DNA of 64,000 bases from an uncultured Acidobacteriota bacterium (GTDB lineage Bacteria; Acidobacteriota; Thermoanaerobaculia; UBA5066; Gp7-AA6). The notes beneath the pieces were generated by a model. The model searched no databases, was not told the DNA's origin, and was given only the letters and a program-made list of their open reading frames with translations. Of the stretch, positions 1 through 64,000 are shown in pieces. The DNA is taken from NCBI GenBank assembly GCA_963764715.1, contig CAVXTP010000022.1, positions 96,001-160,000 of the forward strand, in the 5' to 3' direction. The translations under genes and the position numbers were made by a program. The stretch's first letter is position 1. The number at the start of each line of letters is the position of its first letter.

Positions 1-318
1 CCCACGGTGCTCGAAGAGGAGGTCACCCTCGGCCACGGCGCGATCGTTCACGGCGCGACCGTGCGGCGCGGGGCCCTGATCGGGATCCGCGCCACCGTCA
101 TGGACGGGGCCGACGTCGGCGAGTCGGCCTTCATCGGGGCCGGGGCGCTCGTGACGCCGCGGACGATCGTTCCGCCGCGGACGCTCTGGCTGGGCTCGCC
201 GGCCCGCAAGGCCCGTGACCTCTCGGACGCCGAGGTCGAAGATCTCAAGCACTACCACCGCAACTACCTGGGCTACAAAGAGGAGTACTTCAAGACCGAC
301 GGGGCCTCCCCCCGGTGA
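1..318 (+). CDS. Gamma-class carbonic anhydrase family / hexapeptide-repeat protein (5' truncated by window edge)
   Basis: LGHGAIVHGATV..ALIGIRATVMDGA.VGE.AFIGAGALV left-handed beta-helix repeats and C-terminal helix typical of the YrdA/PaaY family. Confidence 0.85.
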   Translation, partial: PTVLEEEVTLGHGAIVHGATVRRGALIGIRATVMDGADVGESAFIGAGALVTPRTIVPPRTLWLGSPARKARDLSDAEVEDLKHYHRNYLGYKEEYFKTDGASPR

Positions 319-1613
319 GCGGGAAGCTCCGGGCGCCCAAGGGCACGCACGACCTCTTGCCGCCCGAAAGCGAGAAGTTCGCCGCCGTCGAGTCGACGGC
401 GCGCCGCGTCTTCGGCTCGTTCGGTTACGGGGAGATCCGCACGCCGATCTTCGAGTCGACCGAGCTCTTCGCGCGCTCGGTCGGCGAGACCACGGACATC
501 GTCCACAAGGAGATGTACACGTTCCCGGACCGCAAGGGGCGCTCGCTGACGCTGCGGCCGGAGAACACGGCGGGCGTCGTGCGGGCGCTGGTCGAAAAGG
601 GGCTCCAGGAGATGCCCCGCCCGATCCGCCTCTGGTACGCGGGGCCCCAGTTCCGCTACGAGCAGCCGCAGGCCGGGCGGTACCGGGAGTTTCGCCAGAT
701 CGGCGTCGAGCTGCTGGGCGTGCCGTCGGCCGCCGGGGACGCCGAGGTCCTCGTCATGTTGTTTGCGTTCCTCGGCGCGCTCGGCTTCACCGACTTGACG
801 GCGACGCTCAACTGCATCCCGAGCGGCGAGGCGCGCGGCGCCTTCTCGAAGGCCCTGCAGGCGCACGTGCGGCCGAAGGCGGCGGCGCTCGGGCCCGAGG
901 ACCGGCGCCGCCTCGACGAGAACCCCCTGCGGCTCTTCGACTCCAAGGACCCCGAGGTCTCGCGGATCCTGGCCGACGCGCCCTCGACGCTCGACTTCCT
1001 GGACGAGGAGTCGCGCCGCCACCACGAGGAGCTCAAGACCCTTCTGGCCGAGGCCGGCGTGCGCTTCTCCGAGAGCGCGGCGATCGTCCGGGGCCTCGAC
1101 TACTACACGCGGACGGTCTTCGAGGTCGCCTCCGAGCGGCTGGGCGCGCAGAACGCGATCCTGGGGGGAGGGCGGTACGACGGCCTCGTCGGCGAGCTCG
1201 GCGGGCCCCCGACGCCGGCCGTCGGGTTCGCGATCGGCGAGGACCGGCTGGTCGCGGCCATGACCGCGGACGTGCGGCCGGCCCGCGCCGTCTTCTGGGT
1301 CGTCCCCGACTCGAAGGCCGAGTTCCGCTATGCCCTCGGCGTCGCCTCGGACCTGCGCGCGGCCCTGCCCGAGGCCGTCGTCGAGACGGACCTGACGGGC
1401 CGGGGCATCGTGAAGGGCCTCGCCCGGGGGGCGCACGTGCTGGCCGAGCCGTCCCGATATCTCTTCCCGGCGGGCGCTGTCAGCGCGGTGCTGCTGGGAT
1501 CACGCGAACGAGAGGACCACACCGTGACGATCAAGGACCTGTCGAGCGGCGAGCAGCAGACCTTTCCGCGGGCGGAGCTGCCCGAGCGCCTCGGCGCCGG
1601 GAGGGAGCGATGA
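315..1613 (+). CDS. hisS: Histidine--tRNA ligase
   Basis: PKGTHD, TPIFESTELF, LRPENTA, FRYEQPQAGRYREF, RGLDYYT and GGGRYDGL motifs. Confidence 0.97.
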   Translation: MSGKLRAPKGTHDLLPPESEKFAAVESTARRVFGSFGYGEIRTPIFESTELFARSVGETTDIVHKEMYTFPDRKGRSLTLRPENTAGVVRALVEKGLQEMPRPIRLWYAGPQFRYEQPQAGRYREFRQIGVELLGVPSAAGDAEVLVMLFAFLGALGFTDLTATLNCIPSGEARGAFSKALQAHVRPKAAALGPEDRRRLDENPLRLFDSKDPEVSRILADAPSTLDFLDEESRRHHEELKTLLAEAGVRFSESAAIVRGLDYYTRTVFEVASERLGAQNAILGGGRYDGLVGELGGPPTPAVGFAIGEDRLVAAMTADVRPARAVFWVVPDSKAEFRYALGVASDLRAALPEAVVETDLTGRGIVKGLARGAHVLAEPSRYLFPAGAVSAVLLGSREREDHTVTIKDLSSGEQQTFPRAELPERLGAGRER

Positions 1614-3385
1614 GGACGCCGCGGCAGCCCGCCGGCGAGCTGCGCGCGGCCGACGCCGGCCGCACGGTCGTGCTCAAGGGCTGGGTCGCGCGCCGCCGCG
1701 ACCTCGGCGAGCTGATCTTCCTGTCGATCCGGGACCGCAGCGGCCTCGTCCAGGTCGTCTTCGACCGGGCGCGCTGTCCGGCCGAGGCCGTCGACACGGC
1801 GGCCGGAGCGCGGAGCGAGGACGTCGTCGCGATCGAGGGCGAGGTCGTTCGGCGCGGCGAGGGCCAGCGCAACCGGGAGCTCGCGACCGGGGAGATCGAG
1901 GTCGTCGCGAAGAGCCTCGCCTTCCTGGCGCGCTCCGAGACGCCTCCGTTCGTCGTGGAAGACCGCACCAACGCGACCGAGGAGCTCCGGCTCGAGTACC
2001 GGTACCTCGACCTGCGGCGGCCGACGATGCTGAAGAACTTCGTCCTGCGCGACGAGATCGCTTTCCGCGTCCGGAAGGTCCTGCACGACCGGGGCTTCAT
2101 CGAGGTCGAGACCCCGATGCTCACGCGCTCGACGCCCGAGGGCGCGCGCGACTTCCTCGTGCCGTCCCGCGTCCACCGGGGCCAGTGGTACGCGCTGCCC
2201 CAGTCGCCCCAGCTCTTCAAGCAGATCCTGATGATGTCGGGCTTCGAGAAGTACTTTCAGATCGCCCGCTGCTTCCGGGACGAGGACCTGCGGGCCGACC
2301 GCCAGTTCGAGTTCACGCAGATCGACCTCGAGATGTCGTTCCCGACGGAAGAGGACATCTTCGACACGGTCGAGGCCTTCCTCGTCGAGGCCTTCGCCGC
2401 GGCCGGGATCGCCGCCGCGCGGCCGTTCCGGCGCATGACGTTCCGCGAGGCCATGGAGACCTACGGGACCGACCGGCCGGACCTGCGCTTCGACCTGCCG
2501 CTCTGCGACCTGTCCGCGGCCGCGGCCGGCACCGGCTTCGCGCCCTTCGAGAAGGCCCTCGCGGGACGGGGCGGGACGGTGCGGGGCCTGCGGGTCCCGA
2601 ACGGCGCGGCGTTCTCGCGCAAGAAGCTGGACGAGCTGACCGAGAAGGCCCGCGAGCACGGCGCGGCGGGTCTGCTCTGGATCAAGAAATCCGGAGGCGA
2701 GGTCGCTTCGCCGGCGAAGAAGAGCCTCACGCCGGGACAGCTCGACGCGCTGCTCGGCGCCGCCGTCGCCGGGGAAGGCGACCTGCTCCTGATCGTCGCC
2801 GACCGGGAGAAAGCCGCTTACGCGGCGCTCGCGGCCCTCCGCGCGGAGGCCGCCCGCGAGCTCAAGCTCGTCGACGAGTCGAAGTACGTCTTCTGCTGGG
2901 TCACGGAATTTCCGCTGCTCGGCCAGGACGACGAGGGCGGGCCGTGGTACCCCATGAACCATCCGTTCACGGGCCCGCGCGAGGAGGACCTCGACCGGCT
3001 CGAGTCCGATCCGGGCAGCGTGCGCGCCCGCGCCTACGACGTCGTCGTCAACGGCTGGGAGCTCGGCTCGGGCTCGATCCGCATCCACCGCGCGGACCTG
3101 CAGGAACGCGTCTTTCGCGTGCTCGGCATCTCCGCCGAGGAGGGACGGGAGCGATTCGGCTTCCTCCTCGAGGCCCTCCGCTACGGCGCGCCCCCGCACG
3201 GCGGGATCGCGCTCGGCCTCGACCGCATCTGCGCGATCGCGGCCGGCGCGACGTCGCTGCGCGACGTGATCGCGTTCCCGAAGACGACCTCGGGTATCGA
3301 CCTGATGACGAAGGCGCCGGCCGGCGTGATGCCCGGCCAGCTCGCCGAGCTCGGCCTGGAGCCGCCCCGCCGGTCGGACGGGTGA
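1610..3385 (+). CDS. aspS: Aspartate--tRNA ligase
   Basis: ATG at 1610 overlaps the hisS stop (ATGA); STPEGARDFLVPSR, LPQSPQLFKQ, FRDEDLRADRQ.EFTQID and PPHGGIALGLDR motifs. Confidence 0.97.
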   Translation: MRTPRQPAGELRAADAGRTVVLKGWVARRRDLGELIFLSIRDRSGLVQVVFDRARCPAEAVDTAAGARSEDVVAIEGEVVRRGEGQRNRELATGEIEVVAKSLAFLARSETPPFVVEDRTNATEELRLEYRYLDLRRPTMLKNFVLRDEIAFRVRKVLHDRGFIEVETPMLTRSTPEGARDFLVPSRVHRGQWYALPQSPQLFKQILMMSGFEKYFQIARCFRDEDLRADRQFEFTQIDLEMSFPTEEDIFDTVEAFLVEAFAAAGIAAARPFRRMTFREAMETYGTDRPDLRFDLPLCDLSAAAAGTGFAPFEKALAGRGGTVRGLRVPNGAAFSRKKLDELTEKAREHGAAGLLWIKKSGGEVASPAKKSLTPGQLDALLGAAVAGEGDLLLIVADREKAAYAALAALRAEAARELKLVDESKYVFCWVTEFPLLGQDDEGGPWYPMNHPFTGPREEDLDRLESDPGSVRARAYDVVVNGWELGSGSIRIHRADLQERVFRVLGISAEEGRERFGFLLEALRYGAPPHGGIALGLDRICAIAAGATSLRDVIAFPKTTSGIDLMTKAPAGVMPGQLAELGLEPPRRSDG

Positions 3386-4464
3386 ACGCCGCGGCCCCTC
3401 CCGAGCGGATCGCGGTCGGCGCCGGCGAGACGACGATCTGGGTCGGCGAGGGGTTGCTCGCGGACGCGTCGAAGTATCTCGTTTCGCCCTCCGGGCGCTT
3501 CCTCCTGGTCTCCGCGGCGCCGGCGCGCGAGGCCGCCGGAGCGGTCCGGCGCGCGCTCGGCGGGACCGCGATCCTCGATCTCGTCGTCGGGGACGGCGAG
3601 GCCGACAAGTCGCTCGCGACCGTCGAGAGCATCGCGGATGCCGCGCTCGCGGCGGGGCTTCGCCGCGACGACGCTTTCGTCGCGGTGGGCGGGGGAGTGT
3701 GCACCGACGTCGTCGGGTTCGCCGCCGCAGTGCTCCTTCGGGGGGTGGCCTGGAACGCCGTGCCGACGACGACCGCCGGAATGGCGGATGCGGCGATCGG
3801 GGGCAAGACCGCCGTCAATCATGCCCGCGGGAAGAACCTGCTCGGGGCGTTCCATCCGCCGCGCACCGTCCTCTCCGATCCGGGGTGTCTCGGGACGCTG
3901 CCCGACCGCGACTATCGGGCGGGCCTCGTCGAGGCGTTCAAGGCGGCGTGGATCGCGGACGCGGGCCTGGCGGCGCGGGCGTCCGGGGCGCTGCCTTCGA
4001 TCCTCCGGCGCGAGCCCGCGGCGCTGCGCGACCTTCTGGCCGGCGCGGCGCGCGTCAAGGCCGCGGTCGTCGAAGCGGATCCTCGCGACGGCGGCCGGCG
4101 CCGGATCCTGAACTTCGGCCACACGCTCGGCCATGCCCTGGAAGCGGCGGGAGGCTGGGGCGCCCTCAAGCACGGCGAGGCCGTCGCCTGGGGGATCGCC
4201 GCCGCCGTCGAGATCTCGCGCCGCCGGGCCGGCCTCTCCGCTGCCGACGCCGCGTCCGTGCGCTCGACGCTCGCGCGGCTGGGGCCCTTTCCGGAGCCCG
4301 TCCGCGACCCCGTGCGGCTGGCGCCGCTGCTCGCCGTCGACAAGAAGGCGACGTCGGCCGGGACCGCGGGTGTTCTGCTCGAGTCGATCGGCCGCGCCAC
4401 CATCGACGAGGCGGTCGCGGCGGCCGAGTGGCTGGAGGCAGCGGCTATAATGACGCTATCGTGA
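3382..4464 (+). CDS. aroB: 3-dehydroquinate synthase
   Basis: GTGA overlap with aspS; GGGV..DV.GF, PTT..MADAAIGGKTAVN, LNFGHTLGHALE and HGEAVA motifs. Confidence 0.93.
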   Translation: MNAAAPPERIAVGAGETTIWVGEGLLADASKYLVSPSGRFLLVSAAPAREAAGAVRRALGGTAILDLVVGDGEADKSLATVESIADAALAAGLRRDDAFVAVGGGVCTDVVGFAAAVLLRGVAWNAVPTTTAGMADAAIGGKTAVNHARGKNLLGAFHPPRTVLSDPGCLGTLPDRDYRAGLVEAFKAAWIADAGLAARASGALPSILRREPAALRDLLAGAARVKAAVVEADPRDGGRRRILNFGHTLGHALEAAGGWGALKHGEAVAWGIAAAVEISRRRAGLSAADAASVRSTLARLGPFPEPVRDPVRLAPLLAVDKKATSAGTAGVLLESIGRATIDEAVAAAEWLEAAAIMTLS

Positions 4465-6182
4465 GCGGGCGTTCCGGTCGACGTCGGATTCGCCTCTTCG
4501 TCCTCTTGTCCGGTGCGCTGATCCTGGCTTCCCTGGTGCCCCTCGTCGTGGCGGAAGCGGTCCTCATCCGCCGGAATCGCCGCACCCTCGAGACGCTCGA
4601 AGAGAAGTACCTGACGCGCTCCTCGGCGGCCATCGCCGACCACATCTCCTCGTATTACGCCTCGGCCGGCCAGCAGCTGACCAAGGCCGTCGACGCGATC
4701 CGGCTGGCCCTCCAGCTGACGGGCAAGGACCCGTTCGGCTCCTCCGACGGCGCGGAGATCCTGGGCGGGGTCCTCCAGGGCCAGAGCGCGCTGGTGGCGC
4801 TGCGCGCGATCAACCTCGAGGGCCGGGGAACGTTCGTCGGGCCGGACCTCCATTCGCCGGAGATGGACTTCGAGTTCCGCCGGGGCTTCGAGACCGCCCG
4901 GGACGGCGTGCGCTACGCGGGCCAGCCGCTCGGCGTCGCGGAGCTCGGGGCGGTAGCCGTGCTGGCCGCGCCCGTGACCAACGAGAAGGGCGCGCGGATC
5001 GGGGTCGTCGAGGCCCTGGTCTCCTGGCAGCCCATCGTCCGGGAGTTCCAGGACGAGGCGCGGCGCGAGGTGCGCGCCACGCTCGTCGACCGCCGCGGAC
5101 GGATCCTCTTTCCGCCGGCGACCGGCGGGCGGGCGGCCACGCATCCTTCGACGCTCGTCGCGGACTTCATCCGGTTCCCGGCGCGCCTGACGCGCTCGGA
5201 GTCGACCCCGGCCGGCAGCGTCCTCGCCTCGATCGCGCCGGTCGGCGACCCGCCCTGGGGCGTCCTCGTCGAGCGCGACCGGGCGCTGGCGTTTGCCTCG
5301 GTCGACCGGATGGTGCGCGACACCATCGTCTGGAGCGCGGTCTGTCTGGCGGGCGCCCTGCTCCTCGGACTCATCTTCGCGCGGCGCCTCTCGCGGCCGA
5401 TCGCCCAGCTCGCCGAGTCGACGCGGGCCATGACCCAGGGCGAGTACGGCACGAGCGTGGAGGTCGCCGGGACCGCCGAGATCGCCGACCTCTCCGAGAA
5501 CTTCAACCGGATGAGCCTCTCGATCGCCGACGCCTTCGAGAAGGTCCAGAAGGCGGCGCGCGAGAACCAGGAGCTCTTCCTGTCCTCGATCCGGGCGCTC
5601 GCCGCGGCGATCGACGCCAAGGACCCGTACACCCGCGGCCACTCCGAGCGGGTCGCGCGCTACTCCTCGGCGATCGCCAAGGAGATGGGCCTGCCCGCCG
5701 ACGAAGTCCGCCGGGCCCGCCTCTCGGCCCTTCTCCACGACGTCGGGAAGATCGGGGTCGACGACCGCATCATCCGCAAACCCACGGCGCTGACCGACGA
5801 GGAGTTCGAGATGATGAAGGCGCACCCGGTCAAGGGCGCCGCGATCATGGAGACAATCCCGCAGCTGGCCGATATCATCCCGGGAATGAAGTACCACCAC
5901 GAGAAGTGGGAGGGCGGCGGCTATCCCGACGGGCTCAAGGGGGAGCAGATCCCGCTGCAGGCCCGCATCGTCGCCGTCGCCGACGCCTTCGACGCCATGA
6001 CCACGACGCGCCCGTACCAGAAGGCGATGGAGGTTTCCTACGTGCTCGAACGCCTGCGCTCGATGTCCGGAACGCGGTTCGACGGCCACGTCGTCGAGGC
6101 GCTCGCCCGCTCGCACGCCCGGGGCGGCCTGATCCCGACGGAGGCCGCGCCCGCGCCGGCCCGGGCGGGGGCCGCCCGATGA
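4461..6182 (+). CDS. Membrane sensor (Cache-like) + HAMP + HD-GYP c-di-GMP phosphodiesterase
   Basis: Two TM segments flanking a periplasmic region, HAMP, then DPYTRGHSERV, LHDVGKI, HHEKWEGGGYPDGL and ADAFDAMT. Confidence 0.9.
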   Translation: MSGRSGRRRIRLFVLLSGALILASLVPLVVAEAVLIRRNRRTLETLEEKYLTRSSAAIADHISSYYASAGQQLTKAVDAIRLALQLTGKDPFGSSDGAEILGGVLQGQSALVALRAINLEGRGTFVGPDLHSPEMDFEFRRGFETARDGVRYAGQPLGVAELGAVAVLAAPVTNEKGARIGVVEALVSWQPIVREFQDEARREVRATLVDRRGRILFPPATGGRAATHPSTLVADFIRFPARLTRSESTPAGSVLASIAPVGDPPWGVLVERDRALAFASVDRMVRDTIVWSAVCLAGALLLGLIFARRLSRPIAQLAESTRAMTQGEYGTSVEVAGTAEIADLSENFNRMSLSIADAFEKVQKAARENQELFLSSIRALAAAIDAKDPYTRGHSERVARYSSAIAKEMGLPADEVRRARLSALLHDVGKIGVDDRIIRKPTALTDEEFEMMKAHPVKGAAIMETIPQLADIIPGMKYHHEKWEGGGYPDGLKGEQIPLQARIVAVADAFDAMTTTRPYQKAMEVSYVLERLRSMSGTRFDGHVVEALARSHARGGLIPTEAAPAPARAGAAR

Positions 6183-6952
6183 GCGCCGCCTCGCGCCGGA
6201 CGTCCGCCATCCTGATCGCGGCGCTCGCGGTCGCCGGCGCCTCCGCCTGCCAGTCGAAGAAGGCGAAGACCTCGGCGGAGGTCCTGCTGACCGAGCGCAT
6301 GGGGCAGGTCCTCCTGCGGGAAGGCCGGCCGGCCGAGGCCGAGAAGGCCTTCCGCGAGATCCTGAAGGACGATCCGAAGAACCCGGAGGTCCAGGACGGC
6401 CTGGGCAACTCGCTCGTGATGCAGAGCCGTTTCCAGGAGGCGCTGCCGTACCTCGACAAGGCCGTCGACCTCGCTCCGAACAACGCGTCCTACCGCAACA
6501 ACCGCGGCGTCGCCTACATGGAGCTCGGCAAGTACAAGGAGGCCGCGGCGGATTTCGACGCGGCCGAGCGGTCGGTCAACCCCGACGACCGCGTCGCGGC
6601 GACGGTCAACCGCGGGCGGCTGTTTCAGAGGCAGGGCCAGTTCGCGGAGGCCGAGACGGCCTTCTCGACGGCGCTCGCCCGCGATCCCCAGTCGTTCGGG
6701 GCGATGTTCGGACGCGCGGCGGCCCGGGAGTCCTCGGGCGACCTCGAGGGCGCCGCCGAGGACTACCTCTCGGCCGTCAAGCTGAACCCCCAGAGCGCCG
6801 AGGCGAACCTGCGGCTCGGCCTCTGCCTCGTCTCGCTGCACAAGCCCGACCTCGGAAGGCGATACCTGCAGCGCGCGGTCGATCTCGACCCGACGGGAGA
6901 CACCGGCGCGAAGGCGCGGCTCCTTCTCGACAGCTCGAAAAACGCGACCTAG
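6179..6952 (+). CDS. TPR-repeat lipoprotein (PilF/PilW-like)
   Basis: Signal peptide with lipobox ASAC; multiple TPR repeats; ATGA overlap with the upstream gene. Confidence 0.85.
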   Translation: MSAASRRTSAILIAALAVAGASACQSKKAKTSAEVLLTERMGQVLLREGRPAEAEKAFREILKDDPKNPEVQDGLGNSLVMQSRFQEALPYLDKAVDLAPNNASYRNNRGVAYMELGKYKEAAADFDAAERSVNPDDRVAATVNRGRLFQRQGQFAEAETAFSTALARDPQSFGAMFGRAAARESSGDLEGAAEDYLSAVKLNPQSAEANLRLGLCLVSLHKPDLGRRYLQRAVDLDPTGDTGAKARLLLDSSKNAT

Positions 6953-6997
6953 CCGCCCCCGGGCGGCCCGGTCCGCCTGATATCTTCCCCCTCCCGC

Positions 6998-7963
6998 ATG
7001 AGCGACGAGACGCCGCCCGCCGACAAGCCCGCGCGCTCCGGGTTCTTCGCCAAGGTGCGCCGCGGTCTCTTCATGACGCACACCGAGATCCTCGAGAAGG
7101 TCGGGACCGCCGTCAAGAAGAGCCTCGGCATCGACGAGTCGGTGCTCGAGTCCCTCGAGGAGGCGCTGCTGTCGGCCGACGTCGGCGCCGAGACGGCGGC
7201 GGCCCTGACCGAGGCCGTCCGGGAGCGTGCCTCGGGATCGCAGCGCAAGGACCTCGCGTTCGTCCGGACGCTGCTCTCCGAAGAGATGGAGAGGCTGCTC
7301 GCCTCGGCCCCGCGCCCCGCGGGCCGGGCGGACGTCCCGCTCTTCGTGAGCTTTCTCGTGGGCGTCAACGGGTCGGGGAAGACGACGACGACCGCGAAGC
7401 TCGCGGCCCGCGAGAAAGCCGCCGGCCGCAGCGTCCTGCTGGCCGCGGCCGACACGTTCCGGGCCGGCGCGATCGAGCAGCTCCAGACCTGGGCCGACCG
7501 CCTCGAGCTGCCGATCGTCCGGCACCGCGAGGGCGCCGACCCCTCGGCGGTCCTCTTCGACGCGCTGTCCGCGGCGAAGGCGCGGGGGGTCCGGACGCTC
7601 CTCGTCGACACGGCCGGCCGCCTCCACACCAAGAAGAACCTGATGGACGAGCTCGCGAAGATGCGCCGCATCGCCGCCCGCGAGGTCGAGGGGGCGCCCC
7701 ACGAGACGCTCCTCGTCCTCGACGCGACGACCGGCACCAACGGGCTCGTCCAGGCCCGGCGCTTCGTCGAGGCCGCCGGGGCGACCGGCGTCGTCCTGAC
7801 GAAGCTCGACGGCAGCGCCCGCGGAGGGATCGTGCTCGCGATCTACCGCGAGCTGAAGCTCCCGGTCGTCTTCGTGGGCGTCGGCGAGACGGTCGACGAC
7901 CTCGTCCCCTTCGACCCGGCCGACTACGCGAAGGCCCTCCTCGAGGACGATGCCGCCCATTGA
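6998..7963 (+). CDS. ftsY: Signal recognition particle receptor FtsY
   Basis: GVNGSGKTTT, DTFRAGA, DTAGRLH, TKLDGSARGG and GVGE motifs. Confidence 0.96.
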   Translation: MSDETPPADKPARSGFFAKVRRGLFMTHTEILEKVGTAVKKSLGIDESVLESLEEALLSADVGAETAAALTEAVRERASGSQRKDLAFVRTLLSEEMERLLASAPRPAGRADVPLFVSFLVGVNGSGKTTTTAKLAAREKAAGRSVLLAAADTFRAGAIEQLQTWADRLELPIVRHREGADPSAVLFDALSAAKARGVRTLLVDTAGRLHTKKNLMDELAKMRRIAAREVEGAPHETLLVLDATTGTNGLVQARRFVEAAGATGVVLTKLDGSARGGIVLAIYRELKLPVVFVGVGETVDDLVPFDPADYAKALLEDDAAH

Positions 7964-9050
7964 CCTCGCCTGGCTCGGCCGGGCCTTCGCGCTCGCCGAG
8001 CGGGGCCGGTACTCGACCTCGCCCAACCCGATGGTCGGGGCGGTCGTCGTGGCCCGGGGCCGCGTCGTCGGCGAGGGCTTCCACCGGCGCGCCGGGGGCC
8101 CGCACGCCGAGGTCCTCGCGCTGCGGCAGGCCGGCCGCTCCGCGCGCGGCGCGGACCTCTACCTGACGCTCGAGCCGTGCGTCCACGCCGGTCGCACGCC
8201 CGCGTGCGCTCCGGTCGTCGTCGCGTCGGGCGTCCGGCGCGTCATCGTGGCCGCCACGGATCCGAATCCGAAGGTCGCGGGCCGCGGCGCGGCCGCCCTG
8301 CGCCGGGCGGGAATCGAGGTCGTCCGGGCGCCGGGGCCCTGGAGGAGCTGGGCGGCCGAGCAGAACGAGCGATTCCGGGCCTGGGTCTCGACCGGCCGGC
8401 CGTTCGTTCTCGCCAAGTGGGCGGAGACCCTCGACGGCAGGACGGCCGAGGCCTCGGGGAAGAGCCGCTGGATCACGGGAGAAGCGGCCCGGCGGCAGGC
8501 GATGCTCTGGCGCGAGGAGTACGACGCGGTCCTCGTCGGGGCCGGCACCGTGATCGCGGACGATCCGCGGCTGACGCGGCGCCTGCGCCGCAACCGGTCG
8601 ACCGAGCAGTGGAGGATCGTGCTCGACGGCCGGCTCCGGGTTCCCGAGGCCGCCCGGGTCTTCCGGTCGCCCGGCCGGCGCGTCGTCGTGACGGCGGCCC
8701 GCCTCTCGCATCCGAAAGTCGCGCGGCTGCGGTCGCGCGGCGTCGAGGTCTGGCGCCTGCCGGGCGCCGCTCCGGGGCGGGTCGACCTGCGCGCGCTTCT
8801 TTCCGAGCTCGGCGCGCGGGCGGTGACGGGGCTGATGGTCGAGGGCGGGGCCGAGACCCTGTGGGGCTTCTTCGACGAGGGACTCGTCGACCGGGCGGCG
8901 GTCTTCGTCGCGCCGCGGATCCTGGGCGGCCGCGGCGCCCCGGGCGGAGTCGGCGGGGGCGGGTTTGCGCTCGGCCGGACGCCCCGTCTCGCCGACGTTC
9001 GCGTCGAAGCGCACGGGGGCGACATCCTCGTCACGGGCCGCCTCGCGTAG
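7950..9050 (+). CDS. ribD: Riboflavin biosynthesis deaminase/reductase RibD
   Basis: PNPMVGAV, HAE, TLEPC.H.GRTPAC, DG..A...G.SRWITG and VEGG motifs. Confidence 0.95.
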   Translation: MPPIDLAWLGRAFALAERGRYSTSPNPMVGAVVVARGRVVGEGFHRRAGGPHAEVLALRQAGRSARGADLYLTLEPCVHAGRTPACAPVVVASGVRRVIVAATDPNPKVAGRGAAALRRAGIEVVRAPGPWRSWAAEQNERFRAWVSTGRPFVLAKWAETLDGRTAEASGKSRWITGEAARRQAMLWREEYDAVLVGAGTVIADDPRLTRRLRRNRSTEQWRIVLDGRLRVPEAARVFRSPGRRVVVTAARLSHPKVARLRSRGVEVWRLPGAAPGRVDLRALLSELGARAVTGLMVEGGAETLWGFFDEGLVDRAAVFVAPRILGGRGAPGGVGGGGFALGRTPRLADVRVEAHGGDILVTGRLA

Positions 9051-9060
9051 ACTCCGTCGG

Positions 9061-9673
9061 ATGTTCACCGGGATCGTGACGGCCCTCGGGACCGTCCGCT
9101 CCGTCGAGCGGCGCCGGGGCGGCGCGCGGATCGAGATCGCGCCACCTCCCGGCGAGGCGCGCTACCGCGCGGGCGAGAGCGTGTGCGTGTCCGGGGTGTG
9201 CCTGACGGCCGTCGTGCCGGGACGCCGGCTCGTCGCGGACCTCTCGGAGGAGACGCTCCGGCGTTCGACGCTGCGGAGCGCCGAACCCGGCGTACGCCGT
9301 CAATCTGGAGCGGGCCCTGCGCTGGGGCGACCGGCTCTCGGGACACTTCGTGATGGGCCACGTGGACGGGATCTCGCGCGTTCTCTCGATCCGACGGGCC
9401 GGCAATTCGTGGACCTTCCGCTTCTCGATCCCGGCGGGCCTCGGGAGCCTCGTGGCGATGAAGGGGTCGGTGGCGCTCGACGGCGTGAGCCTGACGGTGG
9501 CGGCGCGGCGGGGCAACGCCTTCAGCGTCGCCATCATCCCCGAGACGTTCCGCCGAACGACGCTCGGTCGGGTCCGCGCCGGCGACCGCGTCAACTTCGA
9601 GGCCGACGTCTTCGCGCGGTACGGTCGCCGGGGCTCTCTCGCGAGAATCCGACCCCGGCGCTCCGCGCGATGA
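9061..9673 (+). CDS. ribE: Riboflavin synthase alpha chain, with apparent one-base frameshift near 9290-9299
   Basis: MFTGIV start and SVCVSGVCLT in one frame; VNLERAL..GDRLSGHFVMGHVDG, KGSVALDGVSLTV and VNFEAD continue in the +1 frame. Confidence 0.9.
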
Positions 9674-10662
9674 ACTCCTACGAGGCGGCCGCCGCGCCGG
9701 CCGTTCGGCCCGGCGAGGCCCTCCTCGCCGGGCGGCGGCTGGCGGCCCGGCTGCTGCCCTACGGAAACGACGCCGGCGGGGGACCGCGGTTCGATCCCGT
9801 CGAGCGCCGGTTCGTTCTCGGATCCGCCGACCCGACCGTGCACGCGGGGCCGCACCGGGAGGCTGCATGGGTCGAGGCCCTCGGACGGGTGCCGGCGGGT
9901 CCCGTCCTCGTCGGGCCGCCCTCGCCGGGGGAAGCGGTCTGGGGCGCCTATCGCGCGGCCGCGGGCGCGGCGGTCTCGGCCGGGCGGCCGGTCTACCTCC
10001 TCGACGGCGACCCCGCCGGGTTGTCCGAGGGCGTCGGCGGCGAGGCCGTCCTGCTGTGCTCCTGGAAGCCCGGCCGCCACGCCACCGCCTTTCCGGGCCT
10101 TTCGGCGGCCCGGGCGGCGGGCCTCCGGTCGGCCGCCCTCTTTCCCCTCCTGCCGGGCTGGACGGCCGAGGACGACGCGCTCGCGGCCCTCGCCGAGGCG
10201 GCGGCGAAGGGTGGAGCGTCGGCGCTCTGCGCGGTCCCGCCCTTCGACGACGGCGAAAACCGCCGCGCCATCGTCGAAGCCCGGGCGGGGGTCGAGCCGG
10301 AGGCGGCCGACCGGTTCTTCGAAGTGATCCACCACGGGGACTGGCCCGACCGCCTGGCCTCCCGGATCGCGGCGGCCCGGTCGGCCGCCCGCCGGGAGGG
10401 CCTCGCCGTCCTTCCTCCGAGGCCCTCCGGCCGCGGCGCGCCGGCCGGCAACACGGCGGCCGCGGGAAGGCTCGAGGAGCAGGCCGAGCTCGAAGATCCG
10501 GGCGAGCACCGCGCCGCGCTCCTCTACGCGGCCGTGCGGTGGATCGACGAGTCCGCCCGGGACCTCGCCGCCGTGGCGCGCGAGGGGAACTTCCCGCGCA
10601 TCTTCCCGTTCGGCGGCGAGATCGGGGAAGCGGCCTCCGCGGCGCTCCTCGCGGCGCGATGA
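9670..10662 (+). CDS. Hypothetical protein, possibly a degenerate radical-SAM (PA0069/SPL-like) fold lacking the CxxxCxxC motif
   Basis: ATGA-coupled on both sides (ribE, hemW); segment LFPLLPGWTAEDDALAALAEAAAKGGA resembles the PA0069-family P-I/L-I/L-PG-x-TD motif. Confidence 0.6.
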   Translation: MNSYEAAAAPAVRPGEALLAGRRLAARLLPYGNDAGGGPRFDPVERRFVLGSADPTVHAGPHREAAWVEALGRVPAGPVLVGPPSPGEAVWGAYRAAAGAAVSAGRPVYLLDGDPAGLSEGVGGEAVLLCSWKPGRHATAFPGLSAARAAGLRSAALFPLLPGWTAEDDALAALAEAAAKGGASALCAVPPFDDGENRRAIVEARAGVEPEAADRFFEVIHHGDWPDRLASRIAAARSAARREGLAVLPPRPSGRGAPAGNTAAAGRLEEQAELEDPGEHRAALLYAAVRWIDESARDLAAVAREGNFPRIFPFGGEIGEAASAALLAAR

Positions 10663-11783
10663 CGGCCGGTCTCTACGTCCATCTTCCGTACTGCGCCTCG
10701 CGCTGCGGCTACTGCGCCTTCGTCGTGTCGACCGATGCGTCGGGACGCGATCGGTACCTCGCGGCGCTCGAGATGGAGGCGGCGCTGCTCGCGGAGGAGG
10801 CCCGCGGCGCGACGCTCGATTCCATCTACCTCGGGGGCGGGACGCCGTCGCTCCTGCCGGGCGAGGCGGTGGCGCGGCTCCTCGAGGCCCTCCGCGGCCG
10901 CTTCGCGATCGAGCCCTCGGCGGAGGTGACGCTCGAGGCCAACCCGGAGGACGTGACCCCCGCCGCGGCCCGCGCCTGGATCGCCGCGGGGGTCAACCGG
11001 ATCTCGGTCGGCGTTCAGTCCCTGGCGGACGCGGAGCTCGCCGCGGTCGGCCGGCGGCACGACGCCGCTCGCGCCCGCGCGGCCCTCGAGCTCCTGGCGG
11101 CGGAGGACGTCCCGACCTCGGGCGACCTCATCCTCGGACTGCCGGAGCAGACGCCCGAGACCTTCCGGGCGAGTCTCCTCGGCCTCGTCCGCTCGGGCGT
11201 CGAGCACGTCTCCGTCTACCTGCTCGAGGCGGAGAAGTCGAAGAGCCTCGAGGAGGACCGCCGCCAGCGGCCGGAGCGCTACCCGACCGACGACGCGCAG
11301 GCGGACATGTGGCTCGCGATGGGCGAGGCCCTCGCGCGGGAGGGCTTCGGCCACTACGAGATCTCCAACTGGGCGAGGCCCGGGCGCGAGGCGCGGCACA
11401 ACGTGAAGTACTGGCTCCGCGAGCCGACGCTCGGCCTCGGCGTGTCCGCCCACGAGCTCTGGGGCGGACGGCGGCGGGCCAACGTCTCGAGCCTCGAGCT
11501 CTACGTCGCAAAGCTCGAAGGCGGCGTCCGGCCGACGGCGCTCGACCGGCCGGTCGACCCCGAGGAATCCCGCCGCGAGGAGGTCTTCCTCGGCCTGCGC
11601 CTGGCGCGCGGAGTGGAGGCGCCGAAGATCGAAGCCCGGGTCGGTCTCGCCCGCGACCCGCGGCTGCCCGGGGACTACGCGGCCTGGCTCGAGACCGGCA
11701 TCCTGGAGCGCCGGGACGGCCGGGTGCGGTTCACGGAGCGGGGCTTTCTCGTCTCGAACGAGGTGCTGGCGCGGTTCGTCTGA
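10659..11783 (+). CDS. hemW: Radical SAM heme chaperone HemW (HemN-like)
   Basis: LYVHLPYCASRCGYCAF, YLGGGTPS, EANPE, YEISNWA and HNVKYW motifs. Confidence 0.92.
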   Translation: MTAGLYVHLPYCASRCGYCAFVVSTDASGRDRYLAALEMEAALLAEEARGATLDSIYLGGGTPSLLPGEAVARLLEALRGRFAIEPSAEVTLEANPEDVTPAAARAWIAAGVNRISVGVQSLADAELAAVGRRHDAARARAALELLAAEDVPTSGDLILGLPEQTPETFRASLLGLVRSGVEHVSVYLLEAEKSKSLEEDRRQRPERYPTDDAQADMWLAMGEALAREGFGHYEISNWARPGREARHNVKYWLREPTLGLGVSAHELWGGRRRANVSSLELYVAKLEGGVRPTALDRPVDPEESRREEVFLGLRLARGVEAPKIEARVGLARDPRLPGDYAAWLETGILERRDGRVRFTERGFLVSNEVLARFV

Positions 11784-11789
11784 GCGGGA

Positions 11790-11849
11790 AGGGCGGCCGC
11801 AAGGGCCGCCCCGACTCCTGACGCCGGGGCGGGACCTGTCCCCGCCCCG
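11790..11849. terminator. Two GC-rich hairpins between convergent hemW and hppA (putative bidirectional terminator)
   Basis: gggcggcc-gcaag-ggccgccc and cggggcggg-acctgtc-cccgccccg inverted repeats; no U-tract. Confidence 0.5.
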
Positions 11850-11865
11850 ATGAGACCTCCGCGAA

Positions 11866-14023
<2,158 letters not shown>

Positions 14024-14147
14024 TCGTCCAACTCCTGTTTTGTCGTGGTTCTGCGGGTCGCCCCTGACGGGGCGGACCGGCGGGGGAGGATATCAGAAGG
14101 CCGGCTCCGGGAAGGCCCTCCGGGGTCGGGGAGCGCGGGCCCCGGGT

Positions 14148-14570
14148 CTACTGTCCGACGGGCACGGCCTCCATCACGATGCCGATGTTCTTGGCGCCGG
14201 CGTTGCGGCAGCGATCCATGACCTGGATGACTTCGCCGTACGTCGCGCCGTCGTCGCCCGAGAAGAAGATCGTCTTGTTGGCGCGGTTCTTCAGGATTTC
14301 GGTCAGCCGGAGCGAAAGGACCTGCGGGCTGACCTCGTCCTTGTTGAGGTAGATCTTGTTCGTCGCGGTCAGCGACACGATGATCAGGTCCGCCGGAGGG
14401 GGCGAGTCCTGGGGCTGGTTGACCTTCGGCGGGACTTTGACGTCGTAGCCCATCTGCAGGAGCGGCGTGATGACCATGAAGATGATCAGGAGCACCAGCA
14501 CCACGTCGACGAGCGGCGTGATGTTGATGTCGCTCTTGTATTCGCCGGCGCCTCCGACTCCCATGGCCAT
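14148..14570 (-). CDS. Biopolymer transport protein ExbD/TolR
   Basis: DINITPLVDVVLVLLIIFMV motif. Confidence 0.93.
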   Translation of the reverse strand: MAMGVGGAGEYKSDINITPLVDVVLVLLIIFMVITPLLQMGYDVKVPPKVNQPQDSPPPADLIIVSLTATNKIYLNKDEVSPQVLSLRLTEILKNRANKTIFFSGDDGATYGEVIQVMDRCRNAGAKNIGIVMEAVPVGQ

Positions 14571-14598
14571 GCGGATGCTCTCCTTAGAAGCGGGCGGC

Positions 14599-15036
14599 CT
14601 AGCCGCCGACGCCCTTCTGCTTTTTCTCGGCGATGAGCCCGACGTCCTGGAAGCCCGCGTCCTTGGTCATCTTGAAGACTTCCTTGACGTCGCTGTACTT
14701 CAGGCGCTGATCGGCCTTGATGACGAGCTCGGCCGAGGGGTTGCGCTGGTACAGCTCATCGAGGGCGTTCTGGAACTCCGCCTTCGACATCTGCTTCGGG
14801 TTGTCCATGTAGTAGCCCGGGGGATTCGTGTACGAGACGGAGATCATCTTCTGCTTGCTCGACTCGGGCTTCTTGTCGGGGTTCTCGGCCTGCGGGATCT
14901 GGACGCTGACGCCCTTCTGGAGCATGGGCGTGACGACCATGAAGATGATGAGCAGGACGAGGCACACGTCGACGAGCGGCGTGACGTTGATGTCGCTCTG
15001 AAGCTTGTCGCGGCCTCCGCCGCCTCCCATGCCCAT
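14599..15036 (-). CDS. Biopolymer transport protein ExbD/TolR
   Basis: DINVTPLVDVCLVLLIIFMV motif; IKAD. Confidence 0.93.
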   Translation of the reverse strand: MGMGGGGGRDKLQSDINVTPLVDVCLVLLIIFMVVTPMLQKGVSVQIPQAENPDKKPESSKQKMISVSYTNPPGYYMDNPKQMSKAEFQNALDELYQRNPSAELVIKADQRLKYSDVKEVFKMTKDAGFQDVGLIAEKKQKGVGG

Positions 15037-15046
15037 GACGGATCTC

Positions 15047-15742
15047 CTATGCGCTCAGCTGGGCGCCGGCGCCGCGACGCTTGATGAAGTAGTCGATCAG
15101 CTCGTTGGAGGAGTTCGACATCTCGACCTGGAACCGCTCGATGTTGTTCATGAAGATGTTGAACATCCACACGGCCGGGATCGCGACGAAGAGGCCGAGG
15201 GCCGTCGTGACGAGGGCCTCGGCGATTCCGGCGGAGACGGCCGCGATGCCGCCCGATCCGCTCATGGCCATTCCGCGGAACGCGTTGATGATGCCGATGA
15301 CCGTTCCGAAGAGGCCGATGAAGGGGGCCGTCGTGCCGATCGTCGCCAGGCCCGAGAGGCCCTTCTTCATGTCGGCGGTCGTGACCAGGACCTCGCGCTC
15401 GATGGCCCGCTCGGCGGCCTCGATCATGTCGTGGCCCTTGATGCCCGAGCCCCCGCTCTTCAGGTCGTGGGCGAACTCGTACAGGCCGGCCGAGAGCACG
15501 CGGGCGACGTGGCTGTTCTTGTATTTCTTCGAGGCGTCGATGGCTTCCTGGAGCTTGTCCTGCTTCAGGAACGTGGTGACCATCTTCGCGTAGGCCACCG
15601 ACTGGTTGCGCGCCTTCCGGTAGTAGAGGAAGCGCTCGAAGGCCACGGTCAGCGAATAGATCGACATGATGATCAGGAGAACCACGACGCCCTTGGCGAT
15701 CGGGGTCATCTGGTTCCACAGGTGGATGGGATCAAAACTCAT
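15047..15742 (-). CDS. MotA/TolQ/ExbB proton channel protein
   Basis: LATIGTTAPFIGLFGTVIGII and GIAEALVTTALGL motifs. Confidence 0.95.
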   Translation of the reverse strand: MSFDPIHLWNQMTPIAKGVVVLLIIMSIYSLTVAFERFLYYRKARNQSVAYAKMVTTFLKQDKLQEAIDASKKYKNSHVARVLSAGLYEFAHDLKSGGSGIKGHDMIEAAERAIEREVLVTTADMKKGLSGLATIGTTAPFIGLFGTVIGIINAFRGMAMSGSGGIAAVSAGIAEALVTTALGLFVAIPAVWMFNIFMNNIERFQVEMSNSSNELIDYFIKRRGAGAQLSA

Positions 15743-15787
15743 GAGACGCTCCTCCTCAAATTTGCCGTCGCGCTCAACTCTACAATC

Positions 15788-16516
15788 CTAGTTCAACCGG
15801 AAGGTCACCGTCACGGTCAGGTAGACGCGAACCGCCCGGCCGTTCAGGGTGGCGGGCTTGTACTTCCACTGCTGCACCGCGCGCACCGCCGAGGCGTCGA
15901 GAAGGGGGTTGACCGACTTCAGGACCCGGACGTCCTCGACGTTGCCCTCGGCCGTGATGATCGCCTCGAGGATCACGACGCCTTCCATGCGGGCCTTGCG
16001 GGCCGCTTCGGGGTACTGCGGCTCGATGCGCGAGGAGAGCACGGGGGCCTTGACGTCGCCGCCGACCCGCAGGGGCTCGGCGCCGCCGCCGGCGCCGGTC
16101 CCGCCGACCACGCCTCCCATGACGCCGCCGGGCACGCCGCCCTCGACCCCGCCCTCGACACCCCCCTCGACGCCCGTGCTGGGCGCCGCTTCGGGCTCGG
16201 CCAGGGGGGCGGGAACGGACTCCGGAACGACCATGGGCTGGGACATTTCGGTCGGCCTGGTCTGGACGGGCTTCTGCGGTTCCGCCGCCTTGGGCGCGGC
16301 CTTGGGGGCCGCCGGGGGCGGGGGAGGCGGCGGGGGAGCCGCGGCGTAGAAGGTCACCGGGATCGGCGGCTCGGGCACGTCGCCGACGAACCAGATCGAG
16401 GCCCCGAGCGCGATTCCGATGACCAGCCCGTGAATCAGCACGGAGACCGGGAAGGACAGGGCCTTCCGCGATCCCCCCGCCTGATGGGTCGATTCGATGA
16501 GTGACGCTTCAAACAT
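15788..16516 (-). CDS. Energy transducer TonB
   Basis: N-terminal TM with His, Pro-rich linker, GGVxGG repeats and C-terminal YPEAARKARMEGVV TonB domain. Confidence 0.92.
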   Translation of the reverse strand: MFEASLIESTHQAGGSRKALSFPVSVLIHGLVIGIALGASIWFVGDVPEPPIPVTFYAAAPPPPPPPPAAPKAAPKAAEPQKPVQTRPTEMSQPMVVPESVPAPLAEPEAAPSTGVEGGVEGGVEGGVPGGVMGGVVGGTGAGGGAEPLRVGGDVKAPVLSSRIEPQYPEAARKARMEGVVILEAIITAEGNVEDVRVLKSVNPLLDASAVRAVQQWKYKPATLNGRAVRVYLTVTVTFRLN

Positions 16517-16549
16517 GGACGATCCCCCCGACCCAGTGAGACACCGGAC

Positions 16550-17416
16550 CTACTTGCTCGGTTCCGGAGTCGCCTGGGCGGCCTCCGCCTTCGCCTTCTC
16601 CTGCGCCGCCTTACGCAATTCCAGCGCCTGCTGGAGGTACTTGTTCGCCGTGTCCGTGTACTCCTGCTTCTTGGCCGGGTCCGTCTCCATCTTTGCCTTT
16701 TCGCGGTAGAGGAGGTTGATGTAGGAGATGGCCTCGAAGTAGTCGGGCTTGATCTCGACGGCCTTGTTCAGGGCGGCCATTCCCTCGTCGACGAGCTTGC
16801 CCCGCACGGCCGGATCCGTGTCGGGGAAGTTGTAGGAGCGGTCCCACGCCTGCACGCCGATCAGGTAGTAGACCTCGGCGCGCTCGGGGTCGGTGGTGAC
16901 GACGTTGAGCCGCTCCTTGAGCCACTTGACGCCGTTGTCGAAGTCGCCCTTCTTGAAGTAGAGCATCGCGAGCGACTGCATCGCCTTGCTGTCCTTCGGG
17001 TTCCGCTTCAGCAGCTCGTTCTGGTAGAAGGCGATAGCGTCGTCGTAGCGCTCCGTGTTCAGGTACATCGAGACCAGGTATTCGAGGGACTTCTGGTCGT
17101 CGGGGTAGGCCGCGACGTACTGCTTCAGGTTCTCGATCGCCTTCTGGGCGTACTCGAGGTCCTTCGGGTGCTTGGACCCCGGCTGGTACATCCCCATGTA
17201 GGCGATCCCGATGTGCTTGTGGAGCTTGTCCTCGCTCGGGTCGAGCCGCAGGGCCTCCTGGTAGGCCGAGAGGGCGCTCTGGTACTGGGCCGCTTTCAGG
17301 AACTCGTTGCCCCGCTTGATCTCCTGCTTGGACTTGAGCTTGTTGCAGCCGGCGGACGCGAAGACTGCGAGGAGGAGTATGGCGGCCGTGGCCGCACGTT
17401 GCCTTGCGCGTGGCAT
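16550..17416 (-). CDS. TPR-repeat lipoprotein heading the TonB/ExbBD operon
   Basis: Lipobox SAGC after a hydrophobic stretch; TPR repeats; start taken at ATG 17416. Confidence 0.85.
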   Translation of the reverse strand: MPRARQRAATAAILLLAVFASAGCNKLKSKQEIKRGNEFLKAAQYQSALSAYQEALRLDPSEDKLHKHIGIAYMGMYQPGSKHPKDLEYAQKAIENLKQYVAAYPDDQKSLEYLVSMYLNTERYDDAIAFYQNELLKRNPKDSKAMQSLAMLYFKKGDFDNGVKWLKERLNVVTTDPERAEVYYLIGVQAWDRSYNFPDTDPAVRGKLVDEGMAALNKAVEIKPDYFEAISYINLLYREKAKMETDPAKKQEYTDTANKYLQQALELRKAAQEKAKAEAAQATPEPSK

Positions 17417-17687
17417 GCTTCGCTTCGCTCCTTGCCTTTCTTTTCCCACCGGGCTCGAGTCGGCCCGCCCCCGGAGGGCCGAATTCTGTTGAATTCCCCT
17501 CGACAAAGCAACAGAGTTTTTTTCAATCCGGACGGGCACGCCGAAACGCGCTTCGTTCGGTGCGAAAGCGCCGACGGCGGCGGCGCCGAAGGACGCCGGA
17601 CCCCGCGCCCCGGACGCCGAGGCCCTTCCGAGGTCGGGGAATAATGTCGCCGCCAGCAGCGCTTTGCGCTCACAGGAGGATCCCCAT

Positions 17688-19457
17688 TTGAGACGTCTCG
17701 TCGCCGCCCTCGTGCTCGCCGCCCTCGCTCCGGGAGCCGCCCCGGTCACCGCTCAGCAGGCGCCCGCGGCCCCCACCCCGGCGGCCGGCGCAGGCCAGCA
17801 GAAACCGGCTCCGGAAAGGGCGTTTCCTCCCTTCATCGAGACGGTCGACGTCTCCGTGACGAGCATCGAGGTCGTCGTGACCGACTCCAAGGGGCAGCGC
17901 GTCGCGGGCCTGACTCCGGCGGACTTCGAGGTCAAGCAGGACGGCATTGCCCAGAAGATCACCAACTTCTACGCCGTCGCCGGCGGCAAGCTCTTCCTGG
18001 AGGACGGCACGACCCTCGACCTCGGCAAGAAGGAGGTCGCGGCGGAGGTCCCCCGCGACGTCAAGGCCCGGTACATCTTCTACGTCGACAACCTGAACAT
18101 CCAGCCCATGAACCGCAACCGGATGTTCAAGCGCCTGAAGGAATTCGTGGCCGAGGTCATCGGGCCCAACGCCGAGGGCATGGTGGTCACGTTCAACCGC
18201 TCGCTCAAGGTGCGCCGGCAGTTCACGTCGGAGGTCAACGACCTCATCGGGGCGATCGACGAGATCGAGCTCGAGAGCGCCGGCGGCACCACGGCGAAGG
18301 GCGAGTGGAAGGACGCGCTCGACAAGATCTCCAACTCCAAGACCTCGAACGAGGCGATCAGCGCCGTCCGGATGTACGCCCAGTCGGTGCGCAACGACAT
18401 GGAGTTCACGATCGACGCGATCAAGCAGACCCTCGACAGCATGGCGGGGCTGCAGGGACGCAAGAGCCTGCTGTACATGTCCGAGGGCCTGCCGGCGTCG
18501 GCCGGCTACGAGCTCTTCAACGTCATCCGCGAGAAGTTCCAGGACACGGCGGCCACGATGGAGCAGTTCGACTTCGACCTGAACACCAAGTACGTCAAGA
18601 TCGTCCAGTCGGCCAACGCGAACGGCGTCACGATCTACACGCTCGACGCGTCGGGCCTGACGACGAGCGACGTGCTGTCGGCGGACACCCGGGGCGGCGG
18701 AGGGGGCCGGAACGACAACATCCACGTCGACGAGTTCCAGATGCGGCAGAACATGCAGGGCCCCATCCGGATGATGGCCGAGGAGACCGGGGGCAAGGCC
18801 ACGGTCAACTCCAACGACTGGAAGGCCGGCCTCGACGACATCGCGGCCGACTTCTCCAACTACTACTCGATCGGCTTCCGGAGCGCCCGCGGCGTGGCCG
18901 ACCGCCCCCACAAGATCGACGTCGAGGTCAAGCGCAAGGGCCTGACCGTGCGGACCCGCACGAGCTACGTCGAGAAATCGATCGAGACGCGCACGGCCGA
19001 GGCCGTCGTCGCGAGCCTCTCGTACAGCCGGACGGACAACCCGCTGCAGGCGAGCCTGTCGGTCGGCAAGGCAAAGCCCCACGACCGCCAGAACTACTCG
19101 CTTCCCGTGCGGATTTCCATCCCCATCTCCAAGCTCGGCCTCGTTCCGGCGGGAGACCAGTACGAGGGCCAGTTCCTGGTCTACTTCGTCGTGCGCGACG
19201 CCTCGGGAAACCAGTCCGACCTCTCCATCCAGCGCCAGGAGGTCCACATTCCGTCCAAGGACCTCGACGTGGCGCAGCGCAAGGACTTCTACTACGACGC
19301 CACGCTGCTCGTCGTGCCCGGCGGCCAGAAGCTCGCGGTCGGGGTACGGGACTCCGTCTCCAACCTGACCTCGTTCCTGCAGAAGCAGGTCTTCGTCTCG
19401 GTGCTTCCCGACGAGCCCAGGCCGGCGGCCGACCCCGCGAAACCCGGCACCCCGTAG
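17688..19457 (+). CDS. Secreted VWA-domain protein (Acidobacteria VWFA-related type)
   Basis: AGGAGG SD then TTG 17688; signal peptide; VVVTDSKGQRVAGLTPADF, GRKSLLYMSEG and MAEETGG motifs. Confidence 0.85.
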   Translation: MRRLVAALVLAALAPGAAPVTAQQAPAAPTPAAGAGQQKPAPERAFPPFIETVDVSVTSIEVVVTDSKGQRVAGLTPADFEVKQDGIAQKITNFYAVAGGKLFLEDGTTLDLGKKEVAAEVPRDVKARYIFYVDNLNIQPMNRNRMFKRLKEFVAEVIGPNAEGMVVTFNRSLKVRRQFTSEVNDLIGAIDEIELESAGGTTAKGEWKDALDKISNSKTSNEAISAVRMYAQSVRNDMEFTIDAIKQTLDSMAGLQGRKSLLYMSEGLPASAGYELFNVIREKFQDTAATMEQFDFDLNTKYVKIVQSANANGVTIYTLDASGLTTSDVLSADTRGGGGGRNDNIHVDEFQMRQNMQGPIRMMAEETGGKATVNSNDWKAGLDDIAADFSNYYSIGFRSARGVADRPHKIDVEVKRKGLTVRTRTSYVEKSIETRTAEAVVASLSYSRTDNPLQASLSVGKAKPHDRQNYSLPVRISIPISKLGLVPAGDQYEGQFLVYFVVRDASGNQSDLSIQRQEVHIPSKDLDVAQRKDFYYDATLLVVPGGQKLAVGVRDSVSNLTSFLQKQVFVSVLPDEPRPAADPAKPGTP

Positions 19458-19483
19458 GCCGGGGGCGGGCGGATAATCCGGCC

Positions 19484-21040
19484 GTGCTTCCCGTCCTCGA
19501 CGCGCGGCGAATGCGGGCGGCGGACGCCGCGGCGATCGGCGGCGGCGTCCCGTCGGACGCCCTGATGGAGAGCGCCGGGTCGGCGCTCGCCGACGAGCTC
19601 CTCCGCCGGTTCCCGGGCTGGAAACGGGTGACCGTGGTCTGCGGTCCGGGCAACAACGGCGGGGACGGGCTCGTTGCGGCGCGACGGCTGGCGGGGTCCG
19701 GAGTCGGAGTCGCGCTCTACACGCTGCGGGAGCCCGAGGCGTACGGCGGCGACCCCGCCCGGAATCTGCTCCGGGCCCGGGCCTACGGGCTCTCGGCGCG
19801 CTGGATCGGCGGGCCCGGTCTCGGTGCGCTGCGCCGCGACCTCGCCGGGAGCGACGGCGTCGTGGACGCGCTCTTCGGCACCGGGCTGACGCGGCCGCTC
19901 GACGGGACGGCGCGCCGAGCCGTCGAGGCGATTCGCCGGAGCGGACGCCCGGTCGTCGCGGCCGACGTTCCGTCCGGTCTTTCCTCCGACGGCGGGGCGC
20001 TGCGTGGAGTCGCCGTGCGAGCGGACCTCACGGTCGCCTTCGGCGCGCCAAAGCCGTGCCACCTGCTCGGGCCGGCCTCCACGCTCTGCGGCCGGCTCGT
20101 GGTCGCGGACATCGGGATCCCGCGGAGGGTCCTCGAGGCGCGCGGGTCGAAGTTGTTTCTCGCCGAGGCGGGCGACGTCGCCGAGAGCCTTCCTTCGCGC
20201 CCCCTCGATTCGAACAAGGGGGACTTCGGGAGGGTCGCGGTGATCGCAGGCTCGCGCGGCAAGGCGGGCGCGGCGGTCCTCGCCGCCCGGGGCGCTTTGC
20301 GGGGAGGGGCCGGGCTCGTGACCGTCTTCGGGACCGAGGCCGTCGCGGCGTCGGTGGTCGCGGCGCTGCCCGAGGCGATGACGCACGTCCTGCCCGAGAC
20401 CGCGGGCGTCCTGGCCGAGCGGGGAGTGCGCGACGCGGTCCGCGCCCTGAAGGGCTTCGACGCGGCCGCCGCCGGTCCGGGTCTCGGAACTTCGGCCGGG
20501 ACGGTCGCGTTTCTCGAGGGCCTCCTGCGCTCGACGCGCCTGCCCTTCGTTCTCGATGCCGACGCGTTGAACGCTTTCGCGGGCCGCCCGGGCGCCCTCG
20601 CGCGCCGGCGCGGCTCCCTCGTGCTGACGCCGCACCCGGGGGAGGCCGGCCGCCTGCTCGGCCGCACGTCGCGGGAGGTCCAGGCCGACCGGCTCGGCGC
20701 CGTCCGGGACCTCGCCCGGCGGACGCGGTCCGTCGTGGTCCTCAAGGGCGCGCACACCCTCGTGGCCGAGCCCGATGGAACGGTCGCGGCGAATCCGACG
20801 GGAACGCCGCTCCTCGCGACGGCCGGCTCGGGCGACGTCCTCGCGGGTCTCCTCGCGGCGATGCTCGGCGGCGGGCTCGCGCCCCGGGCGGCGGCCGTCG
20901 CGGCGGCCTGGCTCCACGGCGCGGCGGCCGAGGCGCTGGAGTCTCGTCTCGGCGACGCGGGCCTGCTCGCGCACGAGATCGCCGACGCGGTGCCGGGAGT
21001 CCGGCGCGGACTGCGCACGACGGCCGGTCCCCGTGGATAG
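19484..21040 (+). CDS. nnr: Bifunctional NAD(P)H-hydrate epimerase/dehydratase
   Basis: LMESAG, GPGNNGGDG, DALFGTG, DVPSG, GPGLG, DADALN, TPHPGE and AGSGDVLAG motifs. Confidence 0.95.
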   Translation: MLPVLDARRMRAADAAAIGGGVPSDALMESAGSALADELLRRFPGWKRVTVVCGPGNNGGDGLVAARRLAGSGVGVALYTLREPEAYGGDPARNLLRARAYGLSARWIGGPGLGALRRDLAGSDGVVDALFGTGLTRPLDGTARRAVEAIRRSGRPVVAADVPSGLSSDGGALRGVAVRADLTVAFGAPKPCHLLGPASTLCGRLVVADIGIPRRVLEARGSKLFLAEAGDVAESLPSRPLDSNKGDFGRVAVIAGSRGKAGAAVLAARGALRGGAGLVTVFGTEAVAASVVAALPEAMTHVLPETAGVLAERGVRDAVRALKGFDAAAAGPGLGTSAGTVAFLEGLLRSTRLPFVLDADALNAFAGRPGALARRRGSLVLTPHPGEAGRLLGRTSREVQADRLGAVRDLARRTRSVVVLKGAHTLVAEPDGTVAANPTGTPLLATAGSGDVLAGLLAAMLGGGLAPRAAAVAAAWLHGAAAEALESRLGDAGLLAHEIADAVPGVRRGLRTTAGPRG

Positions 21041-21509
21041 CCGGGAATTCGTGACGCGCTCGGAATCCGAGACGGAGGCGCTCGGAGTCCGGCTGGCCGA
21101 GTCGCTGTCGGCGGGCTCGGTCGTCTACCTCCAGGGCGAGCTCGGCGCCGGCAAGACGGCGCTGGCGCGCGGGATCGCCCGGGGACTCGGCGCGCCGGGG
21201 CGCGAGGTCGCGTCGCCGACGTTCGCGCTGCTTCACGAGTACGCCGGGAGCGACGGCCGGATCGTTCTCCGGCACCTCGACCTCTACCGGCTCCGGGACG
21301 ATCCGCGGGAGCTGGAGCCTCTGGGCCTCCCGGAATCGGTCGCCGGGGCGCCCGTGTGCGTGGAGTGGCCGGGAGCGGCCATACGCGCGGCGCTGCCGCC
21401 GACCCTGGAGGTCCGCCTCGACGCGCTTCCGGACGACGGCCGGCGGATCCGCTTCGCCCCGCCGGCCGCCCCGCCGGGTCGAGCCACCGCCGCTAGAACG
21501 CGACGATGA
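21033..21509 (+). CDS. tsaE: tRNA t6A biosynthesis ATPase TsaE
   Basis: GELGAGKT, VASPTF, HLDLYRL and VEW motifs; follows nnr as usual. Confidence 0.93.
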   Translation: MDSREFVTRSESETEALGVRLAESLSAGSVVYLQGELGAGKTALARGIARGLGAPGREVASPTFALLHEYAGSDGRIVLRHLDLYRLRDDPRELEPLGLPESVAGAPVCVEWPGAAIRAALPPTLEVRLDALPDDGRRIRFAPPAAPPGRATAARTRR

Positions 21510-22128
21510 ATCCGCCGTTGGCGGAGAAGTTCGTCAGCCAGTTGCTCTGCGTGCAGTAGTAGTACGGCCCGCAGAGAACGGTCGTGTCGCTGAGCCACGT
21601 CGAGTAGGAGCGGCCGTCGATCCGCAGCGCGAAGTGCGGGTCGAAGAAATACTTGATCCCGCCGCCGATTCCGGCCGTGAAGCGCGTGTCGGAGGCGGTG
21701 TTGAAGTTCTGGATCTCCGGCTTGAGGTTCGCGGCGCCGGCCCCGATCGTGAAATACGGGACGAGCCGGCTGTGGCCGAAGTTGAACGTGGCGTAGCCCA
21801 TGTAGTACTGGAGCCGGAGGTCGCCGATGTTGAGGTCCGGATCGAAGTTCGTCTCGCTGTCGAGGTGGAGGCTGGTCTTGTCGTAGCCGTACTCGAACTC
21901 GATCTCGAAGAGGCTCGTGATGTTGAAGCCGAGGCGGCCGCCGTAGATCGGGTCGTCGTCGACGCCGACCCGATAGGGCGTGAAGTCGACCTGGGCGTCG
22001 CCGAAGTTACCGCCGAAGAGGTAGCCCGCGTACGGGTTGATCTCGAACGTGCCCGCGCGGATCTGGCCCCGCGCCGATGCGGCGGCCGCCGCGAGAACGA
22101 GGGCGAGAAGGGCGATGCGGGATTTCAT
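21493..22128 (-). CDS. Outer-membrane beta-barrel protein (8-stranded type)
   Basis: Signal peptide, alternating aromatic beta-strands (PYFTIGAG, GGGIKYFF) and C-terminal Phe. Confidence 0.85.
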   Translation of the reverse strand: MKSRIALLALVLAAAAASARGQIRAGTFEINPYAGYLFGGNFGDAQVDFTPYRVGVDDDPIYGGRLGFNITSLFEIEFEYGYDKTSLHLDSETNFDPDLNIGDLRLQYYMGYATFNFGHSRLVPYFTIGAGAANLKPEIQNFNTASDTRFTAGIGGGIKYFFDPHFALRIDGRSYSTWLSDTTVLCGPYYYCTQSNWLTNFSANGGFIVAF

Positions 22129-22171
22129 GGCAGGCCTCCCTGAGGTTGGACGCGGGGCCCGGAGTCCGGGA

Positions 22172-22669
22172 TTACTTGCGCGCCTTGAGGTTCTGTTCGA
22201 GGACCTTCTTCCAGCTCTCCTCGTAAGCCGGGTCGTAGCCGACGTACCGGCCGACGAGGGTTCGGTCGGTCCCCAGGATGAACGTGGAGGGGATTCCCAT
22301 CGCCGTCAGAGGCCCGGCGTCTTCGGGAGCCGCGTAGTAGACCGGAAGGGAGATGTTGAACTGCTTGAGGAAGGGGGACACGCGGCGACGGTCGGCGTCG
22401 ACGTTGACCGCGAGGACCACGAAGTTCCGGTCGCTGAAGGTGTCGTACATCCGCTGAACGCTCGGCAGCTCCTTCTTGCAGGGCCCGCACCAGGTCGCCC
22501 AGACGTTCAGGAGAACGACGTTGCCCTTGAGCTCCGAGAGCCGGACGCTGCCGCCTTCGGCGCCCACGAACTCCAGGTCCGGGAAGACCGGGGGCGTCGA
22601 CGAGGACTGGGCGAGGGCGGCGGAAGCGAACGCGGCGGACACAGCGAGGGCGGCGAGAGTCGTGCGCAT
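22172..22669 (-). CDS. TlpA-family thiol:disulfide oxidoreductase
   Basis: LNVWATWCGPCKKELP; cis-Pro loop GIPSTF. Confidence 0.93.
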   Translation of the reverse strand: MRTTLAALAVSAAFASAALAQSSSTPPVFPDLEFVGAEGGSVRLSELKGNVVLLNVWATWCGPCKKELPSVQRMYDTFSDRNFVVLAVNVDADRRRVSPFLKQFNISLPVYYAAPEDAGPLTAMGIPSTFILGTDRTLVGRYVGYDPAYEESWKKVLEQNLKARK

Positions 22670-22810
22670 TCGGTTCAGCGAACGGCCCGGGAAGGCCGAT
22701 TATTCCGTCGCATGGGCCGCTTCAGGATAGCAGGTCGGTCCCGGGCGGCCGGCGCCGGAGGACCGACGGAAGGAGCGCGCCGGCGCGTCCTGACCTCATA
22801 ATGGGCGGCC

Positions 22811-23866
22811 ATGGCCAAGGCCCCTCCGATCCTCGCGCGCGTCTTTCGGGGCCCGCGCGTCGAATCGGCGCACCGGGGGATGGTGGCCGTCGTCGACGAG
22901 CGCGGAACGCTGCTCGACGCCTGCGGCGACGCCGCCGTTCCGGTCTTCACGCGGTCGGCCGCCAAGCCCTTTCAGACGATGCCGCTGCTCGAGGCCGGGG
23001 GCGAGAAAGCGTTTCGCCTCGGGGACGACGAGATCGCCCTGGCGTGCGCCTCGCATGGCGGTGAGCCGCGTCACGTGCGCGTGGCCCGGGCGATGCTCCG
23101 CAAGGGAGGCTTCCGCGAGTCGGACCTCGAGTGCGGAGCGCATGCTCCCATGGACGAAGGCTCCGCGCGCGAGCTCGTCCGTCGCGGCGACGAGCCTTCG
23201 GCCCTCCACAACAACTGCTCCGGGAAGCACGCCGCGCTGCTGCTGGCCTGTCGTCTTCTCGGCCTGCCCGCCGAAGGCTACGTCGAGCCGGGGCACCCGC
23301 TGCAGCGTCGGATCCGCGCGACCGTCGCGCGCTACGCGGGAATTCCGGAATCGCAGATCGTCGACGCGGTCGACGGCTGCAGCCTGCCGGTCTTCCGGCT
23401 TCCGCTCGCGGCGCTCGCCGGCGCCTACGCCCGGCTCCTCGCCGCGCGGCTGCCCGGCGAGGAGCGGGCGAGCGCCGCGGCGAGGGCGCGCATCGTGCGC
23501 GCGATGGTCCGGAGCCCGTTCATGGTCGCCGGCACCGGCCGCTTCACGACGGACTTCCTGGAGGCCGGCCGCGGCCGCTGGATCGGCAAGGAGGGGGCCG
23601 AGGGCGTCTATGCCGTGGGCCTCGCGCCGTCCCCGGGCGGCCGCGCCGTCGGCATCGCTTTCAAGATCGAGGACGGCTCGTCCCGGCCCCGCGATGCCGT
23701 GACCCTGGAGATTCTGTCCCGCCTCGGCCGGCTGCCGCAGGAGACGCGGCGCGCTCTCGGCGCCTATGCCGAGCCGCGCGTCCTCAACGCGCGCGGCCTC
23801 GACGTCGGACGCGTCGAGGCGGAGGTTCCCCTCGCGGCGATGCGCCCGAAAGCGCGCAGGAAATAA
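22811..23866 (+). CDS. L-asparaginase II family (Rhizobium etli-type)
   Basis: RSAAKPFQ, SHGGE, NNCSGKH, DGC and KEGAEG motifs. Confidence 0.9.
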   Translation: MAKAPPILARVFRGPRVESAHRGMVAVVDERGTLLDACGDAAVPVFTRSAAKPFQTMPLLEAGGEKAFRLGDDEIALACASHGGEPRHVRVARAMLRKGGFRESDLECGAHAPMDEGSARELVRRGDEPSALHNNCSGKHAALLLACRLLGLPAEGYVEPGHPLQRRIRATVARYAGIPESQIVDAVDGCSLPVFRLPLAALAGAYARLLAARLPGEERASAAARARIVRAMVRSPFMVAGTGRFTTDFLEAGRGRWIGKEGAEGVYAVGLAPSPGGRAVGIAFKIEDGSSRPRDAVTLEILSRLGRLPQETRRALGAYAEPRVLNARGLDVGRVEAEVPLAAMRPKARRK

Positions 23867-25329
23867 TGGCGTACCGCGACCTGTCGGCCTTTCTCGCGGC
23901 GCTCGAGCGCGACGGCGAGCTCGTGCGGATCCGCGAGCGCGTTTCGCCGCGCCTCGAGATCTCCGAGATCGCCGACCGCGCGGTCAAGAGCGGCGGACCC
24001 GCGCTTCTCTTCGAGAACGTCGAGGGCTCGTCCATCCCGGTCGCGATAAACACGTTTGCCTCCCGCCGCCGGATGCTCAAGGCCCTCGAGCTCTCCTCGT
24101 GGGAGGAGTGGGACGAGCGCCTCGAGTTCTTTCTGGACCCGAAGCCGCCCGATGGGATCCTCGGGAAGCTGAAGGCGATCCCGCGGGTCACCGAGCTCGC
24201 CTCGGTCTTCCCGAAGACCGTGCGGGGCGGCTCCTGCCAGGAGGTCGTGACGACCGGCGACGCCGTCGACCTCGGGACGCTCCCGGTCCTGACCTGCTGG
24301 CCGCAGGACGCGGGGCCCTTCGTCACGATGCCGCTCGTCGTGACGAAAGACCCGGTCTCCGGCAAGACCAACGTCGGGATGTACCGCATGCAGGTCTACG
24401 ACCGGAACACGACCGGCATGCACTGGCAGAAGCACAAGGACGGCGCGGGACAGGCCCGGGGCTACGCTCGCGAGGGCCGGCGCATGGAGGCGGCCGTCGC
24501 GATCGGCTGCGACCCGGCGACGGTGTTCTCGGCGATCGCGCCGCTGCCGCCGGGCGTCTCGGAGTTCCTCTTCGCCGGCTTCCTGCGCGGCGAGGCGGTG
24601 CCCCTGACCCCGGCGAAGACGGTCGACCTCCTCGTTCCCGCGGAAGCCGAGATCGTCCTCGAGGGCTACGTCGACCCGGAGGAGCGCCGGCGCGAGGGGC
24701 CCTTCGGCGACCACACCGGCTTCTACTCGCTCGACGACGACTTCCCGGTCTTCCACGTGACCGCGCTGACGCGGCGCGCCCGGCCGACGTACCTGGCGAC
24801 GATCGTCGGGCGGCCGCCGATGGAGGACGGCTTCATGGGGGAGGCGGTCGAGCGGCTCTTCCTCCCGCTCGTCAAAAAGACGATTCCCGAGATCGTCGAC
24901 ATGCACCTTCCCGTCGAAGGCATCTTCCACAACCTGATGATCGTCGCGATCGACAAGCGGTACCCGGGGCACGCCCGGAAGACCATGCACGCCATCTGGG
25001 GCACCGGCCAGATGATGTTCACCAAGACGATCGTGGTCGTCGACCGCGACGTCGACGTGCGCGGAGGCAAGGAGCTTCTCTGGCGGGCCCTCGCGTCGAT
25101 CGACCCCGAGCGCGACCTCGAGATCGTCCGGGGCCCCGTCGACGAGCTCGACTTCGCGTCGAGCCGGCCCTGCTACGGCGGCAAGGTCGGCATCGACGCG
25201 ACCCGCAAGTGGAAGGAAGAGGGATTCGACCGCCGGTGGCCCGACGAGATCGTCATGAGCGAGGAGGTCCGGCGGAAGATCGACGCCCTCTGGCCGTCCC
25301 TGGGGGTCCGGCCGCTCCGCACCGACTGA
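23866..25329 (+). CDS. UbiD-family decarboxylase (menaquinone/futalosine pathway type)
   Basis: GPALLFE, NVGMYRMQ, EGPFGDHTGFY, GRPPMED and GIDATRK motifs. Confidence 0.92.
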   Translation: MAYRDLSAFLAALERDGELVRIRERVSPRLEISEIADRAVKSGGPALLFENVEGSSIPVAINTFASRRRMLKALELSSWEEWDERLEFFLDPKPPDGILGKLKAIPRVTELASVFPKTVRGGSCQEVVTTGDAVDLGTLPVLTCWPQDAGPFVTMPLVVTKDPVSGKTNVGMYRMQVYDRNTTGMHWQKHKDGAGQARGYAREGRRMEAAVAIGCDPATVFSAIAPLPPGVSEFLFAGFLRGEAVPLTPAKTVDLLVPAEAEIVLEGYVDPEERRREGPFGDHTGFYSLDDDFPVFHVTALTRRARPTYLATIVGRPPMEDGFMGEAVERLFLPLVKKTIPEIVDMHLPVEGIFHNLMIVAIDKRYPGHARKTMHAIWGTGQMMFTKTIVVVDRDVDVRGGKELLWRALASIDPERDLEIVRGPVDELDFASSRPCYGGKVGIDATRKWKEEGFDRRWPDEIVMSEEVRRKIDALWPSLGVRPLRTD

Positions 25330-25369
25330 TCCGGCGTCGGGGGGCGGGTGTAGAATTCGACGTTCGCAC

Positions 25370-26602
25370 ATGAGAGTGCTCGTCCTCGACCCCGACGCCT
25401 CGTCCCGCGACGCCCTCCGGCAGGGCTTCTCGTCCGCCGGGGCGTCGGTGCGGGTGTTCGCGGAACCGCTCGAGGCCGAGCGGGCCGTCGGCGCCTTCGA
25501 GCCGGATGTCGTCGTCGCCGCGCTCGACGCGGAAGGCGCCGCCACCGGCTGGATCGATCGCCTGCGCTCCGACGGTTCCGGCCGGATCGTCTATGCCCTG
25601 GTCGACCGGGCCGAGCTCGATCGCGGAATCGCCTCCGGCGCTCACGATTTCCTGTGGCGGCCGGTGTCCGCCGCCCGGGTCGCACAGCTCCATGCCGCGG
25701 CCGAAACGCTCCGGCTCCGCGACTCGGAGAACGAGGCGACCCGCCTCAAGCTCGTGCGCGCGGACCTGCGGGAGTCGCTGCCCGGCCGCTCGCCGCGCTG
25801 GACGGCCGCAATGGCGTCGATCGAGCGCGCCGCGGCGTCGAACGCCTCGGTCCTGCTGACGGGCGAGCGCGGCACCGAGAAGGATGCGGCGGCTCTCGCC
25901 GTCCACCGTCTCTCGCGCCGCGGGTCCGGCCGCTTCGCGTACATCTCGGAGGGGGAGCTGCTCGAGCTCGCCGTCCGCCAGACGGGCCTCGGGACCCTCT
26001 TCCTGCCCAACGTCGAGACGACGTCCGCGGCGTTCCAGGAGGCGCTCCTGGCCCGCGTCGCCTCCGCGGGCTCGACGCGCTTCGTCATCGGTCTCGACGA
26101 GGACCCGCGCGAGGCCCTCGAGGCCGGACGGCTCCTGCGGCCCCTCCGCGAGGCCCTCGCCGACGAGCCGGTGCATCTTCCGCCGCTGCGCGAGCGGGAA
26201 GGCGACGTGGCGATCCTCGCCCGCCGGTTTCTCGAGGAGCTCGACCCGTCGCTCTCCTTCGACGCCGACGCCCTCGACGTGCTTCAGGCCCACGACTGGT
26301 CGGGCAACACGAACGAGCTCAAGGACTCCGTCCGCCGCGCGGCCCGTGTCGCCGAGGGCGTCATCGGCCCGACGAGCGTCCGCTCCGTCCTCGGGCGCCC
26401 GCTGCCGCGAACGCGGCTCCGCCGCCGCAAGCCCCCGGTCGTCAAGATCGCCGTGGGCGACTCGCTCGCCGACGTCGAGCGCCGCCTGATCTCGAAGACG
26501 CTGGAGTTCGCGCGGGGCAACAAGAAGAAGACCGCGGAGCTCCTGAAGCTCTCGCTCAAGACGATCTACAACAAGATCAAGGAATACGGCCTCGAGCACT
26601 GA
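25370..26602 (+). CDS. Degenerate NtrC-like regulator (pseudo-receiver + degenerate AAA+ + Fis HTH)
   Basis: LPPLREREGDV, WSGNTNEL and GNKKKTAELLKLSLKTIYNKIKEY are retained; Walker A/B and GAFTGA are degenerate or absent. Confidence 0.85.
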   Translation: MRVLVLDPDASSRDALRQGFSSAGASVRVFAEPLEAERAVGAFEPDVVVAALDAEGAATGWIDRLRSDGSGRIVYALVDRAELDRGIASGAHDFLWRPVSAARVAQLHAAAETLRLRDSENEATRLKLVRADLRESLPGRSPRWTAAMASIERAAASNASVLLTGERGTEKDAAALAVHRLSRRGSGRFAYISEGELLELAVRQTGLGTLFLPNVETTSAAFQEALLARVASAGSTRFVIGLDEDPREALEAGRLLRPLREALADEPVHLPPLREREGDVAILARRFLEELDPSLSFDADALDVLQAHDWSGNTNELKDSVRRAARVAEGVIGPTSVRSVLGRPLPRTRLRRRKPPVVKIAVGDSLADVERRLISKTLEFARGNKKKTAELLKLSLKTIYNKIKEYGLEH

Positions 26603-26627
26603 GCCGGCCCGGGAGGGCCGCGAGCTC

Positions 26628-26713
26628 TGGTGCCGGAGGCCGGACTCGAACCGGCACGCCCTTGCGAGCGGGGGATTTTGAGTCCCCTGCGTCTGCCATT
26701 CCGCCACTCCGGC
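26628..26713 (-). tRNA. tRNA-Leu(CAA)
   Basis: GCCGGAGTGGCGGAATGGCAGACGCAGGGGACT-CAA-AATCCCC, long variable arm, GGTTCGAGTCC T-loop, acceptor stem and encoded CCA. Confidence 0.97.
26673..26713. repeat. att core, left copy (5' half of tRNA-Leu)
   Basis: ggattttgagtcccctgcgtctgccattccgccactccggc, identical to 49338-49378. Confidence 0.95.
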
Positions 26714-26724
26714 GACGGGACGCA

Positions 26725-26730
26725 AGAATA
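26725..26730 (-). promoter_or_regulatory. Putative element-encoded -10 box (TATTCT) for the intact tRNA
   Basis: 11 nt upstream of the tRNA 5' end, the same spacing as TATCCT upstream of the displaced 5' half at 49390-49395. Confidence 0.6.
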
Positions 26731-26786
26731 CTCCAAACCCTTTGCTTGCTGAACGTTCGGTGCGCGTCCCGTCCCCTCACCCATGA

Positions 26787-28004
26787 CTAGAGGGCCTGTC
26801 GTTCCGTCGCTGTGGCCTTTGGCGTGGCCTCTTGGCGGAAATCCACCACGTTGCCCGTCACTTCAGGGCCGTCAATCAGGCTTGCCGCTCGGTTAGCGGC
26901 CTCCCGGACGGCATCCAGCTGGGGGCGGACGTATAGCCCGGTTACGTCGAGTGCCGCGTGGCCGAGGAAGGCCCTGGCAACGGCGTAGGACGAGCAGGAT
27001 TCAACCCGTGTGGCTGCGGTTTTCCTAAGGTCGTGGAACCGGGGACGCTTTTCTCCGGGCTTGGCGGGCTTCCAGACCGCTTCGACCGCCCGGCTGAAGC
27101 TGTGCTCGATCGTTGATGCGCTGACGGCCCTGCCGTCGTTCCGTCGAAAAACGAAGGCATCCGGATCGCTCCCGTGCTCCGCCTGATGCGCGAGGACTGC
27201 CATCGCCGCCTGTCCGAGAGCGACGTCCCTAGCCTTCTTGGCCTTGGCGTAGCGCTCTTCGACTGTCGCGGTGTGCTGTTCGAGGCTAACGCTCCGCCAA
27301 CGCAGGGTGATGATCTCGTTAAGTCGCATCCCGCTGTGAACGGCGAACCGCACGAAGAGGAGAGAGTCCGCCGACACGGAGTCGTAGATTGCTCGAAGCT
27401 CGCCTGGCTTGAAGATGTACCCACGCTCGCCGCGGGCGAACATCCGCTTGCGATCGGCACGGCTGGTCTCTTCGAACGGCGATGACGCGATACCGGTCTT
27501 GCGCTTGTTCTCTCGTCCCCAGTTGTAGGCCCTCCGAAGCAAAGCGAACGCCTTGCGCCGGGAGTCTGGAGCCGGCGGGGGACTTGCGCCTTCGAGCTTG
27601 CATGCCATATCGCGTAGATCTTCGGCGGTGAGGCGATCGGCACGACGCGATGCGTCGAGTGAGGCTTTTATCCGTGCAGTGGTAGACCGATCTGTACGCC
27701 AAGAGCGCTTGGCTCCGGGCTGCTCCGCCAAGTTCTCTCGATCGAACTCGCGAGATTCAGCCTTTAGGTAGAGATCAAGAAGACGATCCACCGAGGGCGG
27801 GTCTGGCAGATCCTCTAGGATGCCGCTTCGCTTCTGAGCCAGCCGGGCTAGCTCAGCGTCGCGAATGCGCCGAGCTGCAGCAATCTCAGACTTGGGACAT
27901 CCGGTCGTCTTGCGGAACCTTCGCCCTTCAGATCTAACGCAGACCCACCAGGTACCGCCTCGGAGAACGAGGTTGCGATCGGTCGTCGGTCTCTTTCGCT
28001 TCAT
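26787..28004 (-). CDS. Tyrosine recombinase / integrase
   Basis: N-terminal arm-binding-like region; catalytic R (GMRLNEI), K, HDLR, LGH and Y (GLYV) all present; ATG overlaps the stop of the upstream RHH gene. Confidence 0.95.
   Translation of the reverse strand: MKRKRPTTDRNLVLRGGTWWVCVRSEGRRFRKTTGCPKSEIAAARRIRDAELARLAQKRSGILEDLPDPPSVDRLLDLYLKAESREFDRENLAEQPGAKRSWRTDRSTTARIKASLDASRRADRLTAEDLRDMACKLEGASPPPAPDSRRKAFALLRRAYNWGRENKRKTGIASSPFEETSRADRKRMFARGERGYIFKPGELRAIYDSVSADSLLFVRFAVHSGMRLNEIITLRWRSVSLEQHTATVEERYAKAKKARDVALGQAAMAVLAHQAEHGSDPDAFVFRRNDGRAVSASTIEHSFSRAVEAVWKPAKPGEKRPRFHDLRKTAATRVESCSSYAVARAFLGHAALDVTGLYVRPQLDAVREAANRAASLIDGPEVTGNVVDFRQEATPKATATERQAL
26809..26832 (+). repeat. Putative integrase arm-type site (tandem 12-bp unit), left copy, inside the integrase 3' end
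   Basis: gctgtggcctttggcgtggcctct matches 49185-49208 at 23/24 positions. Confidence 0.7.
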
Positions 28005-28147
28005 TGCTTGCCTCCTTTCTTCGGCTTGAGGCCGAGGTATGCCGTGAGCGCTGCGGCTATCACGTCTTGAAGGTTGGTCTTTTCCTGTGCCGCCCGGATC
28101 TTCGCGGCGGTCCAGACTTCCTCCGGGATCTCGATCGATGTCCTCAC
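28001..28147 (-). CDS. Small ribbon-helix-helix (CopG/ParG-like) protein
   Basis: MRTSIEIPEEVWTAAKIRAAQEKTNLQDVIAAAL RHH pattern; GAGGGG SD before GTG 28147 (alternative leaderless ATG at 28186); ATGA-coupled to the integrase. Confidence 0.8.
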   Translation of the reverse strand: MRTSIEIPEEVWTAAKIRAAQEKTNLQDVIAAALTAYLGLKPKKGGKQ

Positions 28148-28248
28148 AGTCGTCACCCCCTCTCGTTTCCACGTAGATGCTTTCATGCGTAAGATTGTAC
28201 GTGCTCAGCAGTGGGAGGGCAAACGATGGTCAGGACTCCCGGTGAGGC

Positions 28249-30198
28249 TTAGAGAGCCCGGATGCCGTCGTAAAGCTCTGTCTGTCCCGCGTTTACGATT
28301 GCTTCTACTTCGGGGTCCGCGTTGGCTTCTGGCTTCGCGGCCTTGATCTTCGAATAGAGGTGGAAGGTTCGGGCATGGGCCCTGGAGAGGAGCTGGTCGT
28401 AGTCCAGAGGAATGATCTTGGTCAGGTCTCCTTCTCCAAGCCTCGTGACTTCGACGCCAGATTCGATCTTGGCGCCGAGCACGTATGCGACGACGTGTGT
28501 CGTCGGCTGGACCTTCTTGGCAGTTCGGAGTTCTTTGCAGTAGTCCCTAGCCTGATCAATCTCCTTTTGTCTGACCAGAAACCCGCCCTTTTTCAATTCA
28601 ACAACCAAGACTTTTCGGTATCCGAGGGCTTCGCCTTGGTCGTCGTAGTCGTCAGCGGAATAAGGCGCGATCGACGCCTCGGGCAAGGCTACGAAGTCCG
28701 CTCGCCTTTGTGACGCGTCGGCGTCCGACAAGCCGAAGAACGATCGGATGACGGTGGCCATCGACCGGTTCGATCTGAAGTCGACCGCCTCGTATTCGGG
28801 ACCGAACATCCAGAGTCCGCGCTCAAAAAGTGGCTGAAGGTCGTGGAGCTCGTCGGCCTTGGCATCGTGAACTAGCCGTTGGATATCCTCGATGAGCTTC
28901 AGGCGTCGGCCAAGCTCACCTAAGACAATTTCCGCATCTTGGGCACTCCATTCCGACATCAGGCTGTTCCAAGTGTCGAGGTCATCCGGTGAACAAGCCA
29001 CCAATCTTTCCAAGAGGTCGTACCCGCTACGGGCCTGTTCTAGTCGCGCGAGAATTTCGACCGTTCTCGAAAGGTCTCCCTGGGACAGGCTGGGGCACTT
29101 CTGCAAAGCCTGATCGATAAACTGTCCAACGACCCGCCTCGACATCGGAGGCAACCCCTTTAGTGCCTTTCGATGTGCTTCGAGCGCCTCGAGCTTCCTC
29201 TCCTTGCGTGATGCCGACAGGAGGGAGTCCAGCCTGTCAATCACTGCCTCCCGGACCGCTCCCGTCACTTCCTGCACTCGCTTGCTCGGATGGAAGTCGC
29301 TCCAGTCTGACTTGACTTCTTCCTTCAGGAGGTCCGCCTCAACCACGAAACTGAATCGCTTCGCGGGAGCCGTGCGTCCGTCTAAGATCGAACCCTTTCC
29401 ATCCAGGCCGCGCCACGATGGTTGGCCTACCATCCGACGGTTGACCCAGTAGGTAATCCCGCGAAGTCCGGTCGTTCGATCCTCGCTAGCGCCATCGACC
29501 TGATGAATCGTTACCGTTCCGTGGCCGGGAATCTCCAGCTCGCTTGTAACGACATTCTCCAATCCTACGAGCCGAAGCTCTTGGCCGTTGACGATAATCT
29601 TGAAGTCCGGGTCTACCAGAAACTTGGAGCCGACCGCTTCTCGTACGGCGTCGACTGGCAGGACCGCACGACTAACCTTCGCGCGGATTGCGGTCCCATG
29701 CCCGCTGCGGGGAGAAGCTTCTGACGCCTCACAATGGAACGGCTCCGTTTCAGCGTTCGTGATGGAAACGATTGCCTTGAGTGCAGAGCCGTCGCGCCAA
29801 GTTTCGATTTCGTAGGCGTCCGCGAAGCAAAAGGCGCCATGGCGACCCTTTCCGGTCTGCCCAAAGGCCAGCCTGTCTTTTCGCTTCGCTCGGGAGTCGG
29901 CCGGGAACTCCGCCTTTTCGCCCTGTTCGTCTCTCCGGTTGTAAGACAGGGTTTTCCAGCGGGCGTCGAACTGCTCTTCCGTCATGCCCGTACCGTTGTC
30001 GGTGATTTCGAAGGTTTCGCTGACTTCTTCGGGCCACTTGATGCGAACCTCGTTCGCCCCGGCGTCATAAGCGTTTGCAATCAACTCCACCACGGCAACC
30101 CTAGGGTCGGTCATGATGAAGCCGGCGTGATCACGGAGGAAGTTTGGGCCGAACCGGAATGAACTCTCTTCGAAGAGCTTGCCGCTAGGTCTAGCCAT
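28249..30198 (-). CDS. GHKL (MORC/Hsp90-like) ATPase fused to a PD-(D/E)xK nuclease (Shedu-like); candidate anti-phage protein
   Basis: ELIANAYDA, DNGTGM, GQTGKG and GT GHKL boxes; C-terminal LQPLFERGLWMFG..RADF..VVELKK..QARDY nuclease pattern. Confidence 0.8.
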   Translation of the reverse strand: MARPSGKLFEESSFRFGPNFLRDHAGFIMTDPRVAVVELIANAYDAGANEVRIKWPEEVSETFEITDNGTGMTEEQFDARWKTLSYNRRDEQGEKAEFPADSRAKRKDRLAFGQTGKGRHGAFCFADAYEIETWRDGSALKAIVSITNAETEPFHCEASEASPRSGHGTAIRAKVSRAVLPVDAVREAVGSKFLVDPDFKIIVNGQELRLVGLENVVTSELEIPGHGTVTIHQVDGASEDRTTGLRGITYWVNRRMVGQPSWRGLDGKGSILDGRTAPAKRFSFVVEADLLKEEVKSDWSDFHPSKRVQEVTGAVREAVIDRLDSLLSASRKERKLEALEAHRKALKGLPPMSRRVVGQFIDQALQKCPSLSQGDLSRTVEILARLEQARSGYDLLERLVACSPDDLDTWNSLMSEWSAQDAEIVLGELGRRLKLIEDIQRLVHDAKADELHDLQPLFERGLWMFGPEYEAVDFRSNRSMATVIRSFFGLSDADASQRRADFVALPEASIAPYSADDYDDQGEALGYRKVLVVELKKGGFLVRQKEIDQARDYCKELRTAKKVQPTTHVVAYVLGAKIESGVEVTRLGEGDLTKIIPLDYDQLLSRAHARTFHLYSKIKAAKPEANADPEVEAIVNAGQTELYDGIRAL

Positions 30199-30239
30199 GG
30201 TCGGTTGGGGCTCAGGTTACTACTCGTTGGACCCCGAAC

Positions 30240-30258
30240 GGCCACGCCAGAGGCCACA
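30240..30258 (-). repeat. Internal inverted copy of the arm-type motif
   Basis: Reverse complement tgtggcctctggcgtggcc is identical (19/19) to 49187-49205. Confidence 0.75.
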
Positions 30259-30321
30259 TTCAGCTTCGGGGCATGCGGAATTCGCCCCAGGCCGCCTCTT
30301 TCGGAGAGCTGCATGGGACTT

Positions 30322-30534
30322 CTAGTCCTTCGTTCGCCGTCGGGAGGCCAGAAATGCCTCCAAGTCGCCCACCGAGAAGAGCATCTTGCGTCCGACCCGG
30401 TAATAGGGCAGTTCTCGACGGAGGGCGAACTCCCGGACGCCCTGAGGCCGAATCCTCAGCCTCTCCGCCACCTCGAAGCTAGTCAGCAAGCGATCGCTCG
30501 GAGTAGCGGCCAGCAATCGAGTCGAGCTAGCCAC
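30322..30534 (-). CDS. Excisionase-like HTH_17 DNA-binding protein
   Basis: LLTSFEVAERLRI...ELPYYRVGRKMLFSVGDLEAFL; GAGGAGG SD before GTG 30534. Confidence 0.85.
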   Translation of the reverse strand: MASSTRLLAATPSDRLLTSFEVAERLRIRPQGVREFALRRELPYYRVGRKMLFSVGDLEAFLASRRRTKD

Positions 30535-30641
30535 GGTCCGAAACCTCCTCTGTCGCCACTGGAAATGCGGGAAATCCGTCCAGCGCTTCCTCGATGAGCG
30601 AGGTGTAGAGGGTTCCAATTCCGCGCCCACCGCCTTCGAAC

Positions 30642-31001
30642 TCAGCCACGAAGTTCCTCCCAGGGCGAGGGCCCGGATGCCAGGCGTTCGAAGTCAGCTG
30701 CCGCCCCCAAGTCGCCGGCGGCCATCTGAAGGAGGATTTCAAAGACGATCCGGGCGGCCTCGAGCGTCGGCGGCTCCATGTCCGTGTACGGGAAGGCGAC
30801 GTACCGAGCCGCGTGTCTGATCTCATCCGAAGACGGGAACTTGCAGCCGATCGGCGAAACTGGCCCAACTCCGTTCACGCCACCGTCGGTCAGGAGCCTC
30901 TGGCCAACGTCCGTCGAGAGGGGCGATCTCGCGTATTGCCCCCGCGCAACTATCGATAATGCGCCGAGGCGAAACTTCGGGTACTTCCGAGCACTACTCA
31001 A
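30642..31001 (-). CDS. Hypothetical protein
   Basis: Open frame in the co-directional operon; TTG start overlaps the upstream stop; start uncertain. Confidence 0.5.
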   Translation of the reverse strand: MSSARKYPKFRLGALSIVARGQYARSPLSTDVGQRLLTDGGVNGVGPVSPIGCKFPSSDEIRHAARYVAFPYTDMEPPTLEAARIVFEILLQMAAGDLGAAADFERLASGPSPWEELRG

Positions 31002-31416
31002 GCGATGAACCCTGTTCCCTGTAGATTCGCGCGACCCGAAACCAGCAGCCAGGGTGACCAGCTTCGTGAGTGTCCTCCCTGCTGATCGCGCATCTCTCCA
31101 CGCAGGCGTGTGGGATCTGCCAGACGGGACGGTCGCCATGGAAGGCCAAGGTCCCAAACAGGTCACCGCTTTCGATCAGGGCCTTGGTCTGCCGGCGGGA
31201 CAGGCAGAGCAGCCAAGCGGCTTCGCCGAGGTTGAGAGGGTCTGGCAGTCCAGGCGTGCGCCGGCGGTCCCTAGAGATCCGCAGCCGCACCTCGCTGGAC
31301 CCGGCTCCGGCATGGTAGTAGCCGTTAGCTGCACGGAGCGCCTCCTCGAGCGTCAGACACTGCGGCGCGATCGTTCGTGTCCACGGGATCACTCGACGAA
31401 AGCCGGGGCCGCTCAT
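30994..31416 (-). CDS. Hypothetical protein with C-terminal excisionase-like HTH
   Basis: LNLGEAAWLLCLSRRQTKALIESGDLFG...WQIPHACVE resembles HTH_17. Confidence 0.65.
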   Translation of the reverse strand: MSGPGFRRVIPWTRTIAPQCLTLEEALRAANGYYHAGAGSSEVRLRISRDRRRTPGLPDPLNLGEAAWLLCLSRRQTKALIESGDLFGTLAFHGDRPVWQIPHACVERCAISREDTHEAGHPGCWFRVARIYREQGSSLE

Positions 31417-31619
31417 CGATATCCGCCTCGAAGGACCAGGGACGACGATGAACCGAGCTGTCGCTCCTCAAAGAAAGCACCATCAAGCAAACTCCCGTTG
31501 CCAGGACGAATGCCATGACCGGGTCCCAGAGGAATCCCCTGGGACCCGGCCTTCGTGTGCATGACTGCTTGCAAGCACCCGGCCTGGCTAAGCCGGAAGT
31601 CTTTGATTTCAGTACTCAT
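31413..31619 (-). CDS. Small hypothetical protein (or C-terminal part of a frameshifted upstream gene)
   Basis: Overlaps the upstream stop and is ATGA-coupled to the next gene. Confidence 0.4.
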   Translation of the reverse strand: MSTEIKDFRLSQAGCLQAVMHTKAGSQGIPLGPGHGIRPGNGSLLDGAFFEERQLGSSSSLVLRGGYR

Positions 31620-32217
31620 CTTCGATGCCATCCTTGGTAGTGGGAATGGGACTGGTCTTGGTAAAGGGAAAGGCTTTGGAAAGGGGACAGGACGAGGAAT
31701 CGGAAAGGGTATCGGGTGAGGCCTCCCCTCCCGCCTCAAGTCTCGTAAGAGTCCCAAGGCGCGAGTGCCAGCACTGCTCAGGCAGAGATCTCGACTTCCT
31801 GTCGGATTTCACGATCTCGACGTGGGCTAGGAATAGCTTGCGTTGGAACAGTTTCGACGGGACAAGCTTCTCTCCCTTTTTTGGCAGCCGGCCGAGGGCC
31901 ACGGCAGCGTCTCGAAACAAATGGCTACGACCGCCCTTCGGTTTCCACCGGGTGCACTCCGTGTTTGGAATTGGCCGGCCGCAGGCGCAGATCACGGGGT
32001 AGTAGCGAGGAAGCTCCGCTCGTTTGAAGCCGACTGCGCAAAAGTAGGCGACGATTCGAGAACTCGGCTGGGCAACCTTTCTCTCATCGAAAAAATGGAT
32101 AGGGTTGCCGGCGGAAATGAACTCGACGATGGTCTCGCCCTCGAACGGGGTTCCGTCGTCCGAAGACAGGAGTCTAGGAGCGTGGGGGTCATCGTAGACC
32201 CCAACTTCTCGGCTCAT
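31609..32217 (-). CDS. Hypothetical protein (basic, beta-rich; possibly nucleic-acid binding)
   Basis: ATGA-coupled to the upstream ORF; 202 aa open frame in the element core operon. Confidence 0.65.
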   Translation of the reverse strand: MSREVGVYDDPHAPRLLSSDDGTPFEGETIVEFISAGNPIHFFDERKVAQPSSRIVAYFCAVGFKRAELPRYYPVICACGRPIPNTECTRWKPKGGRSHLFRDAAVALGRLPKKGEKLVPSKLFQRKLFLAHVEIVKSDRKSRSLPEQCWHSRLGTLTRLEAGGEASPDTLSDSSSCPLSKAFPFTKTSPIPTTKDGIEDEY

Positions 32218-32729
32218 AGAGCCTCCGGGATGGACTTGGACGCTTGTCGGTACGGTTTTGTGCCCGATCGTGCCTCCACGGCCCGGGAAGGCCGCTTCCT
32301 GCGTTGCTCGAGCGCCTTCTGAAGGGCCGCCTTCACTGCCAAGCTGGCGGTCCGATTTCGCCTAGCCCCAAGAAGCTGGAAGTAGTGCCCCCAGCCCCCC
32401 ACGGGGAAGCGGACGACAAGCTCGAACTCGCCCTCCTGGTGGACGATGGCACCCGGCAGGGCTTTGAGCCTATTTTTCAGTCTGGGGTGATCGGTGTAGG
32501 CGCAGAGTTCGTTCCCGCCGTACGGGTAGATCTTCCCGTACCTGCACGGGACCTCCAGCAGCCACGGGTCGAATGCTTGCCCCGGAACGTGGCTCTCGTC
32601 CCATTGGTTCCTGTGGCTTGGGAAGCGTTCCTTCAGGTTCACGCAGCTCCCTCGCCAAATGCCCAACATCTGTCCGGCTTCCGAGACTTTCAACATCATG
32701 CAGACAAGACTACGCACGGAGAGAGACAT
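32214..32729 (-). CDS. Hypothetical protein
   Basis: DPWLLEVPCRYGKIYPYGG...VHQEGEFELVVRFP; start may instead be GTG ~32642 after a GAGGGAG SD. Confidence 0.65.
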   Translation of the reverse strand: MSLSVRSLVCMMLKVSEAGQMLGIWRGSCVNLKERFPSHRNQWDESHVPGQAFDPWLLEVPCRYGKIYPYGGNELCAYTDHPRLKNRLKALPGAIVHQEGEFELVVRFPVGGWGHYFQLLGARRNRTASLAVKAALQKALEQRRKRPSRAVEARSGTKPYRQASKSIPEAL

Positions 32730-32774
32730 TCTCCACGGCGATATCCGAACGATTTTCGAGAGGATAGCGAGAGA

Positions 32775-33623
32775 TTAACGAGACGTGCGTGGGCCTGCGT
32801 CTGCCACAGGGAGGGCATCGGCAAGCGCCATGAGGATCTCCGTGTAGTTCAATTCTGCCGGTACCTTCCCGCTCTTCCTATAGCGATCGCGGCGGTCGTA
32901 GAGGACCTTCTCCGACACATCACGGGCCTTGAGTCCTACGGCGGCATAAGTAGCGGTCAGCAAGTCGCTGCATTCGGCAAGATGCGGCCGTCTTGTCCGC
33001 GTTTCAACGAGGTCCAAGAGCCTGACCTCTTGATCCACGAGTAGATTCCGTTTCCGACCTCGCAGCGTCACCAGATAGTCGCCGTATTCCTCTAACTCTT
33101 TTGGAAGGTTCAAGCGTCGTTGAAAGGCTCCGAACGATGCCTCTATATCGACGCTTCCCGCGGTGCCGTGTTTAATGACTGATGCGAGCGCTTCGTTGAA
33201 GGCATGTCCTGGGGCTCCGTAGACGCTATCGTTTACGCTCTCGATCTCTTTCGCCAGCTGCCGAAGCTGCCGCTTCAGCCGACCGAGTGCGCTCAGCCTT
33301 GGAAGCCCGACGTAGTCACGCGGAGTGCGCTCGAGGCAAGCCGCGAACCAGCACGCTTCAAGCGCGCGTGGCAATTCAGAGCCGAAATGGATCTTACTGA
33401 TGGGCGGTCCGCTGGTGGCATGCTTGCCCTTGATCGAGAGAGGCGAGTACGCGCCTAAAAGCTTCGCGTATGCCTCTGCCGCTCGCTCACCGCCGTCTTG
33501 TGAAAACACCTCGCGGAGGAAGTCCTGGCTCAAATCAAAGTCGCCATTCCAGGGATAGAGAAGCTTCGCCGTCGCCGCGGGCTCAAACTGTCGGATTGCC
33601 ACGACCTTCCCCTCCTGAATCAT
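32775..33623 (-). CDS. Hypothetical protein, first gene of the element core operon
   Basis: 282 aa helical-looking ORF; start uncertain. Confidence 0.65.
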   Translation of the reverse strand: MIQEGKVVAIRQFEPAATAKLLYPWNGDFDLSQDFLREVFSQDGGERAAEAYAKLLGAYSPLSIKGKHATSGPPISKIHFGSELPRALEACWFAACLERTPRDYVGLPRLSALGRLKRQLRQLAKEIESVNDSVYGAPGHAFNEALASVIKHGTAGSVDIEASFGAFQRRLNLPKELEEYGDYLVTLRGRKRNLLVDQEVRLLDLVETRTRRPHLAECSDLLTATYAAVGLKARDVSEKVLYDRRDRYRKSGKVPAELNYTEILMALADALPVADAGPRTSR

Positions 33624-33712
33624 ACGATCTGGGGCCTATCGCGCGCGGCGGGTGAAGCGCTACCCCTTCCCGCTCAGCCGCCCCTGACGCAAGACTCAGT
33701 ATGCGTCCGCCC

Positions 33713-35824
33713 CTACGGCCCGTAGAGCTGCAAGCCGAAGGTCTTCACGAGAAACACGGCCATCTGGCCCCTGGTAATTTGGTTGAGGGGGCAGTAGTTC
33801 CCGTTACCGCAGCCTCCCGTGACCTGCTCGGCCGCAAGCTGCTCGACCCAGTCGGCGAACAACGACGGGCATGCAACGTCCCCGAAAACGCCACTACAAC
33901 TTGGGGGCGTGTAACTGGATCCATGCTCAGACTTCAACAGAAACGCCGCCATTTGATCCCTTCGAACGGGCGTCGTGGGGCAGTAGAAGCCGCCACCACA
34001 GCCTGCCGTGACACCCTCCGCTGCAAGCTGCTCGACCCAGTCGGCAAAGGGACTAGGGCAATCGACGTCGGTGAAGAAACCGAGACACGGTGGCGGTGTG
34101 AAATCTGGGCCGTGCTTTGCCTTGAGTAGGAAGACAGCCATCTGGGCACGTGTCACGACGTTCCCGGGGCAGTAGCCCGTGGCAGAACATCCAGTGGTCA
34201 CCCGATTGTGAAAGAGGTTCTCAACAAATCCGTAGAAGGGATGGGTTGTGAGGACGTCCGAGAAGCTCTCCCCGACGTGGAGGGTCCAAGTCTTTTCGGC
34301 GGAGGATGGGAAGGTCTCGACGAACGTCGCATCCCAATGGGTAGCGGGTCTGGGCCCCGAGACCGCCATTTGATAGCAGTCCGCCATGGCCGTGAAGCAG
34401 TCGTCGGAGCTTCCGGGGTTGAGCGTGCCGTAGTCCGCCGAATCGTCTTGAATTGTGTAGCCCCCGGGTGCGTTAGGACCGGTAAAGGAAGAGGCTGTCC
34501 CTTTCAGGTCCACTGCGGCCGAAGCCTCGTTGCTCCAACCGGGTTCTATCAGGGCAACCTCTCCCGGCTCCAGAATCCCATTCAGGTTCGACATTCCGGT
34601 GCTATGGACATCCACCCTAAGTTGAGTAGCTGACAAGGGAAAAGCGAGCCGGGCGAAGGCTCCGTCGTGACCCTCCGTGCCGTAGCTCGTCCAAGCGATT
34701 ACGAAAGTTCCGGTGGGAGACGCAGCGACTGCCGGGTACACCTGCCCTCCCGTTGTGTATGCGTTGACTAGGAAGTCTGGTCCGATTGGAGTTCCGGACT
34801 CGTTGAACCTTCTCCCAAACACCTCGCCGCCCACACCTGTTTGATCGTTGCTCAGCCAAGTCACGAAGAAGCGTCCGAGGTCATCCATCGCAATGCTCGG
34901 AGATACCTGGTAGCCGGTCGTGTAAGTGTTGACCTGAAACTCAAGCCCCTGAGGGACTCCCGCGCTGTCATAGCGGCGCCCGAAAACGCCGTACGCCGAC
35001 CCGTCCTGGGAGTCTTTGCTCGTCCAGGCAACGACAAACTCCCCAGCGGGATTTGTGGCGACGCTCGGAGTACGCTGGTTATCGGTCGTGTACGCGTTGA
35101 CCTGAAACTCGTCGCCATCTGGCGCGCCTGAACTGTCATAGCGGCGTCCGATCACGGCCTCGCCTGAGCCATCTTGATCCTTGCTCGTCCACACAACGAC
35201 GAAGGTGCCGAACGGGTCCATCGCTAACGACGGAGCAAATTGACCCCCGCTCGTGTACGTGTTGACCTGGAACTCGACACCGCTCGCACTACCGTCGCTG
35301 TCGAAACGCTGCGCGAAGATTCCCGAACCATCCTGGCCGCCCGTGCCCGACCAAGCGACTACGAAGTTTCCCAAGCCATTCGTCGCGACGCTAGGTCGGT
35401 ACTGGAGACCGGTCGTGTACGTATTGACCTGGAACTCTCCGCCCTGACGAACGGCCGCGGCATCGAAACGTTGTGCGAAGACTCCATAACCGTCACCGTC
35501 TTGACCCGAGGAGCTCGTCCAAGCAACGACGAAATCGCCAGCGGCATCCATGCTGACGCTCGGAAGCTTTTGTGATCCGGTTGTGTAGGTGTTCACTTGG
35601 AACACGGGTCCGATCGGCGAGCCCGAGCTGTCGTAACGAAGGCCGACAATGTCGCCGTTCGACCAGATGACGACGAAGCCACCGACGCCATCCATCGCCA
35701 TCTTTGGGTCCTGGCCTTCTGCGCTAACCGGAAACTCCGGACCGAATGTTGGAACCTGAGCGCCCGCAAACGTCGCGGCAAGTACTACGAGCAGAAGAAG
35801 AACGACGGCCGTTCGGCGGGCCAT
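33713..35824 (-). CDS. Secreted beta-propeller-repeat protein with three C-terminal Cys-containing SLH-like domains
   Basis: GGAGG SD and signal peptide; ~7 repeats of EFQVNTYTT..Q..PSVA.D..G.FVV.W; three F.DV...T.GC....YCP...R.QMA.FL SLH-like repeats. Confidence 0.85.
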   Translation of the reverse strand: MARRTAVVLLLLVVLAATFAGAQVPTFGPEFPVSAEGQDPKMAMDGVGGFVVIWSNGDIVGLRYDSSGSPIGPVFQVNTYTTGSQKLPSVSMDAAGDFVVAWTSSSGQDGDGYGVFAQRFDAAAVRQGGEFQVNTYTTGLQYRPSVATNGLGNFVVAWSGTGGQDGSGIFAQRFDSDGSASGVEFQVNTYTSGGQFAPSLAMDPFGTFVVVWTSKDQDGSGEAVIGRRYDSSGAPDGDEFQVNAYTTDNQRTPSVATNPAGEFVVAWTSKDSQDGSAYGVFGRRYDSAGVPQGLEFQVNTYTTGYQVSPSIAMDDLGRFFVTWLSNDQTGVGGEVFGRRFNESGTPIGPDFLVNAYTTGGQVYPAVAASPTGTFVIAWTSYGTEGHDGAFARLAFPLSATQLRVDVHSTGMSNLNGILEPGEVALIEPGWSNEASAAVDLKGTASSFTGPNAPGGYTIQDDSADYGTLNPGSSDDCFTAMADCYQMAVSGPRPATHWDATFVETFPSSAEKTWTLHVGESFSDVLTTHPFYGFVENLFHNRVTTGCSATGYCPGNVVTRAQMAVFLLKAKHGPDFTPPPCLGFFTDVDCPSPFADWVEQLAAEGVTAGCGGGFYCPTTPVRRDQMAAFLLKSEHGSSYTPPSCSGVFGDVACPSLFADWVEQLAAEQVTGGCGNGNYCPLNQITRGQMAVFLVKTFGLQLYGP

Positions 35825-36495
35825 GGAGCCTCCGGTGTTCCTGCGCCGCATCATATCGCCCATGTGACTAGCGAAGCCGGAGGGCGCGGGCCCAGAACGA
35901 CCTTCCCCGCGATTCAAGGAGTGCCGCGGCCTTCTCGCGCCACTCCGGTGAGCCTCGCTCGAGCCGGGACAGAGTCGGGTCGCGGGCGATTTCGGCATCG
36001 AGTTCGCTTGGAGCTGTACACCGGCTCGAGCTCTCAAATATCAGCGTCGGGTTGAGGATGAGGTCTTCCTGAACGGTCTCAAGGAAGTCATTCCGCTCCC
36101 GCGTTCCGGCTCGGCCGGTCTCTGCAAGATGGCCTAGTTCCTGCCGAAGAATAGATTCCGGCGATCCAAGAACTTTCGGGAGCCTCGCCTCCAGTCCTCG
36201 CGAAACGTGAAAGGCGGCAGGCCGGGCGAGGGCCGACGGTTCGCGCTCGCGCCGTCGCGCGAAAGCTAGCCGCCCGTCGATAGTGTGCCCTCTTTCGCCG
36301 GCAGCGGCAACGATCCGCTACTCGCGGGCCGACTGAGACTTGCGCAACTGGCTTGACCTCGAATGACAAGTCTTGCCGGCCTTCGCACTCGGGCTGAGGA
36401 GCTTCCCATTCGAAACCGAGGTGTAGGATTGGACCAACTTCGGTGCGGCTCCCACCCTTCTTTTCTTTCCCGCGCCGCTAGCTGGAGGAAGGACA

Positions 36496-37377
36496 ATGAA
36501 ACGCCTGCTGATTTCCCTTCTCGCGGCTTCCCTTGCGTCTGCCTTGTCCGCGCAGAGCGCTCCGCGTGGTCCGGTGATCCCGTCGGATCGAGGGGGGGAT
36601 CCCGGCCCGCAGCCTGGCCCCGATCCGTCAGGCGTCTATGCCGGATCGGTGACTTACACGTTCGGGAATCTGGGCTCATTTACACAACCTTGGCGCGTCC
36701 CGATCAAGGCTCAGCCCTGCCCAGGATGCGCCCCTGGCGAGTACGCAATTAGCGGAACGGACTACGAATCGATCGTGTATCAAGGCGGAGCCGCTGACCG
36801 TGGAAGCGTATCGGGGATGATCGGCCTCGGTGGCGCGGGTTACCTCGAGCTGCAAGGGACAAATTGCTCATACGTGACGCTTGGCCTTGGCGGAGTGAGC
36901 ACCTACAAGACCGGGCGAGTTGGTCCGTCGCCTGGAAACGACATTCGAGTATCGGGTGGCAATCTGACCGGACGGCTCTCGGGCTACGACTGCAGCGGCA
37001 ACCTCGTGGTCGCTGACCTCAACCTTCACAAGCAGAGCGGAAGCTCTGCGAGGACCTGCCCCTACTTCGGGGGTATCTACTTCGGCGCTTACGCGAACTC
37101 GTGCGGGGGATCGCAGGCGGGCGACGTGATTCTGACCCAGTCGGGATGCGCCATCAGCGGCTACTCGGCCGGCGCCGCTACCGCAATCCAAGGAATCCTG
37201 ACCAGCCCCACGACAGCGACCTTCGATTTCGAATCAACCGTTGGTTGCGGGTCAGGATCGGGTACGGCGCAAATTACGAATGGAGTTATCAGAGGTACCT
37301 ACTCCGGGACCTCGAACGGCGGGGCGGGATGCTGCCCGCCAGGGCCGTTCTCAGGAAGCTTTACCTTGACGCCTTAG
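36496..37377 (+). CDS. Secreted Gly/Ser/Cys-rich hypothetical protein
   Basis: GGAGGAAGG SD; classic signal peptide MKRLLISLLAASLASALSA; ~10 Cys. Confidence 0.8.
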   Translation: MKRLLISLLAASLASALSAQSAPRGPVIPSDRGGDPGPQPGPDPSGVYAGSVTYTFGNLGSFTQPWRVPIKAQPCPGCAPGEYAISGTDYESIVYQGGAADRGSVSGMIGLGGAGYLELQGTNCSYVTLGLGGVSTYKTGRVGPSPGNDIRVSGGNLTGRLSGYDCSGNLVVADLNLHKQSGSSARTCPYFGGIYFGAYANSCGGSQAGDVILTQSGCAISGYSAGAATAIQGILTSPTTATFDFESTVGCGSGSGTAQITNGVIRGTYSGTSNGGAGCCPPGPFSGSFTLTP

Positions 37378-37421
37378 CGATGCACGTGTAGCTGGCGGGC
37401 GAGCCCTCAAGGACCGTAGAG

Positions 37422-39074
37422 TTGCGCCCCCGACCCGCCAAGTTTGCGCCCCTCTGTGCTAGCGTCGTCGGACGGGCTGTCCCTAGGACGAAACCGCAAT
37501 CGCAGGGGATCGAATTGCAAACGACGAATGCGCAAGGCCGGCTCGCACTGGCTTGGACTGCGATCGTGACCGTGGCGCTCGCAATCCGAGTGATCCCGAT
37601 CGCTGCGGGAAGCCCGTACATCTCCTACGTCGACGAGGGGAACTATCTTCACCCGGCTTTCACGATCCTGCGTACCGGCAACTGGGACCAGCCAGCCTAT
37701 CTCTACCCGCAGCTACCCATCATGGGCGCGGCCGTGTCCATGGAGGTAGCGGATTGGATATCCCGAACGATCCGCGGCCGTTCGCTTGCGAGCGCCGTCC
37801 CCGATGACGTGCAGGTATACGACGAAATGGAGCCATCCGAGTTCCTCCTCGCGGCTCGGCTTGCGGTTGTCGGATTGAGCTTGGCGACCGTTATCCTCAC
37901 GGGAATACTCGCGAGTCGGCTGGCAGGCAGAGCCGCTGGCTTCGCCGCAGCCCTCCTTGCGGCGTTAGCGCCGGCGCTCGTCCTGCGAGGCTCGGTTGCG
38001 ACAGTAGACCCGTGGGCAACGTTTTTCGTTCTGTTGGCGCTGACGCTAACGGACGTCTCACGCACCTCTCGCCGACCCGGCCTTGCTTCGCTAGGCGCGG
38101 GGGCGATGGCCGGGTGCGCGTTCGCCTCGAAGTACCCGGCGATCATCGTGATTATTGCCCACGTCGTGACAACGCTAGTCGAGTCTCTGCCCGTAAAGGA
38201 AAAGATCCGACGACTCTCTCTGGCCTTTCTAGGGCTCATCGTTGCAGCGCCGATCGCGATGCCGGCGCTTCTCTTCCACACCCGTGACGTCGTCGCCGCC
38301 GTTCTGGAGCAGGGTAGACAGTACTCGGTTCTGGCGTCGCCAGCTTTATGGCGGCAAGCATTCGTACGAGCCGAGTGGGATCACCCGTACGAACATCCGG
38401 AGCTGGGGGTTGCCTTCGTTCTCATGGCAGCGGGAGGGCTCGTGCTGGGGCTGCGGACCAGACGAATCGCTCCCACTATCTGGGGCTGGTGCGCGCTGAT
38501 CGCCGTCTCTGTTGCGCTGTACGGGACCCGGTCCTACCAACCGTTCCGCAACATGCTACCGCTCGTGCCTCTGGCTTGCGTAGCGGTGTCGTTCCTCTAC
38601 GCGAAGCTTGAAAACCTGCTTGGTCGCCCTCATCTCGTTGCCATTGCTGGGGTGATTTGGATCCTGGCATCATTCGGCGTTCCGTTGACCATGTTCGTCT
38701 CGGCTCGTGCTCGGCTCGTGGACAGCCGCGTCCGGGCGATCGACTGGCTCGCCGAGCACGCGCGACGGGGCGACACCGGCATCGTAGTCCGAGAACTTGG
38801 AATCCTGCGCCAAGAGGTTCGGCGGGTGCCAGCATGGATCGGTCCCAGATGGTCGATGCTGGCACCTCAGGCCATCGCCGACCACAAGCCTCGATGGTTG
38901 GTCGTCGGCGTAGTAGACCACCCTGGCGCCCCCGTCGTCCAAGTGGGCGAGCTACCAGAGGTGAAGTGGGCCTACGAAGTGCGCTTTAGGACCGGGAAGC
39001 GGTCTGCACCCGGGGATCGAGGTGGATGGCGCGGTAACGACCAGATGATCAGTGTGCTAGAGAGGAAACGCTAA
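37422..39074 (+). CDS. GT-C membrane glycosyltransferase (ArnT/PMT-like)
   Basis: YVDEGNY acidic motif after TM1, YPQL, ASKYP and multiple TM helices; true start probably downstream (~37515). Confidence 0.8.
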   Translation: MRPRPAKFAPLCASVVGRAVPRTKPQSQGIELQTTNAQGRLALAWTAIVTVALAIRVIPIAAGSPYISYVDEGNYLHPAFTILRTGNWDQPAYLYPQLPIMGAAVSMEVADWISRTIRGRSLASAVPDDVQVYDEMEPSEFLLAARLAVVGLSLATVILTGILASRLAGRAAGFAAALLAALAPALVLRGSVATVDPWATFFVLLALTLTDVSRTSRRPGLASLGAGAMAGCAFASKYPAIIVIIAHVVTTLVESLPVKEKIRRLSLAFLGLIVAAPIAMPALLFHTRDVVAAVLEQGRQYSVLASPALWRQAFVRAEWDHPYEHPELGVAFVLMAAGGLVLGLRTRRIAPTIWGWCALIAVSVALYGTRSYQPFRNMLPLVPLACVAVSFLYAKLENLLGRPHLVAIAGVIWILASFGVPLTMFVSARARLVDSRVRAIDWLAEHARRGDTGIVVRELGILRQEVRRVPAWIGPRWSMLAPQAIADHKPRWLVVGVVDHPGAPVVQVGELPEVKWAYEVRFRTGKRSAPGDRGGWRGNDQMISVLERKR

Positions 39075-39159
39075 CTCCGGTTCGTGGTCACGACCCGCTC
39101 GTGCCGCGTGCCCCGAGCACCTCTCGTTCGCAGAGCCTCGGGCGCGATAATCTTTCCCG

Positions 39160-40020
39160 GTGCAGGAGCCAACCCGACTTGACTGGCGCGAGGTCGGCGT
39201 GGCTTTTCGCGAGGCCGTTGCGAAGGACTTCCCGGGTTGGATCGCTCCCGATCAGTCCCACCACGCCATGCAGCTCGCCTTCGCCCACAGCCGTCTCGCC
39301 GAGGGGCGGGAGCTGGCGGAACACCCCTACATAAACTCGGCCACCGTAGAGAGGCCGATCCGCTGTCTTGACGTAGGCTCGGGTAACGGCGGCGTGGCAG
39401 TAGCCCTTGCCAACGTGCCTCGTTTTCGAGTTGAGACGATCGACCTTGGCCGGAACTCAACGATGGAGCGCGTACGCCGCTCGACCGGGTTGCCGATCGG
39501 ACGGACCTTGGGCGACGTCAGCGCGCTACCCTTTGCCGACGAGACTTTCGACGTCGTGCTGTTGATCGACGTCGTCGAGCACGTTCGCGACCGACGGCGA
39601 ATGGGCTCGGAGGCCATGCGCGTACTCAAGCCCGGGGGAGTCTGCTTCATCACGACTCCCGCGCGGCTGCGATACTTTTGGCGCCCCGATCCGCACTATG
39701 GCGTTCGCGGCCTGGTCATTCTTCCAAACGGCCTGCAGCGGTTCATCATAGATCGCGTTCTGAGGCGGCGCGTGTCAAGCCAGAGTGGTTTTCCGGCCCC
39801 GGCCTACGATGTCGAACACACGTTTTGGCACGTCGTCGAGCTTGCGCGGCTCTTCCCCGGGAGGAAGTCCGTCGAGGCCCTCTACCACTTTCCCTTGGCG
39901 GGCGGTCCACCGTTGAGCTGGGAGTGGTGGCGCCGCCGACTGCGTGGCTTCGTCTTCCACCACGTCGTGATCTGGAAGGATGAGAGGGCAGGCGGAGCGG
40001 ACAACTCGCAAGTCGGCTAA
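39160..40020 (+). CDS. Class I SAM-dependent methyltransferase
   Basis: LDVGSGNG, LPFADETFDVV, VVEHV and RVLKPGG motifs. Confidence 0.88.
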   Translation: MQEPTRLDWREVGVAFREAVAKDFPGWIAPDQSHHAMQLAFAHSRLAEGRELAEHPYINSATVERPIRCLDVGSGNGGVAVALANVPRFRVETIDLGRNSTMERVRRSTGLPIGRTLGDVSALPFADETFDVVLLIDVVEHVRDRRRMGSEAMRVLKPGGVCFITTPARLRYFWRPDPHYGVRGLVILPNGLQRFIIDRVLRRRVSSQSGFPAPAYDVEHTFWHVVELARLFPGRKSVEALYHFPLAGGPPLSWEWWRRRLRGFVFHHVVIWKDERAGGADNSQVG

Positions 40021-40099
40021 GCGTTCCGGGGTAACCCCAGTCCTACGGCCCCGGGCTTGGCGCGGAAATACAGGAATCCGCGGTTGACCCGTCGATCCC

Positions 40100-40469
40100 G
40101 CGGTTTGATGACACTAGAGTTCAGGCGAGCGATTGGGTCGCGGCGCATGCCCACCCCTATGATGGCGTTGTTGTGATGCGAGAGCTTGGAGTGTTAGACC
40201 AGGAGATGGCTCGCTTGCCGAAGCACCAGGCTTCCGTCTGGTCGATCCGGACGGCGGAAGCAATCTCAATGGGGCGCCCTCGTTTCCTAATCGGAGGATC
40301 GCTCGCTCGGGTAGACGGCGGATCGGCTAATGTGCTTGATCTCGACGCCGTCCGGGACGACTACACGGTGGTGTTTAAGGCGGGGTCTGAGTTGACACCG
40401 CTCGAGAAGTATCTGTGGCGAGGAAACGGACAGAAGGTCTACGTGTTGGAGGAAAAGCAGACCAGATAG
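40100..40469 (+). pseudogene. Truncated paralog of the glycosyltransferase C-terminal domain
   Basis: DTRVQASDWVAAHA...MRELGVL...WRGNGQKVYVLE aligns with DSRVRAIDWLAEHA...VRELGIL...WRGNDQMISVLE of 37422-39074; the TM part is missing. Confidence 0.75.
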
Positions 40470-40724
40470 CGGGCCGAGCGTGTGGGACAGGCCTGACGGC
40501 GCGGGGCCGAGCGACAATGTTGCTGATCTCGACCGCTTGTCAAGCGGTATGCCCCGCTAGTTGACGATGTCACCGTTGTTTGTACCGCTGCGCCCTCCGC
40601 GGCGTTCTCGCGTTCCGGAACGACCGTGCAACCCTGCCTGCGAACACCGCCGCGCTACCGTGCGTCATGCGATATGAGCCCGGGAAACGCGAAGTGCCAC
40701 GGTAACGTCAGCGATAGAGCCGGT

Positions 40725-41183
40725 TCAACGGGCGGATAAAGTCGCATGTTCATATTCGTCCCTGGTGCCAACGAAAAAACGCTCCATCCGAATACGCGGC
40801 TTGCCCTCGGGACGAAGTTCTACAAACTCTCTTCCCCAAATTCTTGACTCCCTTCCTGTCGACGGAACGACGTTCGCATGATCGTCTGCCAACACGAATA
40901 CATCGCGAGCCCACCCTTGGTTGTAGAGGGAGCTGGTGCAGGCGGTTAGATCACTGCTAATGGCAACTTGGAGCGTATCGTTAGCATTGGCGAGCGGTGG
41001 GCAAGTCGGGTCCTCAAACCTCACCGTTATCCAGCCCCGCGCATTGGCTGGCAGAACATAGCGAAGAGCAGGGCGAGCGCGGCAGGCCGACGCTGCCGTG
41101 GCGACTACAACCAGGACAAGAGCGTAGCGTGTCGTTAGTCCGCGGCGGTGTCCCAAGGCAGTCTCCCTGGTGATTGCGAACAT
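40725..41183 (-). CDS. Putative immunity lipoprotein (DUF6843-like) for the RHS toxin
   Basis: Directly downstream of and overlapping the RHS stop; lipobox ASAC; YVLP..ARGWITV.F..PTCPPL pattern. Confidence 0.7.
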   Translation of the reverse strand: MFAITRETALGHRRGLTTRYALVLVVVATAASACRARPALRYVLPANARGWITVRFEDPTCPPLANANDTLQVAISSDLTACTSSLYNQGWARDVFVLADDHANVVPSTGRESRIWGREFVELRPEGKPRIRMERFFVGTRDEYEHATLSAR

Positions 41184-44100
41184 GACGGTGACGGCATACC
41201 CGTGCAGGTTGCGGTGAATCGCTCTGTCGTGAAGAGGCCCGATGCCGAGCTGCCAGCGTTGCCCCTGAACAACGAAAACGACTGATCGCCAACCTTGCCG
41301 TTAACTTCCATCGCCGGAAAGCTCGATCGAGACCCTTCGAGAGTGATGGAGTCCCCGGACGGCGAGATCGTTGTCTCGGTTGATGCCCGAATTCCAAACG
41401 GTGATGTGCCCGCGGGAGGCGCTGCGTCTTTCGGAATGCCCTCGTTCTGAAATGTTCTAACCACGACATTGCCATTTGAATCGCGCGACACCTTGACCCC
41501 GATCGAATCGCCGGTCGCCAACCCTTTGGCTCCGGTGACTAGGTTTGTCGTTTCTCCGACTCGCACCTGCGGTGCTCCGACTAAGGGGTTCATCCGCTTG
41601 TTCGGGTCAGTCTCGACTGTCAGTCGAATCTCAGTCCGTACTGAGGCGTCCTTCGACAAGCTGAAGCCTCGGGTATCGCCCTTGAACGCTCCAAGAGGGC
41701 TTGCCACTCCAGCCGACGGTATGAAGAATCGATAGGTCAGTTCCACCTCAACCAGTCCAGTTGGATCTGAAAAACGCATCGGGTTGTTTCTGCCGTAGGA
41801 ATAACGGTTCCACGTTTGGGGGTTGCGAGGTGAGCCAGCGACCTGATCTGGGCTCAGGAAACGACCGAGCGTGAACTCTTCACTGCGGGCGTGGTCAAAA
41901 TAAACGAGGCTCTCCGTGTCCCTCTCCATCCCCGCAAACCGCAGGCGTTGCGGCTGCGTCACGGTCACGACCTCGTCTCCGTAGGGCCAGTACCTCGGCT
42001 TTTCGAGCATCGCACCGGCGATGTCCGTGATCAGGCGCGGGCTTCCGAGATGATCCGAGCTGTAGTACGTCCAGGCCTTGCTGTTTCCGCCGACGAGAGT
42101 GTTCGCATAGGAGGCCAGGAGCAGGTTGCCCAGGTACACGTCGTCGCGGCTAAACGTGGAACCCGAGTATTCCGTAGCAAGCCGGTTGGCCTCATCCCGG
42201 AACGTGTAGTTCCAGGCGCCGAGGCCAGGAGGCGGCACCTTGACGACACGCTCCCCGGCCGCGTCGAAGTAGTAGTTCCACGTCTGGCTGCCATCGAAGT
42301 GACGCACGATCCGGTCGAGCGCGTCGAAGGAGTAAGTCTTGCCGCCGTAATTGGTCATGTTGCCACGGGCGTCGTACGTCCCGGTGGGTACGCGGTTGTT
42401 CGTCCAGGTCGTCGTTCCGCATGACGGGGGGGTCGTGGTCTTGTTGAAGCGGTTGCCGTAGCGGTCGTAGCAGTAGTACTGGCTGCTGACCCCAGAATAG
42501 GAAGCCGAGAGGAGCCGCGCGCGATCATCGTAGGTGAAACTGTCTGCCCCCATAGTCATCACGTCCCCGGCTCCGTCGTACGAGTATGAACCCGAGGACC
42601 ATTCAGAGGAAGCGCCTGTTGTCCCGATAAGGGCCGGACGGGGCAGGCCGTTGGTATCGGGGTCGATCCGAGTTTTTACGTCATGCCCGGTACCGAGGCC
42701 GGTGAAGTACTCATAAACCGCACCGGATGCTGAGTAGGAAATGCTCTTCGCCATGGGGATTCCGTTGGCGTAGACCGTCACGGGCAGACCGTAGTCGTAG
42801 GCAGTCGAGGCGAGGAACGGCGTCCCTCCCGAGGTCCGGGCGTGCCAGTAGTCCGAGGGCAGTCCAAGGACGTTGTAGGCCCACTTGTCTGTGGCGGTGA
42901 TGCCGCCGGAGACCGTGGTCGCACGGCTGGAGAGTCGGCCTGAGGGGTCGGAGTAAGTGAAGTCCTGAGTGATGCTTTGCGTGGCGGCGCCGAGGGGATC
43001 GTAGTTGCCGCCGACCTGGCGCGTGAGCTTGCCGAGTTTGTAGGTCCCCCCCGCGAAGCCGTTGCCGTCGTAGTAGTTCGTTGCGAAGGTCTTGGTACCC
43101 GACTTCACCGACGATACGCGGCCAGCGAAGTCGTAGGCGCGCGTGATCGTAGCGCCCGGAAGGGTCTCGTTGAGCAGGTTGCCGAGGCCGCCGTAGGTGT
43201 AGGTTACCGGGGTCGACCCTCTTTCCGGCGTGAGCTCGGCTATTAGGTTGCCGCCAGCGTCGTAGTCGAACTTCCTCACCTGTCCGCCGGTCGCGCTACA
43301 AACATCCAAGTGCGGATCGCTGCCCCCTTGAATGACGCATCGCAGTTTGTCGTTGGGGTCGTAAGCGTACAGGGCCAAGTCCGTAAGGTTCGGCTCGAGG
43401 ACGCTGATCAAGCGCCCGAAGCTGTCTCGTTCGTTCGTGGTGATCGGGTTGAGGGGCGCCGTGCCGTTGCACGTAGCCCCGGAAAACGACCCGTTGAGGC
43501 AGTAGTTGGTGACCTGCTCGAACGAATCGCTGTGAAAGGATGCCCCGTCCGTTCGATAGATCGTTTGAATGCTGTTGTGTTTGGACCGCACAACCTTTTG
43601 CGGCCGGCCAAACGGATCAAAGCAGGTCGTATAGGTTCCGAGAGCCCCAGTCGGCCGATTCGTCGTAAAGTTCGATTCTACGCCGTTGCCGTCTGTGTAC
43701 TTGCACACGGTCGATTGCGTCGCTGATATCGACTCGCCGGCCGAATCGGCCACCCACTCCGAATGGAAGTAGTCGTGCCCGGCGTCGTCGAACCTCGTGA
43801 ACTGCTTGAAGATCGAGCCACCGGGATTCTTCCGTCGCTCCCGGATGAGCCGCCCGAAATCGTCGTACTCGTACTGCTGCCACGTCGTAAGCCCTGCGCC
43901 ACCCGAGCGTTGCACGGTCGTTAGCGTTGTCGAGTTGTAAGTGATCGTCGTCGGGATCTCGCCATCTGCGTCGCCCGGCGTCCCGGTCGTCATGTTCGGG
44001 GTAATCTTCGTGACCCGGCCGAGGGTGTCGTAATCGTAGTGCGTTCTGGCGCCGGCGGTGTCGTACGAATCGGTGACCCATCCTGTTTCGGGATCGCGCG

Positions 44101-46519
44101 CATAGTTGCGAACGTACCAGCTCGCCGGGGCGGCCCCGCTCTTCCAGGCTGCGCTCGTCACTTCACCGTTTTGATAGGTGTAGCGTTTGCCGAATCTAAG
44201 ATCGGTAAAACCGGGCGAATCGTCACCCACCGGAGTCGACGCTGTATATGTACCGCAAGTGCCCGAAAGGGTCGGCATAGCTCCTGTCGACGATTCGACG
44301 AGGTTGTCACTCGCATTGCCGCGAGAGTCGGCAAAACGGCACTTTACGTAAGCTCTGCCACCTGTTGAATCCCATGTGATTTGGCCCTTCAGAAATCCGT
44401 CCGCAGTTGTTGACGTTGTGTCGAAGAGAAAAAGTCGGACGATGGTTCGACCGCTCTCAAGCGTGTCCTGTTCAGTGAAGAGGTTAGGCAACGCGGCGCC
44501 TCCCGTCGGAGGCGCGGATGTCCAGTTGACGGGAAACCAGGTTGTATCGATTGTTTTCGTCTCCGTGGGTCCCTGCAGATTCCCCGACCGCACTTCTCGC
44601 CCGTAATGACGCCCGCGGCCCTCCCATGTCCCCGAAGGGTTCGAGAACGTGGTCGACGTAAACTTGCAGCCGACGCAGGCCCCCGACGGTCCTGTACTCT
44701 GATGGAAGGTCGTCTCAGAAAGAAGCCGCCGATTACCTTTGACGGTTCCGGGGCAGTCGACGGTGCCTGAGCAGTCGTAGTCGAAGACGCGCTGGGTGAC
44801 CCTAACGGCATGTTTGGGACAGAAGTCCTGATCGTAGACTGTGCAAGCAGGTTGGCTAATGGTTGGGTCAGGATCGCCCGCCGGAACCCAGGGGTCAAAG
44901 TCGAACGTGCGGGTCTCGATATCGGCACCGATTCGGTCTCCGGTCGCTGTCGACCCGTCGAAAGTTCCTGAGTCCGACCAGAACAGGGTGGCAGTGGCAT
45001 GGGCCCGCCCCTCGATTCCGCGCGGGAAGATGGCTATCGTGAGAGTTTGGGAGCCGCAGGTGTCATTGCCTGGAGTAGCGCAAATTGCCAACTTCTCGCC
45101 AAACGGAAACGCAACCTGCACGTAGTCCGTCTCGGCTTTCCGTTGAGCACCATCGTTGTCGGTAAAAATCTCGGTACGTCTTCCAACGCCTTGGACGGCA
45201 TCGGAAAACTCGGTTGGATCTGTTGCCGGGTCGCCGGTGCAGTCGTTCAGGTGCGGCGACGGCGGTGGATCACCCTGAAAGTAGTTAGTTGCTGAGGGGC
45301 GGCCGGACTGCAGCACCAGAGAACCTGGAGGAGGCTGTTCGGCTCCGCAATTCATCCGGCTGCTGTGGCGTGCATGGTAGAAGTGATAGGTGCTCCACAG
45401 GTAATCGATCTCGGCGCCGGTCGGAAGTGTCATCGTTCGCGCGAGGCCGTTTAAGTATGTAAACGAATACGACGTCGTCGGTAGCGTGATCGACGTGAGC
45501 CGATAGACATTGACTGCCGGGGCGTTGGGTGGCCCCGCTGACCAGGTGAAGTAGTCGTATCCGAGCGACCACGTAGCGGAAGCGGCGCCGACGGTCGGGA
45601 AGAGAAAAGAGCTTATCCGGCCAGTCGTCCCGTTCCGATTGACGGTCACCGTCCAGGATGCCGGCTGCCCCTCAGGGTAGCCCTGGATCGAGGACGGGAC
45701 CCACGATTTGGCGCTCGTTGGCGTGCGACACGCCATGTTCCCGTAGAGCGGAGGGGGGGCGGAGCCTGTGTCCCAGCAAGGCAAGTTTCCCAGGGGCGTG
45801 AAGTAGTCGACGTGGATGATATTGCCGAACGGGTCCGTAATGTCCGTGACGTACCAGCCGTCGCGCCCGCGGCCGAGGTTATTCAGGTAGTGGTCGTACG
45901 GATCATCGTAGCCGGTAACGTGATTGGTGAAGTCGTAGTGGTTACCGTCGGCATCCCACATGTCGTATCCCGACGTGTCATTGCCTGTCAGATAGAACTG
46001 GCTGGCGTCGCCTGGCTTCGAACTCGTGGGCGGAATCGTCCCGTTGAACTGGTGCTCCGCTCCGTCGGGACCGACGAAACACCTGTAGGACTGGTTCTCA
46101 CCGCACTTCTTGATTGCGCCGAGCGTGAAGGTCCAGCCGATTCCGATGGCGGGGTCACCGACGAGGGGCATGTACAGATTTCCCTGCGAATCTATGTCGC
46201 CCAGCGTCGGATGGCCGAACTCCCAGACCCGTGATCCGTACGTCAGCATCGCCTGAAAGCGCAGCTTGGGCCCCACGGGGTAGGAGGGACCCAGCGGTAC
46301 AGGAATGGTTAGGGCGCCGTTGTAGAGATTGATCGAGTCCACCGATGAATGGTGGAAGACGTTGTTGGTGTAACCGATCTTGACGTCGGCGTCGTCGTCC
46401 GGTCCCTGCTGGGCAAGCACGTCGATCGCGGGCGCCAGGATGCCTGCGAGGAAAACCGCCACCTTCAACCAACCAAAGCGGCTGGGCCCGATGCTGATGA
46501 TGCGACATTGACGTTTCAT
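41135..46519 (-). CDS. RHS/YD-repeat polymorphic toxin with N-terminal Sec signal and ~205 aa C-terminal domain
   Basis: YD repeats, DHLGSPR, GRFLSPD and NRYSYGRNNPMRFSDPTGL core end; hydrophobic signal peptide; no PAAR motif. Confidence 0.92.
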   Translation of the reverse strand: MKRQCRIISIGPSRFGWLKVAVFLAGILAPAIDVLAQQGPDDDADVKIGYTNNVFHHSSVDSINLYNGALTIPVPLGPSYPVGPKLRFQAMLTYGSRVWEFGHPTLGDIDSQGNLYMPLVGDPAIGIGWTFTLGAIKKCGENQSYRCFVGPDGAEHQFNGTIPPTSSKPGDASQFYLTGNDTSGYDMWDADGNHYDFTNHVTGYDDPYDHYLNNLGRGRDGWYVTDITDPFGNIIHVDYFTPLGNLPCWDTGSAPPPLYGNMACRTPTSAKSWVPSSIQGYPEGQPASWTVTVNRNGTTGRISSFLFPTVGAASATWSLGYDYFTWSAGPPNAPAVNVYRLTSITLPTTSYSFTYLNGLARTMTLPTGAEIDYLWSTYHFYHARHSSRMNCGAEQPPPGSLVLQSGRPSATNYFQGDPPPSPHLNDCTGDPATDPTEFSDAVQGVGRRTEIFTDNDGAQRKAETDYVQVAFPFGEKLAICATPGNDTCGSQTLTIAIFPRGIEGRAHATATLFWSDSGTFDGSTATGDRIGADIETRTFDFDPWVPAGDPDPTISQPACTVYDQDFCPKHAVRVTQRVFDYDCSGTVDCPGTVKGNRRLLSETTFHQSTGPSGACVGCKFTSTTFSNPSGTWEGRGRHYGREVRSGNLQGPTETKTIDTTWFPVNWTSAPPTGGAALPNLFTEQDTLESGRTIVRLFLFDTTSTTADGFLKGQITWDSTGGRAYVKCRFADSRGNASDNLVESSTGAMPTLSGTCGTYTASTPVGDDSPGFTDLRFGKRYTYQNGEVTSAAWKSGAAPASWYVRNYARDPETGWVTDSYDTAGARTHYDYDTLGRVTKITPNMTTGTPGDADGEIPTTITYNSTTLTTVQRSGGAGLTTWQQYEYDDFGRLIRERRKNPGGSIFKQFTRFDDAGHDYFHSEWVADSAGESISATQSTVCKYTDGNGVESNFTTNRPTGALGTYTTCFDPFGRPQKVVRSKHNSIQTIYRTDGASFHSDSFEQVTNYCLNGSFSGATCNGTAPLNPITTNERDSFGRLISVLEPNLTDLALYAYDPNDKLRCVIQGGSDPHLDVCSATGGQVRKFDYDAGGNLIAELTPERGSTPVTYTYGGLGNLLNETLPGATITRAYDFAGRVSSVKSGTKTFATNYYDGNGFAGGTYKLGKLTRQVGGNYDPLGAATQSITQDFTYSDPSGRLSSRATTVSGGITATDKWAYNVLGLPSDYWHARTSGGTPFLASTAYDYGLPVTVYANGIPMAKSISYSASGAVYEYFTGLGTGHDVKTRIDPDTNGLPRPALIGTTGASSEWSSGSYSYDGAGDVMTMGADSFTYDDRARLLSASYSGVSSQYYCYDRYGNRFNKTTTPPSCGTTTWTNNRVPTGTYDARGNMTNYGGKTYSFDALDRIVRHFDGSQTWNYYFDAAGERVVKVPPPGLGAWNYTFRDEANRLATEYSGSTFSRDDVYLGNLLLASYANTLVGGNSKAWTYYSSDHLGSPRLITDIAGAMLEKPRYWPYGDEVVTVTQPQRLRFAGMERDTESLVYFDHARSEEFTLGRFLSPDQVAGSPRNPQTWNRYSYGRNNPMRFSDPTGLVEVELTYRFFIPSAGVASPLGAFKGDTRGFSLSKDASVRTEIRLTVETDPNKRMNPLVGAPQVRVGETTNLVTGAKGLATGDSIGVKVSRDSNGNVVVRTFQNEGIPKDAAPPAGTSPFGIRASTETTISPSGDSITLEGSRSSFPAMEVNGKVGDQSFSLFRGNAGSSASGLFTTERFTATCTGMPSPSCSQSPGRLPWDTAAD

Positions 46520-46527
46520 GCCGGCTC

Positions 46528-48255
46528 CTAGTTGGAAAACCGCACGTCGGCGAAGAGATTGCTTTCGATCGAGCAGGAAGGAGATGTGCCCGCCCCGCTG
46601 GCGTAACATCCCTGTAAACCTGTTAACGGCGGCCTTACGTAGTCGGGTGTTAAGGCGTTGTAGGTCTTACTTTCGATGCTCGTCGCGGCCCCGTTTGGAG
46701 ACGATGAGACGCGGTAGATCAGACCGGCGGTAATCGGATAAGGACTCGCAAGAGCAACTTCTTGCCATCCAGCTCCTGTTTCAGCTGGCGTTCCCGTCGT
46801 TGCTGTCCTCACTGCTGTTCCGCCAGACTGTGTCCAGAGACGAATGGTGTGAGTGACCGCCAGATCGCCAGGTGCCTTGAAGAACCTCAGCGCCGTGATC
46901 TGACCGTTTTGCGAGGCTGAGAAACTGATCCCCTCCTCGAAGACGGGGGTTAGGGGTGTGAAGGTGGCGGGTGTCTCAAGATTGAATAATGTTGCGGTCG
47001 CGGCGCGGAAGCGCACGTCGACCCAAAAGTTGGAGGTACTCTGCGGCGCTTGACCGACCGAGCAGTTCGGCGGCACGCCGGGGCCCTGAGTCGTCGCGTA
47101 GCAGCCTCGCGTTGCATAGAGCGGCGGATTGTTGAAGAAGGCTCCGGAGGTCTTGTTCTCGAGGATGTTGGTCGTGTAGGAGACGACGAACTTCTGATTC
47201 GCGAGAATGTAAAGAGGCGGTGAGAACACCGCTTCCTGCCAGCCCGATGAGGATTCGGTACCGGCTAGAAAACTAACGGTTGCGATGGGCGCACCGACTG
47301 CGCCAGTGGCGTCTGTATTCCAGAGACGACCAGTGTGGCCTGAGCTCTCGCCGATAGCCTTATAGAATCTCATCGCTGTTATCCAGCCGTTCTTGTCGGC
47401 GTAGAACTCAGTGCCAATCTCGTAGTTGACGGCCGCCACCGGGCCCGACTGGCTTCCGTAGATCGTGTACGAAGGTGTTATCGGAGTGTCCGTCAGGGAA
47501 GCTTGCTTTGTGACCCCGCCGTAGATGCCGCTGATCGTGCACGACTTGTTGGCGCTCACCACGGCGGTGGCGACGGAACCGGTCGCGGTAGTTGCTCCGG
47601 CGGGCACAATGACGAGGGGCGGCGGGACTGCTACCGAGGCGTCTGAGCTGGAGATTGAGACCGAGGCTCCGCCGGCCGGAGCCGCGGCCGTCAAAGTGAC
47701 CGTAGCAACGGTCAGGCTTCCCCCGACCACACTCGACGGCGTCAGCGTGATCGAAGCGATGGCGAGTCCGGGAGGGGTGCCAACGGCTGTCGTGCCCGTA
47801 GCCGAGTTGTTGGCAATGGCTGGGTCGGATTCGTTCGCGACTGCGCCGGCGATGTTCGAATAGGTCCCCGCCGAGGCAGCCTTGACGGTGATCGTCACCG
47901 ATCCAGCCGAACTCCCCGCCAGCGTTCCGATGGTGCAGACGACTGTTCCACCGACGGTAGAACCCGTCGGATTGTTGAGCGAACAGCCGGCGGAGGCAGA
48001 CACAAAGCTCACAGCCGGATCGAGAACGTCGGTCGTCGTCACGCCCGTGGCGGTAGCCGAGCCGATGTTGGTGACTTGGATCGTGTAGGCAAAGTTGGTG
48101 TTAACGCTCGCCGATGACGGCGCAGATAGTTGCAGTTGGAGGTCTGGCAGCGGCGGAGCCTGGGCGCATAGGGCGGAAGGTGCAGCGACAAGGGTCACGA
48201 TCGCGAGCGCAAGCGCCGAGATGCCTGGTGACGAAGGACTAAACTTTCTCTTCAT
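46528..48255 (-). CDS. Secreted DUF11 + Ig-like + 2x DUF4082 surface protein
   Basis: Signal peptide; YTIQVTNIG..ATGV...DP..ANN DUF11 motif; two E.G..F...NG.ITA.RF.KA...WQE DUF4082-like repeats. Confidence 0.8.
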   Translation of the reverse strand: MKRKFSPSSPGISALALAIVTLVAAPSALCAQAPPLPDLQLQLSAPSSASVNTNFAYTIQVTNIGSATATGVTTTDVLDPAVSFVSASAGCSLNNPTGSTVGGTVVCTIGTLAGSSAGSVTITVKAASAGTYSNIAGAVANESDPAIANNSATGTTAVGTPPGLAIASITLTPSSVVGGSLTVATVTLTAAAPAGGASVSISSSDASVAVPPPLVIVPAGATTATGSVATAVVSANKSCTISGIYGGVTKQASLTDTPITPSYTIYGSQSGPVAAVNYEIGTEFYADKNGWITAMRFYKAIGESSGHTGRLWNTDATGAVGAPIATVSFLAGTESSSGWQEAVFSPPLYILANQKFVVSYTTNILENKTSGAFFNNPPLYATRGCYATTQGPGVPPNCSVGQAPQSTSNFWVDVRFRAATATLFNLETPATFTPLTPVFEEGISFSASQNGQITALRFFKAPGDLAVTHTIRLWTQSGGTAVRTATTGTPAETGAGWQEVALASPYPITAGLIYRVSSSPNGAATSIESKTYNALTPDYVRPPLTGLQGCYASGAGTSPSCSIESNLFADVRFSN

Positions 48256-48366
48256 CCTTGTCTCTCCATGTGGGTAGACTTCGCCCCACGACGCCTCGAC
48301 GGCGACAGCCGTAAGCCAAATCGCGGTGGAATCACCTGTAGATTGAAATCGCGCGGAGGCCCAGAA

Positions 48367-48918
48367 ATGCATCGGGGAAAATCATCTTGGTCGCCTACGA
48401 AAACAGCAGCCTCCTCTCCCCCTGAGGAACGTGAGGATGGGTTGCCGACCGAGGCGACGCGCCGCTATTTAGCTCGCGTACTGATTCAGCGGTACGGCGT
48501 CCGACGCGAGGACGTCGCGGACGTGATGGGCGATGCTGTTGTAGCGTTTCTCTGCGCTCGTGCGGACGGGAAGCCGGTGAGCGAAGGCCTTTTCTTCGTG
48601 ATCGCTCACCGAAGGGGCTGCGACGAGCTCCGGCGGCGCTCCCGCCGGAAGGTGCCATATTCCAAGGCCCTCGAATCCGTGGCACCCGATCTCGACGCGC
48701 TGGAAGAGACATTCATGGTTCGGGTGGTGCGTCGGTCATTCCAGTCCCGTGGGTCGGATACGCGATCGAGGATGGAAGCGCTCGTGCGTGAGCTAGCGCA
48801 GGGTTGCACGTGGGCCGACGCCTGCCGACGGGCGAGTGTTCCGCGCGGGAGCCAGTCGCGGTTTCGAGACGACCTGAAGCGCGTGTTCGGCGGCCGCCTC
48901 AAGGGTCGGATCAGGTAG
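48367..48918 (+). CDS. Divergent ECF/sigma-70-like factor
   Basis: EDVADVMGDAVVAFL...LFFVIAHRRGCDELRRRSR resembles region 2; C-terminal HTH-like TWADACRRASVPRGS; start uncertain (48367 or 48442). Confidence 0.6.
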   Translation: MHRGKSSWSPTKTAASSPPEEREDGLPTEATRRYLARVLIQRYGVRREDVADVMGDAVVAFLCARADGKPVSEGLFFVIAHRRGCDELRRRSRRKVPYSKALESVAPDLDALEETFMVRVVRRSFQSRGSDTRSRMEALVRELAQGCTWADACRRASVPRGSQSRFRDDLKRVFGGRLKGRIR

Positions 48919-49184
48919 GCACATCCCGATGCCGCAGTTATCCCGCCCCGTCGCTCCAGTCTAGCCGGAGGGGAACTCGCGGCGCTAAACGGGGTGCGAG
49001 TAGGAGCGAGCTGAGTCGCCAAAGATCCGAGGCGGAGGAGGGCCCCCGCCAACGAGAAAGGCAGCTCTTGCCTCGGCGCGGCAAAGCGTCCGTCGGCCCT
49101 CAGGCTCCGCTCAGATCCTCAACCGTGTGGGACCGGATCAGACCCAACGCCTTCCTGGGGGTCCTCGCGGGTGTTTGTCCAAGG

Positions 49185-49208
49185 GCTGTGGCCTCTGGCG
49201 TGGCCTCT
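49185..49208 (+). repeat. Putative integrase arm-type site, right copy
   Basis: gctgtggcctctggcgtggcctct, ~130 bp inside the right att core. Confidence 0.7.
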
Positions 49209-49337
49209 CTGCCCAACGAAGGGCGGAGTTAGACCGTTTCCAACGAAACGAAACGTAACTCGTGAAAGGCGCAGGAACGGCAGCGCTGGCGGGCGTTTTC
49301 TGCGTGTTTCCAAGAAAAATCGGGGAGGCGCCAGAAC

Positions 49338-49378
49338 GGATTTTGAGTCCCCTGCGTCTGCCATTCCGCCACTCCGGC
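49338..49378 (-). repeat. att core, right copy = displaced 5' half of tRNA-Leu with native upstream DNA
   Basis: 41/41 identity with 26673-26713; identity ends just past the anticodon loop; no T-arm or CCA follows. Confidence 0.95.
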
Positions 49379-49444
49379 AGGGAGACAAGAGGATAACCGA
49401 GCCGGGAGCCGGACGCCCGCGGGCGTGGCGGGGATAATCGCTCC

Positions 49445-50464
49445 ATGCCGACCTCCCGCGCCTGGTTCGTCGACCGCTTCGGAGGGCCCGAGAAGCTGGT
49501 TCTGCGGGAGAGGCCCGACCCGGTGCCCGGGCCCGGAGAGGTTCTCGTTCGCACCGCCGCGATCGGTCTCAACTTCGCGGACCTCTTCGTGCGGTCGGGC
49601 GACTACCCGCGAACGCCGAAGCCGCCGTTCGTGCCCGGGATGGAGATCTCCGGGACGGTTGAGGCGGTGGGACCGGGGGTGACGGGGCTGGCGCCGGGCC
49701 GTCGCGTCGTCGCCGTCCCGATCTTCGGCGGGCACGCCGAGAAGGTCGTCGTGCCCGAGCGCCGTGTTTTTCCCCTGCCCGACACGGTCGACCTCGTCGA
49801 GGCGGCGGCCGTTCCGGTCGTCTTCCTGACCGCCTGGTACGCGTGCGCCCGCGCGCAGGTCGGCCCGCGCGATCGGGTCGTGGTGACCGCGGCCTCCGGG
49901 GGAGTCGGGACGGCCCTTCTCCAGGTGCTCCGGGAGCGCGGCGCGAAGACGGTCGCCCTGGTCGGCTCGGAGAAGAAGGCGGCGCTCTGCCGCGAGCTCG
50001 GCGCCGCCGAAGCCGGCGTATACGCGGAATCCGACGCGCTCCTCGAGCGGGCTTTCGGCGGCGGCGCGGACGTCGTGATCGATGCGATCGGCGGCAGAGT
50101 GTTCCGGAATCTCTGGCGGCGCCTCGACGCCGGCGGCCGTTACGTGCTCTACGGCTTTGCGGCGGCCTCGGGAGGCTCCGGCGTCGCGAAGCTGACCGCG
50201 GCGCGCGAGCTCGCGGCGATGGGTCTCTTCTCGCCGTACTCGTTCGTCCAGAGCTGCAAGACGCTCATCGGGTTCAACCTCTCGCTTCTCCCGGACCGGT
50301 CGGGGGAGCTCCAGCGCGCCGCGATGGAGATCTTCGGCCTCTGGACGGCCGGGCGGATCCGCCCGATTCTCGGACCGCGCTTTCCCTTCGAGCGGCTGCC
50401 GGATGCGCACCGCGCGCTCGCCGGGCGCGGCACGCAGGGCAAGGTCGTCATCACGGTTGGTTGA
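49445..50464 (+). CDS. MDR-family NADPH:quinone oxidoreductase / zinc-binding dehydrogenase
   Basis: IGLNFAD, PFVPGME, AASGGVG and GKVVI motifs. Confidence 0.9.
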   Translation: MPTSRAWFVDRFGGPEKLVLRERPDPVPGPGEVLVRTAAIGLNFADLFVRSGDYPRTPKPPFVPGMEISGTVEAVGPGVTGLAPGRRVVAVPIFGGHAEKVVVPERRVFPLPDTVDLVEAAAVPVVFLTAWYACARAQVGPRDRVVVTAASGGVGTALLQVLRERGAKTVALVGSEKKAALCRELGAAEAGVYAESDALLERAFGGGADVVIDAIGGRVFRNLWRRLDAGGRYVLYGFAAASGGSGVAKLTAARELAAMGLFSPYSFVQSCKTLIGFNLSLLPDRSGELQRAAMEIFGLWTAGRIRPILGPRFPFERLPDAHRALAGRGTQGKVVITVG

Positions 50465-50497
50465 TACGATCCTCCGCAATTTTGAAGAGGTCGCGTC

Positions 50498-51658
50498 ATG
50501 CGCATCGACACGTTTCACATGGAGCGCACGCAGTCCCTCTACGAGAACGAGGTCCGCTGGAACCTCTCGGAGAGCGGCGTTTCACCGCTCCGGGTCGAGG
50601 AGCTTCTCGAGGGCGACGCCGGGCGCTCCGAGTTTCTCTCGACCGCGCTGAAGTACCCCGAGTCGAACGGGTCGCGCCTGCTCCGCGAGCGGATCGCGCG
50701 CTTCTATCCCGGAGCGGCCGCCGAGAACGTTCTCGTCACCACGGGCACTTCCGAAGCCAACTACACGGCGCTCTGGGGCCTTCTCGAGAAGGGCGACCGG
50801 GCCGCGGTCATGCTGCCCTCCTACCTGCAGGCGTGGGGCCTCGCCCGCGCCTACGCCGGCCGGGCCGACGCCTACCGCCTCGTCGAGAAGCGCCGGGGCC
50901 TCGCCAAGCGCTGGGTGCTCGACGTCGACGGGCTGCGGCGGGCCGTCACGAAGCGCACGAAGGTCATCATGGTGACCAACCCCAACAACCCCACCGGCGC
51001 CGTCCTGACCGAAGACGAGATGGACGAGATCGTCGCGGCCGCGCGAAGAGTCGGCGCCTGGATCGTGTCGGACGAGGTGTACCGCGGCGCCGAGGTCGAG
51101 GGGAACGTCCCCTCGCCGACCTTCTGGGGCCGGTACTCGAGGGTCGTCGTCACGGCGGGCCTGTCGAAGGCCTTCGGGCTGCCGGGGCTGAGGATCGGGT
51201 GGATCGTCGCGCCTCCCGCGCAGGCCGCACGGTTCTGGTCCTACCAGGACTACACGACGCTCACGCCGTCGATGCTGTCCGACCGTCTGGCCCGCGCGGC
51301 GATGGAGCCGGCGCGGCGCGACGCGATCCTGGCGCGCACGCGCGAGATCATCCGCCGGCAGCTTCCCGAGGTGGAAGCGTGGGTCCGGTCCCACGAGGGT
51401 CTCCTGGAGTCGATCCGGCCGGCGGCCGGGGCGATCTTCCTCGTGAAGTACCGCCTGCCGATCGGGTCGGTGGCCCTCTTCGAGCGGCTGCGGATCGAAA
51501 AATCGGTCCTGATCACGCCGGGCGCGCACTTCGGGGTCGGCAAGTACATCCGGGTCGGATACGGCTACGACCTCGGCAAGGTGAAGCAGGGACTGGCGAA
51601 GATCGACGATTTATTTTCGGAGCTTCGGGCCCCGTCCGCGCGACGCCGCGCATCCTGA
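50498..51658 (+). CDS. Class I/II PLP-dependent aminotransferase
   Basis: NPNNPTG, DEVY and SKAFGLPGLRIGW motifs. Confidence 0.93.
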   Translation: MRIDTFHMERTQSLYENEVRWNLSESGVSPLRVEELLEGDAGRSEFLSTALKYPESNGSRLLRERIARFYPGAAAENVLVTTGTSEANYTALWGLLEKGDRAAVMLPSYLQAWGLARAYAGRADAYRLVEKRRGLAKRWVLDVDGLRRAVTKRTKVIMVTNPNNPTGAVLTEDEMDEIVAAARRVGAWIVSDEVYRGAEVEGNVPSPTFWGRYSRVVVTAGLSKAFGLPGLRIGWIVAPPAQAARFWSYQDYTTLTPSMLSDRLARAAMEPARRDAILARTREIIRRQLPEVEAWVRSHEGLLESIRPAAGAIFLVKYRLPIGSVALFERLRIEKSVLITPGAHFGVGKYIRVGYGYDLGKVKQGLAKIDDLFSELRAPSARRRAS

Positions 51659-51733
51659 CGCGGGGGCCCGGGCGGGGATCGGATCGTCTTGCAACGGTTG
51701 GGGTTCCGCTCGACTGACCCCTTTTGAGAGCAG

Positions 51734-51749
51734 TGTGACGCGGCTCACA
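51734..51749. promoter_or_regulatory. CRP/FNR-family binding site (perfect TGTGA-N6-TCACA)
   Basis: tgtga-cgcggc-tcaca in the intergenic region upstream of carD. Confidence 0.65.
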
Positions 51750-51808
51750 AATCTTCGGTAAGTTGCTGCATCAGCATAAGTTCTGCGCCCCGGAATGGGC
51801 CTCCGGGT

Positions 51809-51837
51809 TTGAGTTTCAAGCTTCTTTTCCCTATAAT
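51809..51837 (+). promoter_or_regulatory. Sigma70-type promoter of carD
   Basis: TTGAGT-17 nt-TATAAT. Confidence 0.7.
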
Positions 51838-51886
51838 CCGCGGCTCCCGGATCAGGTCTTTTTTAACTTCTTTCGAGGAGGGGCGA

Positions 51887-52444
51887 GTGGGATTCAAGGT
51901 GGGAGAGAAGATCGTGTACCCCAACCATGGGGTATCGGTGGTCGAAAAGATCGGCGAGGGGTTCGCGACGGAGCCGGTTGCGCCGCGGAGCTTCTATCAT
52001 CTCCGTCTCCTGTCCAACAATTCCCGGGTGATGGTTCCCGTGGGCAACACGGGGCTCATCGGTCTGCGCCGGCTGACCCAGCGCAAGGACATCACGGGTC
52101 TGATGAAGACCCTGGGCGACGGCCGCTTCTCCGCGACGGGCGACTGGAAGGGCCGCTACAAGCAGAACCTCGACAAGATGAAGTCGGGGGAGCTCCACGC
52201 CATCGCCGATGTGCTCAAGACGCTCAATTACATCTCCTCGCGCAAGACGCTGTCGTTCCGCGAGAAGAAGATGTACGAGCGGGCCAAGTACCTCATCGTC
52301 TCCGAGATCGCCGTGATCAACAACCTGGACGAGAAGGAAGTCGAGCGCCAGGTCGACAAGGCGCTCGCGCGGTCGGCTTCGAGCCGCGCCGCTTCGGCGG
52401 CCAGCCGCCCGGTCCCGGTGGCGGCCCGCGCCGCGTCGCACTGA
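51887..52444 (+). CDS. carD: CarD/CdnL family transcription regulator
   Basis: FKVGEKIVYPNHGV, conserved Trp (GDWKGRY) and LSFREKKM; GAGGAG SD before the GTG. Confidence 0.92.
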   Translation: MGFKVGEKIVYPNHGVSVVEKIGEGFATEPVAPRSFYHLRLLSNNSRVMVPVGNTGLIGLRRLTQRKDITGLMKTLGDGRFSATGDWKGRYKQNLDKMKSGELHAIADVLKTLNYISSRKTLSFREKKMYERAKYLIVSEIAVINNLDEKEVERQVDKALARSASSRAASAASRPVPVAARAASH

Positions 52445-52466
52445 TCCGGCCCGGCCCATCGATCTG

Positions 52467-52499
52467 AGGGGGCGGCTTCAGCCGCCCCCTTTCGTTTCT
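52467..52499 (+). terminator. Rho-independent terminator after carD
   Basis: agggggcggc-ttca-gccgccccct followed by ttcgtttct. Confidence 0.75.
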
Positions 52500-52513
52500 G
52501 AGAGAATGCGGCC

Positions 52514-53062
52514 ATGGAAGCCGCAACGCGATCCGCCGTTCCCCGCATCGTGGTCGCCCTGTTCGTGGGGGCCCTCGTCGGTTTTTCCGCCGGATACTTC
52601 GCCGGAGGGGGCGGGCGTCCGAAGGGCGCCTCGGCCTCCGGGGCCGCGGGCGGCCCGGCGGGCGAGCTCCGGCAGGCCATCGACCGCGACCCCGAGAACC
52701 CGGCGCTCTGGATCCAGCTCGGCAACTTCGAGTACGACCGGGAGGACTGGGACGCCGCCATCGCGGCCTACGAGAAGGCGCGGCGCAAGGCGCCGAAAAA
52801 CGCCAACCTGCTCTCGGACCTCGGCGCCGCGCACCGGAACGCCGGCGACTTCGATCTCGCCGTCGCGTTCTTCGGCAAGGCGCGGGAAGCCGATCCGAAC
52901 CAGTGGCAGTCGCTCCTGAACTGGGTGCTCGTCGAGGCCTTCGACCGCCGGAACGCGGTGGCGGCCCAGCGCCTCTTCGACGAGCTCAAGACGAAGTACC
53001 CGGAGATCCCCCAGCTCGACCGCATCCAGGCGCAGATCACGAGCCTTCGCACGGGGACGTAG
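52514..53062 (+). CDS. Membrane-anchored TPR protein
   Basis: N-terminal TM and TPR repeats (DPENPALWIQLGN). Confidence 0.85.
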   Translation: MEAATRSAVPRIVVALFVGALVGFSAGYFAGGGGRPKGASASGAAGGPAGELRQAIDRDPENPALWIQLGNFEYDREDWDAAIAAYEKARRKAPKNANLLSDLGAAHRNAGDFDLAVAFFGKAREADPNQWQSLLNWVLVEAFDRRNAVAAQRLFDELKTKYPEIPQLDRIQAQITSLRTGT

Positions 53063-53186
53063 TGTTGCGTCACCATAGTTTCGACAGCGACATTCGGCGT
53101 CGAGACGACCAACGTGGCCCTCGCTCCCGGGCCTTCCTGCATCTTTCGAGCGAAGAGATCGATACCGTGACTTCGGTGACAGGACA
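53063..53186. mobile_element. Putative MITE (124 bp) with IS481-like TGT...ACA ends
   Basis: Imperfect terminal inverted repeats TGTTGCGTCACCATAGT / TGTCCTGTCACCGAAGT (reverse complement); flanked by GTAG and CTAG. Confidence 0.6.
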
Positions 53187-53193
53187 CTAGCCG

Positions 53194-53456
53194 GTGGCGA
53201 AGGTCGTCCTCCTCGTCTTCGCGCTCTTCATGCTCCTGACGGTTCTGCGAGGACTGCGGATCTTCTTTCGGGCGTTCCGCTCATCCGCCGGCGCCTTTCC
53301 CCGGCAGCGCCCCCCGGCGCCCCGCGAGGAAGTCATGGTCCGGGACCCCGTCTGCGGCACCTGGATCGACCGCAAGCTCGCCCTTCCGGCGCAGCGCGGC
53401 GGCGAGACCATCGCCGTCTGTTCGAGGGAATGCCAGCGGTCCCTCGAGGCGGCGCG

Positions 53457-53460
<4 letters not shown>
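53194..53460 (+). CDS. Small membrane protein with YHS/TRASH-like motif
   Basis: N-terminal TM; MVRDPVCGTWI...CSREC. Confidence 0.8.
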
Positions 53461-59188
<5,728 letters not shown>

Positions 59189-59284
59189 TTAACACCTGAA
59201 GGGCGGGAGTTTATTTCGGATTGGCGGGGGAGTCGAGGGGCGGCGGACCGGCCAGCCGCTCCGGGGAGGCGCGGGTTCGGGCGG

Positions 59285-60121
59285 TCAGCGCGATTCCAGG
59301 ATGTACTCGAGCGGGTTGACGGGCCGTCCGTCGACGTGCACCTCGTAGTGCAGGTGAGGCGCGGTCGACCGTCCGGTCGAGCCGACGAGGCCCACGCGAT
59401 CGCCCCGGTGGATCGTCTGGCCCTCGGAAACGAGCGTCTGGTCGAGGTGGCCGTAGAGCGTGACGTAACGGTCGTTGTGGACGATCTCGATCGCCCGACC
59501 GTACTCGCCCGCCCAGCCCGACAGGAGGACCGTGCCGTCGGCGGTCGCCAGCACCGGCTCGCCCCGCGACGTGGAGATGTCGATGCCTTCATGCGTGGCG
59601 GCGCCGCCGGCGAACGGGTCGGTCCGCAGTCCGAAGGCCGAGGTCACGACGCCGTGCACCGGCCAGACGGTGGGAGTCGACGCGATCAGGGCCGAGCGCC
59701 GCGAGAACTGCTTCTCGAGCAGGGCGAGCCTCGAGTCGAGCAGGGCGCTCTGGTCGCTCCACGCCGTGGACCCGGGCGCCACGGCCGGGCCGCCGACGCC
59801 GCCCGCGACCGAGTCGGAGAGGCCGGCGACGATCGCGAGCCGACGGGTGCGCGCCTCGAACTCGGAGAGCCTTCGCGTGATGCCGTCGAGACGCTGGTGG
59901 AGGACCGCGGCGCTCGAGCGCAGGCGCGCGTTCTCGGCGACCGCGAAACGGTACTGGCGGTCGCGGCGGGCCGACGCGAAATAGGCCCAGCCGAAGACGA
60001 CCGAGGCGAGGAGGAGAGCGGCGGCGGCCGCCGCCGAGAGGCCGAGGAACCGCGAAGAAATGGTCAACTTGCGAAACCGCGCCCGCGCATGCGGCACGAA
60101 AATGATCGTGTTGTACTTCAA
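59285..60121 (-). CDS. M23 family metallopeptidase
   Basis: HEGID, YGHL and [14 protein letters not shown] motifs; N-terminal TM and coiled coil. Confidence 0.92.
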
Positions 60122-60223
60122 CGCTTCCTCCTTCCTCGGCCCGCGCGAGAGTTTCCCGTGTACGCCCGCCGAACCGGTTCGAGAGTTGAGCCCGGAGCCG
60201 ACGCTCCGGATGATGCGTCGATC

Positions 60224-61783
60224 CTATGGGCGCATCCCCCCACTGTCAACCTGCTCGTCCGGGCAGGAAAGGGGCGGCGCGAGGGCCGGGGGACGAAAAG
60301 CCAGCGCTTCGGACAGGTGCGGCGCGGTGACCCGTTCGTTCTCTTCGAGGTCGGCGATCGTGCGCGCCACGCGCAGGGCCCGATGGATCGCGCGCGCCGA
60401 GAGCTGCAGGCGCAGGACCCCGGACTCGAGGACACGCCGGCCGGCGGCGTCGAGCGCCGCGTGCTGCACAAGCTCGTGTGCACTCAGATCCGCATTGCGC
60501 GACCCTGGCCGTCCGGCGCGGCGGGCCGCCCGCTCGCGCGCCTGCTCGACGCGGGCTCGGATCCGCTCCGACGCCTCCGCCGGACGCGACGTCTGGAGAT
60601 CGGCCCACGCCAGGGCGCGCATGGCGACGTGCAGATCGATCCGATCGAGCAGGGGGCCCGAGACCTTGCGGGCGTAACGCGCCTTTTCGCGCGGGTCGCA
60701 GGCGCAGGCCCGCCGCGGGTCGCCCGCGAATCCGCAGGGGCAGGGGTTGCGCGCCGCGACGAGCAGCACGTCGCAGGGAAAGACGCAGGCGCCTCCGACG
60801 CGAACCACGGTGATCGATCGCTCCTCGAGCGGCTGGCGGATCGCCTCGAGGGCGTCGCGCCGGAATTCGGGGAGCTCGTCGAGAAAGAGGACGCCGCGAT
60901 GCGCGAGCGAGATCTCGCCGGGCACCGGCCGCGCGCCTCCGCCGACGAGCCCGGCCGTCGAAATGCCGTGATGCGGGGATCGGAAGGGCGGCGCCCCGAG
61001 CAGACCCGCGCCGGCCGGAATCGCCCCGGCGACCGAATGAATCCGGGTGACCTCGATCGCCTCGGTCCGCGAGAGCGGCGCGAGGATCCCGGGCAGGCGC
61101 CGGGCGAGCATCGTCTTGCCGGCCCCGGGCGGCCCCGTCAGCAGAAGATGATGGCCGCCGGCGGCCGCGATCTCGGCGGCCCGCCGGGCGACGAGCTGTC
61201 CCCGGACGTCGCCGAAGTCGGGGCCGGGAGCCTCGCGGCCCGTCGCCTCGCCGTGGGCGAACGGCGCGATCGGCCGCGTGCCGAGGACGTGCTCGACGGC
61301 GGCCGTCAGGTGGGCGACCGGGATGACGTCGATGCCGTCGATGGCCGCGGCCTCGCGCGCGCTCGCGGCGGGAAGAACGATCTGGTGGAATCCGGCGTCG
61401 CGGGCCGCCAGCGCCAGGCAGAGCGCCCCCCGGACCGCCCGGACCTGCCCGCCGAGGCCGAGCTCCCCGACGAAGACCCGGCGGGTCGGCCCCGCCGGCC
61501 GCGTTCCGCCGAGCCAGAGCAGGCCGAGGGCCACCGGTAAGTCGAGCGCCGCGCCGCACTTCCGGAAATCGGCCGGCGCGAGATTGACGGTGACGGCTCC
61601 CGACGGGACCGCGAAGCCCGCGTTGCGCAGGGCCGACCGGACACGATCGCGCGCCTCGCGCACGCCGGCGTCGGGAAGGCCCACGATCGTGAAGCGAGGC
61701 AGGCCGTCAGACGCGTCGACCTCGATGTCGAGCACGCGTGCCTCGAGCCCGAGCGTGGCGGCGGAATGAACCCGGACGAGCAT
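60224..61783 (-). CDS. comM: YifB/ComM family Mg-chelatase-like AAA ATPase
   Basis: IVGLPD, VNLAPAD, GPPGAGKTMLA, FRSPHH, FLDELPEF, NPCPCG and SGPLLDRID motifs. Confidence 0.94.
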   Translation of the reverse strand: MLVRVHSAATLGLEARVLDIEVDASDGLPRFTIVGLPDAGVREARDRVRSALRNAGFAVPSGAVTVNLAPADFRKCGAALDLPVALGLLWLGGTRPAGPTRRVFVGELGLGGQVRAVRGALCLALAARDAGFHQIVLPAASAREAAAIDGIDVIPVAHLTAAVEHVLGTRPIAPFAHGEATGREAPGPDFGDVRGQLVARRAAEIAAAGGHHLLLTGPPGAGKTMLARRLPGILAPLSRTEAIEVTRIHSVAGAIPAGAGLLGAPPFRSPHHGISTAGLVGGGARPVPGEISLAHRGVLFLDELPEFRRDALEAIRQPLEERSITVVRVGGACVFPCDVLLVAARNPCPCGFAGDPRRACACDPREKARYARKVSGPLLDRIDLHVAMRALAWADLQTSRPAEASERIRARVEQARERAARRAGRPGSRNADLSAHELVQHAALDAAGRRVLESGVLRLQLSARAIHRALRVARTIADLEENERVTAPHLSEALAFRPPALAPPLSCPDEQVDSGGMRP

Positions 61784-61863
61784 GAAACCTCCTCGGGGCC
61801 GAGGAGGCCTGATCGGAGATGAGGACGCGGAGATGGTAGCAGACGGCAGGAGGCAGGAGTAGC

Positions 61864-61893
61864 CTGCTTACTGCTTACTGCTTACTGCTTACT
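61864..61893. repeat. Heptamer tandem repeat (CTGCTTA)x4
   Basis: ctgctta x4 at the mltD stop, preceded by partly complementary gcag-containing heptamers (imperfect hairpin). Confidence 0.8.
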
Positions 61894-63541
61894 TCCCCGT
61901 ACTGGGGATCTTCAGCTTGTCCCCGGGCTTGATCGGCCCGGAGCCCCCGAGGCCGTTGACCGCGAGGATTTCGGCCACCGTCGTCCCGTGCCGCAGGGCG
62001 ATCTGGTAGAGCGTGTCGCCGTCGCGGACCTTGTAGCTCTTCGGCGGAGCCGGTTTGGCCGGGGCGTCCGCCTTCCGGGCCACGCGGACCGCGCCGCTCT
62101 TCGACGACTTCTTCGCCGGGGCGCTCGCGGTCTTCACCGGGACCATGATTTCCTGGCCGCGGGCGACCTTCGACCGGGTCGTCATCGAGTTGGCGGAGGC
62201 GAGCGTGCTGACGGGGACGCCGTAGCGGCGCGCGATCTTCGGAAGCGTGTCGCCCTTCTTCGCGACGTGCGTCTTGAAGGAGGGCGGGCGGGCGGTCGGA
62301 ACGGCGGCGAGCGCGACGAGCAGCGTCTCGCGGCTTCCGCCCGGCACCTTGAGCTCGTAGCCTTCGGGCTGCTGGGGAGTGATGGGCGACCGTAGCTCCG
62401 GGTTGAGGCCCTGTAGGTCCTCGACCGGGATCTTCGTCGCACGCGCGACGTCCTCGAGGCTGACCGGCCGGTCGAGGCGCACGGTCTCGAACTCCAGGGC
62501 CGGCTCGAGCACGACCTCGAACCCGTAGTGGCCGGGGTTCTTGGAGATCAGGACCGCCGCCAGGAATGCGGGGACGTAGTTCTGGGTCTGCTTGCGGATC
62601 GCGCTCGTGCGGGCGAGTCCCCAGAAGTCGCGGGCGCCCGTGCGGTCCATCGCCCGCAGGATCTTGCCCTCGCCCGCGTTGTAGGCGGCCATCGCGAGGT
62701 ACCAGTCGTCGAAGATCTCGTGAAGGTAGGCGAGGTATTTCGCCGCTGCACGGGTCGCCTTTTCCGGGTCGCTCCGCTCGTCGACGATGCCGTTCGACTT
62801 CAGGCCGTACTGCCGGCCCGTCCGGGGCATGAACTGCCAGATGCCGTGGGCCGACTTGGGGGACCGGGCGTGGGGCAGAAACGAGGACTCGATGAACGCG
62901 ATCATCGCGAGGTCCTGCGGGAGCCCCTCCTCGGCGAAGACCTGGTGGATCATCGGCAGGTACCGTCCCGACCGCGAAAGCCCGGCCGCGATCTTGTCGT
63001 GCAGGGCGTCGCTCTGGAAGGCGGCGATGACGCGCAGGACGGCGTCGTTGACGACGATCGGCACGTCCGGCCGGACCGCGGGAAGGTCCGACGCCACGGC
63101 CTGCCGCGCCTCGGCGATCGCCTCGGGGCTCGCGTCCGGCGACTCGATGTCGGCGGCGAGCTCCGGCGTCACCTCTCCGTGCGAGGTGCCGGCTTCCTCG
63201 GTGGCGCCGGCGAGGGCCTCGTAGCGCTGGATGCCCTCATAGAGCTCGTAGGAGAAGGACTGCATCTGCGCCGACGGGGCCGGCCCGGTCGGCGGGCGCA
63301 GGGTGGTGATCGCGCGTCCGAACTGGTAGCGGGCGCACTCGAAATCGCCGGCGAGGGCGGCGTCGCGTCCGAGCTGGAACTGCTCGGTGGCGGCCGCCAT
63401 GGCCTGCTCCTCGGCGCTCGGAGGCTTCGGCGCCGCTCCGCTCGCTCCGGCCGACGAGCGCGGTGTGCTCGCGCAACCCGCCGCGACACACGCGGCGAAG
63501 ACGGCAAAGCCATGCCGCGCGACCTTCAGGCGGGTCCGCAT
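61889..63541 (-). CDS. mltD: Lytic murein transglycosylase with LysM domains (MltD-like lipoprotein)
   Basis: Lipobox AAGC; IESSF, GIWQFM and AAYNAGE SLT motifs; C-terminal LysM repeats. Confidence 0.9.
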   Translation of the reverse strand: MRTRLKVARHGFAVFAACVAAGCASTPRSSAGASGAAPKPPSAEEQAMAAATEQFQLGRDAALAGDFECARYQFGRAITTLRPPTGPAPSAQMQSFSYELYEGIQRYEALAGATEEAGTSHGEVTPELAADIESPDASPEAIAEARQAVASDLPAVRPDVPIVVNDAVLRVIAAFQSDALHDKIAAGLSRSGRYLPMIHQVFAEEGLPQDLAMIAFIESSFLPHARSPKSAHGIWQFMPRTGRQYGLKSNGIVDERSDPEKATRAAAKYLAYLHEIFDDWYLAMAAYNAGEGKILRAMDRTGARDFWGLARTSAIRKQTQNYVPAFLAAVLISKNPGHYGFEVVLEPALEFETVRLDRPVSLEDVARATKIPVEDLQGLNPELRSPITPQQPEGYELKVPGGSRETLLVALAAVPTARPPSFKTHVAKKGDTLPKIARRYGVPVSTLASANSMTTRSKVARGQEIMVPVKTASAPAKKSSKSGAVRVARKADAPAKPAPPKSYKVRDGDTLYQIALRHGTTVAEILAVNGLGGSGPIKPGDKLKIPSTGK

Positions 63542-63701
63542 GCAAAAAGGTTAAACCCCGTTCTCGGAGGAATGCAAAGTCTTTTCCGTACAGTGTCTCG
63601 CGGGGAGGACAGTTTCGGGGGCTCGGTCCGCCCGGGGAAGCATCGGAGCCTTCGGGACTTCGGCCCTCGGGATGACTTCGCCCGCGCTCACGCGCGCGAA
63701 A

Positions 63702-64000
63702 TCACTTTCCCAGGATGTGGAACTTGAGCGAGAGCAGCAGCCGCTCGATGTCGCTTCGCGACTGGAGCTCGATCGAGAACGACTGGGCGTTGCCGAGCTC
63801 CTTGCCCTGCTTGTCCTCGAACCGGAGCCCGACGGTGACCTGGTGCCCCTGCGAAAGCTGCCGGCGCGGGACCTGGATCTCGAAGACCTTGCTGACTTCC
63901 TTGCGATGGTTGAGGCTCGACGCGAGCAGGTCGTCGACCGAGATTCCCGTCGCGGGCCGGCGGGGTTTTTCTTTCTCGCCCTCCTGCGGCCCGGAGGTCG
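63702..64000 (-). CDS. C-terminal part of a hypothetical protein (5' end beyond the window)
   Basis: Open frame ending ...VTVGLRFEDKQGKELGNAQSFSIELQSRSDIERLLLSLKFHILGK* with host-like codon usage. Confidence 0.7.
   Translation of the reverse strand, partial: TSGPQEGEKEKPRRPATGISVDDLLASSLNHRKEVSKVFEIQVPRRQLSQGHQVTVGLRFEDKQGKELGNAQSFSIELQSRSDIERLLLSLKFHILGK

Follow-up and report, generated by a model that had tools for sequence, protein, structure and literature searches.

The window analysed here is a stretch of 64,000 nucleotides from an uncultured soil bacterium of the Acidobacteriota (Thermoanaerobaculia). ARAGORN finds a single tRNA gene in it, tRNA-Leu(CAA) on the minus strand, and the first 41 nucleotides of this gene occur a second time, in the same orientation, at the other end of a long segment of lower GC content (Table 1). 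The 41-bp string at 26673-26713 has two matches in the window, even with three mismatches permitted, and none in 100 shuffles. In the tRNA, the repeat covers everything from base 1 up to the third nucleotide after the anticodon loop. This is what the original prediction had described, and all its coordinates were right. Beyond the 41-bp core there is weak further similarity between the two copies (58 nt at 86%).

Table 1. Features of the tRNA-Leu(CAA) locus and its island (positions in the window)
Feature	Position	Strand	Remarks
Sigma-54-type response regulator gene (NtrC)	25370..26602	+	Pfam; convergent with the tRNA; marks the left flank in every genus relative (synteny)
Intact tRNA-Leu(CAA)	26628..26713	-	ARAGORN; single copy in genome; same sequence in relatives G023, G013, G017
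Host-derived tRNA 3' part	26628-26672	-	
att core copy 1, tRNA bases 1-41	26673..26713	-	Exact repeat; 0/100 shuffles
Integrative island between core copies	26714..49337	.	22.6 kb; GC 0.57-0.65; backbone modules common to G023 element
Element-borne -10-like box TATTCT	26725..26730	-	11 nt before tRNA 5' end; invariant in three E1-type elements
Weak -35-like hexamer TTCAGC	26748..26753	-	17 nt upstream of -10 box; 3/6 positions match
Tyrosine integrase, 405 aa	26787..28004	-	Pfam PF00589; ORF open back to 28172; reads towards tRNA, stop 73 nt before tRNA
Arm-type repeat copy 1, two GGCCAC units	26809..26832	.	In integrase 3' end; 96 nt from core; invariant in E1 relatives
Promoter-like site upstream of integrase gene, TTGCCC-17-TACAAT	28194..28222	-	Only site in 26400-28400 passing the consensus rule
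Cargo overall	28249..48372	.	
Cargo: GHKL-ATPase protein with restriction-enzyme-like similarity	28249-30198		
Excisionase-like small ORF	30322..30630	-	PHROG 66 E 2.3e-5; PHROG 1840 E 7e-3
Cargo: SLH repeat protein	33713-36037		
Cargo: PMT_2 glycosyltransferase	37422-39074		
Cargo: methyltransferase	39160-40020		
Cargo: RHS protein	41135-46609		
Cargo: DUF4082/DUF11 protein	46528-48372		
Arm-type repeat copy 2	49185..49208	.	130 nt inside far island end
att core copy 2, orphan 5' half	49338..49378	-	22,665 bp upstream in tRNA sense; same orientation as copy 1
Host -10-like box TATCCT	49390..49395	-	11 nt before orphan half
Zinc-type oxidoreductase gene	49445..50464	+	Pfam; divergent from orphan half

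Between 27 and 49 kb the GC content is 0.57-0.65, compared with about 0.69-0.74 in the flanks, and the composition changes at both copies of the repeat. The oxidoreductase gene on the far side has its own -10 box (GATAAT, 49433-49438), which is kept before the orthologue in relatives. Next to the tRNA end of the island, both the integrase and an arm-type repeat lie no more than 120 nt from the tRNA 5' end. The integrase matches PF00589 with an E-value of 7.1e-23 (residues 265-417 of the long ORF) and the PHROG 1 integrases with 1.9e-37; its length of 405 aa is taken from the database form. Six residues, R227, K254, H324, R327, H349, and Y358, are invariant across 24 aligned homologues and align to the active-site motifs of XerD. 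A search of the PDB with the single sequence gave no match, and a profile search matched chains of XerD, XerC, XerA, and lambda Int. The arm-type repeat is 24 nt long and is present in two copies in the window, one on each side of the core, and in none of the shuffles.

The excisionase-like ORF lies within a 1.1-kb backbone module (30311-31411) that is 84% identical in the related element of genome G023, where the right-end 200 bp of the island are kept as well. A PHROGs scan of 10 island ORFs gave matches for the integrase and this ORF only, with no virion or lysis genes among them, and the cargo that Pfam identifies is of other kinds. The idea that the island is a prophage was dropped, with no phage structural matches among the ORFs scanned. 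The island may still be mobile today, to judge indirectly from its intact integrase, the xis-like ORF, and kin elements that carry other cargo at the same site. It has what Islander looks for: an intact tDNA, a cognate fragment pointing the same way, an integrase within, and a length of 22.7 kb (the range is 2-200 kb). It also has the features of the reversed, or 5'-fragment, class. The orphan is the 5' part of the tRNA and lies upstream, and element DNA abuts the 5' end of the intact gene.

One could argue that the repeat has nothing to do with site-specific integration and goes back to a segmental duplication or an assembly join, as the genome is a 26-contig assembly. We consider this barely credible, for the following reasons. 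First, all independent cases show a repeat that stops at the anticodon loop. Second, the interior holds an intact integrase and a pair of arm repeats. Third, the composition shifts at both repeat copies. Fourth, related elements occupy the same site in other genomes.

Since the integrase, the arm repeats, and TATTCT all lie between the two repeat copies, and host-like DNA begins past the orphan half, the intact tRNA has element DNA upstream and the native upstream DNA sits at the orphan half. The anatomy of the locus bears out the original prediction in this respect. The prediction had also named two -10-like boxes, TATTCT in the element and TATCCT in the host DNA, each 11 nt before a 5' end, and both are where it placed them. 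Neither the stretch before the intact tRNA nor that before the orphan half contains a site that passes a consensus promoter scan. Because nothing passes before either, the consensus rule appears too strict for tRNA promoters of this host, and we used the tRNAs of the genome itself as calibration. Among its 53 tRNA genes the commonest distance from a TANNNT hexamer to the tRNA is 11 nt (7 genes), and 14 genes have the hexamer at 10-12 nt; TATTCT, TATCCT, and TATCAT are all in use. The best -35/-10 pairing at the window's intact tRNA matches 7 of 12 positions, those of its two kin 6-7, the weakest in the family, and the host box at the orphan half only 6. In these two kin (G005, G023) the -35-like hexamer reads CTCAGC. 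The promoter region of the window is also surrounded by a 10-bp inverted repeat (z = -2.4), which is not kept in G005.

If the element brings its own promoter, as the original prediction proposed, then the upstream DNA of homologous integrases should carry a -10-like box near the 5' half as well. We examined loci whose integrases are 35-88% identical to that of the window. In 7 of 10 genome loci a tRNA-Leu follows the integrase after 80-145 nt on the same strand; of the other three, one leaves the contig 4 nt into the tRNA, one stops before the site, and one is an integrase fragment without a tRNA. Twelve metagenome loci yielded the tRNA in eight cases and a contig end inside the tRNA in two, and two were not evaluable. 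Together with the window and G009, 18 of these loci make up a set of 20 evaluable ones. All 20 have the same layout of integrase, arm repeats, -35/-10-like boxes, and tRNA-Leu 5' end, with four isoacceptors represented. All 20 also have a TANNNT box on the integrase strand 8-14 nt before the tRNA-Leu 5' end. The background is low, with one match per 1000 positions between -130 and -26 (ten sequences) and 0.0007 per position genome-wide. Even the strict -35/-10 rule is passed by 7 of the 20 loci, compared with 0.05 on average and at most 2 in 500 shuffles, and in most of the 20 a -35 box of the TTGAnT type stands at 16-18 nt.

Could TATTCT nevertheless be inactive? The rebuilt tRNA would then come from read-through that starts at the integrase promoter, with RNase P trimming the product, as is said of archaeal pTN3-type elements. 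We found no terminator in the stretch that separates the integrase stop (26787) from the tRNA, so read-through may suffice, and a promoter-like site (28222-28194) precedes the integrase gene; the boxes of the E1-type elements, moreover, match only 7 of 12 positions. Against this stands the family-wide box, which is kept in all 20 loci, is nearly the sole such hexamer in the upstream stretch, and is accompanied by a -35 at 16-18 nt in most. The remnant in G005 retains only the C-terminus of the integrase, and with it the integrase promoter is gone, but box and tRNA remain. Two further relatives (G016, G001) keep an element-type upstream block with no integrase match in the fetched DNA. We regard read-through as the sole source of the tRNA as unlikely.

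A second way to discount the box is to assume that it was kept for a role other than transcription, for example as a site for the integrase or a host factor in attP, and that the rebuilt tRNA is perhaps poorly expressed or dispensable. A tRNA-Leu(UAA) is also encoded in the genome. In 1008 host-like long ORFs only 2.6% of the leucine codons are UUG, and if tRNA-Leu(UAA) can read UUG, then selection on tRNA-Leu(CAA) may be weak. The likeness of the two upstream contexts, which reaches beyond the core, would fit such a role as well. However, the hexamer fits the -10 pattern (T1, A2, T6) at the modal spacing of the host, while its surroundings vary between lineages. It also lies 45-58 bp from the anticodon loop, which is too far for a core-type site, and the arm repeats are located elsewhere. 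Finally, such a box is kept at tRNA-Leu(CAA) in 21 of 21 genus relatives. This makes a purely non-transcriptional role very improbable.

An element-borne promoter that drives the rebuilt tRNA is supported by these comparisons, and its activity is what we infer from them. The claim that the element takes over transcription of a host tRNA agrees with the anatomy and with the boxes in 20 of 20 family members, TATTCT being the putative promoter. Public sequencing runs contained at most 0.16 of the sampled words, and contigs from four runs match only the tRNA and, in relatives, the left host gene, with nothing past 26750.

Related elements of the E1 type occupy the site in two other genomes. The G023 element is about 18.8 kb long and its integrase about 76% identical; it has the integrase, the xis-like module, and the right end in common with the window island and differs in cargo. 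What is left in G005 is a remnant of 3.15 kb that has kept TATTCT. Upstream DNA is readable in 21 genus relatives, and in all of them TAT(C/T)(A/C)T stands 10-12 nt before the tRNA, whatever lies farther upstream. G006, G014, and G020 have the TATCCT type ahead of their tRNA, and G021 has it ahead of its outermost orphan. An orthologue of the oxidoreductase gene was identified in 13 relatives, at 1.3-8.8 kb from the tRNA, and none of the relatives examined has an empty site with this gene 66 nt from the tRNA. With no exact empty-site relative, the comparison of attB is limited to the promoters of the TATCCT type in G006, G014, and G020 and at the G021 orphan.

The original prediction was open to refutation by an empty-site relative with the sequence of 26714-26760 upstream of its tRNA. 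The whole sequence was found only at occupied sites (G005, G023). G003 shares the proximal part, with a nearly identical 19 nt (GTATTCTT.CGTCCCG) before the tRNA, and has neither an integrase match nor an orphan within 20 kb. Hence, the proximal block may be host-derived or an old remnant. G016 and G001 retain homology to the element-type upstream block and integrase flank; in G016, no orphan lies within 20 kb. Several kinds of element are stacked at the 5' half of tRNA-Leu(CAA), including integrase-less kinase cassettes of 3 kb, every one of which brings a 5' half and a -10 box of its own.

Orphan 5' halves are seen in three integrase lineages. Outside the lineage of the window, an orphan half (bases 1-40) lies 18.2 kb upstream at a tRNA-Leu(CAG) locus and another (bases 1-40) 9.0 kb upstream at a further CAA locus. 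In the window, G005, G021, G027, and the three orphans of G023 the block of identity stops 0-3 nt beyond the loop, and in the two other lineages it stops at base 40; the strand-exchange point is not readable from the sequence. At the right ends, we considered whether a terminator after the orphan half insulates the island from the host promoter. A hairpin with a T-run is present in the window only, not at the right ends of G023 or G005, and the overall fold is unremarkable against shuffles (z = +0.97); the candidate was rejected. The orientation of ORFs at the right ends gave no clear sign that genes at the far end of the island have captured the host promoter.

The reading that we prefer, and hold to be probably correct, is that an integrative island of 22.7 kb, a member of the reversed (5'-fragment) class, has inserted into tRNA-Leu(CAA) around its anticodon loop and carries its own upstream transcription signals. 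Its attP would comprise the first 41 nt of the tRNA and, directly upstream, transcription signals, arm-type sites, and the integrase 3' end. A crossover in the anticodon loop, a position suggested by where the identity ends, would leave the 5' 41 nt of the tRNA on the element side. One recombination product would join the host promoter and the host 5' half to the far end of the island, which is the orphan at 49338-49378. The other, the working gene, would join integrase, element promoter, and element 5' half to the host 3' half. As integrase, promoter, and 5' half are joined to the host 3' half, the working tRNA would be transcribed from element DNA. The likeliest start is a few nucleotides before the mature 5' end, from TATTCT, and read-through of the integrase transcript possibly helps.

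The principle behind this arrangement is already known; it is the rare but described mirror image of ordinary tRNA-site integration. An element in reversed orientation, which Zhao and Williams are said to have described in 2002, reportedly replaces the 5' portion of a tRNA gene, must bring upstream signals, and displaces the 5' fragment upstream. The window island is like that element in that its 5' fragment is displaced upstream of the gene. It differs in host phylum and integrase lineage, and here the layout is found across a whole integrase family and four tRNA-Leu isoacceptors. Integrases of the anticodon-loop class, reportedly treated by Williams in 2002, are said to restore the 3' part of their tRNA. 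With this classical class the window island has in common a tyrosine recombinase, an identity block that ends at the anticodon loop, stem symmetry, and arm-type attP sites. Its polarity is mirrored, however, and its identity block reaches the 5' end, which means that the native promoter is displaced.

How rare the arrangement is can be seen from the Islander collection, of which passages report 159 islands with a 5' fragment and 3760 with a 3' fragment, 3919 in total (Hudson et al. 2015, PMC4383910). As described there, 5'-fragment islands resemble ours in having the integrase inside, a 5' fragment upstream in the same orientation, and probably an anticodon-centred site; the word promoter is absent from these passages. 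In HTVC019P-type pelagiphages of SAR11, excerpts report a core that overlaps the 5' end of tRNA-Cys or tRNA-Leu, and a split host tRNA-Leu that is completed by a phage-borne partial 5' end (bioRxiv 10.1101/410191). Their junctions are like that of the window, with the integrase C-terminus followed by an intact tRNA; the word promoter is absent from the excerpted text. These are podoviruses with experimentally confirmed integration; the window island shows no phage structural matches among the ORFs scanned.

[quoted passage not shown] The integrase gene spans attP in these elements (the suicidal type), and the tRNA is said there to use the integrase promoter. The window island differs in that the integrase is intact and a separate bacterial-type -35/-10-like pair lies between integrase and tRNA. 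The same review states that bacterial tRNAs keep their original promoter after integration with very few exceptions (PMC8371274). Our literature searches found nothing on element-supplied tRNA promoters in bacteria. Thermoanaerobaculia was named in none of the matches listed by a search for integrase or tRNA-Leu islands of this taxon. Nevertheless, the arrangement is less novel than the original prediction assumed, because it belongs to a documented minority class.

It is conceivable, though we put it forward only tentatively, that in this lineage the promoter of a housekeeping tRNA has repeatedly been overwritten by mobile DNA, that a replacement can become permanent, and that the island may gain by controlling the tRNA. 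Decay of an element would leave its promoter block as the sole one, as in G016 and G001. UUG makes up 12% of leucines in island genes and 2.6% in the host.

The window island leaves the known principle of the element-rebuilt tRNA unchanged. What it provides is a clean, well-bounded bacterial example of mirror-image tRNA-site integration, together with a family-wide sign of a dedicated element promoter. In annotation, islands with a 5' fragment will escape programs built to expect 3' fragments. In the genomes of Thermoanaerobaculia, tRNA-Leu(CAA) stands out as a hot spot where elements stack up and decay. For the host, it would mean that a cell can come to need mobile DNA for expressing a core gene.

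The only tRNA gene that ARAGORN detects in the window is tRNA-Leu(CAA), and its 5' half is present a second time as an orphan at the far end of the island. The 41-base repeat begins at tRNA base 1 and ends three bases beyond the anticodon loop; it has two copies in the whole window even at three mismatches, and matches in 0 of 100 shuffled sequences. Read on the tRNA strand, TATTCT plus 11 nt precedes the intact gene and TATCCT plus 11 nt precedes the orphan. GC content is 0.57–0.65 between the copies versus about 0.69–0.74 outside. The original prediction was that the island duplicates the tRNA 5' half and supplies a replacement promoter. Rechecked with ARAGORN, a repeat search and the flanking boxes, its description is right in every coordinate.

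Features of the island and its surroundings (window positions)
Feature	Position	Strand	Basis or remark
Intact tRNA-Leu(CAA)	26628–26713	minus	ARAGORN
att core copy 1, tRNA bases 1–41	26673–26713	minus	exact repeat
att core copy 2, orphan 5' half	49338–49378	minus	exact repeat
Tyrosine integrase, database form 405 aa	26787–28004	minus	PF00589, E 7e-23
Excisionase-like small ORF	30322–30630		matches excisionase families
GHKL-ATPase protein, 649 aa, adjoining the integrase	28249–30198		N-terminus resembles restriction enzymes of the BbrUII/HgiDII type; NCBIfam E 1e-24 (well below family cut-off), PADLOC REase_II E 5e-13
Protein ending in SLH domain, 774 aa	33713–36037		six tandem units of 162–168 nt at 34749–35605
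RHS-repeat protein, 1824 aa	41135–46609		RHS-associated core at residues 1540–1619; C-terminal part without assignment
Small ORF downstream of and overlapping RHS gene	40725–41183		weak DUF6843 match
Oxidoreductase −10 box GATAAT	49433–49438		conserved in relatives
Second lower-GC stretch, left of island	12001–19000		GC 0.63–0.70

If recombination took place at the anticodon loop or close to it, the working gene would combine upstream DNA and 5' half from the element with the 3' half from the host, and the host upstream DNA would be left in front of the orphan. The usual tRNA-site integration gives the mirror image of this arrangement. Consensus promoter scans find nothing before the intact tRNA or the orphan. 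Public sequencing runs contain at most 0.16 of the sampled words in any run, and their contigs cover only the tRNA and the host gene on its left. Because the consensus rule passes nothing at either place and the runs lack the element, we calibrated the boxes on the 53 tRNA genes of the genome, by counting how many nucleotides separate a TANNNT hexamer from the mature tRNA 5' end. The commonest distance is 11 nt (7 genes); 14 genes have a hexamer at 10–12 nt and 25 at 7–20 nt. TATTCT, TATCCT and TATCAT are each used at other tRNAs of the genome. By this calibration, the putative element box TATTCT is typical of the host in both form and position.

We infer that the element upstream DNA has promoter activity. 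One could also argue that the tRNA is made by read-through from the integrase promoter, which is possible and in principle enough. The integrase gene is read in the direction of the tRNA and ends 73 nt short of it, the consensus scan places one promoter-like site before the gene, and no terminator was found between gene and tRNA. The feature itself is real, and takeover of host tRNA transcription by the island, as first proposed, is the best-supported mechanism.

Throughout the genus, tRNA-Leu(CAA) adjoins the same regulator gene, and all 21 relatives with readable upstream DNA have a TAT(C/T)(A/C)T box 10–12 nt before the tRNA. Beyond the box, their DNA is of several unrelated kinds. The window's own kind, E1, occurs in G023 as an element of about 18.8 kb whose integrase is about 76% identical; three parts are common to the two elements (the integrase region, the last 200 bp at the right end and a 1.1-kb module containing a xis-like ORF), and the cargo differs. 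In G005, E1 is a 3.15-kb remnant with only the integrase C-terminus. TATTCTTGCGTC is invariant across all three E1 elements. In the window, the predicted element promoter lies between the arms of a 10-bp inverted repeat (GACGGGACGC / GCGTCCCGTC; 26714–26773; fold z = −2.4), which is not conserved in the G005 remnant.

The second kind, E2, precedes 3-kb units that carry a Ser/Thr kinase gene without an integrase; in G023 these units form a stack, and every one of them terminates in a 5' half. Such tandem units lie upstream of tRNA-Leu(CAA) at locus L038 (G023:C9, 6806–12786) and also at L030, L032 and L039, and each terminal 5' half has its own CTATCAT box. At roughly 3 kb from the tRNA the contigs of G002 and G011 break off, which fits repeats of this kind. 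The third kind, E3, has the boxes TTGGAT-17-TATCAT, and in G021 and G009 it lies next to integrase genes or pieces of them. E3 is also still present in G016 and G001, which keep the integrase-flank homology, with no integrase match in the fetched DNA and, in G016, no orphan within 20 kb. There are signs that element promoters may outlive their elements.

A host-like TATCCT box precedes the tRNA in G006, G014 and G020. In the window and in G021 such a box also stands before the outermost orphan. Orphan 5' halves occur in at least 10 of 39 published relatives; we read their sequences in five (G005, G023, G021, G008 and G027). G027, from another family of the order, has an 8.2-kb island of the same polarity (L064, G027:C24, 142–8447) that duplicates the tRNA-Leu(CAA) 5' half; its different integrase (26–33% identical) is divergently oriented and points away from the tRNA. 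In G003 (L005 / L023), the 19 nt just before the tRNA are almost identical to those of the window element (GTATTCTT.CGTCCCG), and the similarity stops there. As G003 shows neither an integrase match nor an orphan within 20 kb, this −10 and spacer block could derive from a host promoter or represent an old remnant. No exact empty site was found among the relatives examined, where the tRNA-to-oxidoreductase region is hypervariable (1.3–8.8 kb versus 66 nt at the window's orphan).

Our survey of the integrase family used loci fetched via 28 homologous proteins. tRNA-Leu lies 80–145 nt downstream on the same strand in seven of ten genome loci; in the other three, the contig ends 4 nt into the tRNA, the contig ends before the site, or a 63-residue integrase fragment has no tRNA nearby. 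Twelve metagenome loci include eight with the tRNA and two that end inside it, and two were left out as unjudgeable. The family uses the isoacceptors CAA, CAG, TAA and TAG. Counting each DNA stretch once, 20 loci are evaluable (the window, G009 and 18 fetched), and the −10 box anticipated for the whole family is there in every one, as TANNNT 8–14 nt before the tRNA; the loci are related, so these counts overstate independence, and still represent at least four sequence-distinct lineages. Across 130 nt upstream of ten loci the box is almost the sole TANNNT, against a background of 1 in 1000 positions (genome-wide rate, 0.0007 per position). A strict −35/−10 rule is passed by 7 of the 20 (500 shuffles: mean 0.05, maximum 2). 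Most non-passing loci have boxes scoring 8 out of 12; the window and two kin are weakest at 6–7, and the orphan's host box reaches 6.

Two further orphan halves (bases 1–40) belong to a tRNA-Leu(CAG) locus, at 18.2 kb upstream, and to another CAA locus, at 9.0 kb upstream; the integrases there show 45% and 39% identity, respectively, to that of the window. The tRNA-Leu(CAG) gene of G041 (C19, 41562–79117; the genome of L042) has fragments on both sides, bases 1–40 (5') at 18.2 kb upstream and bases 60–85 (3') at 19.2 kb downstream, so that a reversed and an ordinary island seem to share one gene.

The window integrase aligns to XerD, and its R-K-H-x-x-R-H-Y set is invariant in 24 homologues. 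A 24-nt repeat of two GGCCAC units (two copies in the window, none in shuffles) is separated from the core by 96 nt on the integrase side and by 130 nt at the far end, which is the layout of putative arm-type sites on both attP arms. Besides the GHKL-ATPase protein with its restriction-enzyme-like similarity and the SLH repeat protein, the cargo comprises a glycosyltransferase, a methyltransferase, the RHS protein and a DUF4082/DUF11 protein. The RHS protein and its small overlapping ORF resemble a polymorphic toxin paired with its immunity gene. No phage structural matches were found among the island ORFs scanned. The flanks are host-like, with a sigma-54-type regulator on the left and a zinc-type oxidoreductase on the right. 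Because a conserved GATAAT/CATAAT box lies only 6–12 nt before the oxidoreductase start codon in the window and most relatives, its mRNA is suggested to be leaderless or very short-leadered.

The island uses more of the very tRNA whose promoter it would replace. UUG makes up 12% of leucine codons (57/474) in island genes (26787–48372), versus 2.6% in 1008 long high-GC3 ORFs from the rest of the genome. This difference hints at a benefit to the island and proves nothing. The tRNA may not be essential, since tRNA-Leu(UAA) is present in the genome.

Section 18 of PMC8371274 describes rebuilt bacterial tRNA genes as retaining their original promoter with very few exceptions; the same source describes archaeal pTN3-type integrases that use the 5' half, with the tRNA expressed from the integrase promoter, as seldom met in bacteria. 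Recombination at the 5'-distal end is given as considerably less frequent (PMC6563490, citing Zhao and Williams 2002), and Islander counts 159 islands with a 5' fragment versus 3760 with a 3' fragment (PMC4383910). For pelagiphages, completion of a split tRNA-Leu by a phage-borne 5' end is reported as experimentally shown (bioRxiv 10.1101/410191). With its displaced 5' fragment, the window island belongs to this known minority class. What is new is a coherent integrase family, which record titles place in Thermoanaerobaculia and which, to judge from its loci, is dedicated to tRNA-Leu 5' halves and has a conserved promoter-like module.
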